Of a stretch of 38,682 nucleotides of DNA, positions 1 through 38,682 are shown piece after piece. The DNA is from Psammoneis japonica (taxonomy: Eukaryota): positions 97,332 through 136,013 of the forward strand of contig QPGO01000180.1 of NCBI GenBank assembly GCA_008632985.1. The letters are read 5' to 3'. The first letter of the stretch is position 1; each line of letters begins with the position of its first letter. The translations under genes and the position numbers were made by a program. The notes below the pieces were generated by a model. It was not told the origin of the DNA. It did not search any database and saw only the letters and a program-made list of their open reading frames with translations.

Positions 1-16
1 CATCCAGTGCACCATT

Positions 17-932
17 GTGAAGCGCATCCTCGAGCGCCAAAATTTGAAATCAAATTTTGAAACTCAACTGCCGAGCCAACTGCGGAATGGGCTGCCGAGC
101 TTGCTCATGCATGCCCAAGCCCAGCTCCTCTACAAGTTGAAAATTGAGACCCCGATGACCTCCGATGCATTGGACATGATCAAGGAAGTGACATCATACA
201 TCCAATCAACTCCAGACCCATGGTCGGGCACCGACAGGATGCGTTGTCCCTCGGGTGCCCCACTGCCAAGCAATTGGAGACACCAGCAACGTCGGCGGAG
301 GTGCCTGTTGCTGCAAGCTCAAATTTTGGTTCGCTTTTCTTTGGGGACCAAAAATCGCAAAGGGTCTCAGGCTGCGGAAGTCAACGGATCTGGACTGTGT
401 CCATGTCAATGCAGTGGAGTTCATTGTCATCATGCTCAAGTTGGCAGCCATTGTCGTTTGCATGGAGAATGTGACTCCAGAACGGGCGCATGAGTTCTTC
501 CGGGACGGCATCGTCCCACTGCATCTGGTCATCAGAAGTTGCTCAGATGACATGGCATCAGTCAACCGGACAAACAAAGCCACTTCGAAGTCGCCACAAG
601 GGCAGCGATTCATGTGGGTTTTTTGTGAATTGCTGCATCATGCGCGTGCAAACCCAAATGGCGATCACATCTTTGGCAACGAGAATTTTGTCACAGATGA
701 CATCTCACGACCTTCTGTTTTTGCCCTGATCTCGAATCGTCACCATTCTGAACAGCTGTTTCGGAAGCATCCCTTTCTGAAGACCTGGGACTGTTTCCAG
801 CCGAGTCAAGAGCTCTTGCAGCTCCTCTCCTCACAGCTGTCTGCCAAGCACAGAACGGCACCCCAGATCCCAAGCAACTTGGGACAGCTTGTTCCCACCA
901 AATCCATTTCCTCCACTTTTACAAGAGTGTGA
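17..932 (+). pseudogene. DIRS-type RT/RNase H C-terminal region, degenerate
   Basis: ORF 255..932 has GDTSNVGGG, HVNAVE, SDDMAS and HIFGNENFVTDDISR, matching DIRS RNase H motifs (DAS..G.G / HIN.LE / DN / HIPG..N..AD.LSR). Apparent frameshift near 225 relative to ORF 17..493. Confidence 0.75.
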
Positions 933-2010
933 GGTGGGATCTAGAAGATCCGGAAATGACTGTGGTTGGCAAGGACCTGAAACATTGCCAATTGGTGCCA
1001 GCTGTGCATGCATCACATCTGGCAACCGGGGCCACCCTGCACTGTAAAAATGTTTCTACAGGTGCCATCAAGGAACACATCCACAACGTCTCCACGTTCG
1101 TGTCTCTGTTTGGTTCCAACTGTTGGGACGTCCGCAAGGACAACAGTGTGGACACCAAAATGGGATGGATCCTCAGGGGAGCATTTGATGAACTCCAACG
1201 GCACGACAAGGTCCCGGACCGACGTGAGTCGTGTGCATTGCTTGTGCAACAACATGCAACTTCAACAGCAGCAGACATGCGAGAAACCGACCCCGACGCA
1301 ATTGAGGTGGTCCTCGCTGACTGGTTTGAGATCGGCCCAATGGCAGGCCTGTGCAGTGTTGAGTGGGCACAGTCCAATGACCACTCAGACCTGGAGAATC
1401 CCAGGCTCAACATCTTCAAGGAGACATGCGCGTTCTGCCTCGATGATGTGCGCATTGAGACCAAGGACAAGCACCAACACTCTGGGGCTGATTGCCTCAC
1501 CCCCAAGCAAGATGACATCGAGAGCATGTTTGTCACATTTCGAGACCAGAAGAACCAGCAACATGGCGAGGAGTGCCAGCTCGCCTTGAACCTCACGGGC
1601 ACTCACGACTTGGTCAAGCCAATGCTTTGCGTGATCCAATGCTTTGCACGGGTCCGTGGTGAAGATGACAAAACCTGCCCCCTGGCACTCTGTTTTGATC
1701 CCAAGGAGAACAAGTGCCGCCTTGTGACATCCAAGAAAATTGAGGCCCGCGTGCGCCAAATTGCAGCAGAGGTGTGCCACCTTGACCAGGTCAAGGATAA
1801 AAAGGCTGTCAGCAAATGGTCAGCACATTCCCTCCATGTTGGAGCCTGCAACATCCTCCATGAGATGAATTTTAGTGCTGAGCAGATTAATCAGCTGCCA
1901 AGATGGCGATCCGACGCCTTTGTGGCGCACCTCCGTAACTGCTTGGGTCTCTCTCAGGCCCATTGCCGAGCCCTCGATAAAGCGGCACCTGTGCCGTTCT
2001 TTGACCAACT
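929..2010 (+). pseudogene. tyrosine recombinase with mutated catalytic residues
   Basis: GLCSVEWAQ (expected first Arg, TGC at 1352), SAHSLHVGAC (H-x-x-R box, CAT at 1835) and RWRSDAFVAHLRN (catalytic Tyr position, CAC at 1928). The ORF track runs on to 2191, probably through a lost stop codon, so the 3' end is approximate. Confidence 0.8.
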
Positions 2011-2280
2011 TGTTTTCTTGCTGTTGATGTGTGTCTGTTCTGCGTTCGTCCTCTCTGTGCGATGTCATTTGCACACTGTCGTTTTTCTGCATCAGACTTT
2101 CAAAATTGAAATTTTAAAATTTCATCCTAACTCCAGATTCGTGTGCCACATTCGAGAGGAACATTTGTCTGTTCCTCATGTCAGAAGATGATCTTTTTTT
2201 TTCCGGTTGGCTCTGCCTCCGATGACATGGGCGCTGTTGCAATGCTTGCAGCATTCCGCGTCGGCAGCATGGTCTGCACA

Positions 2281-2527
2281 CACAGTGAAAAAGGGAGCCA
2301 TCACTTGGCACTGGCGATTCCAAGCCCAGCCCCATGCCCCAATTGCTTCACCTGCTGGCGACTGTTTTCATCGTGGCAAACACTGTGAGTCTACATGCGG
2401 ACATGAACATTGCGTGTGTTCCAGACAACATCCATGTGACTGCATCGATTGACAAGAGACACTTCCACTGTGCCGTGTCATCGGAGTGCAGACAGCCGAG
2501 GCGGAGGCAGGGAATCCGCAGGATTCT
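2281..2527 (+). repeat. direct repeat copy B1 (TpA-depleted)
   Basis: Aligns end to end with 2768-3018, from cacagtgaaaaaggga to ggattct. Confidence 0.92.
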
Positions 2528-2767
2528 CGTAGCCAAGACTCCAAGCCAAGCAAGGAGAGGACCTCCTTGACTGGACCGAGAGTCACCGCGTGAATGTAGT
2601 GGCAAGATGGGTTGAAGGATGGACAACGGACGAGACGAGCGGAAACGAGGCCAGCCCAAGGGATCCCTCATTGTCTGGCAGGATGGGAGACACCATGGCA
2701 CTGTCGAGGCGTCTCCAAGGAGATGCCAACGATGAAAATTGAAAAACCCACCTCTCCCTCCCCTGCA

Positions 2768-3018
2768 CACAGTGAAAAAGGGAACCAATTGCTTGGCACT
2801 GGCGATTCCAAGCCTGGTCCCACACCCTAATTGCTTCACCTGCTCTAGCGACTATTTGCCATCGTGGCAAACACTATGAGTCTATATACGGATATGAACA
2901 TTACGTATATAATAGACAGCATCCATGTGATTGCATCGATTGATAAGAGACGCTTCCACTGTGCCATGTCATCGGAGTGCAGACAGCCGAGGCGGGGGAA
3001 GGGAATCCGTGGGATTCT
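2768..3018 (+). repeat. direct repeat copy B2 (distal part retains TpA)
   Basis: Aligns with 2281-2527. Confidence 0.92.
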
Positions 3019-3205
3019 ATCCCCCCCGAACCGATCCTGCAAAAGACATACGATTTCCGGTGATTAACTTCTACTAACGGAAACAAAGCATGCAACAGTG
3101 GGGGAAGAGATAACAATCCCCCCATCGACGTATCGGAAGCCTCTCGGCTCTCGGCACATGACAGAGAGGGGTGATAAGCATAATACACCTCACCTCAAGG
3201 AAAAG

Positions 3206-4113
3206 ATGGATGACCTTTCGCATCCCTCACCTCTTTTTCGTAACCTTACTAGGGCTATTCTTCACGGGACTGCGGGAGATGTGCGACATGCCCTGCAACT
3301 AGGCGCTAATCCCAATTCGACGTCTCCTGACAATTATGATGTCTCACCGATTTTCTTGTCATGAGCTCTCCGAGCATAAACGACCGTGACGAAAAGATTC
3401 AGGCGTTACTGGACGCTGGAGCAAGTTTGGCAAATAGTGAGCGCTACCGTGAAACACCCTTTCACTTCGCGTGTAAGCTTGGCTATGTGTCAACCGCACA
3501 AATTCTACTGACAGCTGGTGCCCGAGTTGACGAAACAAACAGCAATGGCGACACTGTTTTGCCTATTGTCATCAATTTGGATGTGGAAAGGCAGCGTGAT
3601 ATTATTATGCTTCTTTTACGGAATGGGGCAGACGTAAATGCAAAGACAAGTTATGGGCATTACACACCGCTTCACTTAGCCGTGATGCGTGGGAGAGTTC
3701 AGACGGCTCGCACGCTTTTGCAGAATGGAGCGAGCGTGAATGAAACGGATGAAACTGAATGCACGCCGTTACACTGTGCCAGGGGAGGCACGGTAAAGTT
3801 GCTGCTCGAACACGGGGCCGACGCAAATGCTCTCGACGAGCGTGGCCGCACGCCATTGGATCGTGCAATCTCAAACGGAAGGCGCCACGAGACATCAATT
3901 ATCTTGGAATTTCTGAGCAAGCAACTGTTGACACGAGACAACGTACACCCTTGTCTATGGGCGCACGTGTTGGCCAGGGTAGGGACGAGCAGTACGGACG
4001 ACTCGACTGTGAGCCTTTTTTACTCGTTGCTTCAAGATTTGCCAGATCTATTTGCTTTCAGACATGCTGGTAGGAAAAGGAAGCGACCCGATCATTTCGT
4101 TCCTGGTCTATGA
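3206..4113 (+). CDS. ankyrin repeat protein (apparent 1-nt frameshift near 3352-3360)
   Basis: ORF 3361..4113 has TPFHFAC, TPLHLAV, TPLHCA, GRTPLDRA and LL..GADVNA repeats plus a C-terminal RKRKRP NLS-like motif. The upstream ORF (MDDL...LQLGANPN...SPIFL) supplies another ankyrin repeat in a different frame. Confidence 0.85.
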
Positions 4114-4374
4114 AGCGTCTGGAATGGGTCGTTATGCTTCTGTTGCTTGGTGGGGCATTCCTGGCATACAATACAGAGTAGTATTATTGTCTTGCGGCAG
4201 AGATCACTTTCCGACCATCTTATCCTGGTCGACAAAGGAGGAGGCATGGTCGAAACAAAATGTTGCGTATTTCAAAGTTGAGTAACGTTTGTTCAAAAAT
4301 CTATAGGGTAGACTGGAAAAGTGAATAAGTAGATTCTGTATCTTCGTGCCGTAAAGGCTACCTTTTAGAGAGAG

Positions 4375-5364
4375 CTATTCGTGAAGTCCCATCAGACGGG
4401 CTTTTTCTAGAAGCAGCTTGTATTGTAGTACCGTTGGCATGTCAATCATCAGGCCTTTGAAGCTAAACGCACCCTTCCCTTCCTCTTGGTGCTCTTCAAA
4501 GGCATGGACGACTTCCGATGCATGTTTGATTGATTCTTCTGTTGGTGAGTACGATTCTTGCACCGGCGCAATCTGCGCTGGGTGTATAACCTGCTTTCCA
4601 GAAAAGCCTTGCTGAAATGATCTTAACGATTCCCTAACCAGCTGCTCTTCATCTCGAAAGTCAATCTTTACAATATCAATCGATGACACGCCGTATGCGG
4701 CCGCATGCATCAAGCAATAGTTTCGAGGAAAGTCCAACTCATCATTCGACGTTGTTCTAGTGGCACCCACAGCGGACGCGTAGTCGTCGCCTCCAAAAAT
4801 GACAGCATCCATTCGACTCGGACACGCCGAGCATATTTCTTTCATGTTGAGCATGGCCTGTGGTGATTCAATCATGGAAACGATACGTACATCGTGTGCA
4901 CGGTCACCCAAGGCATCAAGGTGCTCTGCTACACGAAGGACTGTTTCTGCAGACTCTACTTTTGGTATCACAATACCATCTGGTAGAACTCTATCAGTAG
5001 ATTCAGAGCGAATGGTAAGACGACGAAAGCAACTCTTCGGTGACTTGATAATTCGTCTTGCTTTTCGGGACACTCACTTGTTCTGTACAACAGCTTCCAA
5101 GTCTTTCTTTGCTAGATCACCTGTTTCAAACCCATTAATTCTCACCAATCGTTCTGTCCGTCCAAAGTCAACATTATTGAGGGCCTGTAGAATCCCTTCT
5201 CGGGCGTCTTGCTTTTTGTTCAGTGCCACGCCATCCTCCATATCCAAACAGGCACAGTCAAGGGTTGGATGAGACGAAGCTTTGGCTATCTTGCGAACAT
5301 CAAAGCCTTGCAGATACAATAGAGCACGACGAATTCTCGGGGCTAGTGTTGCAACAGCCGACAT
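4375..5364 (-). CDS. HpcH/HpaI aldolase / citrate lyase beta-subunit-like (CLYBL/CitE family); exons 5364-5078 and 4990-4375, 300 aa
   Basis: RRALLY, CLDMEDGV, RLVRIN, IVIPKVES, MIESPQA, IFGGDDY, GKQVIHPAQI and MIDMP motifs. The GTGAGT...TAG intron 5077-4991 joins the two ORFs in frame. Confidence 0.92.
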
Positions 5365-6011
5365 GGTAAAACTAATAAAGTGTCTACCGTGTGTATTCTC
5401 GTTCTGCTATCGCCGCCATGCATTTGGCATTGGCGATGTGGGCGACGGCAAAAAACAACAAGAAAAAAGATCCAGAATCCAGAAAAGATTCGATGAGGTC
5501 GCGGATTTGATTCTGCGCACGCGATCTCAGAATAGAACGCTGGCAGATGGGCTGGACCATGCATGCGAGAGCCTTCATTGTACCGGCATGCTACCGGCAG
5601 ACCTAAGTCGTCAGGGCGAGCGGAGAGTATGGCTCTAGAGCCTCTACTCTAGCTAGACCTGGCTATAGAGTATAGAGTGCACCTACCTTATGCTTTATCA
5701 TCAGCATGCCAGAGCACAAAGCGATAATTGTATTTATCTAGCTACACTCTAGTAGGAATACGAAGTTTGCAAGAAATTGGAAATTGCCATTTCTGTCTCA
5801 TCAAGACCACGAGGACGTCAGTTCTCAACACGATTCGATGGAGCTCGCCACGAGGTACTAATTGCTGTCTATAACCTTCGGCGAAGAGAAAGAATTAATC
5901 GAACACGAAGTTGACTAATTTTTCTTTCATGCGTCACACAACATGGATCCTTGACGAATGACCCTTTCTTCCACTCATCCAAGTACACAGTACAAACTTG
6001 CCCCAATCCTT

Positions 6012-6965
6012 TCATACTTCAATGACATACCCATTGGCCTCAGCGTGTTGGAATTTCTGATTGACAATCTCTTCACAGCTCAAGGTTTCGGCCACTTGGA
6101 CGAAACCGTCCTCGCTTTGCAGGCTGCTCTGTTGACTTGCATTAGTTTCTGGTGTGGATGCATAACTCCTCGCTCCACTCATCTGATTCTCCTCTTTATA
6201 AAGTCTTGTAATGGCCAATATACTCGTGCCAAAGTTCTGATACCGCTTCTCCTTAATTCCGTTGCAGGCCATGAGCTGTGATTTCGTTTGCGGCAGGCGA
6301 ACAGTAATGTCATCCAAGGTGGTATCGTTGAAGATACAATAGGGTGCCACATCTAGTCTATCCGCAAAGGCCAATCGTAATTGTCGCAGGCGTTCTCTCA
6401 GGCCTTTGCGGTTCTGAAGGAGTCTAGCCCGTTCCTCCTTGATGCGAGGATCAGGCAGCGCAAGATCTGCTTTGAACGAAGCAGAAACGCAGCGCTCGTG
6501 GTAGTAGAAACGGCTGTATCTATGATACCTAGGAACAAAAGCCATTTTTCCGACTCTCATTTCGCCTTTGAGAATCGGTTTCCCGCACTGGCGGCATTTT
6601 GCTTGATTGTTCGGAGAAGGTTCCAAAGTGTCGCTACCGGCTCTGACTTGCCTTGAGGGCGATGGACTGCTGGAATATGCAGACTCGCTCTTTACAACAG
6701 GTGACGAGGATGCAATGTGTAATGATGAAGATGATTGAGAGGAGCACACGACTTGAGACGCTGGCGTTCTCAGAAACTTGGCAACGGCCTCTTGCGCGTC
6801 CGAAAGGCATGGAGGTGAATACACTGTTTTGATCCCACTCGAGCCTTTCACTTTTGGCCCCTTGATCTTGCACATCCAATGACCCTCTTTGGGGCCGCCC
6901 GTAGCCCTCACAGGCTTAATGGTTCCATGATGGCCGCAGTTGGTTTGGAAGGTGAAGTCGGTCAT
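6012..6965 (-). CDS. PARP-type zinc finger + HRDC domain protein
   Basis: EPSPNNQAKCRQCGKPILKGEMRVG...YHERC (zf-PARP) then LRQLRLAFADRLDVAPYCIFNDTTLDDI...LPQTKSQL..CNGIKEKRYQNFG (HRDC). Single 317-aa ORF. Confidence 0.85.
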   Translation of the reverse strand: MTDFTFQTNCGHHGTIKPVRATGGPKEGHWMCKIKGPKVKGSSGIKTVYSPPCLSDAQEAVAKFLRTPASQVVCSSQSSSSLHIASSSPVVKSESAYSSSPSPSRQVRAGSDTLEPSPNNQAKCRQCGKPILKGEMRVGKMAFVPRYHRYSRFYYHERCVSASFKADLALPDPRIKEERARLLQNRKGLRERLRQLRLAFADRLDVAPYCIFNDTTLDDITVRLPQTKSQLMACNGIKEKRYQNFGTSILAITRLYKEENQMSGARSYASTPETNASQQSSLQSEDGFVQVAETLSCEEIVNQKFQHAEANGYVIEV

Positions 6966-7273
6966 GGTCTTGTTTTTTTCTTCGCCCTCTGCGTACCGTA
7001 GTCATTGCTTCTTTTTCTCGCCGCCGCCTGTTATTCACGCACAGGCGAACGCGCGACTTGATCGCGCGGGCCAGAACGGCTGTGCGTCGTACGTCTGAAG
7101 ATGTGCTCCGTCCGTCCTCCGCCAGTCGCTCGATCCTCTTTCCGCTGCGATGCGATGTGGCTGATGGCCGCAGCACGCAGCATGGGCCATGGCGTATTAT
7201 ATCTCTTTTTAGCGGCAGCCACCTCTTCCACCCCCACAACTGCAAACAAACAAAATTCACAAACTAGTGTATT

Positions 7274-9150
7274 ATGAATAAATTGATTGGACTGATAGCC
7301 GCTTTGGCGGTCCTGACAAGAACTCGTTTTGTCAACTCGTTTGTTGTGACAAGCGCTGGACGACGACCTGCTTCTTTGCAGCATGCCGCAAGCCGAACTA
7401 CGTGCCGTCGAGCTACTGTAGAATCAGACAATACCGCTGATGCGATAGCTACATCTCCACTGGAGAAGAACGTTTTGGAAAAGATGTCTTCCAATGCAAA
7501 GGCCGCTAAGGAGTGGGGAGACATGTTTGATTTGCCGGATGAGATTTCTTTCTATGCTCTTTTTGCTGCTCTGCGGGAAGGAGCTCAGCTTGGACTCAAG
7601 GGAAAACCGCTCGTATTGAGAAAATCCGATATAATCAAGAGTATTCATGATGTTAGTGATAAAGGTGTTGAAGGATACTTTACGATGGAAGATTTGGAAA
7701 CCGCTGTTACCGAAGACTTTTTGGATGCGGATCGAGGATCAACCGACAATCGGAAAGGCTGGACGGTCCAATCGGTTTCCACTCCTCGTGGAAATTCCTT
7801 TGAAGAGGCTCGGATGACCTTTGAAGAAGTGCAAACTGCTCTAGAGAAGGGTACTGTTATCTTTAATGCATGCGGCGCTCACATTCCAAAGATGGCCGTG
7901 CCACCTTGGCGTGCACCGATGCTACCAGTCTTCCGTGTGCGGCCAACCTCTACGTGACGGCATCGGGGAAGCGCACCAGTGCTCCACCACATACAGATCG
8001 TCAGGATGTTGTGGTTGTACAGACATCTGGAAAGAAGCACTGGCGTGTCTATTCGCCACCAGACCCGTCTCTCAAGCCATCAGCGGACTGCTATGCGCGA
8101 GGAAAGTGGACGGACAATCTGCCCCTCTATGCACTCGAGTCAGAGATGGGTTGTGAGCTCTTGTTGGAAACTACTCTGGATGTTGGTGACGTGTTGTTCA
8201 TTCCAGCAGCTTTCCCACACACCACCGACACGGTCCATCCGGACTGCGAGGATAGCAAGGATACCAGCATCCATCTACGTTTAACTTTGAAACTCACGTT
8301 TGGGATCTCGACTATCTGAGTGCACGAAGGCTCGCACTCCGTCGCGCCTGCGTCTCTGACTCTGCCTTGGGACAAATGAGTGACGAAGAAAACAAATACG
8401 TTGGAAAGGTAAACATGCTGCCATCTCAAGTGAGAGACGATTTGTTTGAAGCGCTCCCTCTTGGGCTGTTGGAAAATGATGAGCAAGGAAAGGCGCTGTT
8501 GGACCAAGCAAGCTCTGAACTAGAGCGTATTAGCAAGGCTGTTGATCCTGAGACGGCGGCTGCGGTGCCGAGTAGCGTCTGGAAAGAAACAATGGAACGG
8601 CTTCGTCAACAGGGTATGGAATTGTTTGACATTCATCGGGACATGTACTTGGCCGCCATTGAGGAAGGAAGAACACGAGAAGCTGAGGATGCCATGACGG
8701 CGCATTTAGATAAACCAAAAACAATGACTGAGGAGCGAATGCGTCGACTGAATGTATTTCGAGTGCCACGATTCTATGATAAGGTGACCGAGAGTAAGCA
8801 ACAACTTACCGAGTGGTCGTATGCTGGCAAGCCAGTCGATGACTCGGGTACCGGAAGCGCAAGCGCAGCCCTACCAGAAAATTGGGCATTTACAATGCCC
8901 ATCAAGGTAGGAGATCAAGTGAGGCTGACCTTGGAGGAGCTTCTTTCCAGCTACAGTGACGAGAGCATCAGCTGGCGGCTTTGACGTTCAGTTCTTTGAC
9001 GGGGATAAGGAGACTGGATTGGATCGAAGTATGCTCAGGCTATTAACGCCACCAGCAGACCCCGCGGCTAGTAATGTTGACACTTCTGGAATGACAAAGA
9101 AGCAACTGAAGCGCTGGAAGAAACAACAAGAAAAGTTAAACAAAAAGTGA
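7274..9150 (+). CDS. JmjC/cupin 2-oxoglutarate oxygenase (RIOX/NO66/RoxA-like), probably plastid-targeted; several apparent frameshifts
   Basis: ANLYVT...APPHTDRQDVVVVQTSGKKHWRVY and LDVGDVLFIPAAFPH give the H-x-D...H metal ligands. Hydrophobic N-terminus followed by VNSFVV resembles the ASAFAP motif. Pieces 7274-, 7870-, 8367- and 8956- lie in different frames. Confidence 0.8.
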
Positions 9151-9229
9151 ACGCGATTCTTAAGTCATGCATTTTTAATCAGTGACTTATTAGTGTACAC
9201 GCATACTATGAAATAATGGCGGCTTTCTC

Positions 9230-10390
9230 TTAGTAGATCTCCGCCGTCAAATTCCCTTGACTCTGTAATTCATTTTCGTCCCCTCCTGCGTCGAAAAACA
9301 TGTCTTTTGTCAAAGAGTCCTGCGGATCTCTCCCTACTGGCTCAGTCTCCGCTTTTGCCGGCCAAAAGGAAAAACTGGTGCGACTTTGTTCGCTAACGTT
9401 CATCTCTTCTTCCTCCGGAATTTTGGATACACGTCGCTCTACGTCCACAGGAGCAGCCACCACGACTGCCTCTGGTATTTCGTCTGTTTCTGCGACACTA
9501 TCGTGGTAATTTGACGGCACCGAGTCGCCCTCCTCATTTGCTTCAGCGTTTTCTTCATCTTCTTCGTCCTCTTCTTCATCATCATCCTTATCTCGACGCC
9601 AGAAAAATAAAAAGGCAAAGAACCCTTGTTTTTCTTTTTCCTCAGGTTCTTCCTCGATCTTTTTGTTCTTCTCCTTTTTCGCACGAACAAACATAGGCTC
9701 TGGTTTCGGTATAACACAAAGAAAGAGACTTACAACAAGATAGCATGCGCAAGACGCAACGGCATAGGCAGCTCCAATTTCAAAATCGCAAGGATACGAG
9801 CCCTTTCCGAGGGATTCTCCCGGGTTTTGACTACGGTAGTAAGCGAGCATATCATAAACTTGATGATGAGCAAAGCATACGGTACTTGTTCCATACTGTA
9901 GACATAAAACAGCACGTCTGATAATATCGGACCACAAGATCCAGTACTCACCAAAAATCACTTGCAAACAAGAATCCGGTAAGAGATATACCGACCGCAG
10001 CAAAGAAGAACAGTGTGCATTCTGCACAACGAGCGCCCTTGAATCGACAGCACGTAAACTCTATCAGCAACAAGAGCAGCCCGGCAAGCCCAATGCGTTC
10101 CCAATGGCAATCCCGATTCGACCCGTCGTCATCTGCCAGCTAAGATCATCTTTTTCTTCATCATTCATGTTTCTGCAGCTTTCGCCTTCCAATTCAATTT
10201 TGAAGAGACCCAAGTTCCCAGACGTCACATTTCTGCCCCCAAACTCAAAGTTATCGTCATTAGCCGGTTCCAGGCTGAACGTAGTAAATTCGCACGTTAG
10301 TAATGCCAAAATACTCAGCACTAGAGCAGCAATGGCTGTGGTCAAAATTAAAACTCTACAGTGAACGCAAGCGACATCACGGGACAACAT
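9230..10390 (-). CDS. multi-pass membrane protein with acidic C-terminal tail (claudin-like topology); exon structure unresolved
   Basis: TM1 (LILTTAIAALVLSILALLTC), GNLGLF..C loop, further hydrophobic segments (IGAAYAVASCACYLVVSLFLCVI) and an E/D-rich tail, across ORFs 10064..10390, 9730..9954 and 9230..10027. Confidence 0.6.
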
Positions 10391-10926
10391 AAAAAAATTG
10401 TGTGAGATCTACTCGTGAAAATCACGTGATTGATGAGAATCACCCTCGAGATAACTCACTGGACCCAGACTTTACAATCCAACATACAGCTTTTGCAACA
10501 TCCCATGTTAGAATCCTACACTGCAATAACAAGGTGCCATGGACGACGGCTTTGCGACTTCAACACCCAAACTCGGACACTCGCCCTGCCTTTGGAAGCG
10601 TTGAACATGATACCGGTATATGTGGCAGGTGGCAGGTGGCAGTCATCAGTCAGTCATGTCAAATGATCAGATAACGGCACGGACATTCTCAGTGAAATTT
10701 ATAACATATACTACATTGGTAATATAGGTGAGTTAAAATGATATCCACATTTTAAAATAAGACGAGTTCAATGAATATATAAATAGCCTTATACAAAATT
10801 TGTGGATATTGAATTTCCAAAAATCAAAGATCCAAAATCTTCAAACATCACAAGAAAATCGAGAAAATCTGAAATTCTGATGAACCTGCCAGCTGCCAGC
10901 GCTATCAACGAGAGAAACGAGAAACC

Positions 10927-12492
10927 ATGGTAGTTACGTCATTGGAACTCCTCTTTACCGGAGCAGGTCTATCGCTGGGCTCGTTGTTTCTGTATCGTTT
11001 CGTATTCGCCGATAGCAATAGCGTCAGAAAGAAGAAAAACAAAACCCTGCCTCCGCTTCCTCCTGCTGGACCGTCTCTGTCCGTGTTTGGAAAGGAAGCT
11101 CAAAGCTGCCGTCTTGCTCGGAATCAAATTCCTTGGGCGCAACAATATGGAAAGGTCTACACTATTTTCTCTCCCTTTACTGCTGTACTGCCAAACATTT
11201 GTCTTGTTGGCGACGTGGCTGTTGCCAAACAACTCTTGGTGGCTGAACAGTCGGCTCGCACCTTTACGTCTCGCGATGAGAAAGTGGCATGGGCCACAAG
11301 ACAGGGAGAAGGGGCGTCCCTCACGGGAATGCCCATGGGAGAGGAATGGAAATGGCGCAAGACGGCTCTTCTGAAAGAGTTTCACAAGAGGCGCATGGGA
11401 GATTCAGAGCGCGGCCTCTTGCCTCAGGTGGTGCAAACCAGTCACGTCTTGTGCGATCGGCTCCTCAAGGTGTCAGAGACACAAGAGCCTGTGCAAGTCG
11501 ATTTGATTACCACACAAATTGTGGTTGACGTGATTCTCTTCTTCATGTTTGGACGATCCATAGAATTTGATCCACAAGTTTTTCGAGACAGCGCACAAAC
11601 CATGCTCGAAGTGGTATTTCATTGTGCCATGAATCCGTTCCATTTCCTCTTACGGTATCTACCTTGGACCAAGTGTTATGCCATAGTTCGCCGTCGAGAT
11701 GCTGCTTGGAAGGCCGTGGACGATGTTATCCAACCTGAATTAAATCAAATCATTCAAGAGATTGATAGTCAGCCACCACCAGAAAAGATCAATCGAATGC
11801 CGGGTTCAGCCATGGCCTCGCTGCTATCCACTGAACCACGCTTTCGGGCGGGAGGAATGGATTCCTTGTTGGCCGACGCTCGGGTCTTTGTCCTGGCAGG
11901 CTTTGAGACTACCGCACACGGACTGTCGTTTGCCTTTGGGCTCTTGGCAACGCATCCAGAGATTGCCAATCAAATTGCCAAGGAGGGCAAGGCGGTCTGG
12001 AACTTGTTGGAGAGCGAGTCCGCGGACGATATTCAAGACGCATTGGACCAAGCGCCAACGGCACGGCTCTTTTTTGCCGAGTGTATTCGACTCTATCCCT
12101 TGGTTCCCACCTTGCCGGGCGCAGTCTTGCAAGATGTGACTGTGACGACTCGTCAAGGTGAGGTCTACGGCTTGCCAAAGGGCACGCAAGTGCTCTTTAC
12201 CAATATGGTATTGAATAGGCAAGAGGGCGGCGACAAGGTCAATCTGAGCCGCCCTCCCGATCAAGAACAGTTCTTTAACAATACCTTCAACACGGGGACA
12301 CACGTGTGCCCCGGTAAGGCCCTTTCGTTGCTGGAAGCCCACGTGTTTTTGCTCATGGCGGCAACCAAATTCGAATTTATTCTTCCGCCCGCGATTGGAG
12401 ACGAAGAAACAAAGAACCATATGGATTTTATGGATCACGTGTTACTCAAGCCCAAAGAGGGCATGCCTCTAATTGTAAAAGAGCGCGTGTAA
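10927..12492 (+). CDS. cytochrome P450
   Basis: N-terminal TM anchor, PPLPPAGP hinge, WKWRK C-helix, AGFETT I-helix, ECIR (ExxR) and FNTGTHVCPG haem-Cys motif. Intronless, 521 aa. Confidence 0.95.
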   Translation: MVVTSLELLFTGAGLSLGSLFLYRFVFADSNSVRKKKNKTLPPLPPAGPSLSVFGKEAQSCRLARNQIPWAQQYGKVYTIFSPFTAVLPNICLVGDVAVAKQLLVAEQSARTFTSRDEKVAWATRQGEGASLTGMPMGEEWKWRKTALLKEFHKRRMGDSERGLLPQVVQTSHVLCDRLLKVSETQEPVQVDLITTQIVVDVILFFMFGRSIEFDPQVFRDSAQTMLEVVFHCAMNPFHFLLRYLPWTKCYAIVRRRDAAWKAVDDVIQPELNQIIQEIDSQPPPEKINRMPGSAMASLLSTEPRFRAGGMDSLLADARVFVLAGFETTAHGLSFAFGLLATHPEIANQIAKEGKAVWNLLESESADDIQDALDQAPTARLFFAECIRLYPLVPTLPGAVLQDVTVTTRQGEVYGLPKGTQVLFTNMVLNRQEGGDKVNLSRPPDQEQFFNNTFNTGTHVCPGKALSLLEAHVFLLMAATKFEFILPPAIGDEETKNHMDFMDHVLLKPKEGMPLIVKERV

Positions 12493-12822
12493 TGTGAAGT
12501 TTTGATTTTAATAAGTTTTCTTGTGCTCCCTCCCTTGTTGTTTCTCCCCCCAAAGTCTTCGCAATTACCATTTATTGCTCGAAGCAGAGCGTTCCTGAGA
12601 TCGCACCCACGTCTCGGACATTGTTTGCAGTTCAATTGAGAGCGACTCTCCCCAACTTCTACCTACTGCTACTCTAGCTAGAGCTAGAGAGAGTAGCTAG
12701 ACGACTCTCTACATACTCTCTACTCTACGATCGCATCTTAGAAATACTTCCGTCCGTCTTCGTCCGGGCAGAAGATTTTTGCGCGCATTTTTCTCTTACT
12801 GCTGCGCTCACAACGAACGACC

Positions 12823-14872
12823 ATGGCTCGTCGTCGCAGCACCCGCTCAAGACTTGCCGCCGACAATGGTGGCGACGAAGACGATGCTGAGAGGGGACGT
12901 CGTCGCAGCACCCGCTCAAGACTTGCCGCCGACAATGGTAGCGACGAAGACGATGATGAGAGGGCGAGGCTACCCGCTGCTATGCGTGAGCGTAACCGTG
13001 CCGTGGCGGAACGAGAGGCGTCTCGTTTAGCTCGTCCAGAGAAACGAGCTGGAACCACCAAACTTTCTCACGCGTCCCGTAAAAAGAGTGCCGTGGCTAG
13101 TACACCGTTTGGATACCACGCCAAGATTTCGGCATCCGAAGAGACGGGCAACGAAGAGACAGAATGGTGTGGTCCTTTTAGCGTGGCACGTCAAATGATT
13201 GCCAAGCGAGAAGAAGCGCGGCGTCAGCGGGAGGAAGAGCAAGAGGAGAAAAATGAGCCTCATCATCCTCTGGACGACGTTATGATGCAAGTCGAATTGG
13301 AGAAGAAACGCAAGGCTCATCCGTCGCTGCAGTGGCGTGCAAAGTTTTCAGACGACCATGATGCTTCTGCGAATCTCTATTCTAAGAGGCAAAAGAGACA
13401 GCAAGCGCAATCTCGGGATCTCGACAAGATCCCTTCGTTGTTCAAGATTTGTCTTGATTTTGTGGTGAAAAATTTCGAGTACGTTGAAGCCCTGGGAAAT
13501 GTCGACAGCGCGATCCGCAGTGCAGTATGTAAGGAGTTGGTAGCTAAGAACAAGTTGGATGCAGCTGCTTTCCAAGCAATCGCCGAAGCTGGTATCGAGG
13601 TACGATGCTTCTGCACTTGAAGATGTTGCTGTGTGTTCTTTTCCTCACATTCATTCATACTGCCACCCCCGTTCTTGTTTTTAGACATTAGAGTTGATCG
13701 ACTGCTCAGAAATCAGTCAAGAACTGCTTACTAGCTCTCTAAAGTCTCTTATTCCCGCAGGATTGCGTTTTCTGGTGCTCAACCACTCTGGGCGATGTTT
13801 TGGCCCAAAGGCTGTCAAGGAAATCGTTGCTCTCTCGAAAGAACAGTCCATGCTTTATGCGGTATCTATTGGAGGAGCTTACTTGCTAAAAGATGATGAT
13901 GCAGCATCCTTCATCTCTGCTACAGCGTCGAGCCTCTCCTCCTTGGAGTTCAAGGCGTGTCCTCTTCTTGGAAGCAGCTTTTGCAACGCTCTTAACCAGA
14001 GTTTTGCATCGCCCAGCAACAATTGCCTGTTGGAACTAAACCTGGAAGACTTGGTTCTTACCAAAGAGAGTCTCATTGGATTATGCTCGTCAGACGCATT
14101 ACGGAATCTAAAAAGTCTGGGTTTAAGGCAAATCCCGGCGGTCGACGACGAAGTTGTCTTAAAGATTCTAGACTCTGTAGGAGACAATCTGGAAGCAATC
14201 GATTTGAGCGACAACTATATTCTTACCGACGAGATTCTTTCTGGTATTCGGCGCTCCAACGAAAGCGGTGGACTCAGAAGTTTGCACCTCTGCGGGCTCA
14301 AGAATCTTACGGCTGCGGGTCTGGAGGCTCTCTTTACTCACGGCATCTCTGGCTTACCGAGTCCACCAATGGTAAGAACTACAATAGCCACAGCTCCCAG
14401 TCTTTCATTCGTTGGATGTGCTGACTTTTCGTTTCGTTTCCCATAGCTTCGAACCTTGCATTTGACAGGATGCGCCTTTGATGCCGTTACTGATCAAGTC
14501 ATGGATCTCGTTTCAAAGGCGTCTTCAGGGAACCGCAACGATGCAAGGGCGCAAAGCGGAGCAATGTCCTCGATAGGTGGACTTGTGCATGTTGGCATCA
14601 ACGGGTCATCATGCACAGACGATACAATGGAGTACTTGGCCGCCACTTCGGCCTCGTCGTTAAAAGAGTTGGATGTCAGCTTTTGCCCAAACGTTACAGA
14701 TAAGGGAATGGGATATCTCGTATCCAAGACACCAAACTTGACCAAAGTTCACCTTTGGGGTTGTGCACAACTGAGCGATGAGTTTTTAGACGGCCACTGC
14801 CGAGTCGGAGACTCTAGCTTTCAAATCATCGGGGCGTGGATGAAAAAGGCGGGGGCTCGCTCACTTCGGTAA
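12823..14872 (+). CDS. RNI-like leucine-rich-repeat protein, Rad7-like; exons 12823-13599, 13685-14371, 14447-14872 (629 aa)
   Basis: WCGPFSVARQMI and IPSLFKIC motifs followed by cysteine-containing LRRs. GT-AG introns 13600-13684 and 14372-14446 join the three ORFs in frame. Rad7 assignment is from recalled motif resemblance. Confidence 0.8.
12829..12957 (+). repeat. intragenic tandem duplication encoding RRRSTRSRLAADNG[G/S]DEDD twice
   Basis: cgtcgtcgcagcacccgctcaagacttgccgccgacaatggt occurs at 12829 and 12898. Confidence 0.9.
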
Positions 14873-14999
14873 AGGGATGCAGTCTTTTGAGTGGTTCACC
14901 AAATACAATGAAAACCAGTAGTGTCTACTCCAGATAGTTTTTAGTTTCTACTTGTGTTCGTTTTACTATTTGCAAACAGGGAGAAAGACTCCCAAAAAA

Positions 15000-17900
15000 T
15001 CAGAGCTCCTTGTCTTCGTCTACTGTGCTCGTTGCATCGCTGGGGCTTTCCTCGATGTCTTCTTCCTCCAAAATATACGGCACATACAACCATTCTATCA
15101 CCGCATCGACGTTAGAACATCTCGTTGTCACGACTTGCTCCCCCTCCCATTCGCTTAGGGGTGGCAACTCGTCCGCGGCCTTTGTTGTCACGGGTTTCGA
15201 CTTTTTATTTCCTAGGTTCTTCTTTTTGTCTTCTTCCCATTCTTCCTCGTCACGGTCTCCCCTGCCATGCACCCCAAGGCACAAGTACGGTTCCTGATCT
15301 TTCCCGCTTTCTACTATCCTCTTCACAATGTACCGTGGGATTGTGGTGTGCATACTTCCGGCAGGCGTCATGTTGCCGTTGCCGAACGATACAAATTGAT
15401 GCCAACGTCGAATGCACGGGAAGACTTGCAAGTCACCTCCAGGTTGTGTCCGCTCTGATTCGCCGTCCAAGCACCTACCAGCACGCATTCCATCCACCTG
15501 CTTGAGCATACACCGTGGTCCTATTGGGCTAAAGATACCTTCGGTCATATTCATTTGGCCAGTTGGGCTAGGACAAGAAAAGGAAAGATAGATTTCAGAA
15601 AAAACTACGGGAACCCATCACAGGAACATACATTCAAGACTCACGTTCGTTCTAGAGAGCCATCCGAACTACACGGACCAATCTCCCAGCGATTATGTAG
15701 TAGTGTTTCTTCTTCAATGACGGCACCAGTCTCCCAGCCTGGCGCAAGTGTGCTTGGTACCCAGGAGTGAAAGCAAGGCACAAGTCGAAGCTGTAGAAAA
15801 AACGCAAGCCAAATCAGCCAAAAGCAAAAAGCCAAATAAAGGAAACACGCAGAGGCCTGTTCCTACCTTGTTTCCGGTGTCTCCAAGTCCAAGGCATAGG
15901 GGCTTGTCGTTCTGTACCGTTTCTTTGGCCAAGATCATCACGCCGTGCTCTGTGAAGCCACTCTCCGGTCCTTCACATTCAAAGGTAGATCTGTTCCCGA
16001 TTTCAGTTGTTCTTCTTCTTTTGCTCGATGTATGTCAAGATAGTCCTTGATTTTTGAGTCGGCTGAATCAGAGAACTTTCGTGCAAAGAGGTCTTCCGAG
16101 AGCTCCAAAACATCAATGTAGTCCACTGTCATTGTCGTTGGTGATCTCCCGCAATGGTCTGGTGAAGGCATAAGGCATTTCCTTTCATCTCGCTTCCCTT
16201 GCTCCAACTCACTTTCCCACCTGACAAAGGAGAACAGGGAAAGCGTGAGGCAATTCTAAAAAAGCCTTCGTTCACGGAAGTGCCACGAAACTTACCTGTC
16301 GAATTGAAGATGCAAAAAGTTCGTGTTGTGGTGCTTGTGACAGAATGGAGTATTCCTCAAAACAGTACCGAAAAAGGTCTCATCCGCAACGACGACATGC
16401 TGAACGTACTCGAGATAGTCGTGGACTAGGGTCCCCGGGCGTGCCTCGGCAATGTACTTAGTAAACTCTCGACTAAAATGAACCACTGACTGGATGTGTA
16501 GAGATCAATGCTTCCCTGTTTCTCAGTCATGGGCTCGAGCCGATAGATTCTATGCACGGCGTCATCGCATTCTACAAAGTAATGCCAATTGTGCGGGTGG
16601 ATCTTGCTCGGTTTCATAATTACGTTCATCATATTGGCATCGAGAGGGTATGACGCAATGCGCCTCCGAATCTCAGTATTAGATGCGATTGGATACGATG
16701 ATGCCGCAATGTGTACCATCTTGTGGAAATCAAGTGGCTCCGAATGCGCCTGATCAACTGCAAAAGCGTATTTAAAAGCTTGTAAGGTGGCATTCACCAT
16801 AGAAAATCCGCCCCAGTTGACTCTCACTCGATATGGATGCTGCAAAACGTGAACATGATCCCTCGAAGCGGCGTACTTTGTAAGTGTCTCTTGTACCTCA
16901 TCACTGCTCTCCTTGCCATCCACATGCACAACAAACACGTGGCCCTCTTCGTACAGTGCTTCAATCAATCGAATAGTCGCAGCCGCATCGTCGTGCGTCA
17001 ATACAGCATAGCACAGCTTGAGGTTGGCCGGGTCGTCAATGTATTCAGCCTCATCTCGCGGTGGCTGGTATGTTCTGTTTTGAATATGCCCAAAATGCAT
17101 GCCTTCCGGCAAGTTATCAAGGTCATATTTGGTTTCATTGCATTGGTTTTCAAACGAAACGTCGGCAAATGGAATGCTGTGTTCCGTCCCAAGAGCATTG
17201 ACAAAGTATCCAAAGTGCTCACCAATCAATGCGCGACACTCCCTTGTCTTAGCCTTTTCAAACACCTTAGTCATTCGCTTGTGCAACTAGAAAATGAAAA
17301 AGTAGTAATATGTGAGGGAAAACAGCAATGTTGCAGCTTGCAGGGCCCTACACAACAAAAAAGAGGCATTGACTAACTCACAGTGGCTCCAATACGGCTC
17401 ATGACTTGTCTCGCCGCCTCTGCTGGATCGTCCACTCCCAAGTCTAAGTCATGTAAGTTCACCAAAGTCCTTTGATTTGTCCTGGCATGCCGTGTCAGAC
17501 CATTGACTCCCGTCTTTCGAACTAGAGTAGAACCATCTCCGCCGTCATGGCCTTCTTCCAGAACAAACTCAAGTCCATCCTTGACACGCATCACTTGTTT
17601 CGGTTGAGACGTCATGACAAAGCTATTCATTCGATTACAGTTATCCTTTGTCGAGCCACAGCATTTGCTCAGCACATTGTGTACTTCAAACTTGTGTCCC
17701 TCGTAGGAATTCAGAGGCAACGAACCTCCGGGCTCCAACCGAGGAGAGCTCATTTTTGTCGTGTCGCCATTGGCGGGATTCACCCAAAACACTTCCAGCA
17801 TACAGGGACTGTCATTGATAAGTGTCAAGTGAACCGGATCCTTTTCAGAGGGAGGAACTGATACCTTCTTGGCCGTCACAACAAGGAGATTGGATGGCAG

Positions 17901-18131
17901 CAACCAACAGGCAAGCAGAGCAATGACAAACTTGAACGCAAACAACGACGGAATATTTTTGCGCCCTGACTGTTTCATCTCATAGGATAACTTATGCTGA
18001 AACACTGTGCAGTATTCTGTAGACATAGACGTACTTCTTACACCGTTGCCGTCGCCTTCCATCATGGTTCCGCTCGTTTTATTTCCTACCGGTACTGTAT
18101 GTTGCTGTATGTCTGTATGTCGTCTCGTCAT
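15000..18131 (-). CDS. core-2/I-branching (GT14) glycosyltransferase, xylosyltransferase-like, multi-exon; start codon uncertain
   Basis: YAVLTH, FVVHVDGK, RVNWGGFSMVNATL, SSYPIASN, SSQWFI, ADETFFGTVL and FARKF are GT14 motifs. N-terminal TM plus INDS..LEVFWVN...NSYEGHKF domain; Cys-containing ricin-B-like C-terminal repeats. Apparent 1-nt frameshift near 16478. Confidence 0.85.
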
Positions 18132-18601
18132 TGCGCGTCCGCCGTCGTCCGCCCGCAAAAAAATCGCAAGGGATAAAACGCGCACGTCTGCATGTGCGTC
18201 GCAAAGCATGGCGCATCGCGACATCCTCCCGGCCATGTGAACAGCCAAAGCAGAGCTGCAGGCAGAACATTGCGATGAGCTGCCATGTGGTAGAGCTGAA
18301 CATTCCTTGCTTATGTTGCATGGCACATGACTGGACTGGAATGCAAGTGGAAGCCACACGCCTCAGAAGAGCTCCACGTCTTGTCTCCTCGCTTTCAAGC
18401 CACCCAACAACAGCTTCGAGCTCTGGCTCACAGCTGCAAGGGCGGGGACAACCAAACAGACCAAACACACAATGACAGTCAAAAATTGTTGCACATGAGC
18501 CAACACAGTTGCACAAAAGCCATTCCAGGGTGAGACACCACACACGACAATTGATCAGCATCACAAAATTGCCGACGACTCAACTGCAATCCTGTTTGCA
18601 C

Positions 18602-21600
18602 AGTTGGACAAATGCTGTGTGATGATGCTGTGCACAACACATGCCCAAATGTGTGTGCAGAGAACGGACTCAACAATTGGCCGAGTGGCAATTTCTTGCC
18701 TCTTGGGTTGTTGAGAACCGCCCGCACTCGTCAGGTGCCGGCAGCAGTGTGCAGCACTCTGAGTGGTTGTGAGTCTTTGCGCTTCCTGAGGTTGCTGGTT
18801 CGAAATGGCCTCAAATCCAAGCCTCCTTTTCTTTCTCGGCCTGCCCCTTTCCAACCCCATCCAGGGTGGGCGGTTGGGCTTCGAACCCACTCCTCCCTTG
18901 GCCGGGTGCGCCACATGGCACCAACCCATCCTGCCCATCAGAGGGAGTGCATGGTCAAAATTTCGTAAGTCCGCCGTGCGGATGCACCACATGGCGACAA
19001 CCCATCCTGCAACAAGAGGGAGAGTTGGACAAATGCTGTGTGATGATGCTGTGCACAACACATGCCCAAATGTGTGTGCGGAGAAGGGGCTCAACAATCA
19101 GCCGAGTGGCAATTTCTTTGCCTCTTGGGTTGTTGAGAACCTCCAGTGCTCGTCAGGCAGTGTGCAGCATTCTGAGTGGTTGTGAGTCTTTACGCTTCCT
19201 GAGGTCGCTGGTTCAAATCGGCCTCAAATCCAAGCCTCCTTTTCTTTCTCGGCCTGCCCCTTTTCAACCCCATCCGGGGTGGGCGGTTGGGCTTCGAACC
19301 CACTCCTCCCTTGGCCGGATGCGCCACATGGCGCTAACCCATCCTGCTCAACAGAGGGAGTGCATGGTCAAAATTTCGTAAGTCCGCCGTGCGGATGCAC
19401 CACATGGTGACAACCCATCCTGCGACGAGAGGGAGAGTTGAACAAATGCTGTGTGATGATGCTGTGCACAACACACGCCTAAATGTGTGTGCGGAGAAGG
19501 GACTCAACAATTGGCCGAGTGGCAATTTCTTGCCTCTTGGGTTGTTGAGAACCACCCACACTCGTTAGGCACCGGCAGCAGTGTACAGCATTCTGAGTGG
19601 TCATGAGTCTTTGTGCTTCCTGAGGTCGCTCGTTCGAGTCGGCCTCAAATCCAAGCCTCCTTTTCTTTCTCGGCCTGCCCCTTTCCAACCCCATCCGGGG
19701 TGGGCGGTTGGGCTTCGAACCCACTCCTCCCTTGGCTTGGCATGGCCGGATGCGCCACATGGCACTAACCCATGGCAATCGTCCAGCTGCGCAGGTGGCT
19801 CTTCATGAACTGTGCAGGAAATGCACTGGAACTTGCGCAGAATCCCATGACAACACAGTTCCATTTCTGTGACGACAAGCAGAAAGGAACGGTCCAATCT
19901 GGTGCAAGTTGCACAACGACACGAAAGAGGGAATCCTCTTCATTTCCTTCATTCCACTCAAATGATCCCAATTTGGCACATTGCACCGTAAGAAATGGCC
20001 ACGCACATTGCACTTTGATGTGTCTCGGCATGGCAAACATCATGGGGCAGACGTGTTTTCCATGTGTGATCTCTTTCTGTTGCTGTTGTAAAAAATTTGA
20101 CACACTGACTTGGTTCCCTGGGGGGCTTTGGTTGCGACACACGGTGCAAACGGTTGCATGCAAAGACTCGTGCCTCAATTGCTGCACGCTGCGGGCAACA
20201 TCTGAATGGTCGACAACGTCGCCGAGGTAAGTTCTTTGTGCGTGTTTTTAATTTTGTTTCGTTTTCCCATTTGCCAAAGATCATTGTTGTTTTTTGTTTC
20301 AGCTCACAAGGTGGATTGATCATCTCATGTGGTCGATTGTTGCATCTGTGATGTTGGCATGTTTTTCAAGTCGTTGGTGCCGCCAAAGCACACCCGTTTG
20401 GGATCTTTATGCTTCACCCCACTCTACATCCTTTGGTGCACCCATTGTGTACATTGATGTGGATTTGTGACTTGCTTGACATCCTTCTTGGGGGCTTGGT
20501 CGGCACACAATCACGGCATGTCGTGTTTCGGCCATCACAATTTTTGGAAAGTGCACGCCGTAGGAACAAAATGACGCGATGGAGCCTGGAGGACACTTGC
20601 GATGATGGCAATTGTCAGACAGTCTTGTCACAGTCCAAAAAAGGTAATCCCACGAGTGTGTTGTAATTGTTTGAGTGTTTGACTCGTTTTGAAGAAACTT
20701 GCATGCCTCACAAGCATTTTTTGTGCGTCTCGTTCATGCGTGCAGGTGTCTGGTCTAAAGTGATCCTTTCCACCTGCCCTTCAACCGCATCATCATCAAC
20801 ATGCAAGACATGATGTCATCCGCATCATTTTGGGAGATCTTGATGGTGCAACTACGACTCCAGGCTTCACAATGTGTAAAATGGGGAGGTTGAGGCTTTT
20901 GTTGGCGGGCTCATCGCCTCCTCTTGAATGCGCGGATGCCACGAACCACTGATGGCACTTGGGGGCATAAAAATTGGCAAGGCGACTCAGCTCCACCTCT
21001 AAAAGGTGCCCCAGTGAGCACACTGTGACATGTTGCCCCAATGAATTGTCACTGTGCATGTTGTTCCACTCATGTTTTCATTTTGCCTGTCATTTTTTCA
21101 GCATGGACATCTGGGACTGCGAGCGCTTAAAGTGGCCTTTCCATGCCAATGCTCTGCACGACTCAAGTCCTTTGACAACAGTTGTTCCTTCAGGGAATCA
21201 GATTGTGGATCTTTTTGCATCTAGTCGGGTCTGCCAGAGAGGAAATGAGGTGGAGCCGGCTTTCAAAAGTGATGGAGTTCTGGCTCATCGGCAGTTGTGC
21301 ATCTCAACGGCAGCGTTGGCAGTGTGCGTGTAAATTTTCTGTGAGCAATGAAGCAGCAGATGATGCATTTAGATGGATCATGGCATGTTGCTGTTCTTTG
21401 GAGTCTTCACTGGCTAGAGAGCTGCGACTGCCCAGCAGCCACATGCATCGGAAGCGCCAATCGTCTGGGCGTCGTGCATGCCCCACTGCGGCACGAATGA
21501 ATCTCTCCCTCTCTCCTCCTCCTCCTTTTCCTCTTCTTTTTTTCACAAACTCGGAGCCACCTACATGACCGGACATGTGCCTGACCCATCCTGCCCACCA

Positions 21601-21837
21601 GAGGGAGTGCATGGTCAAAATTTCGTAAGTCCGCCGTGCGGATGCGCCACATGGCAATGACCCATCCTGCGACGAGAGGGAGAGTTGGACAAATGCTGTG
21701 TGATGATGCTGTGCACAACACATGCCCAAATGTGTGTGCGGAGAAGCGACTCAACAATTAGCTGAGTGGCAATTTCTTTGCCTCTTGGGTTGTTGAGAAC
21801 CTCCCGTGCTCGTCAGGCAGTGTGCAGCATTCTGAGT
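18602..21837 (+). repeat. tandem array of ~415-420-bp units, interrupted by a TIR element
   Basis: Units start agttg(g/a)acaaatgctgtgtgatgatgc at 18602, 19023, 19436 and ~21682. The array breaks at 19773 and resumes in register at 21582. Confidence 0.92.
19774..21581. mobile_element. 1.8-kb TIR element with GG termini and 8-bp TSD (Merlin/IS1595-like ends; no transposase recognised)
   Basis: 28-bp imperfect TIRs 19774-19801 and 21554-21581 (19/28 match, ggca...gtcc...aggtggctc). TSD TAACCCAT (19766-19773) / TGACCCAT (21582-21589). Neighbouring array units show the empty site. Confidence 0.8.
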
Positions 21838-22173
21838 TGCACAACTCGGTTGCGGACCGCAATCGAAATGACTGCAATCTGCTGATTGTTTGCATCACAT
21901 GGACACAAGGATTGCAATCATGTTTGTGATCGATTGCAGTCAAGTCATGAGTGAAATTTAGTCGTGAGTCCAGGACATTTTCTGATCAATGAGGCGAACA
22001 CGGGACTGACAAGAACCGAGCGCGAGAAACGAGAACAACAGATCAAGGGTGAATTTTGGACAACATGCCCAAAAACAAATGAAAAGTCTCAATGAGGTCT
22101 CATAATTTTGGAGCAATGACCGATTGACGCGCCATTTTCATCTGGTCATTTGGTTTCTTTTTTGAAGAATGCA

Positions 22174-24760
22174 ATGAGCGTGGCTGCAGACGATGTGATG
22201 GACGTGTCGGAAGGCAGCGATGGTGAGAAATTGGTGGACACGGGGTCAAATGTAGAGGAGAAGGTGGACGACTTGGAAAAAGGTGTGCAGGGAGACAATG
22301 CACAGGTTGCTCCTTGGGAAAATGATCCTTCATTCAAAACAAGAGCAAACAGCCCTGGCAAATGAGGGACCAAGTCACCCGTGTGGGATCATGTGCTTCG
22401 CTTGGCATCAGATCACCCCAAGTCAAAAGAGGGACACATGCATGCATGCACTCTCCCTGATTGTCCCCAATGATTTGTGAAGCTGGTGAAGCCCAAGGAC
22501 AAACACTGCTGCACTGCTTCTAAAGCCATCAAGCACATGAAGGACATCCACCCCGACGACCGCGCGAATGAAGCGAAAAAAATCGTGATTTTGCAAAGCA
22601 TGAAAAACTCACGCAACAGCAGTTGGATTTTGCTGTGGTGGCCAGTGAAAAAGATGATGCTCAGGTGCATGTAAAAAATCCACTGAAAGGGTTTAAGCCG
22701 TCCGAAGATGAAATGAGATTGTCATCTCAAGCCCAGTGGCGTGCATGTTCTGAGCAAGCAATCTCCTGTCGCACCTTTGCGGACAAGCATTTTGTTCAGA
22801 TGATGAAATGTCAAGCCAGCGGAGATCCAAATGCACCTGCTCTGTTGCAATGCAAACTCAAACAATGTGTGTCGGTGGAATTTACAGTTTTCATTCGGTT
22901 TGCCATGATCATGTTTAAGCTCAAGAAACAGCAGAGTTTTGGTTTGTCCCATGCCCAAGTCATTCATGATGGAGTCACTCTTGCAAATGGCAAGAAATGT
23001 CAATCAGCTGGCATGCAGTTCATTGATCCAAGGTGGATTGAAAACACAGTGATTTGTCTTGGGTTTGAGCATTCACAACACAATGCTGATGACAAGGTTG
23101 CCGAGCCACTTCAAGACATGCTCTTGTCGATCAATGCAACTTGACGATGGAGGAAGCTGTTGCTTTGATGGCATCAGACAGTGCCGCCCTTGGAGTGTCA
23201 CGGCAGTTTGTTGAAATTGAAGACACTGAAGCATGTGATGTGCATGACGGAGACAAGACAGGACAGTCTGCAGTGGGGGCATTGGCACGCTCTAAAAACA
23301 AGGTTAAAGTTGATCCATTCGAGGATGGAGCGGCTGTGATGGACAAAGCAAAATCTGCAGCAAAGTGCTTCCGATTTGACAAGTGCTTTTCCCAGTTGGA
23401 AATGGCATGCAAGGAAGCTGGCATTGCCGCCCTCAGACCCAAACTGGACATCAACGGCACAAGGATTGATGCAGGGCACCAGCCATTGAACTGGCTCCTT
23501 CATGTGCAACGAGGCGTTGCTCACTTCCACAACAGCAACAAGGATGCCTTCATTCTCACTGATGCCTTGTGGCAGCAATGGCAAGAATTTGAGGTGGTGC
23601 TCCAAGTGACACAAGTTCTTGCCAAAATGGCACAGCATGAGATGCTCTGTGCTGCAGTGCGTGTGGCCCGCTAATTCAGAAAATGACATGTGATGCATTG
23701 ACGAGCAGTGAGTTGTCGATGGTCATGCCAGAGAAGGTTGGCAAAGACAAAAATCTGCCATGATGTGAGCAAGAGCTTGCCTCATTCTCTTCTGCAGGAG
23801 CCACGTGCTGAGAAAGGGCGATCACAGAATTTGAGCAGCGATTCTTGGGCAACACCACCAATGAGCGACTCTCAGAGCCGGGCAAATTGCACTCAACAAC
23901 CGACAGCTGCTGGCTCTTCTTCTTGATCTTCACACTGCAAGGTGCACCTCTGTGCTTTCCCAAGATGTGCAAGAACGTGCCGTGAAATGTTTGTAAAAAA
24001 GCATGTCAAGTTCTGTGTGCAACATGGCAAGCACCAGCATCAAGCCAATTGGAAGAAGAGAGCTGAGGAACAGAAGAACAAGAAAGCCAAGAAACATGCA
24101 AATGAGGCTGCTGGGAATGATGATTTGAAATCAAACAGTGCAAAAGCAGCAAAGAGACGCAAGACTGAACAAGAAGGTGCCAAGAGCAAGGGCAGCGGCT
24201 CATCACACAGCATCAACAACACCGTGGACTTGTCTTTCCTTGGCAGCTCAGGGGAGAGGAGTCTGGCTCCTCTGACAGTGAAGAGGACAATGAAGAGCCA
24301 ATTGAGTCCACTTTGGTCATGAAGACAAGGAAAAGGCATCAAAGGAATTCAAAAAAGCACTCAAACGGTGGAGTCGAAAGGAAATTGAGTGGCACAAAGA
24401 GCACCCTTCTTGTGACATTCTGGCAGATTCGCCAGACTTGATCCAGGATGTCATGAAGTTGGACATTGGAAAACTGTGCAAGAAACTTGAGTTGAGTGAC
24501 AAGAATTGGAAGATGCGTGGTTTTCTCCCTGTTGTGGCCGGCTCGTCTCGTGGTCAGATTGGAGCACTGAATGCAGAAAGCTGTGCCGAGTGAATCAGCT
24601 CGATTGCACAGTTGGCGTTGCATGACAGGAACACTTTGCTTGATGAGAAGGAACTCAGAATGTTGGCAATTCTCCATGTGAATGAATCATTCATGGTGCA
24701 CATGTGAACGCATTGCAGGGATTATGTGAAGAAATTGCAACAGTGCGGGATGACAATTGC
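22174..24760 (+). pseudogene. hAT-superfamily transposase, degenerate
   Basis: BED-finger-like KSPVWDHV...CTLPDC...KHMKDIHP; IHDGVT, MASDSAA, CDVHD (CxxH), NGTRI; C-terminal GALNAESCAE*ISS...RNTLLDEKELRMLAILHVN resembling the hAT dimerisation domain. Several in-frame TGA stops, apparently from CGA. TIRs not identified. Confidence 0.82.
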
Positions 24761-26516
24761 AAAGAACAACATCAACCCAGAAGAGTGATCATGGAATCAG
24801 CATCCTTGCAGCTTCAAACATCAAACAACAAGCAAGCAACAGCATGTTTTTTGACAGTTTGCCTTGACAACGCAGGTCAGATGCATTCAAAAAAGCAGAT
24901 GCAATGCAGTTCAATCGCAAAAAAAATCTTGCCTGCAGCACCATCACCTGCGCAGTGGGCACTCTTGCAGGGGCCAATCGCTGTTGCAATTGCAATCAAT
25001 TGTTGCACGTGGCAATCACTTTGCAATTGCAATCTTTCGATTGCTGCAAAGCCTGGTGCAATTGACGGTTGCAATCCTCAATTGTTGGGAGGAAGTCAAC
25101 GATTTTACAATGCTGCAATTGATGCAAAAGTGGCTCCAGCACACCCAGCAATGAGGGCCAGGGTCGTGAGAAAAATGACACTCAACTGTGCAAGGGTGCA
25201 CAACCAAACAGATTAAACACACTGCAACAGTCCAAAATTGTTGCACAAGAGCCAGTTGAGTTCCAAGCAAAGCCATCATGTGCAAATGATGCAAAAGCAG
25301 CATGAGGTCAGCTCCAGTGCCTTGGCTGCCAAAAATGAGGGTGAGGGCAAGATTGATCATGCTCCTCAACTCCAAGAGCACACGCGGCCAAACAAGTTGA
25401 ACATCCAGGCATTTTTGTCAGTTTCCAAGTCTGACCATCATGCACAAATGATGATGCAAAAGCAGCTCCAATGGACCCAACAACAAGATTGCCCTCAACT
25501 GCATGGAGACACATGACCAAATGAACCAGGCACCCAACATCAGTCCAAATTGTCATGTGCAAGCCAATCCAGGTGTTTTTGTCAGGTTCCAAGTCCAGCT
25601 GTCATGCACAGTCAATGAGAAGCAGTTCCTGATGCACCCCAGATTGACCGACAATGCTGGTCACTCAGGTTGAGCTCAATCCAGCAGCATGTCACTCACA
25701 TGGCACCAGCAGTGTGAACAATGGAACATTGGCATCTTGACCCACCAGAACATGAGATGAAACAAACAACTCTGAGCAAGACAAGGGCAGGCAACAGGCA
25801 AAACCATCAAAACATGACACTGCACCACAAGATGCACAGCTGCAAATCAACACACCCAATTTTCTCACAACAGCACCGCAGGTCCATCACACATGTGAGT
25901 CACAGGATGGGGGTTGTTGGTGGCATCAAGATGATCATCTTTGAAACAAGCATTGTAGAGACAAGCACCACTTTCACTTTTGATGATTGTTCAATTTGTG
26001 CGCTCATTGCTTGTCATTGGAAAAGCACCAGAAGGTGCGCAGCATGACAGCAGCAGCAGCTGATTTTGGGTGGATGGGCTGGAAATGTGTGCATCCACTT
26101 TTTCAAAGTCCTGTGACTCAGCCACATTGTTGGTCAGTCCAATGTTTGACTCAAGTGAATTTCAGGGGGTGGGTGAGGCCCTGTAGAGAGCAAACATGAT
26201 GCTGGTGCAACACCCCCAAAACATGTTGGCGTGGGGCCACTGAGTGGACAAAAACTTGCTGATGGCATCATTTTTTAGATGTGCTCCTTGCTGCAGCAAA
26301 CATCTGCCTCATTTTGACAACCCACCCACCCACCCACACACTCACACACACACAGAATGGTTTGAAATGACAACCATCACCCAGCTGCTGCTGCTGCTGC
26401 TGCTGTTTTTTTTGCCTGCAATTGTCAGATGCAAAATTCCAGGATTTCACCACAGGAAAATCACACGCTTTTTTGCGATTGGGCACAACAAAGCCAAAAG
26501 AGGTTGGCTGGGGAGA

Positions 26517-27560
26517 GCAGCAGACAAAATGCAGACAACAAGCAACAGAGTCCTCAGTGCTGAGCCAGCAGTCTCATGGTGGGCATCAATTGTGTGTGTG
26601 GGGGGCATTGCCATGTAGAAACATGAGGGGTGATGGTGGTGCTGTTTTGGCTCACAACAGCATGTTGTGTTTTGCAGGTTGTTTTGCCAGCTGCATCACA
26701 GTGCATGGTTCAAAAAACAGCTGAAATTTCAGCTCAACAGAGGAGAGCTTGCCTCATTTTTGTTGTGCTGCCTTTTGCTGGGTTTTTTGCTCAAAAATCA
26801 AAAAGTTCCCTTGGCACACAGGGGCTGTCATTGACGAGTGGGGAAAAATGAGCTGAGTCTTTTTCAAAAGGAGGGGCTGACACCTTCTTGGCCATCACAA
26901 AACAGCAAAATCAGGTGGCACCAGCAGCGCGGCAAGCTCTGGCTGTTTCATCTTGTGGGGTGACTCATGCTGGAATGCTGTGCAGCACTCAGCAGACACA
27001 GATTTGTGCTTCCAGCAGACAAAATGCAGACAACAGGCAACAGAGTTCTCAGTGCCAAGCTGGCAGTCTTGTGGGCTTCAATTGTGGGGGACAATGCCAT
27101 GCAGCAGAAACGTGAGAGGGGTGGTGGTGGTGTTTTGGCTCGCAACAGCATGTTGTGTTTTGCAGATCATTTTGCCAGCTGCACCATGATGCATGTGAGC
27201 TGGTTCAAAAAACAGGCTGGCATTTCAGCTCAACAGAGGAGAGCTTGCCTCATTTTTGTTGTGCTGCCATTTGTTGCTGGGTTTTTGTGCTAAAAAAATT
27301 CCCTTGGCACACAGGGGCTGTCATTGATGAGCTGCAAGAAATGAGCTGGATCTTTTTCAGAAGGAGGGGCCAACACCTTCTTGACCATCACACAAAACAG
27401 CAAGATTGGGTGGCACCAGCAGCCAACAGGCAAGCACAGCAGCGCGGCAAACTCGAGTGCAGACAGAGCCTTTTTTGTTCTGGCTGTTTCACCTTGTTGT
27501 GGGCGGGTGGCTCATGCTGGAATGCTGTGCAGCACTCAGCAGACACAGACTTGTGCTTCT
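26517..27560 (+). repeat. two diverged tandem copies of a ~500-bp unit
   Basis: cagcagacaaaatgcagacaac at ~26517 and ~27013; shared blocks tttcagctcaacagaggagagcttgcctcatttttgttgtgctgcc and ctcatgctggaatgctgtgcagcactcagcagacacag. Confidence 0.85.
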
Positions 27561-28267
27561 TGCACTGCCGCCACCACCACCTCTTGCCATCATGGTCTTG
27601 CTCATTTTTGTTTGTGGCTCACCCGTCACCACAACAGAAGTCGCTCAAAAATGTCGCGAGAGTCACAACCAACATTTTGCATGAGGAAAAATGCACCAAA
27701 TCATGTGCAAATGTGCAAAATGTCATGCAAAAGGGTGGCTGGAGCCAATGATTTTGTAGGAACTCAACTGAAACGTCGTCTGATCACAGTCATTTTGACT
27801 CACATGGTGAAGAGCAACGCCTTTGATCAGATTTCCCGAGAAGTTGACATTCAAACACGGATGGGCAGAGAGACGTCGTTTTTGCTGCACCACATCTATC
27901 ATACCGTAGAATCTGCCGCTACTCAAAAATTAAAATCAAGTCCGACATGGAAGGTGACCACCCGTGCCGTACCAAGGATATAACTACCGTATGTCCTTGG
28001 ACGACACCCACCGGACGGCACGCTACGCACGTCCCTTGTTGAAGGTTTGCCTGGTTGAAGGTGACGCGAGGCAGCTGACATCGATCTTCTCTCGCTTTTT
28101 ATTATTTTTTTCAAGTTTTTTTGCATTTTGTTTTCCCGTGCATAGTATTATCGCACCGGATGTGCCTTGGAGTTTGTTTCTATCAATAATTTAGGTATTC
28201 CATCCTTCGTCCAACCAACAATTCGTTCCCAAGTCTTCACATAGGGCTACGAGTCGCAGCATCTATC

Positions 28268-29755
28268 ATGAACGCCTCGAAATCCACCTCGAAGTCCTCC
28301 TCGGAAACCGCATCGAAATCCGCATCAAGATCCGCATCGAGATCCGCCTCTAAGGCGTTGAAGAGCACGGTTACGAAACTCTTAGTAGGCAGCGATGATG
28401 AGTTGTCGTGGGAGGAACTGTGCCGCATCGAGCGCCGTCGACGTGCAATTCTGGAACGAACAGAGCTTCCGTTCTTTCGCATTCTCTGCTTCTGGGACGG
28501 CACCGTTCTAAATGCATTATTTCACGATCCACTCATGTGGATTTGCATGATACTCTACGTCGGCGTCCGGCTTGGAGCAAGGCTCGGTGGGCTACCTGAG
28601 TTCTTCTCTGAACTAGGCGGTGCAGACATTGCAAGCATTGGAGGTTTTCTCATCTTCTTTTTGGGTACGCTGTATATTTTTGCCTTGTATTGTGGTTCAA
28701 TCGCCTTCCATTTGGGCTAGAAGCTAAACGCTGATTGTGTTGTTTTTCTGTTTACAGTATTCTTTGTTGTTTCCTGCAACAAGAGGTTTGATTCACTCTA
28801 TGGTCACTCAATGTCCTGTGAAGGACGTATCTTAGATGGAGCGGGCATCGCGAAGACAATCATGCCGAGAGATAATGCCTTTCGTTTCATCCGCTACATG
28901 AATGCCTTGGTAATATGTACTTTGGGTTTACTGATGCATTGATTCGGCTGGTCAAGGCTCTTCCTCGAGGTGGCTAATACTGTATTCTTTTTTTCTTATC
29001 AGCATGTTGCAGGGTATGTAGGCCTGTCTTCCACCTACACATTCAACAATTTCTTTGTAGAATTCAACAAGGCTAACCGAGTACTTACGGAAGCGGAGAT
29101 GGATCGTTTGCGAAAGATAGACGTAAATATGGGTGGTTCGGCCTATCGAGAACTTGTCACATGGTGCTTGGCCGAAGTAATTACGGCCTTTGAAGCAAAA
29201 TTGATTGATAATCGTCAGAGAGGCTTGCTATTTGGTGTCGTCCTCAAGCTTCGCGAGTCACTGAAAGTGATGTATGACATGGACGACCAACCGGTCAGCT
29301 TCTTCTACCTTCACTTTATCTGCCTACTCACGGCGATCTACCTCCCTTTGTTTGCCATCTCTGCTGCTCTCAATGCTGGTAGTGGCGATGAAGCACATTG
29401 GTTGAACGACATTCTTTCTGGTCTCATTGTGTTCTTGAACTGCATCTTCATCATTGGTCTTCGAATACTTGGACAGAAAATGAGTGATCCGTACGGCAGC
29501 GATGTGGAAGACTTGAGTGTTTTGCACTATGTAACATTCACATGGAGGATGAGCAGGCGCATGCTCGAAGCGGAGCTTCCGAAACCCATCGATCCCAAGG
29601 AAGAAGCAGCGCTTGTCGCCGAGAGTCAAGATTTGGTAGAAGGCGAGGCTTGGGAGGATCCATATTACGAAACAGACGAAAGCAATCCAGAAGACTTTGA
29701 CGATGAAACTGACGCTGAATCTCGTTCTTTGTATGACCGTTTTCTGGGTCGTTAG
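28268..29755 (+). CDS. bestrophin-family anion channel; exons 28268-28664, 28758-28909, 29003-29755 (433 aa)
   Basis: FWDGTVL, FLIFFLVFFV..CNKRF, QPVSFFYLHFI and MSDPYGSDVEDL motifs. Two GT-AG introns give a continuous 1302-nt frame. Confidence 0.88.
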
Positions 29756-30206
29756 GCTTTAATGCGGATGTAGTGAATCTAGGCCTAGTATGGAACTTGG
29801 AATGATGCATAATGCATAGCTGTTTGAAAGTTTTGTTCTCCGCTCTGCTAAAACGATAAAAAAGCTATGGTACTGTAGGCAAAGACAAATGCCGACAAAG
29901 GTTCTGACAGGGCTTTCTGCTATGATGTGAGTTTGAATCATTGAATTCTTTTGGGTCTTGGCCATAGCCGGGTAAAGCAAGCAAAAGCATAACCGGCGGA
30001 TTCCGGTAACCGCGGGCCGGATTTTCGATTCTGTTTTTGCGTCTATCCGTCATCATTTTTTGGCTCTTCTCGCTTCTATGTTTCAAGCGAACTTCCGTAC
30101 CGGTGGTATCTCCAGCTAGAGAGATAGGCTGTCTACTCAGAACTGCAGCAGAAAGTTTTTGTGCACTGTTCCATGGCAATGAACTTTTCTGCTACGGCCG
30201 GAGCTG

Positions 30207-30349
30207 ACTGTTGTAATTTATCCTTCTGGTGACTATTTCAGAGCCACCTCAGTCCTCTAAGGTCTGATCCTGAGGCTAAAATAGACAAGCTTGTTATCAC
30301 AATACTTTCTAAGAGTTAAAAGAGAATAATGACTGCTTCCATCATCGGC
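30207..30349 (-). mobile_element. solo LTR-like copy of the copia family at 34619
   Basis: Reverse complement aligns with 34620-34759, with a long identical core, and ends ...ttacaACA. No clean TSD found. Confidence 0.75.
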
Positions 30350-31830
30350 TGTTTTGTTCACTGCAGATGAGATTCTCTTCATTTATGCTCCGAATATTTT
30401 ATTCTGAGCAACGCTTTATATTTAAATTATCCCGACACAATGTGGGACATTCAGAGCAAATAAGAGTTAATTAAGGCGATAACGCCCACGCAGAGCACAA
30501 TCAGAGTCACCCCTGTGGTAGGGGAGAATATGGTGATGTCATGGTTACGTGGCAGTTTATATCTTATTCATTGTATTTTTATATAAATGTCCTCACATAT
30601 ATTTATGCATTTGTACACAAATGCTAATAGTAGCAGGAAAAATCCTGAACCATGTTCTCCCCTAAAACTCTAACCACCAAAAACCGAGGGGTCGGAAGCG
30701 CACTTTTGGGAGCTCTTTTTCTCCGCACAAAAAACACGCGTTTCGTCGACTCGACCATGACGACCTCCCGTTCTTCGTCCCCCACACCACCTGACGTGTC
30801 CCCGCCTGCCACATCTGATGCGGCAGTCCCTCCTGCATTGGCCGGTGCCGTCACACCCGCTGTCGTTGCCCAAACACAGCCGATTTGCCATCCGGAGGAT
30901 TTGGGCTTCTGTTCGCCGGATCCTGTGCCTGAAACACAAACACAGCGCCGTGATTGGTCCACTCCTGTCATTGCGTCCCCGGAAAAACTGGATTCTCATT
31001 CGCATCGCCGTGTTGTGGAAGGTGCTGATGAGCCTTCTCTCAAACGGTCTGGGGTGCAGCTCCGAAACCAAACCGACGTCAAGGTTCAGTGGGCGTGGCA
31101 GAGGAGCATCTATGACAGGAGGTGTGGTGACAACCTTTCTCAGGATGATTGTTCCTGGGCAGAACCTTGTCTGTCTGGAGGTGATTGAGACTCACCCAGA
31201 GCCCAGCGGAACCAATCGGAGCCAACAACAAGTGTCAAGATGAACCGCAGCAACATGTGAAGGAGGACGCAGCCAATGGAATGCGGGCAGAGAAGGTGCC
31301 GGCATGCAAAGTGGCAGCATGGCTGTCGACAAGGCACTGGTTTTGAAGGTCTGACAGTGATGAACACAGTGAGCATTTGCCAAAAGCATGTTGCTGCCTG
31401 CCTCCATTTCAGCAACATGCAAAAACAGCACGTTGTGCATCACATGCAGAATTCAAACGGCGAGAGTGGCCTCTTGTGGAACTGCACACAACGACCCAGT
31501 CCTGGAAAATGGAGTGGTGTCCAAGTCACATGCACCACTTGAAACCTTGCCAAGTCGCCTGCAAACAAATGCCAATTCGCTGACCTCTCCAACTTGAAAC
31601 TAAAAAACTGTGAAGGCATGCCTGCCATCCAGTTGTCATCAGGTTTCTAAGTTGCAGAGAGCTGCATGATGTGTCTGTACATTCTAAAGATTAGACTGCA
31701 CTCGAGAGCCAACCAAGAGGCACCATTCATGTCCATTGATGTGTCGTCCATCAGCAGGCCGTGGCTGCGTGGGTTTCCTGGCCCGCCGTCATCCGCCATC
31801 CATTGTGTTCCTTCCAAAGCAAAAACAACA

Positions 31831-32708
31831 ACAGCATCAACAGCGACTGCAGCAGCAAGGGCAGGATTGACAGTGTCGGGCATGCTGGGGGGCCGAAACG
31901 CAGGTGCGGCGTTGGAATTCGTGACAGTGTCTGTGGGAGGCGGTGGGGCGAGAATGAAAGAAGTGTGAGTCATTGGCATTTTATTGTGGACGTCATTGGC
32001 AAAATGCAATGACGACGCGTTCCAGGTCTAGGTGGGACCTCGCACTACTGAACTGTGACATCGATGGTTTTTTGAATCACGTCGTATGTCGCGCACGTAG
32101 ATTTCTACGTGATTTTTTCGACATTTTGTGTCATTTTACGGTACACTTATTGAGCGATCCGTCCAACAACTTTTGACATTTTTTGTTACAGCGCGATTCT
32201 ACAATGTCTTAAGAATCGCGTAGGGCAGGCGCATTTGCAAAAACGTCAAGTGGTAACAGGCATAATTGCACCACAAACTTGGCCATTTATTTGATGTTGA
32301 AGTTAAACATATATCCATTAATTAAATTCTCGTACTACGGAGCTCGCACGTAGAATTCTACGGGCCCAATGTCACACGGAGTCCCACCTAGGGCTGGAAC
32401 GCGTCTGACAGCATCAACAGTGCCTGCGGCAGCAAGGGCAGGAGTAACAGCATCGGGCATGCCAGGGGGCCGAAACGCAGGTGCGGCGTTGGAATTCGTG
32501 ACAGCATCTGTGGGAGGCGGTGGGGCGAGAATGAAAGAAGTGTGAGTCATTGGCACTTCATTGTGGACGTCGTTGGCAAAATGCAATGACAGTGTCAACA
32601 GCACCTGCGGCAGCAAGGGTGGGAGTGACAGCATCGGGCATGCCAGGGGCCCGAAACGCAGGTGCGGCATTGGAATTCGTGATGGCATCTGTGGGAGGTG
32701 GTGGAGCG
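31831..32708 (+). repeat. ~181-bp tandem repeat (about 2.6 units) split by a MITE
   Basis: Units at ~31831-32013, ~32408-32590 and ~32590-32708 share gccgaaacgcaggtgcggc(g/a)ttggaattcgtga. Confidence 0.88.
32014..32405. mobile_element. 392-bp MITE with 25-bp TIRs and 4-bp TSD (TGAC)
   Basis: GACGCGTTCCAGGTCTAGGTGGGAC at 32014-32038 and GTCCCACCTAGGGCTGGAACGCGTC at 32381-32405 (23/25 match). TGAC at 32010-32013 and 32406-32409. Confidence 0.9.
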
Positions 32709-34618
32709 TGCAAACAACAGTGTGAGTTTGCAGCATCTTGTTTTGTGCGCATCACACCCACGAGAACTGGAACAATGACATCACCTGTTGCATCAGTGTC
32801 ATTGGCAACGGTGTCAGCAGGATCGGCGTCCTGGGAAGGCGATGGGGAAGAACCACGAGGCATCATCATGGTCGAGTCGACGAAACGCGTGTTTTTTGTG
32901 CGGAGAAAAAGAGCTCCCGAAAGTGCGCTTCCGACCCCTTGGTTTTTGGTGGTTGGAGTTTTAGGGGAGCTGTGGAACAGGAATTTTTGCTTGTGGAACA
33001 TGCACATTCGTGTGCACGTCAACATTAAAACTCAACGCACGGTGAAGCCGTGCGTGCACAACCATGCACACACACACAGCTCCCCTGCCACAGGGGTGAA
33101 TCAGAGCAAATTTGGTTGTTCGGAGCCACAGAATTTTGTTCAGAGCATTGCACGCAGAGCATCAATTTGCAAATTAGAGCATTGTGCTGACATTCAGAGC
33201 GCTGCTGTGATTGTGTCCATTCAATCAGAGCACAACTCTGAATGATGTTTGGATGCCCGTGGAATCTCCATTTAATTGGAGCAAAGCTCTGAATGAACAA
33301 CGGACATTTGGCTAGAGCAAAGCTCTGAACAAACAACGGACGACGACAGCCTCTCCATTTAAACAGATCACAACCATGAACAAATTTGCTGATGCTCTGA
33401 ACAACTGTCATTTACGAAGCTGTGCTTCGATTGACTCTGTCAACAAACACATCCACCAAACCCTGACTGTGCCGGTGAAATCAATCCCAAGCAATTGTGT
33501 GTCACATTGCGTCGTGCGCATGTGTTGCATTGCCTTGTCATTTGTTGTTGTTGTTTCGGGTTGTCCTTTGGCGCCGTTTGTCAGATGCAGCTGACATGGT
33601 CTTTTGACAACACTGCACACACAATGCAAACCTGCAATTGCAAGAACCATTCAATGCGTTCATGCAAACCCAAACTGCCTTTCTTTGTCCAACCTTGCAA
33701 CTGCTTGATCCAAAAACAACATCACACTTTTCGCCACAGCACTTTGCAGGGAACAGTGGGTTGGTTTTGAAGCACACTTGAGCAAAATATTTTCTGTCAT
33801 CTTGATGGACCAAGGCATGGAACAAGTGAGCCTCCTCGCACTTGCACTGCAAACACAAACAAACAAACACAATTGGTTTGCGTGCGTGAACAAGACAACA
33901 CAACAACAGGCATGCCAAATCAACAATGACGTTTGCTCCATGCCTGCAAATTGCAAGCAGTTGTTTGATCCACTTGAGCCACAACGAGTGTTGTGGTTTT
34001 GTGTGTGCGCTTGTTGTTTGCTGTCTTTGTCTTTGTTGCAAACAAACAACAAAGTGAGAGGTGATGTTTCCAAGACACTGCGCACAATCCGCACGACTTC
34101 ACCATGCATTCTCACCGCTTTGTTTTGCAATGGATTTAACAATGGTTTAGAGTGGTTGGCTGGTTGAGTCTGCAAAAGAAATGCCATCATGACACACATT
34201 GAATGCCGTTAGATCAACTTCTCAATGGCAATCCGGAGCACCAACAATGCTCTCACCTTTTCATTTGCGCCATTTGCCATTGTCTCTTTGACCTTTCTCA
34301 TTGCAAACAACAATGGCTGTGTGAGACGTGTCCGATGAATTGCACAATTGGCTGCAAAACAATGTGATCTTACCATCTTCTGTGGTGCTCTCTCTGGCAT
34401 TTCAGCAACTGGGGATGGTTGAGTGTGGCATCCAGCAATGACGCCCCAAAGTGGTCAGAGCAATTGTTTCATTTGCAACTGGAGCACCGACAATGCTCTC
34501 ACCTTTTCATTGTTGCCACTGTTGGAAATGGTGAATTAAAAGTTCAAACACTGAAATTAGACAGTGCGAAGAAGACGCATGCGTCAGCGCTCATGTGCTC
34601 TACGTGAGGCACTGAAAC

Positions 34619-37600
34619 TGCCGATGAAAGCAGTCATCACTCTCTTTTGACTCTCAGAAAGCACTGTGATAACAAGCTTGTCTATTTTAGCCTCAGGATC
34701 AGACCTTAGAGGACTGAGGTGGCTCTGAAATGGTCGCCAGAAGGATAAATTACAACAGTTAAAAGAGAACAATCCAGCTGAGAGCTGTGAAAAGAAAGTG
34801 AGAAAGAAAAGAGTCATTCTCACGGTGTGTGAGACATTTTGCTGCTTTGCCTTTTTGTCATGAGTGGAAGAGGCAAAGGTGGAAATGGCAACAGAAGCCA
34901 AGGAAGAGGACCCTCAGGAAGGGGCAACAAGAGTGGCAAGCAAAGCAACAAGGGCATCAATGATCATGTCCATCATGTTGGAAGTGCCAAGCAAGCATCT
35001 GATTTTCAGATTGCTGCTGAGTTCATCATCAACTACATTGAGAAGACTCATGAGTTTGGAAATGACATTGCAACTGCACTCAACACTTTCACTCCATGTG
35101 ACATGAGTTCTAAGAAGCCGACTTTGCAGGTCAGCTTGACTGGAGATGACAAGGTGGACGTGCCATTGAACAAACAGCATGAAATTGAGTTCAAGACAGA
35201 ATTTGATGCTCACATTAAGAGGACCCAAACTTGTGAGAACAACCTCATCAAGGCTTGTGCTTTGCTCTGGGAGAGATGCTCCAAGGCCATGAAGAACAAG
35301 ATTCAAGCAAGAACCGACTTCCAAGCCAAAATTGAAAACGATCCTGTCGAATTGCTCAAGGCCATTAAGGAGCATGCATTGAACTGCCAAGAGCACAGGT
35401 GTGACATGGCTGTCATCTCAGATTCAATGAGAGCAGTGCTGGAAACCAAGCAGAAGGAGAAGGAGAGTCTCCAAGATTGCACCAAGAGATTCAGGGTTGC
35501 AAGGGACATCATGAAGTCTCACATTGGAGGACCAATTGTCCTCACCAAGGCAGTGCAAGGCATGTCAGAATGTGACGAGCACAATGCGGATGCTGTCAAG
35601 AAGTGTCAAGAAAAGGCATTCAGCCAATTGATGGGTTACATGTGCTTGGAGAATGCAGACCAGCGCAAGTGCGGATCAATTCTAACAGGATTGAACACTC
35701 AGCAGTCCCTCAAGAACGACCAATGTCCCAAGTCCATTGCGGAAGCCAACACGGTGTTGAGCAACCACACTTTTGACTGCGTTGGTCAGCCTGACAACCA
35801 CCGTAACAGGAACAATCGAAACAACAACTCTGGCTCCAAGAAACAAGAAGAAAACCAAGAAATCACGCTGTCCTTCGCTCAGTTAGAAGGGAGGTGTCAC
35901 TGCTGTGGCAAGGCTGGACACAATTCCAAAAATTGCTGGGAAAGGAAAGGAAAACCTCAAGCAGAATGGGCCATCAACAAGGCCAAAGCTAAGGAAGAAG
36001 CAAGCAACGCTCAAGCAAGTGACGATGCCAGCACAGCCAACTCTTCTGCCAAAGAATCCACTGGAACAAAATCCACCGTTTCAGGATGGGCTGGCACGCA
36101 CATCGATGCATCTCTCTGCCAGGATCAATCTGGCAACATGAGAGACTGGATTTTATTGGACAACCAGTCCACAACCACAATCTTCTGCAATGAGAAGCTC
36201 GTCACAGACATCCGTCCATCGGATGAAGCCATGCGTTTGCACACCAATGGCGGAGTCCTAGTCATGACACACAAGGCCACGGTGCCAGGGTTTGGTGAGA
36301 CTTGGTTTGACCCAGATGCAATCACCAACATTTTTGCTTGCTCTGACATGAAGAAGAAGCACAGAATCACAAGTGATTCTAAGCAAGACAACGCATTCAC
36401 CGTTCATCTCCCCAACAAGAAGGTTGGGTTCGAGGAGGACGGAAAAGGGCTGCATGTTTACAAGCCCAAGATTGACGACACTGGAGCTCAGCTCCAATTT
36501 GTGCAGAGTGTGGAAGAGAACAAGAAGTTCTACACTCCACGACAGTTTGAGAAAGCCAAGAGGGCCAGGGAACCATTGCACGCGTTGGGAAACCCAACCG
36601 TGAACGATCTGAAGGCCATCATTTGCGTGAACAGCATCAAGAACAATCCCGTCACAACGGAGGACGTAGATTTGGCCGAGAAGATTTTTGGACCAGACAT
36701 TGGAAGTCTAAAAGGCAAGGCAACAAGGCAGAAGCCAGACCCAGTTGTAGAAAACTACGCAGAGATCCCGAAGGAGCTCATTGCAGCACAGCACAAGGTC
36801 GCTCTTTGCCTGGACAGCCTCAAGGTGAATGGATTGCCATTCCTCACCACAGTGTCACGAAACATTTTTTATTGCACGGCACAACCGCTCAAGGACTTGA
36901 CCCAACCAACTCATCAAGAAGCTCTGGAAGATGTGCTGCGAGTCTGCAACAAGGCCGATTTGAAGGTCACACGCATTCATTGCGACAACGAATTCAGGCC
37001 CATTGGGAATGCACTAGAAGACAAGTTTGATCTCAAGGTGAACTGTGCAAATGCTCAGGAGCATGTCCCAGAAGCCGAAAGAAACAACCGAGTTATTCAA
37101 GAACGTGCCAGGGCAGTCTATCATCAGCTGCCATTCAAGCATCTGCCAAAACTCATGGTCGAAGTCATGGTCACCGAAGCTGCTAAGAAGCTCAACCATT
37201 TTCCAGCCAAGCACGGCGTTTCCAAACATTGCAGTCCAAGAATGATTCTCCATCAAAAGAATCTAGACTGTGACAAGAGCTGCAAGATCACGTTTGGCAC
37301 TTGTGTGCAAGCTCACAATGACCCGGACCCCAAGAACACCCAAGAGTCATGGACCTTGGATTGCATTTGTTTGCGCCCCACCGACAGCAACCAGATTGGA
37401 CATGAGTTGCTGCACTTGCAAACCGGCAAGAAGATCACTCGTCGCAAGGTCACCCCTGTGCCCATCACTCCCGCCATCATAAAGCAGGTTCATCGTTTGG
37501 CTGAAATGAACAAGATGCCCAACGGTCTCAAGATTCAGAACCGCACTGGAACTGTTTTGTACGACAGTGCTTGGCTTGCAGGAGTGGATTGTGATGAAGA

Positions 37601-38682
37601 TCAATTTGAAGACGAAGATTGTGATCTAGAAGAAGACATTGAAACTGAAGACGATGAGGAAGAAGAGCTAGACTGGGGAGACTGCGACAGAGTTAGTCAA
37701 GAAGAGCTGCAAGACACAACTCGGGAACAAGAATTGGATGAAGAAGCCAGCTGCATCAGCGAACAACAAGACGAGACTCAAGAAGAAACCTCCAATGATG
37801 AGCATCTCGGAGACAATGACGAAGTTGGTTCTCAACCATCAGACGGCAGCGGAATCTCACAAGAAATCGATGACATGATTGACCACATTGATGAACAACA
37901 GAGGCTGGAACAAGAGAAGGAACACTCTCCGGAAGTGCAAGAGATCATCGACGAAATGAAAGACCTGGAATCTGATGACGAATCTGGAGAGGAGCAGAGT
38001 GAAACCGAAGAAAGTGTCCAAGAAGAGCCTGTTGCTACATCCAGGGCAGGAAGGACTCTCAAACCTCCAGTTAGATTGGGAGACTGCCAATGCCATCTGC
38101 AGACTCAAGCCCATTCACAAGAAGAAGCGCGCAGCTTGGAGATGGCCAGAATCATGGCCATGACAATGTGCCAGTGGAACGAAAAGGTTAGCATGATTTC
38201 CACTGATGAAGAAGCACACCAATTTATTCAGACTTGCAGCTTGGCACGAGGACTCCAGAAGTTTGGAGAAGAAGGCCACAAGTCGGCAGTGTCAGAGCTG
38301 AAGCAAATCCATGACAGAGTGGTTTTCAAACCCATTCACATCAATGACATGACTCCTCTGGAGAGGAAGAGAGCCATGGAGAGCCTCATGTTTCTCACAG
38401 AGAAGAGAGATGGACGAATCAAGTCAAGGTTGTGTGCAAACGGAAGCACGCAACGAGAGCACATGGACCAAGACGAAACCGCCAGTCCGACAGCATCCAC
38501 AGAATCTGTTCTCATTGCAGGAGTGATTGATGCTGAGCAAGGCAGAGACGTTGTGACAGCGGACATCCTGAACGCATTTGTGCAAACGGACATCGAGGTC
38601 AAGGATGAAAAGATCATCATGAAGATCCGTGGAAGGATGGTGGACATGTTGCTGGAATTGGATTCAGACACTTGCCAGGACT
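34619..38682 (+). mobile_element. Ty1/copia LTR retrotransposon (diatom CoDi-like), 3' end outside window; putative 5' LTR 34619-34757
   Basis: TG...CA-bounded ~139-bp segment duplicated at 30207-30349, followed by a gag-PR-IN-RT polyprotein in copia domain order. Confidence 0.92.
34860..38682 (+). CDS. copia gag-pol polyprotein; open frame of 1274 codons running off the window, hypermutated and probably non-functional
   Basis: Hand translation from ATG 34860 found no stop (absent from the ORF track because it has no stop in the window). Zn knuckle CHCCGKAGHNSKNC, protease WILLDNQST, integrase IHCDNEF and EHVPEAERNNRVIQER, RT start KRDGRIKSRLCANG, ASPT, ADILNAFVQT. Confidence 0.9.
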   Translation, partial: MSGRGKGGNGNRSQGRGPSGRGNKSGKQSNKGINDHVHHVGSAKQASDFQIAAEFIINYIEKTHEFGNDIATALNTFTPCDMSSKKPTLQVSLTGDDKVDVPLNKQHEIEFKTEFDAHIKRTQTCENNLIKACALLWERCSKAMKNKIQARTDFQAKIENDPVELLKAIKEHALNCQEHRCDMAVISDSMRAVLETKQKEKESLQDCTKRFRVARDIMKSHIGGPIVLTKAVQGMSECDEHNADAVKKCQEKAFSQLMGYMCLENADQRKCGSILTGLNTQQSLKNDQCPKSIAEANTVLSNHTFDCVGQPDNHRNRNNRNNNSGSKKQEENQEITLSFAQLEGRCHCCGKAGHNSKNCWERKGKPQAEWAINKAKAKEEASNAQASDDASTANSSAKESTGTKSTVSGWAGTHIDASLCQDQSGNMRDWILLDNQSTTTIFCNEKLVTDIRPSDEAMRLHTNGGVLVMTHKATVPGFGETWFDPDAITNIFACSDMKKKHRITSDSKQDNAFTVHLPNKKVGFEEDGKGLHVYKPKIDDTGAQLQFVQSVEENKKFYTPRQFEKAKRAREPLHALGNPTVNDLKAIICVNSIKNNPVTTEDVDLAEKIFGPDIGSLKGKATRQKPDPVVENYAEIPKELIAAQHKVALCLDSLKVNGLPFLTTVSRNIFYCTAQPLKDLTQPTHQEALEDVLRVCNKADLKVTRIHCDNEFRPIGNALEDKFDLKVNCANAQEHVPEAERNNRVIQERARAVYHQLPFKHLPKLMVEVMVTEAAKKLNHFPAKHGVSKHCSPRMILHQKNLDCDKSCKITFGTCVQAHNDPDPKNTQESWTLDCICLRPTDSNQIGHELLHLQTGKKITRRKVTPVPITPAIIKQVHRLAEMNKMPNGLKIQNRTGTVLYDSAWLAGVDCDEDQFEDEDCDLEEDIETEDDEEEELDWGDCDRVSQEELQDTTREQELDEEASCISEQQDETQEETSNDEHLGDNDEVGSQPSDGSGISQEIDDMIDHIDEQQRLEQEKEHSPEVQEIIDEMKDLESDDESGEEQSETEESVQEEPVATSRAGRTLKPPVRLGDCQCHLQTQAHSQEEARSLEMARIMAMTMCQWNEKVSMISTDEEAHQFIQTCSLARGLQKFGEEGHKSAVSELKQIHDRVVFKPIHINDMTPLERKRAMESLMFLTEKRDGRIKSRLCANGSTQREHMDQDETASPTASTESVLIAGVIDAEQGRDVVTADILNAFVQTDIEVKDEKIIMKIRGRMVDMLLELDSDTCQD

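Follow-up and report, generated by a model that had tools for sequence, protein, structure and literature searches.

The window, a stretch of 38,682 nucleotides from a Psammoneis japonica contig (QPGO01000180.1), contains genic DNA with ordinary TpA and repeat-derived blocks from which TpA has almost vanished. The question that it raises is by what process, and through what kind of targeting, the dinucleotide was removed. The reading that we favor, with a probability of roughly 0.7, is that the blocks are diatom transposon DNA that has undergone fast, near-saturating hypermutation at TpA, for which domain-targeted deamination of adenine is proposed as the cause.

Distribution of TpA and CpG in the window

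The features on which the analysis draws are as follows, in window positions.

1-2827, no strand: TpA-depleted block 1, with 16 TA in 2827 bp, 262 TG and 283 CA; its right edge lies at 2828, where the first run of TA begins
752-2188, plus strand: hypermutated open reading frame (ORF) of a Crypton-type tyrosine recombinase
2279-3018, no strand: direct repeat pair (2279-2527 and 2766-3018, 86% identity) that spans the edge of block 1
17736-18080, no strand: unmutated copy, outside block 2, of a unit (about 495 bp) with further copies at 26518-27608
About 18200-27896, no strand: TpA-depleted block 2, with 54 TA in 9691 bp (18200-27890)
18602-19736 and 26518-27423: tandem arrays of block 2, with units of 413 and 495 bp, respectively
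30207-30671, no strand: multi-copy element with normal TpA (6-11 TA per 100 bp) that adjoins block 3
30672-34536, no strand: TpA-depleted block 3, with seven TA in 30672-31999 and 13 in 32410-34530
30657-30782 and 32844-32969: inverted repeats of block 3, 126 nt
31819-32771: tandem units of block 3, about 181 bp each
32014-32405, no strand: MITE-like insertion that interrupts block 3, with 25-nt terminal inverted repeats and normal TpA and CpG
34537-34760, no strand: TA-retaining stretch that separates block 3 from block 4, defined by the positions of TA and by the alignment of inverted arms
34761-38682, plus strand: TpA-depleted block 4, a Copia-type LTR retrotransposon cut by the end of the window

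Block 1, which contains the recombinase pseudogene, extends past the left end of the window. A further ORF in block 2 (23093-23671) has a single relative, which has no assigned family, and a search of the window against Rfam gave no matches.

The depletion of TpA far exceeds chance. When the repeat-derived blocks were pooled (19,889 bp), only 123 TA were counted, whereas about 800 would be expected at the genic frequency; the observed/expected (o/e) ratios were 0.10 for TpA, 1.67 for TG, 1.64 for CA and 0.52 for CpG. The corresponding values for pooled genic DNA (17,474 bp, 702 TA) were 0.60, 1.13, 1.14 and 0.96. Sliding windows of 1 kb gave TpA ratios of 0.01-0.2 in 1-2500, 18000-27500 and 30500-38682 and of 0.45-0.75 in genic stretches, in agreement with the preliminary description of this DNA, which had placed rare TpA at about 1-2800, 18300-27750 and 30700-38682 and ordinary TpA in the host genes. 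The dinucleotide balance of the blocks is nearly closed: the gain in TG and CA (+0.066 of dinucleotides) approximates the loss of TA (0.034) plus that of CG (0.024). The boundaries are sharp, being resolved to tens of bases, and the skew between TG and CA is small in four blocks (-0.01 to -0.04) and larger in the Copia element (-0.18).

Two observations are absent from the preliminary description, namely that CpG is also depleted within the same blocks and that TpA survives in certain repeats within or next to them. The CpG ratio falls to 0.12 in block 2. TG and CA are also what the decay of 5-methylcytosine leaves behind, and this decay would account for CpG loss in these blocks (o/e 0.52); however, it is unable to remove TpA. 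The two losses are separable because TpA is fully gone but CpG is intact in 30700-31099, where there is no TA and CpG stands at 6-10 per 100 bp. In the favored reading, the hypermutation of TpA is superimposed on ordinary CpG decay.

Direction and context of the change

The Copia element offers the most detailed record of what was altered. Its frame at 34833-38681 is open for 1283 codons up to the limit of the window, and along 99% of its length the polyprotein shares about 50% identity with RVT_2-bearing diatom polyproteins (1600-1650 amino acids); the best named relatives are those of Fragilaria, Nitzschia and Epithemia, which supports a diatom host. The assignment to Ty1/Copia is based on this similarity and on an RVT_2 match of 27.3 bits, which falls under the cut-off of 31.6 because the end of the window cuts the domain. 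Among 415 conserved columns, 347 are intact; tyrosine has nevertheless been changed in 25 of 26 columns (17 to Cys, six to His, one to Arg and one to Leu), compared with 43 of 389 other columns, and makes up 0.62% of the residues against a median of 4.05%. At second codon positions, A has become G in 17 of 26 cases after T, but in only one of 54 after A, none of 31 after C and none of 48 after G. When five Copia polyproteins were used as tblastn queries, the window yielded no further Copia element.

A similar record is carried by the recombinase ORF, which belongs to another type of element. It has 655 homologues at E ≤ 0.001, which are stand-alone proteins of about 360 amino acids; 21 of the 39 that were aligned match Pfam Phage_integrase (best E = 7.6e-6), the alignment shows conserved His-x-x-Arg and Tyr columns, and its profile matches the catalytic C-terminus of Cre (residues 284-329) with E = 0.015. 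Cryptons differ from DIRS-type retroelements in lacking a reverse transcriptase, and they have short terminal direct repeats; no reverse-transcriptase match was obtained with Pfam for the ORFs of 1-2873, in a comparison blunted by hypermutation and for an element that runs off the window. The conserved tyrosines have been changed in all five columns, the catalytic one reading His; tyrosine accounts for 0.21% of the residues, where the median is 2.98%, and seven of nine first-position changes from A to G are preceded by T.

Comparison of duplicated sequences gives the direction of the change at the DNA level. In the repeat pair at the edge of block 1, the outer copy has TA past position 2828 at sites that read TG or CA in the inner one, and TA in the copy at 17736-18080 likewise faces TG or CA in its partner inside block 2 (27231-27608, 67% identity). 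Over five pairs, the less mutated copy has 43 TA sites, of which 16 show A to G and 20 show T to C. In the most diverged pair (67% identical, direction uncertain), A to G is also seen after A (13/55) and after G (13/64). Where both copies lie inside blocks, as in the array units, CA faces TG at 30 of 48 adjacent double differences.

An independent example was found in one of 80 metagenome loci (L024, TpA o/e 0.08). Compared with its relative L016 at 106 TA sites, it reads TG at 51, CA at 38, TA at seven and something else at ten; the rate of A to G is 0.49 at TA sites and 0.06-0.15 in other contexts. The flanking bases influence the outcome: TAC gave TG 19 times and CA six times, GTA gave CA 20 times and TG 12 times, and CTA gave TG 18 times and CA five times. 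Among the TA that survive in the window, TAA and TTA are enriched and TAT and ATA are depleted. The signature is also carried by three public protein predictions that lack tyrosine (P0188, P0210 and P0273). It is not general among diatom-like elements, since it occurs in one of 80 loci and since none of the 120 listed matches to the Copia polyprotein is poor in tyrosine.

The loss of TpA is therefore mutational, directional and specific to A preceded by T. A native TpA-poor composition and selection against UpA are ruled out by the tyrosine columns and the copy comparisons, and GC-biased gene conversion is ruled out by the non-TpA contexts, which are unaffected. Most of the preliminary description of the change holds: the replacement of conserved tyrosines in transposon proteins by Cys or His, TA facing TG or CA in duplicated sequences (here in repeat pairs), sites that are TG in one copy and CA in another, an effect on both strands (as the small skew in four blocks shows) and an excess at TpA over other contexts of A to G were all recovered, as was the involvement of retroelements, DNA elements and arrays alike (Copia, Crypton-type recombinase and tandem arrays). 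An A:T to G:C mutator acting on chromosomal DNA had also been claimed and is supported; the tandem arrays have diverged in place.

The preliminary description had named error-prone synthesis of the polymerase eta type (WA to WG), which could act during repair in heterochromatin, as one possible source. Such synthesis produces A to G at A:T pairs with T or A on the 5' side. However, the AA context is spared both in the Copia element (1/54 against 17/26 for TA) and in L024 (0.14 against 0.49); the suggestion is thereby disfavored, and we regard this source as extremely improbable.

Another possibility is that the copies were born mutated, through editing during retrotransposition by an ADAR-type enzyme acting on RNA or an APOBEC-type enzyme acting on cDNA. 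The Copia element is hit along its entire visible stretch, as this would predict, and ADAR-type enzymes favor a 5' U according to a recent preprint (Mettrop et al., bioRxiv 10.64898/2026.01.13.699255). The resemblance to APOBEC3 and ADAR extends to transitions of the deaminase type, a neighbor preference and action against mobile or viral nucleic acid; those enzymes, however, act on cDNA or RNA with a single-strand bias. Here both strands are hit, with tyrosine codons converted to Cys and to His and a skew near zero outside the Copia element; a recombinase-type element and arrays that changed in place are affected as well, and the block edges do not track the ends of elements. Editing of RNA or errors of reverse transcription alone are thus insufficient, as had been argued previously, and this explanation is largely refuted.

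A sequencing artefact would arise if silenced DNA carried a base modification at TpA that long-read basecalling took for G or C. The sharp-edged, block-wise pattern is what a modification domain would give, and a few differences between the window and the contigs of data set X1 fall at residual TA (24723, 25214 and 26185). Nevertheless, X1 contigs cover 22241-27859 with the TG and CA forms, although about 32 TA per 800 bp would be expected, and depart from the window by only one to four letters per contig of 263-806 nt. Their word depth (47-68) equals that of single-copy genes; as the platform of X1 is unrecorded and the data are possibly those from which the window was assembled, noisy-read miscalls are excluded only through this depth. 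The presence of these forms at single-copy depth therefore makes a basecalling artefact unlikely. Furthermore, independent miscalls on two strands should create CpG, which is instead depleted, and the signature recurs in the unrelated metagenome contig and the public protein predictions; altogether, an artefact is very improbable. A low copy number for 21869-27475 had been considered from its depth of 50-200 at 90% likeness, but this was dropped as proof because independently mutated copies would diverge by about 10%.

Domain or duplication as the target

In the preliminary description the process was presented as a repeat-restricted "reverse RIP", a framing read here as targeting of duplications. 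In a mechanism of this kind, homology would reveal duplicated sequences, perhaps ahead of meiosis, and every copy would be mutated, with A to G chemistry in place of that of fungi. The parallel with fungal RIP is considerable, since both are dinucleotide-specific transitions that inactivate mobile DNA irreversibly, both are near-saturating and both mutate copies independently (here CA against TG at 30/48), and repeat-derived DNA is the only DNA hit. The direction is opposite, as RIP converts C to T and CpA to TpA, whereas TpA is destroyed here. RIP also involves a cytosine methyltransferase of the RID/Dim-2 type and takes place at a premeiotic stage.

The targeting, however, is not homology-driven, and the edges of the blocks do not track repeat homology. 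RIP is triggered by duplication and affects all copies; here the copies outside the blocks (17736-18080 and 2828-3018) are unmutated although their partners are mutated, and the edge at 2828 cuts through a repeat copy. High-copy repeats are also spared. The MITE retains about 25 TA in 392 bp, and the depth bin over it (31837-32459) reaches 146,143 against 57 for single-copy DNA, or about 2,500-fold; the bin over the untouched element at 30207-30671 (29968-30590) reaches 1896 against the same 57. Neurospora RIP has a length threshold, and a MITE of 392 bp might fall below a similar one. The duplication-targeted part of the earlier proposal was thus not upheld, and homology-based recognition is considered improbable. 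This agrees with Bigelowiella natans, in which the main target is single-copy and is mutated in asexual lines (bioRxiv 10.64898/2026.01.13.699255).

The sharp edges and the loss of CpG instead suggest that the hypermutation may be directed at domains of chromatin or silencing and not at duplications per se. Rapid action is suggested by the 1283-codon frame, which is still open although 25 of 26 tyrosines have been lost, and by 30700-31099, which is free of TA but has kept its CpG.

The element at 30207-30671 is the inverted partner of 34615-34759, and the arms are 93% complementary. Within the TA-retaining stretch at 34537-34760, mutation is partial over the inner segment 34615-34665 and absent from the outer 95 nt, a pattern that might reflect gene conversion from 30207-30343. 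No convincing alignment was obtained between the inner long inverted arms (30353-30656 and 32970-34616).

Candidate chemistry and precedent

The change to be explained is one from A:T to G:C in chromosomal DNA, through which TpA became TpG or CpA depending on the strand hit. Because TpA is palindromic, A to G cannot be distinguished from T to C on the other strand, and adenine chemistry therefore stays a candidate. In the mechanism proposed here, a deaminase resembling TadA or ADAT2 would convert adenine in DNA to hypoxanthine, which would be copied as G, and the flanking bases suggest that it may prefer TA followed by C or T. The role of the process would be the irreversible inactivation of mobile DNA. 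In nature, TadA and ADAT enzymes act on the A directly 3' to U33 of the anticodon loop, which lies within UACG in bacterial tRNA-Arg, and TadA prefers a 3' C. As with these enzymes and the base editors derived from TadA, A would be converted to I, read as G, after U or T, and the 3' C preference of TadA may be analogous to the preference for TAC and TAT seen here; the natural enzymes, in contrast, act on tRNA. We know of no natural chromatin-targeted DNA adenine deaminase that has been demonstrated.

The same palindrome admits a thymine chemistry, and the substitution counts given above for the Copia element, the copy pairs and L024 all fit T to C before A equally well. Within silenced DNA, an oxidase resembling TET or JBP might convert the T of TpA to 5-hydroxymethyluracil or 5-formyluracil, which would pair with G. 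In dinoflagellates, thymine hydroxylation is enriched at TpA and is linked to the silencing of repeats, which favors this explanation; against it, we know of no 5-hydroxymethyluracil pathway in diatoms, and the preference for TAC and TAT matches, by analogy, enzymes of the TadA type. Thymine oxidation is accordingly judged unlikely. As for the enzyme proposed above, searches within the window, including Pfam on the ORFs of blocks and edges, matched no deaminase family, in keeping with the earlier remark that the causal gene is not evident there.

The preliminary description knew of no account of such a process, which is now outdated. TpA-targeted hypermutation of integrated viral DNA has been measured in B. 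natans mutation-accumulation lines, where two viral insertions had collected 231 mutations, 230 of them A to G or T to C, all at TpA, at a rate about 1000-fold over background per generation; the candidate of those authors is an ADAT2 homologue (Mettrop et al., bioRxiv 10.64898/2026.01.13.699255). The process resembles the one described here in that A to G and T to C are restricted to TpA, with TpG or CpA as the product depending on the strand, and to foreign DNA. The lasting footprint is shared as well, namely low TpA with high CpA plus TpG, both in clusters and in coding sequences among which reverse-transcriptase and DDE domains are enriched. The two differ in host (a diatom, which is a stramenopile, against a chlorarachniophyte, which is a rhizarian), in targets (transposons and arrays against giant-virus or virophage insertions) and in extent (near-saturating, with o/e 0.01-0.2, against a Rho of 0.45 in the giant-virus region). 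The rate was measured in B. natans, while the process is known here from its footprint alone; here, on the other hand, the blocks are also the places where CpG has been lost, their edges have been located to tens of bases and a preference for certain flanking bases has emerged. The process in the two organisms may nevertheless be the same. No report of a TpA-erasing signature in diatoms was found in the literature searched, which included papers on diatom transposons.

If the favored reading is true, this diatom would be the first stramenopile, and the second lineage overall, in which foreign DNA is hypermutated specifically at TpA, a phenomenon so far described in a single preprint of 2026, and the process would be able to reach saturation on transposons. 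A more tentative and rather doubtful extension is that an old system of chromatin-guided adenine deamination in DNA is common to diatoms and chlorarachniophytes. It would be a natural A-to-G base editor, with a bias toward TA before C or T, and would put transposons and integrated viruses permanently out of action by erasing TpA. Mutagenic defense would then not be confined to fungi but would be a wider trait of stramenopiles, alveolates and rhizarians, active only in some lineages and visible in metagenomes. The mapped edges, together with the bias toward C or T after TA, would provide a yardstick for candidate enzymes, and a comparison of genomes with and without the signature would offer a direct way to find the gene. 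Should its product prove to be a DNA adenine deaminase, nature would have its own equivalent of the adenine base editors used in the laboratory.

There are also consequences for annotation. The loss of TAA and TAG stops inflates ORFs, tyrosine-less pseudo-proteins such as the three predictions above have entered public databases and homology tools overlook hypermutated elements: among 87 ORFs from depleted blocks and edges, Pfam gave one transposon-identifying match (RVT_2), the others (E = 0.001-0.05) being taken as chance.

A run with RNA-like properties (X2, which is not recorded as RNA) has almost zero cover in the blocks, where absent cover is not evidence of silence, and shows one 93-nt skip with GT..AG ends at 28663-28757.

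Composition of the window and block boundaries

The whole window contains 914 TA and 1672 CG dinucleotides, and the observed/expected ratio (o/e) of TpA in 1-kb windows falls to 0.01–0.2 at 1–2500, 18000–27500 and 30500–38682, with values of 0.45–0.75 between them. The TpA-depleted stretches (blocks) and the elements discussed within them are as follows.

1–2827: block 1
752–2188: recombinase ORF, Crypton-like, in block 1
~18200–27896: block 2
30672–34536: block 3
32014–32405: MITE-like insertion inside block 3, 392 bp, with 25-nt terminal inverted repeats, ~25 TA and normal CpG
34761–38682: block 4
34833–38681: Copia frame, in block 4

For pooled counts, the depleted set (19,889 bp) comprised 1–2827, 18200–27890, 30672–31999, 32410–34530 and 34761–38682, and the genic set (17,474 bp) comprised 2828–18000 and 27900–30200.

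Dinucleotide composition of the pooled sets
Set; TA count; o/e of TA, TG, CA, CG
Depleted blocks; 123; 0.10, 1.67, 1.64, 0.52
Genic DNA; 702; 0.60, 1.13, 1.14, 0.96

The TpA depletion reported in the preliminary description was confirmed by these values (o/e 0.10 in the blocks versus 0.60 in genic DNA). The remaining 12 dinucleotides are near-equal in the two sets. As fractions of all dinucleotides, TG and CA together gain 0.066, which matches the combined loss of TA (0.034) and CG (0.024). Three block edges are sharp, with the TA count per 100 bp rising from 0 (2700–2799) to 8 (2800–2899) at the edge of block 1 and from 1 (27800–27899) to 9 (27900–27999) at the right edge of block 2, and falling from 8 (30600–30699) to 0 in each of the four subsequent bins at the edge of block 3.

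Between the blocks lie genes of ordinary eukaryotic kinds (ankyrin, HpcH-type aldolase, HRDC with PARP-type zinc finger, cytochrome P450, branching glycosyltransferase and bestrophin). The closest protein match of the cytochrome P450 is 87% identical, and none was identical in the collection searched. A host ORF at 6012–6965 (minus strand) encodes an HRDC domain along with a zinc finger of the PARP type, which is a sensor of DNA breaks, and two tandem units of 69 bp that are 97% alike lie at 12829–12964 within an ORF without known family (12823–13620).

Direction and sequence context of TpA loss

The Copia frame has 1283 open codons, is ended by the window boundary and shares ∼50% identity, along 99% of its extent, with Copia-type polyproteins of 1600–1650 amino acids. 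The named relatives belong to Fragilaria crotonensis, Nitzschia inconspicua and Epithemia, which identifies the host as a diatom. When aligned with 37 relatives, it departs from them at 68 of the 415 columns conserved at ≥80%. Of the 26 conserved Tyr columns, 25 are altered (to Cys in 17, His in six, Arg in one and Leu in one), compared with 43 of all 389 non-Tyr conserved columns.

Second-position A>G changes at conserved columns of the Copia frame, by preceding base
After T: Tyr to Cys, 17/26
After A: Asn to Ser or Lys to Arg, 1/54
After C: Gln or His to Arg, 0/31
After G: Asp or Glu to Gly, 0/48

The residue content of the frame is 0.62% Tyr, 3.35% Cys and 3.51% His, against medians of 4.05, 1.23 and 2.6%, respectively, over the 120 relatives listed, none of which is below 3.0% Tyr. 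The loss of TpA is thus, as judged from the alignments, mutational, directional and context-specific.

The ORF in block 1 has 655 relatives and is unrelated to the Copia frame. It is a tyrosine recombinase: Pfam Phage_integrase matches 21 of 39 aligned relatives, and the profile also hits Cre at its catalytic C-terminus. Cryptons of the same kind have been described in a diatom (PMC3212892). All five conserved Tyr residues, including the invariant catalytic Tyr column, are now His or Cys, and seven of nine first-position A>G changes come after a T-ending codon. In addition, three Arg to Cys changes and one Arg to His change are of the CpG type.

Copies inside the window can be compared directly. 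In the pair 2279–2527/2766–3018 (86% identity), TA of the outer copy from 2828 onwards faces TG or CA of the inner copy, and TA of the unmutated sequence at 17736–18080 is likewise opposite TG or CA at 27231–27608. Across five copy pairs, the copy with fewer mutations has 43 TA sites, at which A>G accounts for 16 changes and T>C for 20; A>G after A (13/55) and after G (13/64) in these pairs comes mainly from the 67%-identity pair and is not trusted. Where both copies lie within blocks, CA is opposite TG in 30 of 48 adjacent double differences, and the copies were therefore mutated independently, in place, after duplication. Where many copies align, C or G of the window faces T or A of other copies at 20868, 20956, 20978, 21176 and 21179. 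At 20623–21245, sequencing run X2, which is RNA-like, reaches a depth of 450 from a related copy. At 20868, 20886, 20910, 20956, 20976 and 20978 this copy carries T or A instead of the window's C or G, and it may be a member of the same family that is transcribed and has fewer mutations.

When metagenome contigs were searched with the recombinase alignment, 80 loci were found, one of which (L024, 2768 nt) has TpA o/e 0.08, TG+CA 1.71 and CG 0.57, whereas TpA o/e is 0.49–0.86 in the other 79. L024 is an independent replicate of the signature. It is 75–78% identical over 2.4 kb to the TA-normal locus L016; from L016 to L024, A>G changes affect 0.49 of TA sites versus 0.06–0.15 in other contexts, and T>C changes 0.36 versus 0.07–0.11.

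How the 106 TA sites of L016 read in L024
TG: 51
CA: 38
TA kept: 7
Other: 10
By context, to TG and to CA: TAC, 19 and 6; GTA, 12 and 20; CTA, 18 and 5; TAG, 3 and 6

The best-retained TA sites are those with A on the 3′ side or T on the 5′ side. In the window, TA survival relative to genic contexts, which presumes that ancestral contexts resembled genic DNA, is 0.37, 0.23, 0.11 and 0.056 when the target A is followed on its 3′ side by A, G, C and T, respectively, and the mirror-image values of the opposite strand agree. Survival is lowest with a 3′ T and next lowest with a 3′ C, so that TA preceding either of these two bases is the preferred target. A stretch of another metagenome locus (L080, 801–1800) has TpA o/e of 0.04–0.2 adjoining TA-normal sequence (0.6–1.0), and this locus may provide another environmental case, one that includes the edge of a block.

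Targeting and mechanism

A sequencing or basecalling artefact that produces the TG and CA forms is unlikely. Contigs of run X1 have a mean word depth of 57 on the single-copy gene stretch 27832–30208 and of 47–68 on the most depleted part (22241–27859), where they differ from the window by one to four letters per 263–806-nt contig, while ∼32 TA per 800 bp would be expected at the genic frequency. The TG and CA forms therefore stand in accurate reads (31-letter words at full depth), which noisy long reads would be incapable of giving. X1 may itself be the source of the assembly and is therefore not independent support. The depletion of CpG in the blocks and the same signature in L024 also speak against an artefact. 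Among the 40 places listed of 408 at which X1 differs from the window, three are rare residual TA sites of block 2, read as CA (24723 and 25214) or TG (26185), which could reflect ongoing mutation, a second allele or assembly error; at several others CA or TG of the window is read as CG.

The process does not track homology, given that out-of-block copies are left unmutated, the edge at 2828 falls within a repeat copy, and two repeated elements retain TA. The first is the MITE-like insertion, which sits at a junction of 181-bp tandem units and whose X1 depth bin reaches 146,143 versus 57 for single-copy sequence (∼2,500 times). The second is the multi-copy element at 30207–30671, with 6–11 TA per 100 bp. 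Run X3, which is tiny, covers almost only the MITE-like element. Inverted arms of 137–148 nt lie at 34537–34760 and 30207–30354; in the right arm, the outermost 95 nt retain TA and are 98% identical to the left arm, and the inner 50 nt are partly mutated. This could be a tract in which gene conversion has restored TA, or else an end that is protected.

The edge at 2828 is 533 bp upstream of the ankyrin ORF, and that at 27897 is ∼130 bp from the start of the X2 contigs (28028), which are RNA-like with one 93-nt GT..AG skip. The pattern of targeting and the CpG loss in the blocks together suggest that the target is a domain of silenced chromatin. The loss of TpA can be separated from that of CpG and is the faster of the two, because 30700–31099 has no TA yet carries 6–10 CpG per 100 bp.

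We interpret the process as DNA-level, domain-targeted adenine deamination at TpA, the chemistry being proposed. Adenine would be deaminated to hypoxanthine and copied as G, with the A of the top strand giving TpG and that of the bottom strand giving CpA. In TadA/ADAT enzymes A34 comes after U33, and bacterial tRNA-Arg presents UACG; the T 5′ of the target and the C/T preference 3′ appear to resemble this. As TpA is self-complementary, a thymine-side chemistry may act instead. Of the preliminary interpretation, a DNA-level mutator converting TpA to TpG/CpA on mobile DNA stands, and its RIP-like, repeat-triggered framing does not, homology targeting being contradicted by the spared copies outside the blocks. 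Its view that RNA editing alone is insufficient holds, since changes on both strands and the non-retro targets contradict RNA or cDNA editing; pol-eta-type synthesis, which it had offered as a source, is contradicted in turn, since A preceded by A is left untouched.

Known work and public protein representatives

The signature was believed to be undescribed, but it has been reported in Bigelowiella natans. According to that report (10.64898/2026.01.13.699255), 231 of 302 mutations in a mutation-accumulation experiment fell within one giant-virus and one virophage insertion, 230 of these 231 being A>G or T>C and every one at TpA, at rates ∼1000 times background and in some lines only, and the main target was single-copy. 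It also describes 124 genomic clusters of windows poor in TpA and rich in CpA+TpG, enrichment of reverse-transcriptase and DDE domains in low-TpA coding sequences, and a proposed ADAT2-like DNA adenine deaminase. No diatom report of the signature was found in the literature searched, diatom transposon papers included. The window thus adds a second, more extreme example, from another supergroup, to a phenomenon with a single previous report, dated 2026.

The absence of TAA and TAG stops allows hypermutated frames past gene callers. Among the 150 recombinase-family representatives listed, three public proteins (P0188, P0210 and P0273) have 0–0.3% Tyr and 4.4–5.7% Cys, a content that marks them as translations of hypermutated pseudogenes. 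The catalytic Tyr column is Cys in P0188 and P0210, and P0273 stops short of it.

Follow-up and report, generated by a model that had tools for sequence, protein, structure and literature searches.

Loss of TA dinucleotides from transposon-derived domains of a probable diatom locus, and a direct repeat pair that straddles a domain edge

Organization of the locus

The window (the whole stretch of 38,682 bases that was analysed) has an observed/expected ratio (o/e) of 0.36 for the dinucleotide TA, with a strongly bimodal distribution. Two-state segmentation of the window called five TA-poor domains, which cover 19,673 of the 38,682 bases and have TA o/e values of 0.08-0.13, and four normal stretches with values of 0.53-0.76. 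Domain 1 (3-2818; TA o/e 0.10, CpG o/e 0.62) contains a degenerate tyrosine-recombinase-like transposon ORF (752-2188, plus strand; 479 codons, 0.2% Tyr), whose family name is based on weak matches. This ORF ends 90 bases upstream of B1, the first copy of the repeat pair described below, within the same TA-poor domain. Domain 2 (18314-27895; TA o/e 0.08, CpG o/e 0.45) includes a satellite of 413 bases at 18602-19736 and a tandem pair of 495 bases at 26518-27423, besides a decayed transposon-like gene. Domains 3 (30692-31981) and 4 (32453-34536) both have a TA o/e of 0.09, and domain 5 (34773-38673; TA o/e 0.13) is occupied by a Copia-type retrotransposon. The domains thus hold a Copia polyprotein, a tyrosine-recombinase-like ORF, an unnamed transposon-like ORF family and satellites, whereas the genes of the normal stretches encode an ankyrin protein, an HRDC/zf-PARP protein, a P450, a Branch-type enzyme and a bestrophin-like protein.

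The dinucleotide composition of the two kinds of DNA differs in three respects. TA o/e is 0.10 in the TA-poor domains and 0.59 in normal DNA, CA/TG o/e is 1.66 and 1.14, and CG o/e is 0.51 and 0.96, respectively (0.45-0.67 in the TA-poor domains against 0.96). The remaining seven strand-symmetric dinucleotide classes differ by at most 0.08; AA, for example, is not depleted (1.21 vs 1.15), and the G+C content is nearly level (0.494 in TA-poor and 0.481 in normal DNA). The two indices commonly used for repeat-induced point mutation (RIP) are reversed, TpA/ApT being 0.02-0.3 and (CpA+TpG)/(ApC+GpT) being 1.5-2.2 in the domains.

The read depth of the contigs of run X1, which may be the source data of the assembly and is not independent support, was 254-713 and 1510-7903 in the TA-poor bins of positions 1-20000 (254-713 in domain 1, against a single-copy level of ~55), and 43-72 in the bins of 5337-18009. 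Because the former are far deeper, at 4 to 140 times the single-copy depth, the affected DNA must be multi-copy. Three unconverted segments discussed below (the right part of B2, C0 and 30207-30354) are also duplicated. A second run, X2, is RNA-like, as it shows intron-like skips, and its depth over the TA-poor bins is close to nil; its uncovered parts carry no evidential weight.

Searches of Pfam gave no matches for the ORFs 2-490, 192-929, 752-2188, 929-2191, 22572-23141, 23093-23671, 24686-25213, 32535-33242 and 33541-34098. The satellite was also considered as a possible tRNA-like sequence; this was rejected, as ARAGORN found 0 genes and Rfam 0 matches.

A direct repeat pair at the edge of domain 1

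A self-BLAST of the window identified two direct repeats, B1 and B2, with 86.2% identity over 253 columns (E 8e-79). B1 extends by alignment over 2279-2527 (plus strand), and a single TA (o/e 0.09) is present in the 188 bases of its right part (2340-2527). It is followed by a spacer of ~240 bases (2528-2765, plus strand) with 2 TA against 10 expected; B and the spacer form a unit of ~490 bases, of which 1.5 copies are present. The left part of B2 (2766-2827, plus strand) is TA-free and has three CA-vs-TG sites relative to B1. The right part (2828-3018, plus strand) contains 14 TA in 191 bases (o/e 1.03) and, like B1, ten CpG. There is no TA in 2769-2827 of B2 or in 2281-2339 of B1, and the earliest TA of B2 is located at 2828.

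Over the homologous core (alignment columns 12-264), the copies differ by 28 transitions, 3 transversions and 4 indel columns. The 15 TA that start in 2828-3018 of B2 correspond in B1 to TG (7), CA (5), TA (1), TT (1) and TC (1). In this interval, a transition to G or C in B1 was found at 12 of the 29 A/T positions of B2 that lie inside TA, against 3 of 72 outside (Fisher p = 1.1e-5). Additionally, one copy has CA where the other has TG at four sites (B1/B2: 2302-3/2790-1, 2327-8/2815-6, 2335-6/2823-4 and 2519-20/3010-11), the last of which (2519/3010) falls within the part of B2 called unconverted. CA or TG is common to both copies at 26 sites. B1 and B2 each contain ten CpG; ten intact CpG are common to the pair, and two sites are CpG in one copy and CpA in the other. 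B1 therefore lacks 12 of the 14-15 TA of B2, yet equals it in CpG count.

What a first-pass annotation of this DNA had observed in the repeat was confirmed in all its elements, and its interpretation is supported. It had described direct repeats with differences at TA, a description with which the pairwise alignment agrees (the strings that it quoted lie at 2382-2419 in B1 and 2873-2910 in B2), and had estimated that about a dozen TA of B2 are TG or CA in B1 and that about four sites pair CA with TG, for which the exact figures are 12 of 15 and 4. An edge of the process near 2828 is borne out by the segmentation, which sets the domain edge at 2818/2828. The statement that B2 is itself converted at its start stands in part: the TA-free start (2769-2827) and the retention of TA from 2828 onwards are directly seen, and the conversion as such is deduced from the three CA/TG sites, in which case it would have taken place independently of B1. 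The reading of the right part of B2 as the state before, and of B1 as the state after, a change of TA to TG or CA is supported by the Tyr codons of neighbouring transposon proteins, as described in the next section. For B itself, the polarity is assigned from these neighbours: from their positions inside and outside the TA-poor domain, B1 would be the "after" copy and the right part of B2 the "before" copy.

Further copies of B must exist, as the depth of the run X1 contigs over B is 657-713 against ~55, and one contig of this run joins 2276 to 2776, i.e., it is one unit shorter. A search of metagenomes for B with a conserved 29-base pattern gave 0 matches.

Direction of the change in transposon proteins

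As a two-copy comparison gives no direction, protein families were used as outgroups. The longest frame is a polyprotein ORF at 34839-38681 (plus strand) with 1281 open codons, which continues past the end of the window. A total of 153 relatives were found, with a top E of 0, a best score of 1391 bits and a coverage of up to 99%. PF07727 is present in most of the best 120 of these 153 relatives, and all seven matches listed with an organism name are from diatoms, on which the designation of the host as a probable diatom is based. Atlas clusters for the P450 of the normal stretches carry fungal labels; as Atlas is not intended for taxonomic placement, they were disregarded. The RVT_2 match of the ORF itself, which is clipped by the end of the window, is below the cutoff (27.3 vs 31.6 bits). 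By its polyprotein homology, 34839-38681 is classed as a Ty1/Copia retrotransposon of the diatom CoDi-like type.

In an alignment of the Copia ORF with 40 relatives (42-53% identity), a column was considered conserved at an agreement of at least 70% (n = 536 columns). Residue classes other than Tyr are kept in 74-100% of their columns. At the 32 conserved Tyr columns, in contrast, the ORF has Cys (18), His (8), Leu (2), Tyr (1), Phe (1), Ser (1) and Arg (1), and the Cys and His codons at these positions are TGT (10), TGC (8), CAT (4) and CAC (4). Its Tyr content of 0.62% is the lowest among the 121 proteins compared (the ORF and its best relatives listed), the next value being 2.85% and the median 4.09%; host genes of the normal stretches, used as a control, have 1.1-4.9% Tyr. 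The rule also holds across codon boundaries, since a T precedes 8 of the 14 conserved A-initial codons in which A has become G, against 4 of the 147 that were kept. Moreover, Arg codons of the ORF read Trp, Cys or Gln, as is expected of CpG decay.

The recombinase-like ORF of domain 1 was treated in the same way, a Tyr column being defined by Tyr in at least two of its three distant relatives. The nine columns hold His (4), Cys (3) and Phe (2), and Tyr in none. The four relatives of the ORF share the pattern HSLRVGAC...RW...YLRN, and we take its HSLR...RW...Y motif to be the catalytic His-x-x-Arg...Trp...Tyr region of tyrosine recombinases. In the ORF, the position aligned with the catalytic Tyr, one of the nine columns, is occupied by His (CAC), and HSLH stands in place of HSLR. 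The tentative assignment to a family is based on a Pfam Phage_integrase match of a single relative (P0123; E 0.0037, below the cutoff) and on a weak match of the family profile to the catalytic region of Cre (E 0.15).

The third ORF (22572-23141, plus strand) belongs to an unnamed protein family. A word-based search for longer relatives found none and an exhaustive search found 172, and Pfam gave no matches for eight long relatives. Of its three Tyr-consensus columns, two have Cys and the remaining one has Arg, encoded by CGT, a codon in which a single TA was hit twice. A relationship of this family to hAT/ZBED RNase-like families (Atlas) is mentioned only as a lead. Pooled over the three families, which are unrelated to each other, 44 Tyr columns contain Tyr in 1, Cys or His in 35 and Arg in 2 cases. 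Because only one Tyr is kept, the three transposon proteins demonstrate that TA was lost and not gained.

This result bears on the opposite reading of the repeat, in which B1 is ancestral and the right part of B2 acquired its TA by C-to-T changes at CpA/TpG in a RIP-like manner. The right part of B2 is indeed TA-rich relative to the normal background (15 vs 8.0 expected at an o/e of 0.59, P = 0.018; o/e 1.03 against 0.59), and two copies alone give no direction. The surrounding domain and two others have lost TA (44 Tyr columns, 1 kept), however, and an ancestral B with 1 TA in 188 bases would have P = 0.003 at the background TA density. In addition, the RIP indices of the window are reversed (TpA/ApT down to 0.02, (CpA+TpG)/(ApC+GpT) up to 2.2), and at 26 CA/TG sites B2 still agrees with B1. 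We consider a RIP-like gain very improbable.

In the Copia ORF, both strands were affected, as Tyr was replaced by Cys in 18 columns and by His in 8. This is of importance for a second alternative, namely that transposon transcripts were edited from A to I by an ADAR/ADAT-type enzyme and then fixed in DNA by reverse transcription and insertion. A Copia retrotransposon is among the affected elements, and A-to-I enzymes typically prefer a 5' U (according to the main text of bioRxiv 10.64898/2026.01.13.699255). RNA hyper-editing that enters the genome by retrotransposition would be confined to one strand and to retroelements, and we rejected it for this locus: the two outcomes, Tyr to Cys and Tyr to His, occur within one ORF, and satellites, the non-coding repeat B and the recombinase-like element are affected as well. 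The CA/TG differences between copies probably arose after in-place duplication, and the borders described below run through contiguous repeats. Such a route through RNA therefore has only a very slight chance of being correct.

Probable change in place and the borders of the domains

The CA-vs-TG sites are best read as single ancestral TA that were resolved separately in each copy. Double CpG decay would be expected to give ~0.05 such sites in B1/B2, not 4, because ten CpG are shared and two differ. Where both members of a repeat pair are entirely within TA-poor DNA, there are 2-6 CA-vs-TG sites per pair, most CpG still being common to both copies, and one site of the satellite reads TG, TG, CA and TA in its four copies.

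Two further before/after sets were found in the window. The TA-bearing segment C0 (17736-18080, plus strand), located just outside domain 2, is related to the converted tandem copies T1 and T2 at 26740-27608. C0 has TA at ten aligned sites, at which T1/T2 read CA/CA (6), TG/TG (2), CG/TG (1) and AG/TG (1). We also considered three-copy parsimony of C0, T1 and T2 as evidence for direction and discarded it, as T1 and T2 agree in outcome at most sites (CA/CA in 6 and TG/TG in 2 cases). The third set is an inverted repeat, in which an unconverted partner (30207-30354, plus strand) pairs with a partly converted one (34615-34759, minus strand). About 100 bases of the latter are identical to the partner and keep all TA; past ~34660, TA is replaced by TG or CA in the last ~45 bases. 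In both of these sets the TA-bearing copy lies outside a domain.

The switch takes ~10 bases at ~34660 and 4 bases in B2 (2824 to 2828). Such a border might mark the end of a guide (homology or small RNA), the limit of a chromatin state at the ankyrin promoter, or a recombination joint. The last of these three possibilities leads to a third alternative, in which the loss of TA is real and B2 is a chimera, the switch at 2824-2828 being a recombination or gene-conversion joint between a converted and an unconverted B, formed for example when a circular, recombinase-bearing element integrated in B. A switch confined to 4 bases is sharper than the usual spreading of chromatin, the adjoining ORF is tyrosine-recombinase-like, copies with one unit exist (the joint of 2276 to 2776), and a like switch is found inside a repeat at ~34660. 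The same switch at ~34660 means, however, that a joint would be needed in two separate repeats, and the partner at 30207-30354 is continuous across the matching switch point; neither a joint signature nor a target duplication was seen. We hold a chimera to be unlikely, though worth keeping in mind, and it would alter only the meaning of the border and leave the before/after reading of B unaffected.

A runs test on the Tyr outcomes gave 8 runs against 13.8 expected (P = 0.013), which hints at strand-coherent tracts. The hint has no backing from the TG-vs-CA skew in 200-base windows, which is not over-dispersed (variance 1.05 in the domains and 1.48 in normal DNA).

Target preference and reading frames

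In order to describe the target, the retention of each NTAN word was calculated as its frequency in TA-poor relative to normal DNA. The values range from nearly complete loss in ATAC (0.01), ATAG (0.02) and ATAT (0.02), through GTAC (0.08), ATAA (0.10), CTAC (0.16), CTAG (0.21) and GTAA (0.23), to TTAA (0.40) and CTAA (0.49). As NTAN retention ranks in this way, the preference for the base 3' of the target A is T > C > G > A (TAT > TAC > TAG > TAA).

A change of TA to TG or CA cannot make a stop from a sense codon. TAA and TAG together number 170 in TA-poor and 711 in normal DNA, against 931 and 687, respectively, for TGA, and the frame of the decayed Copia element is still open over 1281 codons.

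CpG loss and related Copia loci in metagenomes

Among 74 related metagenomic Copia loci, 26 have a CpG o/e below 0.4 and normal TA. A single locus (L040) is TA-poor, with an o/e of 0.12 against 0.44-0.87 in the others. When it was compared with a relative, the 18 Tyr of the latter aligned to Cys in 5 cases, His in 5 and Phe in 3, the rest being four other residues or a gap, and Tyr was kept in 0 positions. We suggest that the CpG loss of the TA-poor domains is a slower overlay, separate from the TA loss and due to the usual decay of methylated CpG.

These loci also help to judge a fourth alternative, in which the DNA was changed without a dedicated deaminase, by error-prone repair (polymerase-eta-like A-to-G changes), biased mismatch repair or a mispairing modified thymine at TpA, and in methylated heterochromatin only. 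The TA-poor domains are CpG-poor as well (0.45-0.67 vs 0.96), which suggests methylation and frequent T:G repair. Methylation-linked repair alone does not give the signature, since the 26 CpG-poor loci among the 74 keep TA, and B1 has lost 12 TA with no net loss of CpG. Polymerase eta targets WA, and AA is undepleted in the domains (1.21 vs 1.15), which is unlike such targeting. An origin of this type seems to us quite improbable, if less so than a route through RNA.

It is important to mention that the sequence was found in the runs of one study only, possibly the data of the assembly itself, so that an artefact of sequencing, of base-calling at modified bases or of assembly has to be weighed. 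The run X1 contigs with a short-read-like depth (~55) hold 0.71 of the 583 words sampled from the most depleted stretch (22000-27500). Homologous sites in near-identical contexts differ between copies (CA vs TG), a pattern that no deterministic error would yield, and the same signature occurs in L040, on an unrelated metagenome contig. An artefact is extremely improbable.

Proposed explanation

The data demonstrate a domain-limited, TpA-specific A:T to G:C change on both strands of chromosomal repeats. Starting from the points that they establish, namely the repeat, its setting in a domain structure, the specificity for a dinucleotide and the direction in three transposon proteins, we propose that B1 and B2 straddle the edge of a TpA-specific hypermutation domain, an explanation that as a whole we consider highly probable. 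B1 and B2 would be copies of a ~490-base unit on the 3' side of a multi-copy transposon. A:T pairs would have been changed to G:C at 5'-TA-3' on either strand, giving TG or CA. Inside the domain, B1, the spacer and the first ~60 bases of B2 would have lost nearly all TA, and outside it the other ~190 bases of B2, which adjoin the ankyrin gene, would have kept the ancestral TA. The change probably took place on chromosomal DNA in place, following the duplication. As to the chemistry, adenine may have been deaminated to inosine, which is read as G, by a putative enzyme that requires a 5' T and is aimed at silenced, repeated DNA. We give about an even chance to such an enzymatic deamination of DNA adenine with these two properties.

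Comparison with known systems

RIP, as known from Neurospora and other fungi, changes CpA to TpA, yields AT- and TA-rich DNA and makes stop codons. The change described here resembles it in that only transitions are involved, both strands and repeated, transposon-derived DNA are affected, a dinucleotide is specifically targeted, coding capacity is lost and the borders lie near repeat ends. It differs in direction, which is the opposite (TpA to CpA/TpG), in its level G+C content (0.494 vs 0.481) and in the absence of sense-to-stop changes, the Copia frame remaining open. As the direction that defines fungal RIP was tested and is reversed here, we rejected RIP as a classification. Furthermore, simple duplication would seem not to be sufficient for the change in this window, because the duplicated right part of B2 and C0 escaped.

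ADAT2/3, TadA and ADAR are known mainly from their action on RNA. Their A-to-G chemistry and 5' U/T preference fit the pattern found here; unlike their action on RNA, the change is heritable, present on both DNA strands and domain-limited. APOBEC3 converts C to U on minus-strand cDNA, giving strand-specific G-to-A changes, and acts on reverse-transcribing elements only. The likeness to it lies in a deaminase-type hypermutation of mobile DNA with a dinucleotide context. The CpG decay of methylated transposons, which is also present here (o/e 0.45-0.67), leaves TA untouched, and the two can be separated both in other loci and in B1.

A literature search for TA to TG/CA hypermutation in diatoms found none. 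The only match was a preprint on the rhizarian alga Bigelowiella natans; one prior description of TpA-specific A:T to G:C hypermutation, dated 2026, has been found so far. According to this text, A>G or T>C changes at TpA made up 230 of the 231 mutations in two integrated viral regions of mutation-accumulation lines, which mutated ~1000 times faster than the remaining genome (Mettrop et al., bioRxiv 10.64898/2026.01.13.699255). The same text proposes an ADAT2-like DNA adenine deaminase as an unproven candidate, and reports that the TA-poor predicted genes of B. natans are enriched in reverse transcriptase and transposase domains (bioRxiv 10.64898/2026.01.13.699255).

Judged from its sequence, the window shares the features of a Bigelowiella-type TpA hypermutation, namely A>G and T>C changes at TpA and confinement to domains. 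As in the giant-virus and virophage DNA of B. natans, the changes occur at TpA only and on both strands, and discrete selfish or foreign regions poor in TpA and rich in CpA+TpG stand in an otherwise normal nuclear genome. The two cases differ in their hosts, a rhizarian alga and a probable diatom (stramenopile), and in the kind of observation, as new mutations were seen directly in B. natans, whereas the process is deduced from sequence here. The main target in B. natans, again according to the main text, is a single-copy 186-kb viral insert with a TpA o/e of 0.45; here, it consists of multi-copy transposons and satellites with an o/e of 0.08-0.13. Edges of less than 10 bases, CpG loss in the domains and the ranking of 3' neighbours are features of the present window that do not appear in its abstract, Results or Discussion.

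According to PMC9998398, DNMT4 enzymes, which are relatives of the RIP factor RID and have an unknown function, occur in many diatoms. This connection is a lead and not evidence. Some features of the window could also be taken together in a broader model, in which diatoms, and perhaps SAR algae generally, have a mirror image of RIP: a guided DNA adenine deaminase would edit TpA to TpG/CpA in place, on both strands, in every recognised transposon or satellite copy, would stop within a few bases of the end of its guide (homology or small RNA) and would leave open "zombie" frames behind, B1/B2 recording the exact end of a tract. We put this model forward tentatively, and think it somewhat more apt to fail than to hold.

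If the proposed hypermutation is true, its second independent occurrence would point to a system found widely in SAR algae, as opposed to an oddity of a single species. What is new in this window is that ordinary transposons and satellites are targeted, near saturation and with edges defined to within a few bases. From natural before/after pairs such as B1/B2, both the target rule and the geometry of the border could be read without experiment. Some diatom species can be genetically modified, and candidate deaminases could be put to the test in them. For genome annotation, it follows that TA-free transposon relics with long open frames will be called genes.

Copia frame and related loci

The frame of the Copia ORF (34839-38681, plus strand) runs for 1281 codons without a stop, despite the loss of 26 of its 32 conserved Tyr. 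Since stop codons cannot be created by TA-to-TG/CA changes, hypermutated relics of this type can be expected to be called as genes. Along 34965-38673, the outcomes of the lost Tyr were observed to be clustered in runs, in the order HHHH CCCCCCCCC HHHH CC H CCCCCC H C (H, His; C, Cys). The number of runs is 8, versus 13.8 expected (P = 0.013), which hints at strand-coherent tracts in this ORF, although the TG/CA skew gives no support to them.

Arg was also observed at two conserved Tyr positions, encoded by CGC in a Tyr column of the Copia ORF and by CGT in the 22572-23141 ORF (plus strand), where it is residue 57. In these codons one TA has been altered at both bases, and a new CpG thereby arises.

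Among the 74 metagenomic Copia-type loci, one (L040:1-1644, a metagenome contig) carries the same signature, with a TA o/e of 0.12; at the 18 aligned positions where a relative has Tyr, no Tyr is kept, and Cys and His are found at 5 positions each. The process is therefore present in at least one further source. A CpG o/e below 0.4 together with normal TA was found in 26 of the 74 loci; CpG decay in these elements is frequent and is separate from TA loss.

The nearest protein relative of the recombinase-like ORF (752-2188, plus strand), P0122, has Cys in 2 of 9 Tyr columns and a Tyr content of 1.1%; it may itself be partly hypermutated.

Normal-TA islands and repeats

Two islands with normal TA, of 464 bases (31982-32445) and 224 bases (34537-34760), are flanked by TA-poor domains. 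A 69-base tandem duplication, 97% identical (12829-12964), lies in a TA-normal stretch within the ORF at 12823-13620. In one contig of sequencing run X1, at single-copy depth (62), position 2276 is joined to 2776 with 9 other letters in between, so that alleles or copies with one B unit (repeat B plus spacer, about 490 bases) instead of two occur. The 413-base satellite at 18602-19736 comprises 2.7 copies, with an extra partial copy at 21573-21837; its read depth is 1510-7903, versus about 55 in single-copy DNA, and the array at 18602-19736 matched no tRNA and no Rfam family.

Host ORF and introns

The ORF at 6012-6965 (minus strand) contains an HRDC domain and a PARP-type zinc finger, and its product is therefore DNA-repair-like. 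Contigs of sequencing run X2 omit 121 bases (9830-9952) and 104 bases (10355-10460), both with CT..AC ends. These segments are minus-strand GT..AG introns, and their omission suggests that run X2, labeled "DNA?", is RNA.

What the first reader, a model, noticed from the sequence alone, without database searches (positions are those of the whole stretch)
19766..21589. A target-site duplication mutated after insertion, polarising the change
Seen: TSD copies are TAACCCAT and TGACCCAT; the same site reads TAACCCAT in array unit 2 and CAACCCAT in unit 1. TSDs are identical when formed, and TA is one step from both CA and TG. Inference: TA is ancestral, and the change occurred in chromosomal DNA after integration.
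Basis: partly seen in the sequence, partly recalled or inferred. Interest (0 to 1): 0.8.

Follow-up and report, generated by a model that had tools for sequence, protein, structure and literature searches.

The report
Transposon footprint records a TA-to-TG change
A small transposon sits inside a repeated element with its 8-base target duplicated on either side, and the one letter by which the two copies differ fits a process that is wiping the dinucleotide TA out of all mobile DNA in this diatom-like genome.

Summary
TAACCCAT (19766-19773) and TGACCCAT (21582-21589) flank a 1,808-bp insert (19774-21581) that breaks unit 3 of a 413-bp tandem array. Unit 2 reads TAACCCAT and unit 1 reads CAACCCAT. 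The insert is a real multi-copy transposon: it has imperfect terminal inverted repeats (16 of 25, P about 4e-5), and other copies in a public run end at the same two bases.

The reading "TA at insertion, A to G afterwards" is the most likely one, at about 0.7. The footprint alone is weak evidence. It is a single site, the outgroups are paralogous units, most family copies read TG at the homologous place, and a sub-repeat 76 nt downstream also reads TGACCCAT.

The wider context carries the case. All repeat DNA in the window has TpA observed/expected of 0.01-0.31, against 0.37-0.70 in genes. In two duplicate pairs that straddle a domain border, 17 sites read TA in the normal copy and CA or TG in the depleted copy, with none the other way.

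The same TpA to TpG/CpA hypermutation was shown by mutation accumulation in Bigelowiella natans (2026 preprint). This window looks diatom-derived, so it is a new member of a known kind.

The parts
19766..19773 (+). Left copy of the 8-bp target-site duplication, TAACCCAT
19774..21581 (+). Inserted 1,808-bp non-autonomous transposon with terminal inverted repeats; multi-copy family; no recognisable protein
   Evidence: Boundaries from the unit alignment. Six contigs with unlike left flanks begin at 19774, and one contig leaves at 21581. Summed contig depth is 250-2400 against 60-150 in unique flanks. No family reached the 0.001 default among 13 insert ORFs; one chance-level row at the 0.1 cut-off asked for. 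TpA observed/expected is 0.18.
19774..19798 (+). 5' terminal inverted repeat
   Evidence: 16 of 25 positions match the reverse complement of 21557-21581, including the first 4 and positions 8-11 and 20-25; binomial P 4.3e-5, empirical 7e-5
21557..21581 (-). 3' terminal inverted repeat
21582..21589 (+). Right copy of the target-site duplication, TGACCCAT; G at 21583 is the inferred derived base
18602..19773 (+). Host array, left part: units 1 (18602-19022) and 2 (19023-19435) and the left part of unit 3 (19436-19773)
21590..21837 (+). Host array, right part: the rest of unit 3 (21590-21682) and a terminal 155-nt 'head' module (21683-21837)
19335..19342 (+). Homologous site in unit 2, TAACCCAT (used as outgroup)
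   Evidence: Other family copies laid here read G at 19336 in 2284 of 3031 depth, from 2 contigs.
18922..18929 (+). Homologous site in unit 1, CAACCCAT
21658..21665 (+). Paralogous sub-repeat site in unit 3, TGACCCAT; a possible conversion donor. Its counterparts at 18998-19005 and 19411-19418 read CAACCCAT.
18597..18601 (+). TGCAC, left copy of the 5-bp duplication flanking the whole array
21838..21842 (+). TGCAC, right copy of the 5-bp duplication flanking the whole array
   Evidence: A contig joins 18598 to 21842.
2288..3018 (+). Tandem duplicate pair straddling a border of a TpA-depleted domain (copy 1 at 2288-2775, copy 2 at 2776-3018); supporting evidence for direction
   Evidence: 12 sites read TA in copy 2 against CA (5) or TG (7) in copy 1, with 0 the reverse
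30207..30343 (+). Arm of a 137-nt inverted pair lying in TpA-normal DNA; its partner at 34623-34759 lies in depleted DNA
   Evidence: 5 sites read TA here against CA or TG in the partner, with 0 the reverse

Best explanation
A 1.8-kb non-autonomous DNA transposon with terminal inverted repeats inserted into unit 3 of a tandemly reiterated mobile element and duplicated 8 bp of target. The target then read TAACCCAT, as the neighbouring unit 2 still does. Later the A of the TpA in the right-hand copy became G. That change is one event of a process specific to TpA and confined to repeat domains. The process turns T:A into C:G on either strand (TA to TG or CA) and has almost erased TpA from every repeat region of the window. 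Shown here: the footprint, the transposon ends, the multi-copy status, the compositional domains and the direction in border-straddling duplicates. Inferred: that this particular mismatch was made by that process, and that TA was the pre-insertion state. The enzyme is also inferred. By analogy with the proposal made for Bigelowiella natans it could be deamination of adenine in DNA; nothing here tests that.
For: Footprint and ends: and (6 contigs start at 19774 with different left flanks; one contig leaves at 21581). Shared TA in unit 2. Domain composition: in 1-kb windows, TpA observed/expected is 0.01-0.31 and TG/CA is 1.3-2.1 in the repeat regions, taken as windows 1-3000, 18001-28000, 31001-32000 and 33001-38682 (window 32001-33000, at 0.44, left out). 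Genic windows give 0.37-0.70 for TpA and about 0.85-1.3 for TG/CA. There is a single TA in 24001-25000. Direction: 12:0 and 5:0 for TA in the normal-domain copy against CA/TG in the depleted-domain copy. Of the 40 rows shown (61 not shown), 6 have other family copies at 75% or more TA where the window copy has CA/TG, and 1 is the reverse; 4 of those 6 come from one contig. Hot spots: aligned dinucleotides with TA in either copy differ in 29 of 40, CG in 30 of 89, and dinucleotides that are neither TA, CG, TG nor CA in 192 of 1472. Adjacent double differences CA/TG number 23, against 13 for all other double types; the three array pairs are not independent. Within the array two sites show CA, TG and TA together (columns 77 and 332). 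Both strands are affected: TG and CA are about equally enriched, also in the copia ORF (1.58 and 1.50), which argues against strand-specific RNA editing. Precedent: in B. natans mutation-accumulation lines, 230 of 231 mutations in two integrated viral regions were A to G or T to C, and all of these fell on TpA (bioRxiv 10.64898/2026.01.13.699255; Results read).
Against: It is one site. The outgroups are paralogous units of the same array, and unit 1 reads CA, so the site is hypervariable. At the unit-2 homologue (19336) other family copies read G in 75% of summed depth, so TG may be the family's older state. The sub-repeat 76 nt downstream reads TGACCCATCCTGC, identical to the right-hand copy and its flank for 13 nt, so conversion could have made the TG. 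For a stationary reversible process a bare TA/TG pair carries no polarity; all polarity comes from unit 2 and from the other comparisons. Four singleton TAs in the array (columns 45, 132, 150, 178) are, by plain parsimony on the unit tree, gains of TA. Run X1 may be the sample the window was assembled from, and summed contig depth is not a copy number.
Confidence: 0.7

Rival explanations
1. The target read TGACCCAT at insertion. The left-hand copy later changed G to A, either by an ordinary G:C to A:T transition or by short-tract conversion from unit 2.
For: Family majority G at 19336 (75% of depth, 2 contigs). TGACCCAT at the paralogous site 21658-21665. G:C to A:T is the usual mutational bias; outside the hypermutable regions of B. 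natans the ratio is 2.65.
Against: It needs a gain of TA inside a domain where TA is otherwise being lost (17:0), and either a second, independent origin of TA in unit 2 or a conversion. Unit 2 and the left part of unit 3 differ 3 nt upstream of the site (CG against CA) and by a 10-bp indel about 25 nt upstream, which limits any conversion tract.
Confidence: 0.13
2. The target was TA, but the right-hand TG was copied by gene conversion from the sub-repeat 76 nt downstream or from another family copy. It would then not be a point mutation.
For: 13 nt of identity (TGACCCATCCTGC) between 21582-21594 and 21658-21670. The family is highly repeated.
Against: Identity stops after 13 nt on one side and at the transposon end on the other, which is very short for conversion (general knowledge, not tested). 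A point change at TpA is the commonest kind of difference in these repeats (29 of 40 TA sites differ).
Confidence: 0.07
3. The duplication is not an 8-bp footprint. Either it is 6 bp (ACCCAT) with TG belonging to the element, or it is a longer imperfect 17-bp duplication made by another mechanism. In either case the 'mutated footprint' is an artefact of how the junction is parsed.
For: The 9 nt left of the right-hand copy match the target in 6 of 9 positions (P about 0.01). Footprints of other copies could not be read.
Against: The inverted repeats begin and end exactly at 19774 and 21581 (GGCA/TGCC). A contig of another copy leaves the element at 21581 and re-enters at 19774, and six contigs with different flanks start at 19774.
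Confidence: 0.05

Closest known systems
TpA-specific A:T to G:C hypermutation of integrated viral DNA in Bigelowiella natans (Mettrop et al., bioRxiv 10.64898/2026.01.13.699255; I read the abstract, Results, Discussion and the Methods section on dinucleotides; supplements not seen)
   Same: TA to TG or CA on either strand. The process is confined to particular domains of integrated or foreign DNA. The long-term signature is TpA depletion with CpA+TpG enrichment in runs of 1-kb windows. By my observed/expected values, taking the mean of TG and CA, 8 consecutive windows (20001-28000) pass their cut-offs of 0.43 or less and 1.52 or more. Transposon-type proteins are among the depleted sequences.
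   Different: That work is a mutation-accumulation experiment in a chlorarachniophyte, with a giant-virus and a virophage insertion as the active targets (TpA Rho 0.45 in the large one). This window's genes have diatoms as their closest named relatives. The targets here are transposons, and the depletion goes much further (down to 0.01). It comes with CpG depletion (0.13-0.75), and the direction is inferred from comparisons rather than observed as new mutations.
Repeat-induced point mutation (RIP) of fungi
   Same: A dinucleotide-specific transition process that marks repeated or mobile DNA on both strands and leaves sharp compositional domains.
   Different: RIP turns CpA/TpG into TpA and so enriches TpA. 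Here TpA is nearly erased and CpA/TpG are enriched, which is the opposite direction.
Deamination of 5-methylcytosine at CpG in methylated transposons
   Same: It also feeds TG and CA, and it is also seen in these repeats: CpG is 0.13-0.75, and CG-type differences number 30 of 89.
   Different: It cannot remove TpA and cannot turn TA into TG. It explains part of the CA/TG alternation (column 405 of the array keeps CG, TG and CA) but not this footprint.
Eukaryotic transposons with terminal inverted repeats and 8-bp footprints (hAT and a few other superfamilies)
   Same: An 8-bp duplication, short imperfect terminal inverted repeats, and internally deleted derivatives in the family (joints inside the element).
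   Different: There is no transposase in the element. Its ends are unlike anything else in the window, including the hAT-like gene remnant 0.6 kb to the right. The superfamily is left open.

Membership tests
DNA transposon with terminal inverted repeats and an 8-bp footprint (hAT-like) | Direct duplication of 8 bp of target at both ends | tested here: met
   7 of 8 identical. Both copies align to the same 8 bp of units 1 and 2. P 3.8e-4.
DNA transposon with terminal inverted repeats and an 8-bp footprint (hAT-like) | Terminal inverted repeats starting at the first and last base | tested here: met
   16 of 25, with the terminal 4 of 4. P 4.3e-5, empirical 7e-5.
DNA transposon with terminal inverted repeats and an 8-bp footprint (hAT-like) | Several copies with the same ends at different places | tested here: met
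   Six contigs with unlike left flanks start at 19774. Summed depth over the element is 250-2400 against 60-150 in unique flanks. All of this comes from one sample.
DNA transposon with terminal inverted repeats and an 8-bp footprint (hAT-like) | hAT transposase (RNase H-like core and dimerisation domain), or ends shared with an autonomous hAT element | tested here: not met
   No Pfam family passed the 0.001 default in 13 insert ORFs; the one row at the 0.1 cut-off is a 13.9-bit flagellar-protein match, taken as chance. The end motif occurs only at the insert's own ends in the window. The element may be non-autonomous, so the superfamily stays open.
TpA hypermutation of integrated DNA (B. natans type) | Changes are A to G or T to C and fall on TpA | tested here: met
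   The footprint mismatch is TA/TG. Border-straddling duplicates give 17 TA against CA/TG sites and 0 the reverse. TA sites differ in 29 of 40. The direction is inferred, not observed as new mutations.
TpA hypermutation of integrated DNA (B. natans type) | [quoted passage not shown] | tested here: met
   Windows 20001-28000 (8 in a row) and 33001-36000 pass by my observed/expected values. Their exact Rho formula was an image that I could not read.
TpA hypermutation of integrated DNA (B. natans type) | Elevated rate of new mutations in those regions in cultured lines | not testable with these tools
   Needs mutation-accumulation or resequencing data from this organism.
TpA hypermutation of integrated DNA (B. 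natans type) | A DNA-acting adenine deaminase (an ADAT2-like candidate was proposed there) | not tested
   No genome is held. Nothing of the kind lies in the window.
RIP | C to T at CpA, giving TpA enrichment in repeats | tested here: not met
   TpA observed/expected is 0.01-0.31 in repeats.

The most novel reading that the evidence does not exclude
A diatom-like alga, from a different eukaryotic supergroup than Bigelowiella, runs a DNA-level, TpA-directed A:T to G:C editing process on silenced mobile DNA, a 'reverse RIP'. Its domain borders are sharp enough to cut through a tandem duplicate within about 100 bp (near 2800-2850). It has driven TpA to about 1-31% of expectation, has left stop-poor pseudo-ORFs on both strands, and has marked host-side footprints such as this one. 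If so, the system is either ancient or recurrent among algae. Footprints, LTR pairs and border-straddling duplicates would give a sequence-only way to measure its rate, targeting and timing in any assembled genome.
Probability: 0.6. Interest if true: 0.8.

Novelty: new member of a known kind. Interest (0 to 1): 0.6.

Why it matters
A footprint is host DNA that was duplicated at a known moment. A TA/TG mismatch in it therefore shows that the TpA-erasing process acts on integrated chromosomal DNA, not on a transposon's RNA or on free DNA before insertion. It also gives a direction and a clock. One footprint proves little. But the same window shows that the signature is pervasive and domain-bound in a lineage where I found no report of it in the held library. 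The only report found is a 2026 preprint on a chlorarachniophyte. A genome-wide count of footprint and LTR mismatches would turn this into a quantitative test that needs no culture work. There is also a practical consequence: in such domains TAA and TAG are erased, so long open reading frames are not evidence of genes or of recent transposon activity.

Tried and rejected
The following led nowhere or were set aside.

- **Metagenome scan.** One scan with the conserved motif around the site returned 4 loci. All match only the motif itself (24-34 nt, GC 0.42-0.65) and are unrelated.
- **Sequencing runs.** Only one sample was found: X1 holds 0.52 of the words, X2 and X3 next to none.
- **Empty site for the inner insertion.** Among the 8 joints listed, none skips only 19774-21589, so no empty site was seen. 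Because the output is truncated and built from contigs, this says nothing about absence.
- **Pfam on 23 ORFs** (13 in the insert, 10 in the hAT-like region). No family passed the 0.001 default. At the 0.1 cut-off asked for, 5 rows in 3 ORFs appeared, all far below their curated cut-offs (best E 0.0013); I take them as chance.
- **Rfam and tRNA.** Rfam on 18300-22300 found nothing at E of 0.1 or less. There are no tRNA genes in the window.
- **Inverted repeats for the neighbouring hAT-like region.** No convincing ends were found.
- **ESM Atlas on the P450 ORF.** It was uninformative about taxon.
- **Earlier findings of this scan.** Nothing turned up by place, words or sequence.
- **Considered and dropped:** RIP (wrong direction); strand-specific RNA editing of retroelement transcripts (TG and CA are enriched symmetrically, and a DNA transposon and a host-side footprint are also affected); and CpG decay as the sole cause (it cannot deplete TpA).
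- **Not done:** plain parsimony cannot polarise the four singleton TA sites of the array, and I did not fit a rate model.
Full report
**What is at the coordinates**

The window is eukaryotic. It has spliceosomal-type introns and a copia-type gag-pol ORF running off its right end, and no genome is held for it.

A tandem array with a period of about 413 bp starts at 18602. The alignment of its units gives:
- unit 1 at 18602-19022;
- unit 2 at 19023-19435;
- unit 3 at 19436-19773, continuing at 21590-21682;
- a final 155-nt partial unit at 21683-21837.

Unit 3 is interrupted by 1,808 bp (19774-21581). The left homology ends with TAACCCAT (19766-19773). The right homology begins with TGACCCAT (21582-21589), so 8 bp of the unit are present twice, with one mismatch. 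The homologous 8-mers read TAACCCAT in unit 2 (19335-19342) and CAACCCAT in unit 1 (18922-18929).

**Is it a real footprint of a transposon?**

The first and last 25 nt of the insert are imperfect inverted repeats:
- 16 of 25 positions match, including the terminal GGCA/TGCC and positions 8-11 and 20-25;
- the binomial P is 4.3e-5, and the empirical P from 200,000 random pairs in the window is 7e-5;
- the shared end motif occurs nowhere else in the window.

Contigs of one public run were laid on 18300-22300. Summed depths were:
- unique flanks: 60-150;
- the insert: 250-2400;
- most of the array: 4,500-10,900.

The tool warns that summed depth is not a copy number, and that this run may be the sample the window came from.

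Six contigs with mutually unlike left flanks begin to match exactly at 19774. One contig leaves the element at 21581 and re-enters at 19774 after six other letters. Several contigs carry internal deletions of the element. These results fix the ends at 19774 and 21581, which is the register that makes the flanking duplication 8 bp long.

None of the 13 ORFs in the insert gave a credible Pfam match; the only row at the 0.1 cut-off is a 13.9-bit chance-level hit. The element is best called a non-autonomous, multi-copy DNA transposon with terminal inverted repeats and an 8-bp footprint. Its superfamily is left open.

A rival parsing is unlikely, and I give it 0.05. It would be either a 6-bp duplication with TG belonging to the element, or a 17-bp imperfect duplication suggested by 6 of 9 matches further left (P about 0.01).

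**What the footprint can and cannot say by itself**

If the 8-mers were identical when made, one of them changed afterwards in chromosomal DNA. That part of the inference is sound.

Which copy changed depends on outgroups, and the outgroups here are paralogous units, not empty-site alleles.
- Each unit holds an older internal duplicate of the motif about 76 nt downstream. It reads CA, CA and TG in units 1, 2 and 3. The TG copy (21658-21665) is identical to the right-hand footprint copy and its flank for 13 nt.
- At the unit-2 homologue (19336), the other family copies in the run read G in 2284 of 3031 summed depth, from 2 contigs. TG may therefore be the commoner, and perhaps the older, family state.
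- Given one mismatch in an 8-mer with a single TA, it would fall on the TA as a transition about one time in five by chance.

On its own the footprint is an anecdote.

**The context that gives it weight**

Dinucleotide counts split the window into two kinds of DNA.

| Region | TpA obs/exp | CpG obs/exp | TG and CA obs/exp |
|---|---|---|---|
| Genic 1-kb windows (3-18 kb, 28-31 kb) | 0.37-0.70 | 0.72-1.14 | 0.85-1.43 |
| Repeat windows (1-3 kb, 18-28 kb, 31-32 kb, 33-38.7 kb) | 0.01-0.31 | 0.13-0.75 | 1.33-2.09 |

(One mixed window, 32-33 kb, reads TpA 0.44 and CpG 1.01 and is left out of both rows.)

There is a single TA in 24001-25000. The array (0.14), the insert (0.18), the hAT-like region (0.06) and the copia ORF (0.14) are all affected. 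TG and CA are enriched about equally.

Comparing repeat copies within the window:
- Aligned dinucleotides with TA in either copy differ in 29 of 40. The figure is 30 of 89 for CG and 192 of 1472 for dinucleotides that are neither TA, CG, TG nor CA (7 pairs).
- Adjacent double differences of the type CA against TG occur 23 times. All other double types together occur 13 times (8 comparisons, of which the three array pairs are not independent).
- Such CA/TG alternation needs a palindromic intermediate, either CG or TA, that decayed on either strand.
- Within the array two sites still show the TA intermediate: column 77 reads TG, CA, TG, TA, and the footprint site (column 332) reads CA, TA, TA and TG. 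One site (column 405) still shows CG.

**Direction**

Two duplicate pairs straddle a border between normal and depleted DNA.
- In the 490-bp tandem pair, copy 1 (2288-2775) lies in depleted DNA. Copy 2 (2776-3018) runs into normal DNA: there are 0 TA in 2601-2800 and 14 in 2801-3000. At 12 sites copy 2 reads TA where copy 1 reads CA (5) or TG (7), and no site shows the reverse.
- In the 137-nt inverted pair, the arm in normal DNA (30207-30343) reads TA at 5 sites where the arm in depleted DNA (34623-34759) reads CA or TG, again with none the reverse.

A RIP-like gain of TA in the normal copies would give the same pairs. It would not explain the domain-wide absence of TA, nor the CA/TG doubles between the same copies.

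Against the family majority, 40 rows were shown and 61 were not. In 6 rows the other copies read TA at 75% or more where the window copy reads CA/TG; 4 of these 6 come from one contig. In 1 row the direction is reversed, and that row is 19336.

Under a regime in which TA is lost much faster than it is gained, retention of TA in both unit 2 and the left footprint copy is shared ancestry, and the right copy is a loss. The alternative needs a gain of TA plus a coincidence or a conversion. My estimates are:
- TA at insertion, then A to G: 0.7;
- TG at insertion: 0.13;
- conversion of the right copy: 0.07;
- mis-parsed junction: 0.05.

**Comparison with what is known**

Full-text searches found one paper describing this signature, a 2026 preprint on Bigelowiella natans (10.64898/2026.01.13.699255). 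I read its abstract, Results, Discussion and the Methods section on dinucleotides.

Its main results are:
- In 15 mutation-accumulation lines, 231 of 302 nuclear mutations fell in two integrated viral regions.
- 230 of those were A to G or T to C, and all of these fell on TpA.
- The rate was about a thousand times the background.
- TpA-depleted coding sequences were enriched for transposon-type domains.
- The authors propose adenine deamination in DNA and name an ADAT2-like candidate.

The present window meets their window-cluster criterion by my observed/expected values: 8 consecutive 1-kb windows at 20001-28000.

The window is not from that organism's reference:
- The P450 ORF has no identical protein in the collection. 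The best hit is 87% identical and unnamed, and a named relative is Thalassiosira punctigera at 40%.
- The bestrophin ORF's named relatives are the diatoms Grammatophora (53%), Seminavis robusta (47%) and Eucampia (43%).

I therefore file the finding as a new member of a known kind. It is the same mutational signature in a probable diatom, acting on transposons, deeper than in B. natans, and combined with CpG decay. No search of the held library returned a diatom report. The library lacks most subscription journals.

**Mechanism: what is shown and what is inferred**

Shown:
- the insertion, its ends and its footprint;
- domain-bound TpA loss with gain of TG and CA on both strands;
- the direction in border-straddling duplicates.

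Inferred:
- that the footprint mismatch is a product of that process;
- that the process acts on DNA in place. The footprint, being host-side sequence duplicated at integration, and the symmetric strand pattern argue for this and against RNA-level editing of retroelement transcripts;
- the enzyme, for which nothing in the window gives evidence.

**Things seen on the way**

- The whole array is itself an insertion. It runs from a 'head' module to a 'head' module and is flanked by TGCAC on both sides (18597-18601 and 21838-21842). One contig of the run joins 18598 directly to 21842.
- A 917-nt contig of a sister run holds a solo 156-nt head with unlike DNA on both sides.
- ORFs at 22572-23671 resemble hAT-type transposase cores in the ESM Atlas only (score 0.92-0.95, a lead) and have no Pfam match.
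- Because TAA and TAG contain TA, the depleted domains carry many long overlapping ORFs on both strands. The open 1,283-codon copia frame is therefore no evidence of youth.

Noticed in passing
window 2288-3018: A border of a TpA-depleted domain runs through a tandem duplicate. There are 0 TA in 2601-2800 and 14 in 2801-3000. At 12 sites the outer copy reads TA where the inner copy reads CA or TG, with none the reverse. This polarises the change better than the footprint does.
   Followed up: partly
window 30207-30343 and 34623-34759: A 137-nt inverted pair, 93% alike. The arm in normal DNA keeps 11 TA and the arm next to the copia ORF keeps 6. All 5 TA-type differences run the same way.
   Followed up: partly
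window 18597-21842: The whole 413-bp array (head-body repeated, ending in a head) is itself an insertion flanked by TGCAC on both sides. One contig joins 18598 to 21842, which is an allele or locus without it. A purine run lies just before each head. It may be a miniature LTR-type element in tandem form; primer-binding site not tested.
   Followed up: partly
window 19774 and 21581: One contig goes from the last base of the insert, through six other letters, to its first base. This means either head-to-tail copies or a circle junction of the element family.
   Followed up: no
window 22100-23700: A remnant of a hAT-like transposase gene. The ESM Atlas neighbours of ORF 22572-23141 carry ZBED1 RNase-like and DUF659 families (scores 0.91-0.95). 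There is no Pfam hit and no clear terminal repeats. TpA observed/expected is 0.06.
   Followed up: partly
window 18000-28000 and 30600-38682: There are many long ORFs overlapping on both strands, and a 1,283-codon open copia frame, in TpA-depleted DNA. Erasing TA removes TAA and TAG, so open frames there are not evidence of genes or of recent activity.
   Followed up: no
window 24001-27000: The extreme of the signature. There are 1, 3 and 3 TA per kb, CpG observed/expected falls to 0.13-0.36, and TG and CA reach about 2.
   Followed up: no
window 18505, 22062, 22071: In the unique flanks the run's contigs read CG where the window reads CA. These are three CpG-type differences between the window and the run, so the run may not be the very same strain or haplotype.
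   Followed up: no
window 752-2191: A long ORF inside the left TpA-depleted domain looked to me, from memory only, like a tyrosine-recombinase-type transposon protein. Not tested.
   Followed up: no

What the first reader, a model, noticed from the sequence alone, without database searches (positions are those of the whole stretch)
30207..33107. Mutation domain edges cut through elements, suggesting targeting by position rather than by element
Seen: the left end of the long-TIR element keeps TA (gtggTAgggg, ctcTAacc, TA-rich 30550-30630) while the right end is converted (reverse complement gtggCAgggg, ctcCAacc). The solo LTR near the bestrophin gene reads caatactttctaagagttaaaagagaataatg versus cagtgctttctgagagtcaaaagagagtgatg in the LTR inside the block. 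Similar edges lie at ~2830, ~18300 and ~27760. Inference: activity follows a chromatin domain that fades a few hundred bp from gene-side sequence, unlike pairing-defined RIP tracts.
Basis: partly seen in the sequence, partly recalled or inferred. Interest (0 to 1): 0.78.

Follow-up and report, generated by a model that had tools for sequence, protein, structure and literature searches.

The report
Sharp edges of TA-erasing mutation domains
In what is probably a diatom genome, transposon-rich stretches have had almost every TA step rewritten to CA or TG, and the rewritten zones stop abruptly a few hundred bases from neighbouring genes, in the middle of transposons, so the process seems aimed at a chromosomal zone and not at single elements.

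Summary
The window splits into TA-normal gene blocks (TA obs/exp 0.6) and TA-erased blocks (0.10; CA/TG 1.65; CpG 0.52). The edges are at 2823/2828, 18174/18183, 27893/27897 and 30671/30675, each located to within 50-100 bp. The direction is TA->CA/TG: at 34 conserved Tyr columns of the copia polyprotein the window has Cys 17, His 9 and Tyr 3. The edges ignore element limits. One lies 165 bp inside a 2.6-kb TIR element that has an intact 7-bp target duplication. One lies inside a 253-bp local repeat. One lies about 200 bp upstream of a host gene whose two duplicated 5' ends inside the block are converted. Multi-copy DNA is spared at 30207-30671, and DNA with single-copy depth is converted at 18183-18600 and 26339-27893. 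This supports targeting by position, but the edges are abrupt, not fading. Age and sequence context also matter: a young MITE inside the block is untouched, and CTAA/TTAA sites resist. The chromatin cause is untested. The same TpA->CpA/TpG hypermutation was reported in 2026 for Bigelowiella natans, so this looks like a new member of that kind, in a diatom-like genome, and it shows the boundaries at base resolution.

The parts
1..2823 (.). TA-erased domain D1 (TA o/e 0.10, CpG 0.62, CA/TG 1.55). Its content is unidentified.
   Evidence: none of the ORFs of 90 aa or more in it has a Pfam hit
2279..2527 (+). Repeat copy B, lying wholly inside D1. It is the partner of 2766-3018.
   Evidence: 86% identity over 253 nt; alignment
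2766..3018 (+). Repeat copy A, cut by edge E1 (2823/2828). Its left 58 bp are converted independently of B; its right 190 bp are intact.
   Evidence: Of 14 TAs in 2828-3018, B has CA 5, TG 7, TA 1 and TT 1. There are 3 TG/CA discordances in 2766-2827. Edge support 2786-2846.
2828..18174 (.). TA-normal gene block: ankyrin (ATG 3361), HpcH lyase, HRDC/zf-PARP, P450 (10873-12492), and a GT14 'Branch' gene on the minus strand.
17736..18290 (-). 5' exon (ATG 17978, MKQSGRK plus a membrane anchor) and upstream region of the GT14 gene. It is spared up to about 18174 and cut by edge E2.
   Evidence: edge support 18116-18214
18183..27893 (.). TA-erased domain D2. It holds 413-421-bp tandem units (18602-19877), a low-copy core, and locally duplicated host-derived DNA.
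26740..27790 (+). Two tandem, converted copies of the GT14 5' region (about 26740-27230 and 27231-27790).
27897..30671 (.). TA-normal block: a bestrophin-like gene (ATG 28268, stop 29755) plus 465 bp of spared repeat DNA.
   Evidence: contig 27832-30208 ends where the repeat starts
30207..30354 (+). LTR-end-like fragment A, TA kept. It is the inverted partner of 34615-34759.
   Evidence: no TSD and no further homology
30507..33099 (.). Non-autonomous TIR element. The 20-bp termini differ only by TA versus CA. It has a 7-bp target duplication ATCAGAG at 30500-30506 and 33100-33106. Edge E4 (30671/30675) lies 165 bp inside its left end.
   Evidence: edge support 30671-30758; no Pfam hit
32014..32405 (.). 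Very high-copy MITE nested in the TIR element, unconverted (TA o/e 0.83, CpG 1.44).
30675..38676 (.). TA-erased domain D3. It runs to the end of the window and excludes the MITE.
34615..34759 (+). End of the presumed 5' LTR of the copia element (fragment B). Its outer ~110 bp form a TA island (7 TA among 23 sites).
   Evidence: p = 4e-6 per 120-bp window
34860..38681 (+). Copia-type polyprotein ORF, open for 1274 codons. Tyr is 0.6%. Conserved Tyr has been replaced by Cys or His.

Best explanation
The window, probably from a diatom, carries three transposon-rich domains in which a strand-symmetric process has converted TpA to CpA or TpG nearly to saturation. The conversions look like many independent single-site events. 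CpG decay, which is slower, affects the same domains. The process was applied in place to a chromosomal zone, not to each element: it stops in a step of 100 bp or less, 200-900 bp from the coding sequence of the flanking genes, and it cuts through a TIR element, a local repeat and a duplicated gene 5' region.

Inferred, not shown: the zone is the methylated, silenced chromatin of the transposon island, bounded by active promoters and transcription units. Also inferred: the chemistry is deamination of adenine in DNA in the context T-A-(T>C>G>A), as proposed for Bigelowiella natans. Sequence that arrived after the last activity (the MITE) is untouched.
For: Conversion is real.
- In D versus N, TA frequency falls by 0.035 and CG by 0.023, while CA and TG each rise by 0.033. 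The other dinucleotides are unchanged.

Direction is TA->CA/TG.
- At the 34 columns where at least 70% of 27 diatom copia relatives have Tyr, the window has Cys 17, His 9 and Tyr 3. All other conserved residues are kept in 73-100% of columns.
- The 120 listed relatives have 3.0-5.6% Tyr; the window has 0.6%.
- In four copy pairs that straddle edges, 47 TAs of the spared copy face TG 18, CA 15, TA 8 and other 6. TA is changed at 41 of 49 positions, against 14-54% for the other dinucleotides.

Conversion happened in place.
- Tandem units show TA, CA and TG at the same column.
- Copy A and copy B carry discordant TG/CA outcomes.

Both strands are hit, site by site.
- D holds 2184 CA and 1973 TG.
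- 25 of 50 neighbouring events are of the same type, permutation p = 0.45.

Edges.
- The intact TSD shows that one insertion spans E4.
- Spared repeat DNA is multi-copy: summed depth is 923-3287 at 30340-30599, against about 55-65 in the gene bins. Converted DNA at 17668-18334 and 26339-27005 has depth 56-67.
- CpG-decay edges coincide with TA edges to within about 50-150 bp.

Speed.
- In copy B, 12 of 14 TAs are converted but only 1 of 10 CpGs is lost.

Precedent.
- TpA-only A:T->G:C hypermutation of integrated foreign DNA was measured in B. natans mutation-accumulation lines (bioRxiv 10.64898/2026.01.13.699255; Results and Discussion read).

Independent data.
- 1 of 74 related copia loci from metagenomes (L010) has TA o/e 0.13 and CA/TG 1.59. 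At its 20 conserved Tyr columns it has Cys 9, His 3, Phe 4 and Tyr 2, and its outcomes differ from the window's.
Against: - No epigenomic, RNA or whole-genome data were available, so 'chromatin domain' rests only on position and on CpG decay as a proxy.
- A step this sharp (5-25 bp at E1) is sharper than one would expect from a fluctuating chromatin border.
- A MITE and a 110-bp LTR-end island inside the domain are unconverted, so position alone does not decide.
- The two in-block copies of the GT14 5' region share most outcomes, so they were converted before they were duplicated and say little about timing at this site.
- Of the 72 A>G/T>C differences in the pairs, only 35 are at TpA; 12 are at ApT and 25 elsewhere. 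Some of these are CpG decay read backwards, but not all are explained.
- The depths come from contigs of one sample, which may be the assembly's own, and summed contig depth is not a copy number.
- No deaminase gene could be looked for.
Confidence: 0.6

Rival explanations
1. Repeat- or homology-defined targeting, by RIP-like pairing or small-RNA guidance. Elements are recognised by their copies. Tracts leak a few hundred bp into flanks, and they miss parts that are too short or too divergent.
For: Most converted DNA has multi-copy depth. The unconverted MITE is only about 392 bp long, which could fall under a length threshold. Leakage of RIP beyond a duplication is known in Neurospora (recalled, not checked here).
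Against: - 465 bp of multi-copy DNA (30207-30671) is spared although it is contiguous with converted DNA of the same insertion.
- About 420 bp and about 1.5 kb of DNA with single-copy depth are fully converted.
- The gene-side copy of a threefold repeated 5' region is spared while the two in-block copies are converted.
- The direction and the dinucleotide are the opposite of RIP.
Confidence: 0.15
2. History, not targeting. The edges are junctions between old, converted DNA and younger or replaced DNA (insertions, gene conversion, crossovers between converted and unconverted copies or haplotypes), and the process is long extinct.
For: The edges are razor-sharp. A young MITE is untouched. The LTR-end island is 98% identical to the spared inverted copy 4.3 kb away, as gene conversion would give. 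In D windows, residual TA correlates weakly with residual CpG (Spearman 0.34, p = 0.036).
Against: The TIR element that spans E4 has matching 7-bp target duplications, and the same 'CAGAGCA'-motif host sequence lies on both sides, so both of its ends belong to one insertion at this locus. Copy A at E1 is collinear with B across the edge, and its converted part was mutated independently of B. Four separate junction events, all 200-900 bp from genes, would be needed.
Confidence: 0.15
3. Purifying selection keeps TA in gene-flanking regulatory DNA. The mutation process itself has no edge.
For: Three of the four spared flanks are upstream regions of predicted genes.
Against: All 14 aligned TAs are intact from 5 bp beyond E1. 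About 40 TAs are intact in 465 bp of transposon-derived DNA at E4. Selection on single, nearly neutral sites cannot be that complete.
Confidence: 0.04
4. Editing before integration (ADAR-like editing of element RNA, then reverse transcription), or family-intrinsic TA avoidance. On this reading the depletion belongs to the elements.
For: The copia ORF is still open, and its LTR end keeps TA, as cis-acting ends of a lineage mobilised in trans would.
Against: - CA and TG outcomes are strand-symmetric.
- A DNA transposon, host-derived duplicates and unique flanks are converted as well.
- Tandem copies differ in outcome.
- The two arms of one TIR element differ in state.
- The 3' neighbour preference T>C>G>A is unlike the 3' G preference recalled for ADARs.
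Confidence: 0.04
5. Sequencing or assembly artefact: systematic miscalls at modified bases in heterochromatin.
For: TA and CG both collapse to CA/TG only in the domain that is probably methylated.
Against: Contigs of run X1 reproduce converted stretches, for example 24783-25588 with 4 differences and 18157-18630 with 1. The run may, however, be the assembly's own sample. An unrelated metagenome contig (L010) shows the same signature.
Confidence: 0.02

Closest known systems
TpA hypermutation of integrated viral DNA in Bigelowiella natans (Mettrop et al., bioRxiv 10.64898/2026.01.13.699255, 2026; abstract, Results and Discussion read)
   Same: TpA->CpA/TpG on both strands. It is confined to regions of foreign or mobile DNA and leaves TpA-poor, CpA/TpG-rich clusters. 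TE-type Pfam families are enriched among TpA-poor CDS. The hypermutable region extends about 21 kb beyond the annotated viral insert.
   Different: - That host is a chlorarachniophyte (Rhizaria); this window's named relatives are diatoms.
- There the rate was measured directly; here only the end state is seen.
- Depletion is much deeper here (TA o/e 0.10 against a Rho of 0.45 for the NCLDV region).
- The targets here are transposon islands plus embedded host-derived DNA.
- Edges at base resolution, coincidence with CpG decay, and the 3' neighbour preference are not described in the sections I read.
Repeat-induced point mutation (RIP) of Neurospora and other fungi
   Same: A dinucleotide-specific transition hypermutation that disables transposons and leaves compositional blocks next to genes.
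   Different: - RIP is C:G->T:A at CpA and makes TpA; here the flow is the reverse.
- RIP is defined by duplicated sequence, whereas here multi-copy DNA is spared and single-copy-depth DNA is hit.
- RIP creates stop codons. This process cannot, so ORFs stay open.
5mC deamination decay of methylated transposons (known in diatom methylomes; recalled)
   Same: CpG->TpG/CpA loss is confined to the same domains (CpG o/e 0.52 against 0.96), with edges within about 50-150 bp of the TA edges.
   Different: It cannot remove TpA, and it is much slower here (1 of 10 CpGs lost against 12 of 14 TAs in one copy). The TIR element has lost its TA but keeps a CpG o/e of 0.67-0.78.
ADAR / APOBEC editing of retroelements in animals
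   Same: Deaminase-type transition clusters in mobile elements. ADARs prefer a 5' U (recalled).
   Different: Those act on RNA or cDNA of the element, on one strand and in clusters. Here both strands are hit with no clustering, DNA transposons and flanks are affected, and pyrimidines are preferred 3' of the target.

Membership tests
TpA-targeted A:T->G:C hypermutation (B. natans type) | Changes are almost exclusively A->G / T->C | tested here: met
   Conserved Tyr became Cys or His in 26 of 34 columns. In the edge-straddling pairs, 72 of 119 differences are A>G/T>C in the N->D direction, against 24 reverse transitions and 23 transversions. The pairs also carry older divergence.
TpA-targeted A:T->G:C hypermutation (B. 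natans type) | Restricted to TpA dinucleotides | tested here: inconclusive
   At the composition level, only TA (and CG) are depleted and only CA/TG are gained. TA is changed at 41 of 49 positions, against 14-54% for the others. However, only 35 of the 72 A>G/T>C differences are at TpA, and ATA->GTG occurs 4 times.
TpA-targeted A:T->G:C hypermutation (B. natans type) | Confined to discrete regions of foreign or mobile DNA | tested here: met
   Three domains with step edges. They hold copia, TIR and repeat content. They also include host-derived duplicates.
TpA-targeted A:T->G:C hypermutation (B. natans type) | Elevated de novo mutation rate measured in living lines | not testable with these tools
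   Only contigs of one sample were available. Relative speed was inferred: 12 of 14 TAs against 1 of 10 CpGs changed.
RIP | C->T at CpA, giving TpA excess | tested here: not met
   TA o/e is 0.10 and CA/TG 1.65 in the domains. The direction is TA->CA/TG.
RIP | Tracts delimited by duplicated sequence | tested here: not met
   Multi-copy DNA at 30207-30671 is spared, and segments with single-copy depth are converted. Caveat: summed contig depth at 80% identity or more is only a rough copy proxy.
ADAR-type editing of retroelement RNA | Strand-asymmetric, clustered A->G confined to the element | tested here: not met
   D holds 2184 CA against 1973 TG. Same-type neighbours are 25 of 50. A DNA transposon and the flanks are also converted.
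Ty1/copia LTR retrotransposon (diatom CoDi-like) | Polyprotein with RVT_2 and a gag zinc knuckle; relatives are copia elements | tested here: met
   RVT_2 hit with E = 3e-6, below Pfam's cut-off. 143 relatives, and all listed full-length ones carry PF07727; the named ones are from Fragilaria crotonensis and Epithemia. The 3' LTR lies outside the window.

The most novel reading that the evidence does not exclude
Diatoms, like the chlorarachniophyte B. natans, run a DNA-level TpA editing defence that is guided by chromatin state and not by sequence homology. On this reading it rewrites everything inside a silenced domain, host-derived DNA included, up to a fixed barrier beside active promoters, so heterochromatin borders become fossilised in the sequence at a resolution of 100 bp or better. 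Because it can never create a stop codon, it leaves long open but dead reading frames. Its presence in two SAR lineages would point to an old or repeatedly evolved eukaryotic genome-defence system.
Probability: 0.45. Interest if true: 0.85.

Novelty: new member of a known kind. Interest (0 to 1): 0.72.

Why it matters
A transposon-disabling hypermutation that runs in the direction opposite to RIP has so far been described once, in a 2026 preprint on a chlorarachniophyte. My six literature searches found no report of it in diatoms.

Diatoms are an ecologically dominant group with genetic tools, so finding the same signature there near saturation would make the mechanism experimentally approachable.

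The edge anatomy adds something the preprint sections I read do not address. Targeting follows position, the boundary is a step next to promoters, and it coincides with CpG decay. This narrows the search to chromatin- or methylation-recruited enzymes.

There are also practical consequences:
- Converted domains lack TAA and TAG, so they produce many long spurious ORFs: 77 ORFs of 90 aa or more with no credible Pfam hit.
- Converted copies fall below the identity thresholds used in repeat annotation.

Tried and rejected
- Whole genome: none is held for this window.
- RNA evidence: no RNA holder is listed among the public runs. Transcript ends and editing were not tested.
- Contig laying: only 40 of 1431 variant places were shown, so I could not count how often other copies carry TA where the window has CA or TG.
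- Extended homology between the two 148-bp inverted pieces: none (score 158 against a shuffle maximum of 155.5). I could confirm neither the 'solo LTR' reading nor a TIR reading, and no TSD is present.
- TA island at 31573-31692 (5 TA of 28 sites, p = 1.5e-3): rejected as a true island, because 4 of the 5 TAs lie in the resistant CTAA/TTAG context.
- Strand-run test for processive one-strand events: negative.
- tRNA and Rfam scans of the window: nothing.
- Pfam on 77 ORFs from the converted blocks: nothing credible.
- Metagenome scan with the MITE terminus: 0 matches.
- Protein Atlas for taxonomy: uninformative.
- The third homology search was wasted on 'longer' lengths. Lineage therefore rests on 6 named diatom hits: the only named P450 relative, at 40% identity, and 5 copia relatives.
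- Earlier findings of this scan: nothing relevant.
- The SPLASH preprint turned up by a search was irrelevant.
Full report
WHAT IS THERE. The window is eukaryotic, with compact genes that have few introns: ankyrin, an HpcH-type lyase, an HRDC/zf-PARP protein, a P450, a GT14 'Branch' enzyme and a bestrophin-like protein. The only named relative of the P450 is from the diatom Thalassiosira punctigera, at 40% identity. The five named relatives of the copia polyprotein are from the diatoms Fragilaria crotonensis and Epithemia. I therefore treat the source as probably a diatom. The closest P450 in the protein collection is 87% identical, so the organism itself is not in it. No whole genome is held.

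THE OBSERVATION. A sliding dinucleotide profile shows two states. Gene blocks have TA obs/exp 0.61, CA/TG 1.13 and CpG 0.96. The other blocks have TA 0.10, CA/TG 1.65 and CpG 0.52, and all other dinucleotides are unchanged. The loss of TA (0.035) plus the loss of CG (0.023) roughly equals the gain of CA and of TG (0.033 each). A two-state HMM on the 7682 TA/CA/TG sites gives D 1-2823, N 2828-18174, D 18183-27893, N 27897-30671, D 30675-32023, N 32029-32389 and D 32395-38676. Step-model change points are located to 2786-2846, 18116-18214, 27852-27902 and 30671-30758, with log-likelihood gains of 26-85. The edges it gave as ~18300 and ~27760 sit about 120-140 bp from the TA edges and nearer to the CpG-decay edges.

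DIRECTION. TA is the ancestral state. I aligned the open 1274-codon copia ORF (34860-38681) with 27 full-length relatives. At the 34 columns where at least 70% of the relatives have Tyr (codons TAY), the window has Cys (TGY) 17 times, His (CAY) 9 times and Tyr 3 times. Every other conserved residue type is kept in 73-100% of its columns. The 120 listed relatives have 3.0-5.6% Tyr; the window has 0.6%. In four copy pairs that straddle an edge, 47 TAs of the spared copy face TG 18, CA 15, TA 8 and other 6. TA is changed at 41 of 49 aligned positions, against 14-54% for the other dinucleotides. This is the reverse of RIP.

HOW THE PROCESS BEHAVES.
- It acts on both strands equally: 2184 CA against 1973 TG in the domains.
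- It acts site by site. Neighbouring events are of the same strand type in 25 of 50 cases, permutation p = 0.45.
- It acted in place. The tandem 413-421-bp units show TA, CA and TG at one and the same column, with 7 columns where one unit still has TA. Copy A and copy B at the first edge carry discordant TG/CA outcomes.
- It is fast relative to CpG decay. In copy B, 12 of 14 TAs are converted but only 1 of 10 CpGs is lost. The TIR element has TA o/e 0.09-0.10 but CpG 0.67-0.78.
- Survival of TA depends on context: CTAA 0.52, TTAA 0.49, GTAA 0.25, CTAG 0.20, CTAC 0.17, ATAA 0.13, GTAC 0.08, ATAG 0.03, ATAT 0.02 and ATAC 0.007 of the gene-block density. Read per strand, this is a 3' neighbour preference T>C>G>A after T-A.
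- It cannot create a stop codon, which follows from the code. This explains the open but dead copia frame, and the 77 ORFs of 90 aa or more in the converted blocks that have no credible Pfam hit.

THE EDGES AGAINST THE ELEMENTS.
- E4 (30671/30675). The element at 30507-33099 has 20-bp termini that differ only by TA versus CA, and an identical 7-bp target duplication (ATCAGAG) on both sides. It is therefore one insertion. Its first 165 bp, and the 300 bp of repeat DNA to its left (from 30207), keep TA (o/e 1.09 and 0.77). The rest is erased. The last TA in a sensitive context is at about 30634. The arms have no TA sites between 30675 and 30782, so the true resolution here is about 100-150 bp.
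- E1 (2823/2828). This edge lies inside copy A (2766-3018) of a 253-bp repeat. The left 58 bp carry three TG/CA discordances with copy B. All 14 aligned TAs to the right are intact, starting 5 bp from the edge.
- E2 (18116-18214). This edge lies about 200 bp upstream of the predicted ATG (17978, minus strand) of the GT14 gene. The gene's 5' exon plus upstream region (17736-18290) has two further copies inside the block (about 26740-27790), and both are converted.
- E3 (27893/27897). This edge lies 371 bp upstream of the predicted ATG of the bestrophin-like gene. E1 lies 535 bp upstream of the ankyrin ATG. E4 lies 916 bp beyond the bestrophin-like stop codon. These gene models are ORF-based predictions.

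REPEAT STATUS. I laid the Logan contigs of the only three listed runs on 17001-37000 at 80% identity or more. All three runs come from one sample, which may be the assembly's own. Summed depth is about 55-67 in the gene bins, and also at 17668-18334 and 26339-27005, both of which include converted DNA. It is 1600-5900 at 18335-22336, about 230 at 22337-26338, about 4200-4700 at 30341-31674, 51,000-101,000 over the MITE bins, and 1000-2500 at 33009-37000. At single places inside the spared repeat the depth is 2149 (30340), 923 (30417) and 3287 (30599, 30 contigs). A contig at single-copy depth runs from 27832 to 30208 and stops where the repeat begins. So spared DNA can be multi-copy and converted DNA can be single-copy, at least at 80% identity or more. 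Summed contig depth is only a rough proxy for copy number, and old converted copies may have drifted below 80% identity.

WHAT DOES NOT FIT A PURELY POSITIONAL RULE.
- The ~392-bp MITE at 32014-32405 sits inside the domain with TA o/e 0.83 and CpG 1.44. Either it is younger than the last activity, or it is too short to be seen.
- The last ~110 bp of the presumed copia 5' LTR (34648-34760) keep 7 TAs among 23 sites (p = 4e-6 per window). Three of them are in sensitive contexts. This stretch is 98% identical to the spared inverted copy at 30207. It could reflect gene conversion, a protected site, or conserved cis-acting ends of a lineage that is still mobilised. I leave it unexplained.
- The two in-block copies of the GT14 5' region share most conversion outcomes, so conversion preceded their duplication.
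- In the pairs, 37 of the 72 A>G/T>C differences are not at TpA. Some are CpG decay seen from the other side. ATA->GTG (4 cases) hints at a secondary target.

MECHANISM. Shown: a TA->CA/TG conversion that is domain-limited, strand-symmetric and context-dependent; the CpG-decay domain coincides with it to within about 50-150 bp; the edges are steps close to genes. Inferred: the domain is the methylated, silenced chromatin of the transposon island, and the step is a fixed barrier at promoters or transcript ends. For the chemistry I favour deamination of adenine in DNA, as the B. natans authors propose through an ADAT2-like enzyme. The natural ADAT/TadA target A34 always follows U33, which is a recalled fact. 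The pyrimidine preference 3' of the target does not match what I recall for ADARs. Thymine oxidation of the 5hmU / base J type, which also favours TpA (recalled), is a weaker alternative. None of this could be tested without the genome.

RIVALS. I consider homology-defined targeting with leakage, historical junctions, selection on flanks, pre-integration editing and artefact. The evidence is given in their sections, and together I give them about 0.4.

COMPARISON WITH WHAT IS KNOWN. The closest known case is the B. natans preprint. It reports 231 of 302 new mutations in two integrated viral regions, all at TpA, in only some lines, plus 124 TpA-poor clusters. The present case shares the signature. 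It differs in lineage, in depth of depletion and in target (transposon islands including host-derived DNA), and it adds base-resolution edges, coupling to CpG decay and a neighbour preference. Six literature searches found no report in diatoms.

INDEPENDENT OCCURRENCE. Of 74 related copia loci from metagenome contigs, 73 have TA o/e 0.50-0.84. One (L010, 2351 bp, 49% protein identity to the window's element) has TA 0.13, CA/TG 1.59 and 0.4% Tyr. At its 20 conserved Tyr columns it has Cys 9, His 3, Phe 4 and Tyr 2, with outcomes that differ from the window's. The signature is therefore not peculiar to this assembly.

VERDICT. The reading 'position rather than element' is supported. 'Fading' is not: the edges are steps. 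The chromatin cause is plausible but untested. This is a new member of a kind that has only just been described. Interest is 0.72.

Noticed in passing
window 32014-32405: A ~392-bp MITE with termini GACGCGTTCCAG..CTAGGTGGGAC and a probable TGAC target duplication. The summed contig depth over its bins is 51,000-101,000, against about 58 for single-copy DNA. It is inserted between 181-183-bp tandem units of the host TIR element.
   Followed up: partly
window 18602-19877 and 21573-21837: 413-421-bp tandem units at high summed depth (1600-5900). They contain a T-arm-like GGGCTTCGAACCC motif, but ARAGORN and Rfam find nothing. This may be a SINE-like or satellite repeat.
   Followed up: partly
window 26518-27790 versus 17736-18290: The 5' exon and upstream region of the GT14 gene are present three times. 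The two extra tandem copies lie at the far end of the 9.7-kb converted block, so the block is flanked by direct repeats of host sequence.
   Followed up: partly
window 1-2823, 18183-27893, 30675-38676: Because TAA and TAG are nearly absent, both strands of the converted domains carry many long open frames (77 of 90 aa or more, none with a credible Pfam hit). Gene finders would be expected to over-call here.
   Followed up: yes
window 27760-27897: The last ~130 bp of the converted domain have no TA but still hold 7 CpGs. At this edge the TA-erased zone reaches about 50-170 bp further towards the gene than the CpG-decayed zone.
   Followed up: partly
window 12829-12964: A 69-bp tandem duplication (97% identical) inside the ORF at 12742-13620, within the gene block.
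   Followed up: no
L010:1-2351: A metagenome contig carrying a different copia family with the same TA-erased, Tyr-to-Cys/His signature. The 73 other related loci fetched with it are normal.
   Followed up: partly
window 34648-34760: A TA island at the end of the presumed copia 5' LTR. It is 98% identical to the spared inverted fragment at 30207-30310. It remains unexplained.
   Followed up: partly

Follow-up and report, generated by a model that had tools for sequence, protein, structure and literature searches.

The 38,682-nt stretch of DNA analysed here, called the window below, ends in a copy of a Ty1/copia-type LTR retrotransposon that has very probably (roughly 0.85) been inactivated in place by hypermutation at the DNA level, A:T being changed to G:C specifically at 5'-TA-3'. 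A change of TA to TG on one strand would appear as TA to CA on the other. The original prediction, drawn from the letters of the sequence, had interpreted the element in the same way, and its interpretation is supported.

The element is represented by a stop-free frame on the plus strand (positions 34839-38681, 1281 codons), which reaches the window end. Its first ATG, at 34860, opens a gag-pol frame (34860-38681) comprising the first 1274 of ~1640 codons and beginning with MSGRGKGG, the N-terminus common to homologues. These 1274 codons had been described as free of stops and frameshifts, which was confirmed. The frame is without frameshift because a single tblastn segment per homologue covers 34896-38672, and 23-72 stops are found in each of the other five frames over the same stretch. 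As expected of Ty1/copia Gag, a CCHC zinc knuckle, CHCCGKAGHNSKNC, is present at 35895-35936; its residue 2 is His, where homologues have Tyr (CYCCGK). Pfam Retrotrans_gag matched only 1/14 aligned members of the family. Upstream of the reverse transcriptase, residues 521-922 (36399-37604, plus strand) form an integrase region in which the invariant motifs HCDNEF and QEHVPEAERNNR are present. The AlphaFold2 model of these residues (mean pLDDT 78.6) found retroviral integrases as its best Foldseek matches (E 3.6e-9, probability 1.00), and the region is predicted to fold as a retroviral-type integrase; at the sequence level, Pfam rve matched 0/14 aligned members and a PDB profile search gave no hits. 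At 38403-38603 on the plus strand comes the start of the reverse transcriptase, which is of copia type: it matches positions 29-95 of the 244 in the Pfam RVT_2 profile, and the remainder lies beyond the window. Its score of 27.3 bits (E 3e-6) falls under the 31.6 cut-off because the window end cuts the domain, and RVT_2 is matched by 14/14 members of the alignment (best E 7e-15). Integrase preceding RVT_2 (from residue 1189) is the Ty1/copia order gag-PR-IN-RT, and the frame is one copy of such an element. The named relatives of its protein, among the 120 homologues listed, are all from diatoms (three from Fragilaria crotonensis and two from Nitzschia); 'diatom-type' is a tentative label taken only from these relatives and from the intron-poor genes. 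Upstream of the frame only a 147-nt module is repeated, inverted, at 30204-30350, and the 3' end of the element lies beyond the window. The 38,682-nt window contains no tRNA gene.

Tyrosine has nearly vanished from this frame. Its 1281 codons include exactly 8 Tyr (0.62%), as an earlier hand count of about 8 had it, together with 43 Cys (3.36%) and 45 His (3.51%). The 120 listed homologous diatom-type copia polyproteins contain 3.30-5.61% Tyr (median 4.02), with medians of 1.19% Cys and 2.63% His. The minimum for Tyr among 267 homologues is 1.71%, and the probability of finding 8 or fewer at 4.0% is 4e-14. The contrast that had been drawn with the bestrophin frame (28943-29755) stands, although that frame has 12 Tyr in 271 aa and not 11 in 250. 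An alignment column was counted as conserved Tyr if 70% or more of 60 full-length homologues have this residue, which gave 29 columns. In these the copia copy has Tyr once, Cys 18 times, His six times and other residues four times, and a single change, TA>TG or TA>CA, separates each of the 24 Cys and His codons from TAY. Homologues left out one at a time kept a median of 88.9% of the same columns (minimum 58.6%); they have Tyr there rather than Cys or His, and the first of the two findings that the original prediction had named as refuting it was not made. Polarised by the homologues, the direction of change is from Tyr to Cys or His. At every motif position quoted earlier, the consensus of 13 homologues has Tyr: KAYALLW, LNYQExRY, LQDYTKRF, KYGS, NDQYPK, CYCCGK, GLYxYKP, YYSPR, LDYxKHC, FGTYVQAH, CIYLRY, QTYSL and QREY.

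Equal divergence at other sites, the second such finding, was not seen either. The copy keeps 382/439 (87.0%) of the other conserved columns and homologues a median of 89.3% (range 73.6-96.4); the figure for the copy becomes 89.7% if seven TA-context and five CpG-context replacements are scored as kept. Because other protein sites are as conserved as in working homologues, the process would be far faster than ordinary mutation. Among 85 replaced conserved columns, 31 are in TA context, seven are other A:T>G:C changes and five other G:C>A:T changes; besides the 24 Cys and His columns, seven of the replaced columns have A>G at the first codon base with T preceding. Replacements of the CpG-deamination type (R>C, R>W, R>Q and P>L) also occur at conserved columns, and the example given previously, DILNAF for DIPNAF, proved correct: homologues have DIPNAF and the change is CCG>CTG. 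Enumeration of all codons in all contexts bore out the claim that TA>TG/CA cannot turn a sense codon into a stop, so the frame stays open.

The copia frame has 8.6 TpA per kb and 17 intact homologue ORFs have 30-54, a loss of ~80%, and TA is ~5-fold lower at each of the three codon phases. CpG density is 27.8 per kb against 20-62 in intact homologue ORFs (median of the listed values ~44), and CpG observed/expected (o/e) is 0.48 where the family has a median of 0.96, a loss of ~40-50%. As predicted, many CpGs are left (107 in the frame) and TpA loss outpaces CpG loss, which is still substantial. Over the whole frame CA has gained 27 per kb and TG 16 per kb. TA o/e has a median of 0.65 in 72 related metagenome loci, 71 of which lie at 0.52-0.83, and is 0.61-0.84 in seven shorter ones. 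The same footprint recurs in 1/79 of these related loci, contig L024 (TA o/e 0.13): of 16 conserved Tyr columns, it has Tyr in four, Cys in ten, His in one and Phe in one, and it keeps 227/263 other conserved columns.

Within the window the depletion is organised in blocks. Five low-TpA blocks (19,229 nt) hold 121 TA, with o/e values of 0.10 for TA, 1.65 for TG/CA and 0.52 for CpG; the normal gene-bearing blocks (18,389 nt) hold 755 TA, with 0.61, 1.14 and 0.96, respectively (Fisher p for TA 1e-121). AT, AA and the other listed dinucleotides are little altered between the two, and GC is 49.7% in low blocks versus 47.9% in normal ones. Across 77 segments of 500 nt, TA o/e is bimodal, with Spearman coefficients of -0.86 against TG/CA and +0.81 against CpG, and block borders are sharp, to ~20-150 nt. 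The copia frame lies in the block at 34763-38682 (33 TA, o/e 0.13; CpG 0.48; TG/CA 1.54). The remaining blocks are 32406-34536 (13 TA, 0.09; CpG 0.61; TG/CA 1.80), with no recognisable protein family; 30671-32013 (8 TA, 0.11); 18310-27760, the largest (53 TA in 9451 nt, 0.09; CpG 0.44; TG/CA 1.73); and, at the left end of the window, 1-2830 (17 TA, 0.11), with no family match. The largest block contains tandem repeats of 413-421 nt and ~495 nt, and depletion is strongest in its sub-block 22018-27353 (TA 0.05, CpG 0.31); CpG o/e in low blocks ranges over 0.31-0.67. All six genes with Pfam domains are in normal blocks, and ORFs of low blocks other than copia (5 of 18 in one scan, 42 in another) gave no family above cut-off. 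Within this window, then, the loss is restricted to selfish or foreign-type regions and ordinary genes are spared. The cause of TpA loss is not specific to the copia element: it had been placed on this one element, which was indeed hit, but whole blocks of the window, including non-retroelement repeats, carry the mark.

Related sequences within the window have fared differently. Just upstream of the copia frame, a TA-normal island of 226 nt (34537-34762; 10 TA, o/e 0.58) includes the 147-nt module (34616-34762), whose unmutated inverted copy on the minus strand (30204-30350) is 92% identical. At five TA-related differences that copy has TA and the copia-adjacent one CA or TG; transition-tolerant alignment of the two did not lengthen the module. 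A MITE-like insert of 392 nt (32014-32405; 25-nt terminal inverted repeats; TA o/e 0.83, CpG 1.45) is unmutated within a mutated region, is flanked by 183-nt repeat units and is very abundant, as its very high summed read depth indicates. An older pair consists of 17736-18080 (plus strand), unmutated in a TA-normal block, and two mutated tandem copies at 26518-27608 (plus strand), in which nearly all its TA has become CA or TG and many CG have become TG or CA. Compared with one mutated copy, 12 aligned TA show eight T>C and five A>G changes. This pair also has many A>G changes at sites other than TpA (21/72 and 24/89 sites), and therefore either TpA specificity is not absolute or the alignment is noisy; G>A was seen at 13/63 and 11/76 sites. 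The process may act in episodes, because younger short inserts within low blocks are untouched; the normal TA content of the island and the MITE-like insert fits episodic action only by assumption.

Both strands are affected. Besides the 18 Cys and six His at conserved-Tyr columns, TG and CA are nearly balanced in four non-coding low blocks (262/283, 1000/1046, 129/133 and 237/241). Among the 40/422 read-layout variant rows listed there are at least four CA<->TG swaps, independent outcomes in paralogues. The following base matters as well: TA survival relative to the family baseline is 0.05 for TAT, 0.11 for TAC, 0.25 for TAA and 0.38 for TAG, and relative to the window's normal blocks 0.02 for ATAT, 0.01 for ATAC, 0.46 for TTAA and 0.50 for CTAA. 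The preferred A thus precedes a pyrimidine (T-A-Y), T-A-T first and T-A-C next, above T-A-A and T-A-G. This preference can explain the excess of Cys over His, which at 18:6 gives only p = 0.02.

The footprint matches a hypermutation, TpA>TpG/CpA, described for viral DNA that is integrated in the chlorarachniophyte Bigelowiella natans; here it lies on a copia element with diatom-named relatives. According to the preprint (Mettrop et al. 2026, bioRxiv 10.64898/2026.01.13.699255), 230/231 mutations in two integrated viral regions of mutation-accumulation lines were A>G or T>C, all 230 of them at TpA, and reverse transcriptase and DDE domains were over-represented among 324 low-TpA CDS. The parallels with that account are A:T>G:C transitions at TpA, which appear as TG or as CA depending on the strand; a non-constitutive action limited to regions of foreign or selfish DNA, the remainder being normal; and a long-term footprint of TpA loss with CpA/TpG gain, the reverse transcriptase and DDE enrichment being that of the B. 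natans CDS. Here too, A>G in the older pair aside, changes are confined to TpA and give TpG/CpA. Unlike the B. natans case as there described, the carriers are a copia element and unannotatable repeats instead of giant-virus and virophage inserts, depletion is nearly saturated (o/e 0.05-0.13; the NCLDV region of B. natans has 0.45), the blocks concerned have lost CpG as well, and a following-base preference (T-A-Y) is visible; mutations were measured in lines there, while our footprint is read from sequence alone. The preprint's text mentions neither trinucleotides, diatoms, stramenopiles, retrotransposons nor Copia.

A DNA deaminase, TadA/ADAT2-like or other, could produce these changes by converting adenine to inosine, which is read as G, and its target may be silenced, cytosine-methylated chromatin domains rather than copy number as such. 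The same block-wise hypermutation might instead start from the thymine side: an enzyme would modify T (e.g. by oxidation to 5-hydroxymethyluracil), and T>C would then arise when the modified base mispairs or is wrongly repaired. Since TpA is self-complementary, both routes leave the same footprint: in sequence data an A>G change is indistinguishable from T>C on the opposite strand, and T-A-Y can equally be read as R-T-A. In dinoflagellates, 5-hydroxymethyluracil is concentrated at TpA. We nonetheless regard the thymine route as improbable; the sole experimental precedent, in B. natans (10.64898/2026.01.13.699255), proposes adenine deamination, which is itself unproven there.

Modified bases in silenced repeats (e.g. 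methylated A in TpA, 5mC in CpG) might also be systematically miscalled as G or T by signal-based long reads, making the pattern a sequencing or assembly artefact. The coincidence of TpA and CpG depletion in blocks is what modification-dependent miscalls would give, and in the nearly single-copy block 11/14 of the listed differences between window and run contigs are A:T>G:C. Three sequencing runs of one sample contain the stretch; their agreement with the window is not fully independent evidence against an artefact, because they share one sample and may be the assembly's source. Even so, word-based contigs of one run (X1; depth ~57-63) agree with the most depleted block apart from 3-4 differences in every 700-800 nt (for example, four in an 806-nt contig). 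The unrelated metagenome contig L024 has the same footprint, miscalling would not predict a frame that stays a clean copia homologue at all other sites, and the B. natans process was seen as real de novo mutation in sequenced lines. An artefact is accordingly very unlikely.

Less credible still is A-to-I editing of the retrotransposon transcript by an ADAR-like enzyme with a 5' U preference, the edits becoming permanent when the transcript was reverse-transcribed and only then integrated. ADARs are known to favour A>G where a T precedes, as the preprint notes (10.64898/2026.01.13.699255), and Cys, which reflects sense-strand A>G, exceeds His. Against this, the six Tyr>His changes and the gain of CA (+27 per kb) require sense-strand T>C; tandem repeats, the paralogue of TA-normal sequence and non-retroelement blocks are equally affected, and low-block borders do not track the element. 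Editing of the ADAR type, which would leave A>G changes in retroelements only and there on the transcribed strand, was rejected on the sense T>C changes and the non-retroelement repeats. To our knowledge, ADARs are confined to animals. Avoidance of TA by the family or host without any mutator, whether for codon usage, for mRNA stability or because stops are selected against, has a mild TA deficit everywhere in its favour (0.61 in genic blocks, 0.65 in homologues) and can be dismissed, as its price would be 28/29 conserved tyrosines, the loss is equal across codon phases and extends to non-coding repeats, and it is absent from 78/79 related loci and from neighbouring genes.

Among other known systems, repeat-induced point mutation (RIP) found in Neurospora and other fungi also acts on the DNA of both strands, on selfish or repeated sequence and by transitions in one dinucleotide context, leaving blocks of skewed dinucleotide content next to normal genes. 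RIP, however, changes CpA to TpA, so that TpA rises, CpA/TpG falls, DNA becomes AT-rich and stops are made, whereas here TpA becomes TG/CA, GC is slightly raised (49.7% vs 47.9%) and stops are impossible. RIP also mutates both duplicates, while here 17736-18080 was spared and the in-block copies were mutated. With a TpA deficit, a TG/CA excess and no premature stops, the footprint is the opposite one, and fungal RIP is ruled out. APOBEC3 (G>A) and ADAR (A>G) hypermutate animal retroviruses and retroelements on one strand of a cDNA or RNA intermediate, and APOBEC makes stops. Deaminase-type editing of this kind likewise leaves dead hypermutated copies, and ADAR shares the 5' U/T preference, but here both strands and non-retroelement DNA are affected. 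Deamination of 5-methylcytosine at CpG in methylated transposons co-occurs in the low blocks and also yields TG/CA; that process cannot remove TpA, and in the copia frame CpG loss is less complete than TpA loss.

The copy resembles the CoDi/Ty1-copia elements of diatoms (Maumus et al. 2009, PMC2806351) in its CCHC gag, its integrase before RVT_2, a polyprotein of ~1600-1650 aa and its closest named relatives, Fragilaria and Nitzschia; it differs in having lost 28/29 conserved tyrosines. Hypermutation, RIP, dinucleotides and tyrosine are unmentioned in the main text of that article. The pattern in this alga-type genome would be the mark left by a form of DNA editing of which very little is known, one by which repeats are affected and neighbouring genes spared.

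The truncated Ty1/copia gag-pol frame on the plus strand (34839-38681) runs for 1281 codons without a stop and continues past the window end. Counted from the first ATG at 34860, which begins an N-terminus common to homologues (MSGRGKGG), 1274 codons lie within the window, as claimed in the original prediction, and each of the five other frames of the same stretch contains 23-72 stops. The claim that the frame is free of frameshifts also holds, since six homologous polyproteins each aligned to it in a single tblastn segment; five of these segments begin within 34896-34956, and the ends of all six fall within 38666-38681. Pfam recognised only the beginning of a copia-type reverse transcriptase (RVT_2, 27.3 bits), below the cut-off because the window end cuts the domain. 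A CCHC knuckle is present at 35895-35936. A structure model of residues 521-922, built on a 27-homologue alignment (mean pLDDT 78.6), matched retroviral integrases in Foldseek (E 3.6e-9, probability 1.00); this predicted integrase upstream of the reverse transcriptase gives the Ty1/copia order. A PDB sequence profile search with the copia protein family returned no matches, nor did the tRNA and Rfam scans of the whole window.

Homologues were collected with residues 420-1281 as a word-seeded query; 8000 candidates were scored and 237 proteins matched at E ≤0.001. The best 120 of these 237 are mostly 1600-1650 aa long, carry RVT_2 and are at most 59% identical to the query, and the named organisms among them are diatoms only (Fragilaria crotonensis 3, Nitzschia inconspicua 1, Nitzschia sp. 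1). An exhaustive search of representatives gave 17,876 relatives at E ≤0.001. Across a 14-member alignment, RVT_2 was found in all 14 sequences, the retroviral SH3-like domain in three, and Retrotrans_gag in one.

The copia frame contains 8 tyrosines (0.62%), the number originally estimated by hand, together with 43 cysteines (3.36%) and 45 histidines (3.51%). Tyrosine makes up 3.30-5.61% of the 120 listed homologues (median 4.02), with medians of 1.19% for cysteine and 2.63% for histidine, and its minimum among the 267 homologues then collected was 1.71%. The sum of the three residues is nearly equal, 7.8% in the homologues and 7.5% in the copia frame. For a column-wise comparison, the query was aligned with 60 homologues, taken in id order from those among the 120 listed that reach 1590 aa, leaving out shorter and later ones. 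A column was called conserved when at least 70% of the 60 homologues agreed, which gave 468 columns, 29 of Tyr and 439 of other residues. At the 29 Tyr columns the query has Cys 18 times, His 6 times, and Tyr, Phe, Ser, Leu and Arg once each, and all 24 Cys and His codons are TGY or CAY, one TA step from TAY. That Cys or His might be the family state at these positions is contradicted by the homologues, which carry Tyr there (at least 70% of the 60). Nor is divergence equally high elsewhere: the query keeps 382 of the 439 other conserved columns (87.0%), compared with 89.3% (range 73.6-96.4) in leave-one-out homologues, which also keep 88.9% of the Tyr columns (minimum 58.6%).

The 85 replaced columns comprise 31 changes in TA context, 5 in CpG context, 7 other A:T>G:C, 5 other G:C>A:T, 24 single transversions and 13 multi-step changes. 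Besides the 24 Tyr replacements, the TA class holds 7 changes of A>G after T, six at the first codon base (e.g. I>V, T>A, M>V, K>E) and one ATA>ATG (I>M). The CpG class consists of R>C twice, R>W, R>Q and P>L; the last, at a conserved column, is the DILNAF site that had been put forward as CpG decay. With the TA and CpG columns set aside, conservation of the copia frame is 89.7%, the level of a working homologue. The observation of erased tyrosines is confirmed by these columns and its interpretation supported, in that Tyr columns are replaced by Cys and His and other columns are conserved.

A low TpA content could be a property of the copia family or of its codons. The copia frame has observed/expected (o/e) values of 0.14 for TpA, 0.48 for CpG, 1.59 for TG and 1.50 for CA. 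In 72 related loci of at least 2 kb, the median TA o/e is 0.65, with 71 of the 72 at 0.52-0.83, and the medians for CpG and TG/CA are 0.96 and 1.21; seven shorter related loci have TA o/e of 0.61-0.84. The frame has 8.6 TA per kb versus 30-54 in 17 intact homologue ORFs from metagenome contigs, and it is lower by about 5-fold in every codon phase. Per kb, its net change against these ORFs is about 38 TA and 16 CG fewer, and about 16 TG and 27 CA more. The TpA loss is a mutational footprint, rather than a copia-family or codon property.

The dinucleotide profile divides the window into two kinds of DNA. TpA-depleted (low) blocks lie at 1-2830, 18310-27760, 30671-32013, 32406-34536 and 34763-38682, and TA-normal blocks at 2831-18309 and 27761-30670. 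Block totals, computed with slightly coarser bounds for the low blocks than these refined coordinates, are 121 TA (o/e 0.10), CpG 0.52, TG/CA 1.65 and GC 49.7% over 19.2 kb of low blocks, and 755 TA (o/e 0.61), CpG 0.96, TG/CA 1.14 and GC 47.9% over 18.4 kb of normal blocks (Fisher p = 1e-121 for the TA counts). TA o/e is bimodal over 77 windows of 500 nt, with 33 below 0.2 and 37 between 0.4 and 0.9, and it correlates with TG/CA (-0.86) and CpG (+0.81). Block borders are sharp. At one of them, a TA is found roughly every 10 nt as far as 30671, and the next one is at 31111. All six genes with Pfam domains (ankyrin, HpcH aldolase, HRDC/zf-PARP, P450, Branch and bestrophin) lie in normal blocks. 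Apart from the copia frame, the ORFs searched in the low blocks (5 of 18 in one ORF set and 42 in another) gave no Pfam match above the cut-off; sub-threshold matches were Sporozoite_P67 (17.4 bits) and RNA_pol (15.7 bits), on 23927-24319. The copia frame is probably a dead copy that still looks intact, disabled by an A:T>G:C hypermutation that is TpA-specific, two-stranded and block-wise.

The most depleted stretch is 22018-27353 (TA o/e 0.05, CpG 0.31, TG/CA 1.82). By read depth this stretch looks near single-copy at 90% likeness; it is A-rich on the plus strand and contains three plus-strand ORFs in one common frame at 23093-25213. No family was recognised in it beyond the sub-threshold RNA_pol match, and it could be an old hypermutated insert.

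Both strands are affected, as Tyr has become both Cys and His, and TG and CA are about equally frequent in the four non-coding low blocks. Survival of TA in the copia frame, measured against the family baseline, depends on the following base (TAT 0.05, TAC 0.11, TAA 0.25, TAG 0.38). Measured against the normal blocks of the window, tetranucleotide survival is 0.02 for ATAT, 0.01 for ATAC, 0.08 for GTAC, 0.46 for TTAA and 0.50 for CTAA. These context values fit two independent hits, apparently one per strand, each favouring T-A-Y. Since Tyr codons are TAY, their sense-strand A lies in the favoured context, and the preference can explain the excess of Cys over His (18 vs 6, p = 0.02) without a strand bias. 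Strand-coordinated clustering gained no support from a runs test, worked out by hand on the succession of Cys and His in the frame (8 runs vs about 10 expected, not significant).

The original prediction held that such changes cannot introduce a stop, and enumeration of all codons bears this out: TA>TG/CA never makes a stop from a sense codon, and TAA becomes TGA or CAA and TAG becomes TGG or CAG. TGA accounts for 84% of stop triplets in the low blocks and 50% in the normal blocks. Many long spurious ORFs occur on both strands of the low blocks, e.g. at 752-2191 (479 codons) and, antisense to the copia frame, at 34914-35396 (160 codons); they are attributable to the removal of TAA and TAG.

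Repeats inside the window provide unmutated and mutated copies of the same sequence. A unit of ~495 nt has an unmutated copy at 17736-18080 in a normal block and two mutated tandem copies at 26518-27608 in a low block. At 12 aligned TA of the unmutated copy, one mutated copy differs by 8 T>C and 5 A>G, and TG or CA stands in place of many CG. The unmutated copy lies in a 329-codon minus-strand frame (17373-18362) without a Pfam match, 8.5 kb from the tandem copies. A 413-421-nt repeat, tandem and dispersed (18602-19877, 21573-21837), is 88-95% identical between copies, with a summed depth of up to ~7240; its copies differ e.g. as TTGG, TCAG and TTAG, one dinucleotide being variously TG, CA or TA.

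The LTRs cannot be delimited in the window, as the 3' end of the copia element lies outside it and the sole recurring sequence upstream is a 147-nt module, which may be an LTR end or a small element. Nothing beyond this module emerged when 30001-31200 (reverse strand) was aligned locally, with tolerance for transitions, to 32401-34900. One copy is within 34537-34762, adjoining the copia ATG upstream, and an inverted copy, 92% identical, is at 30204-30350, downstream of the bestrophin gene. Both are TA-normal, and at five TA-related differences the 30-kb copy has TA and the copy beside copia has CA or TG. The 226 nt immediately upstream of the copia frame are TA-normal. A MITE-like insert of 392 nt at 32014-32405, with 25-nt terminal inverted repeats that are 92% complementary, is also TA-normal (0.83) and CpG-rich (1.45), despite lying between 183-nt repeat units in a hypermutated block. 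Contig depth sums to 137,366 over the insert versus ~57 for single-copy genes, and both its ends are break points of many contigs. The sparing of this abundant insert and of the 226-nt island argues that abundance alone does not attract the process, and that the blocks are not mutated continuously, unless short elements are exempt. Conversely, the most depleted stretch, 22018-27353, is the one that looks near single-copy. Because CpG is co-depleted in the low blocks, the trigger may be silenced, methylated chromatin.

Three coded sequencing runs of one sample, none of them listed as RNA, cover the stretch; as the assembly may have been built from them, they do not count as independent support. 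Word-based contigs of one run, X1, reproduce the most depleted near single-copy block, with 4 differences in an 806-nt contig and 3 differences plus 2 gaps in a 792-nt contig (701 window bases covered). Summed contig depth is 1260-1886 over copia versus ~57 over the bestrophin gene, which suggests that copia belongs to a multi-copy family, although summed depth is not a copy number. Among 40 listed of 422 variant rows, 26 are on the TA<->TG/CA<->CG axis. Four CA<->TG swaps among them (20868/9, 21191/2, 21658/9 and 36574/5) are expected if an ancestral TA or CG mutated independently in different copies. Within 22950-26478, 11 of the 14 window-versus-run differences among these 40 rows are A:T>G:C in the run, each at full depth; 3 are at TpA and 5 turn CA/TG into CG. 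They could reflect assembly error, allelic difference or continuing mutation. A contig of another run, X2, skips 93 nt with GT..AG ends (28663-28757), just upstream of the bestrophin-domain frame. X2 coverage is mainly at 28.0-30.0 kb and 20.7-21.3 kb; the run is recorded as 'DNA?', and with this skip and coverage pattern it looks like spliced cDNA.

A second instance was found in L024, a 2351-nt metagenome contig with a copia fragment of 49% protein identity, the only one of 79 related loci with the footprint. Its TA o/e is 0.13 and TG/CA 1.59. Of 16 conserved Tyr columns, 10 read Cys, 4 Tyr, 1 His and 1 Phe, and 227 of 263 other conserved columns are kept. The match is carried by two open frames (2-1705 and 1774-2349) with one break between them.

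The footprint of the low blocks is of the same kind as that of hypermutation in the chlorarachniophyte Bigelowiella natans. The host of the window is apparently not the published strain of B. natans, whose genes are intron-rich: the window's genes read in long uninterrupted frames, and its P450 has no identical match (best 87% identity). According to the text of the B. natans preprint, two integrated viral regions of mutation-accumulation lines had 231 mutations, of which 230 were A>G or T>C, all of those on TpA, at a rate ~1000-fold above that of the genome and in only some lines; 324 low-TpA CDS were enriched for RT and DDE domains, and an ADAT2-like adenine deaminase was proposed (bioRxiv 10.64898/2026.01.13.699255). 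That text does not mention diatoms, retrotransposons or trinucleotide context, and its Tables S2-S12 may hold contexts bearing on T-A-Y. Full-text literature searches returned no report of TpA-directed hypermutation in diatoms, and relevant hypermutation terms were absent from the main text of the CoDi paper (PMC2806351) and from a 2025 diatom TE preprint. The nearest known concept is RIP of fungi, but its chemistry runs the other way and it mutates both copies of a repeat, whereas here the 17736-18080 copy outside the low block was spared.

The copia frame is a new instance, in another kind of host and target, of a process otherwise described only once: in the literature searched, a programmed A:T>G:C mutator acting on selfish-element DNA is reported in one 2026 preprint, for one chlorarachniophyte. 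The window adds a near-saturated footprint on a diatom-type retrotransposon, and an unrelated environmental contig adds another. A broader reading, to which we give roughly one chance in three, is that of an adenine-directed counterpart of RIP, a genome defence common to distant algal lineages (the diatom-type host of the window, the host of L024 and B. natans). It would be episodic, act on whole silenced chromatin domains and not on copy number, prefer T-A-Y and kill transposons purely by missense, and one deaminase might drive both CpG and TpA to the common end state TG/CA. Features that could help to identify the enzyme and how it is targeted are the T-A-Y preference, the action on both strands, the sharp-bordered domains, the co-location with CpG decay, and the sparing of the young, abundant MITE-like insert. 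As TAA and TAG are removed and no stop can be created, long open frames persist in hypermutated elements, which an annotation would list as intact or active. Such dead copies, and also the spurious long ORFs on other strands that gene callers could report as genes, can be flagged by few Tyr combined with many Cys+His, or by a TpA o/e under ~0.2. If the broader reading is true, thousands of TE ORFs now annotated as 'intact' in algae could be dead copies. The footprints on the diatom-type copia and the unrelated contig suggest that the process may be widespread in ecologically dominant algae.
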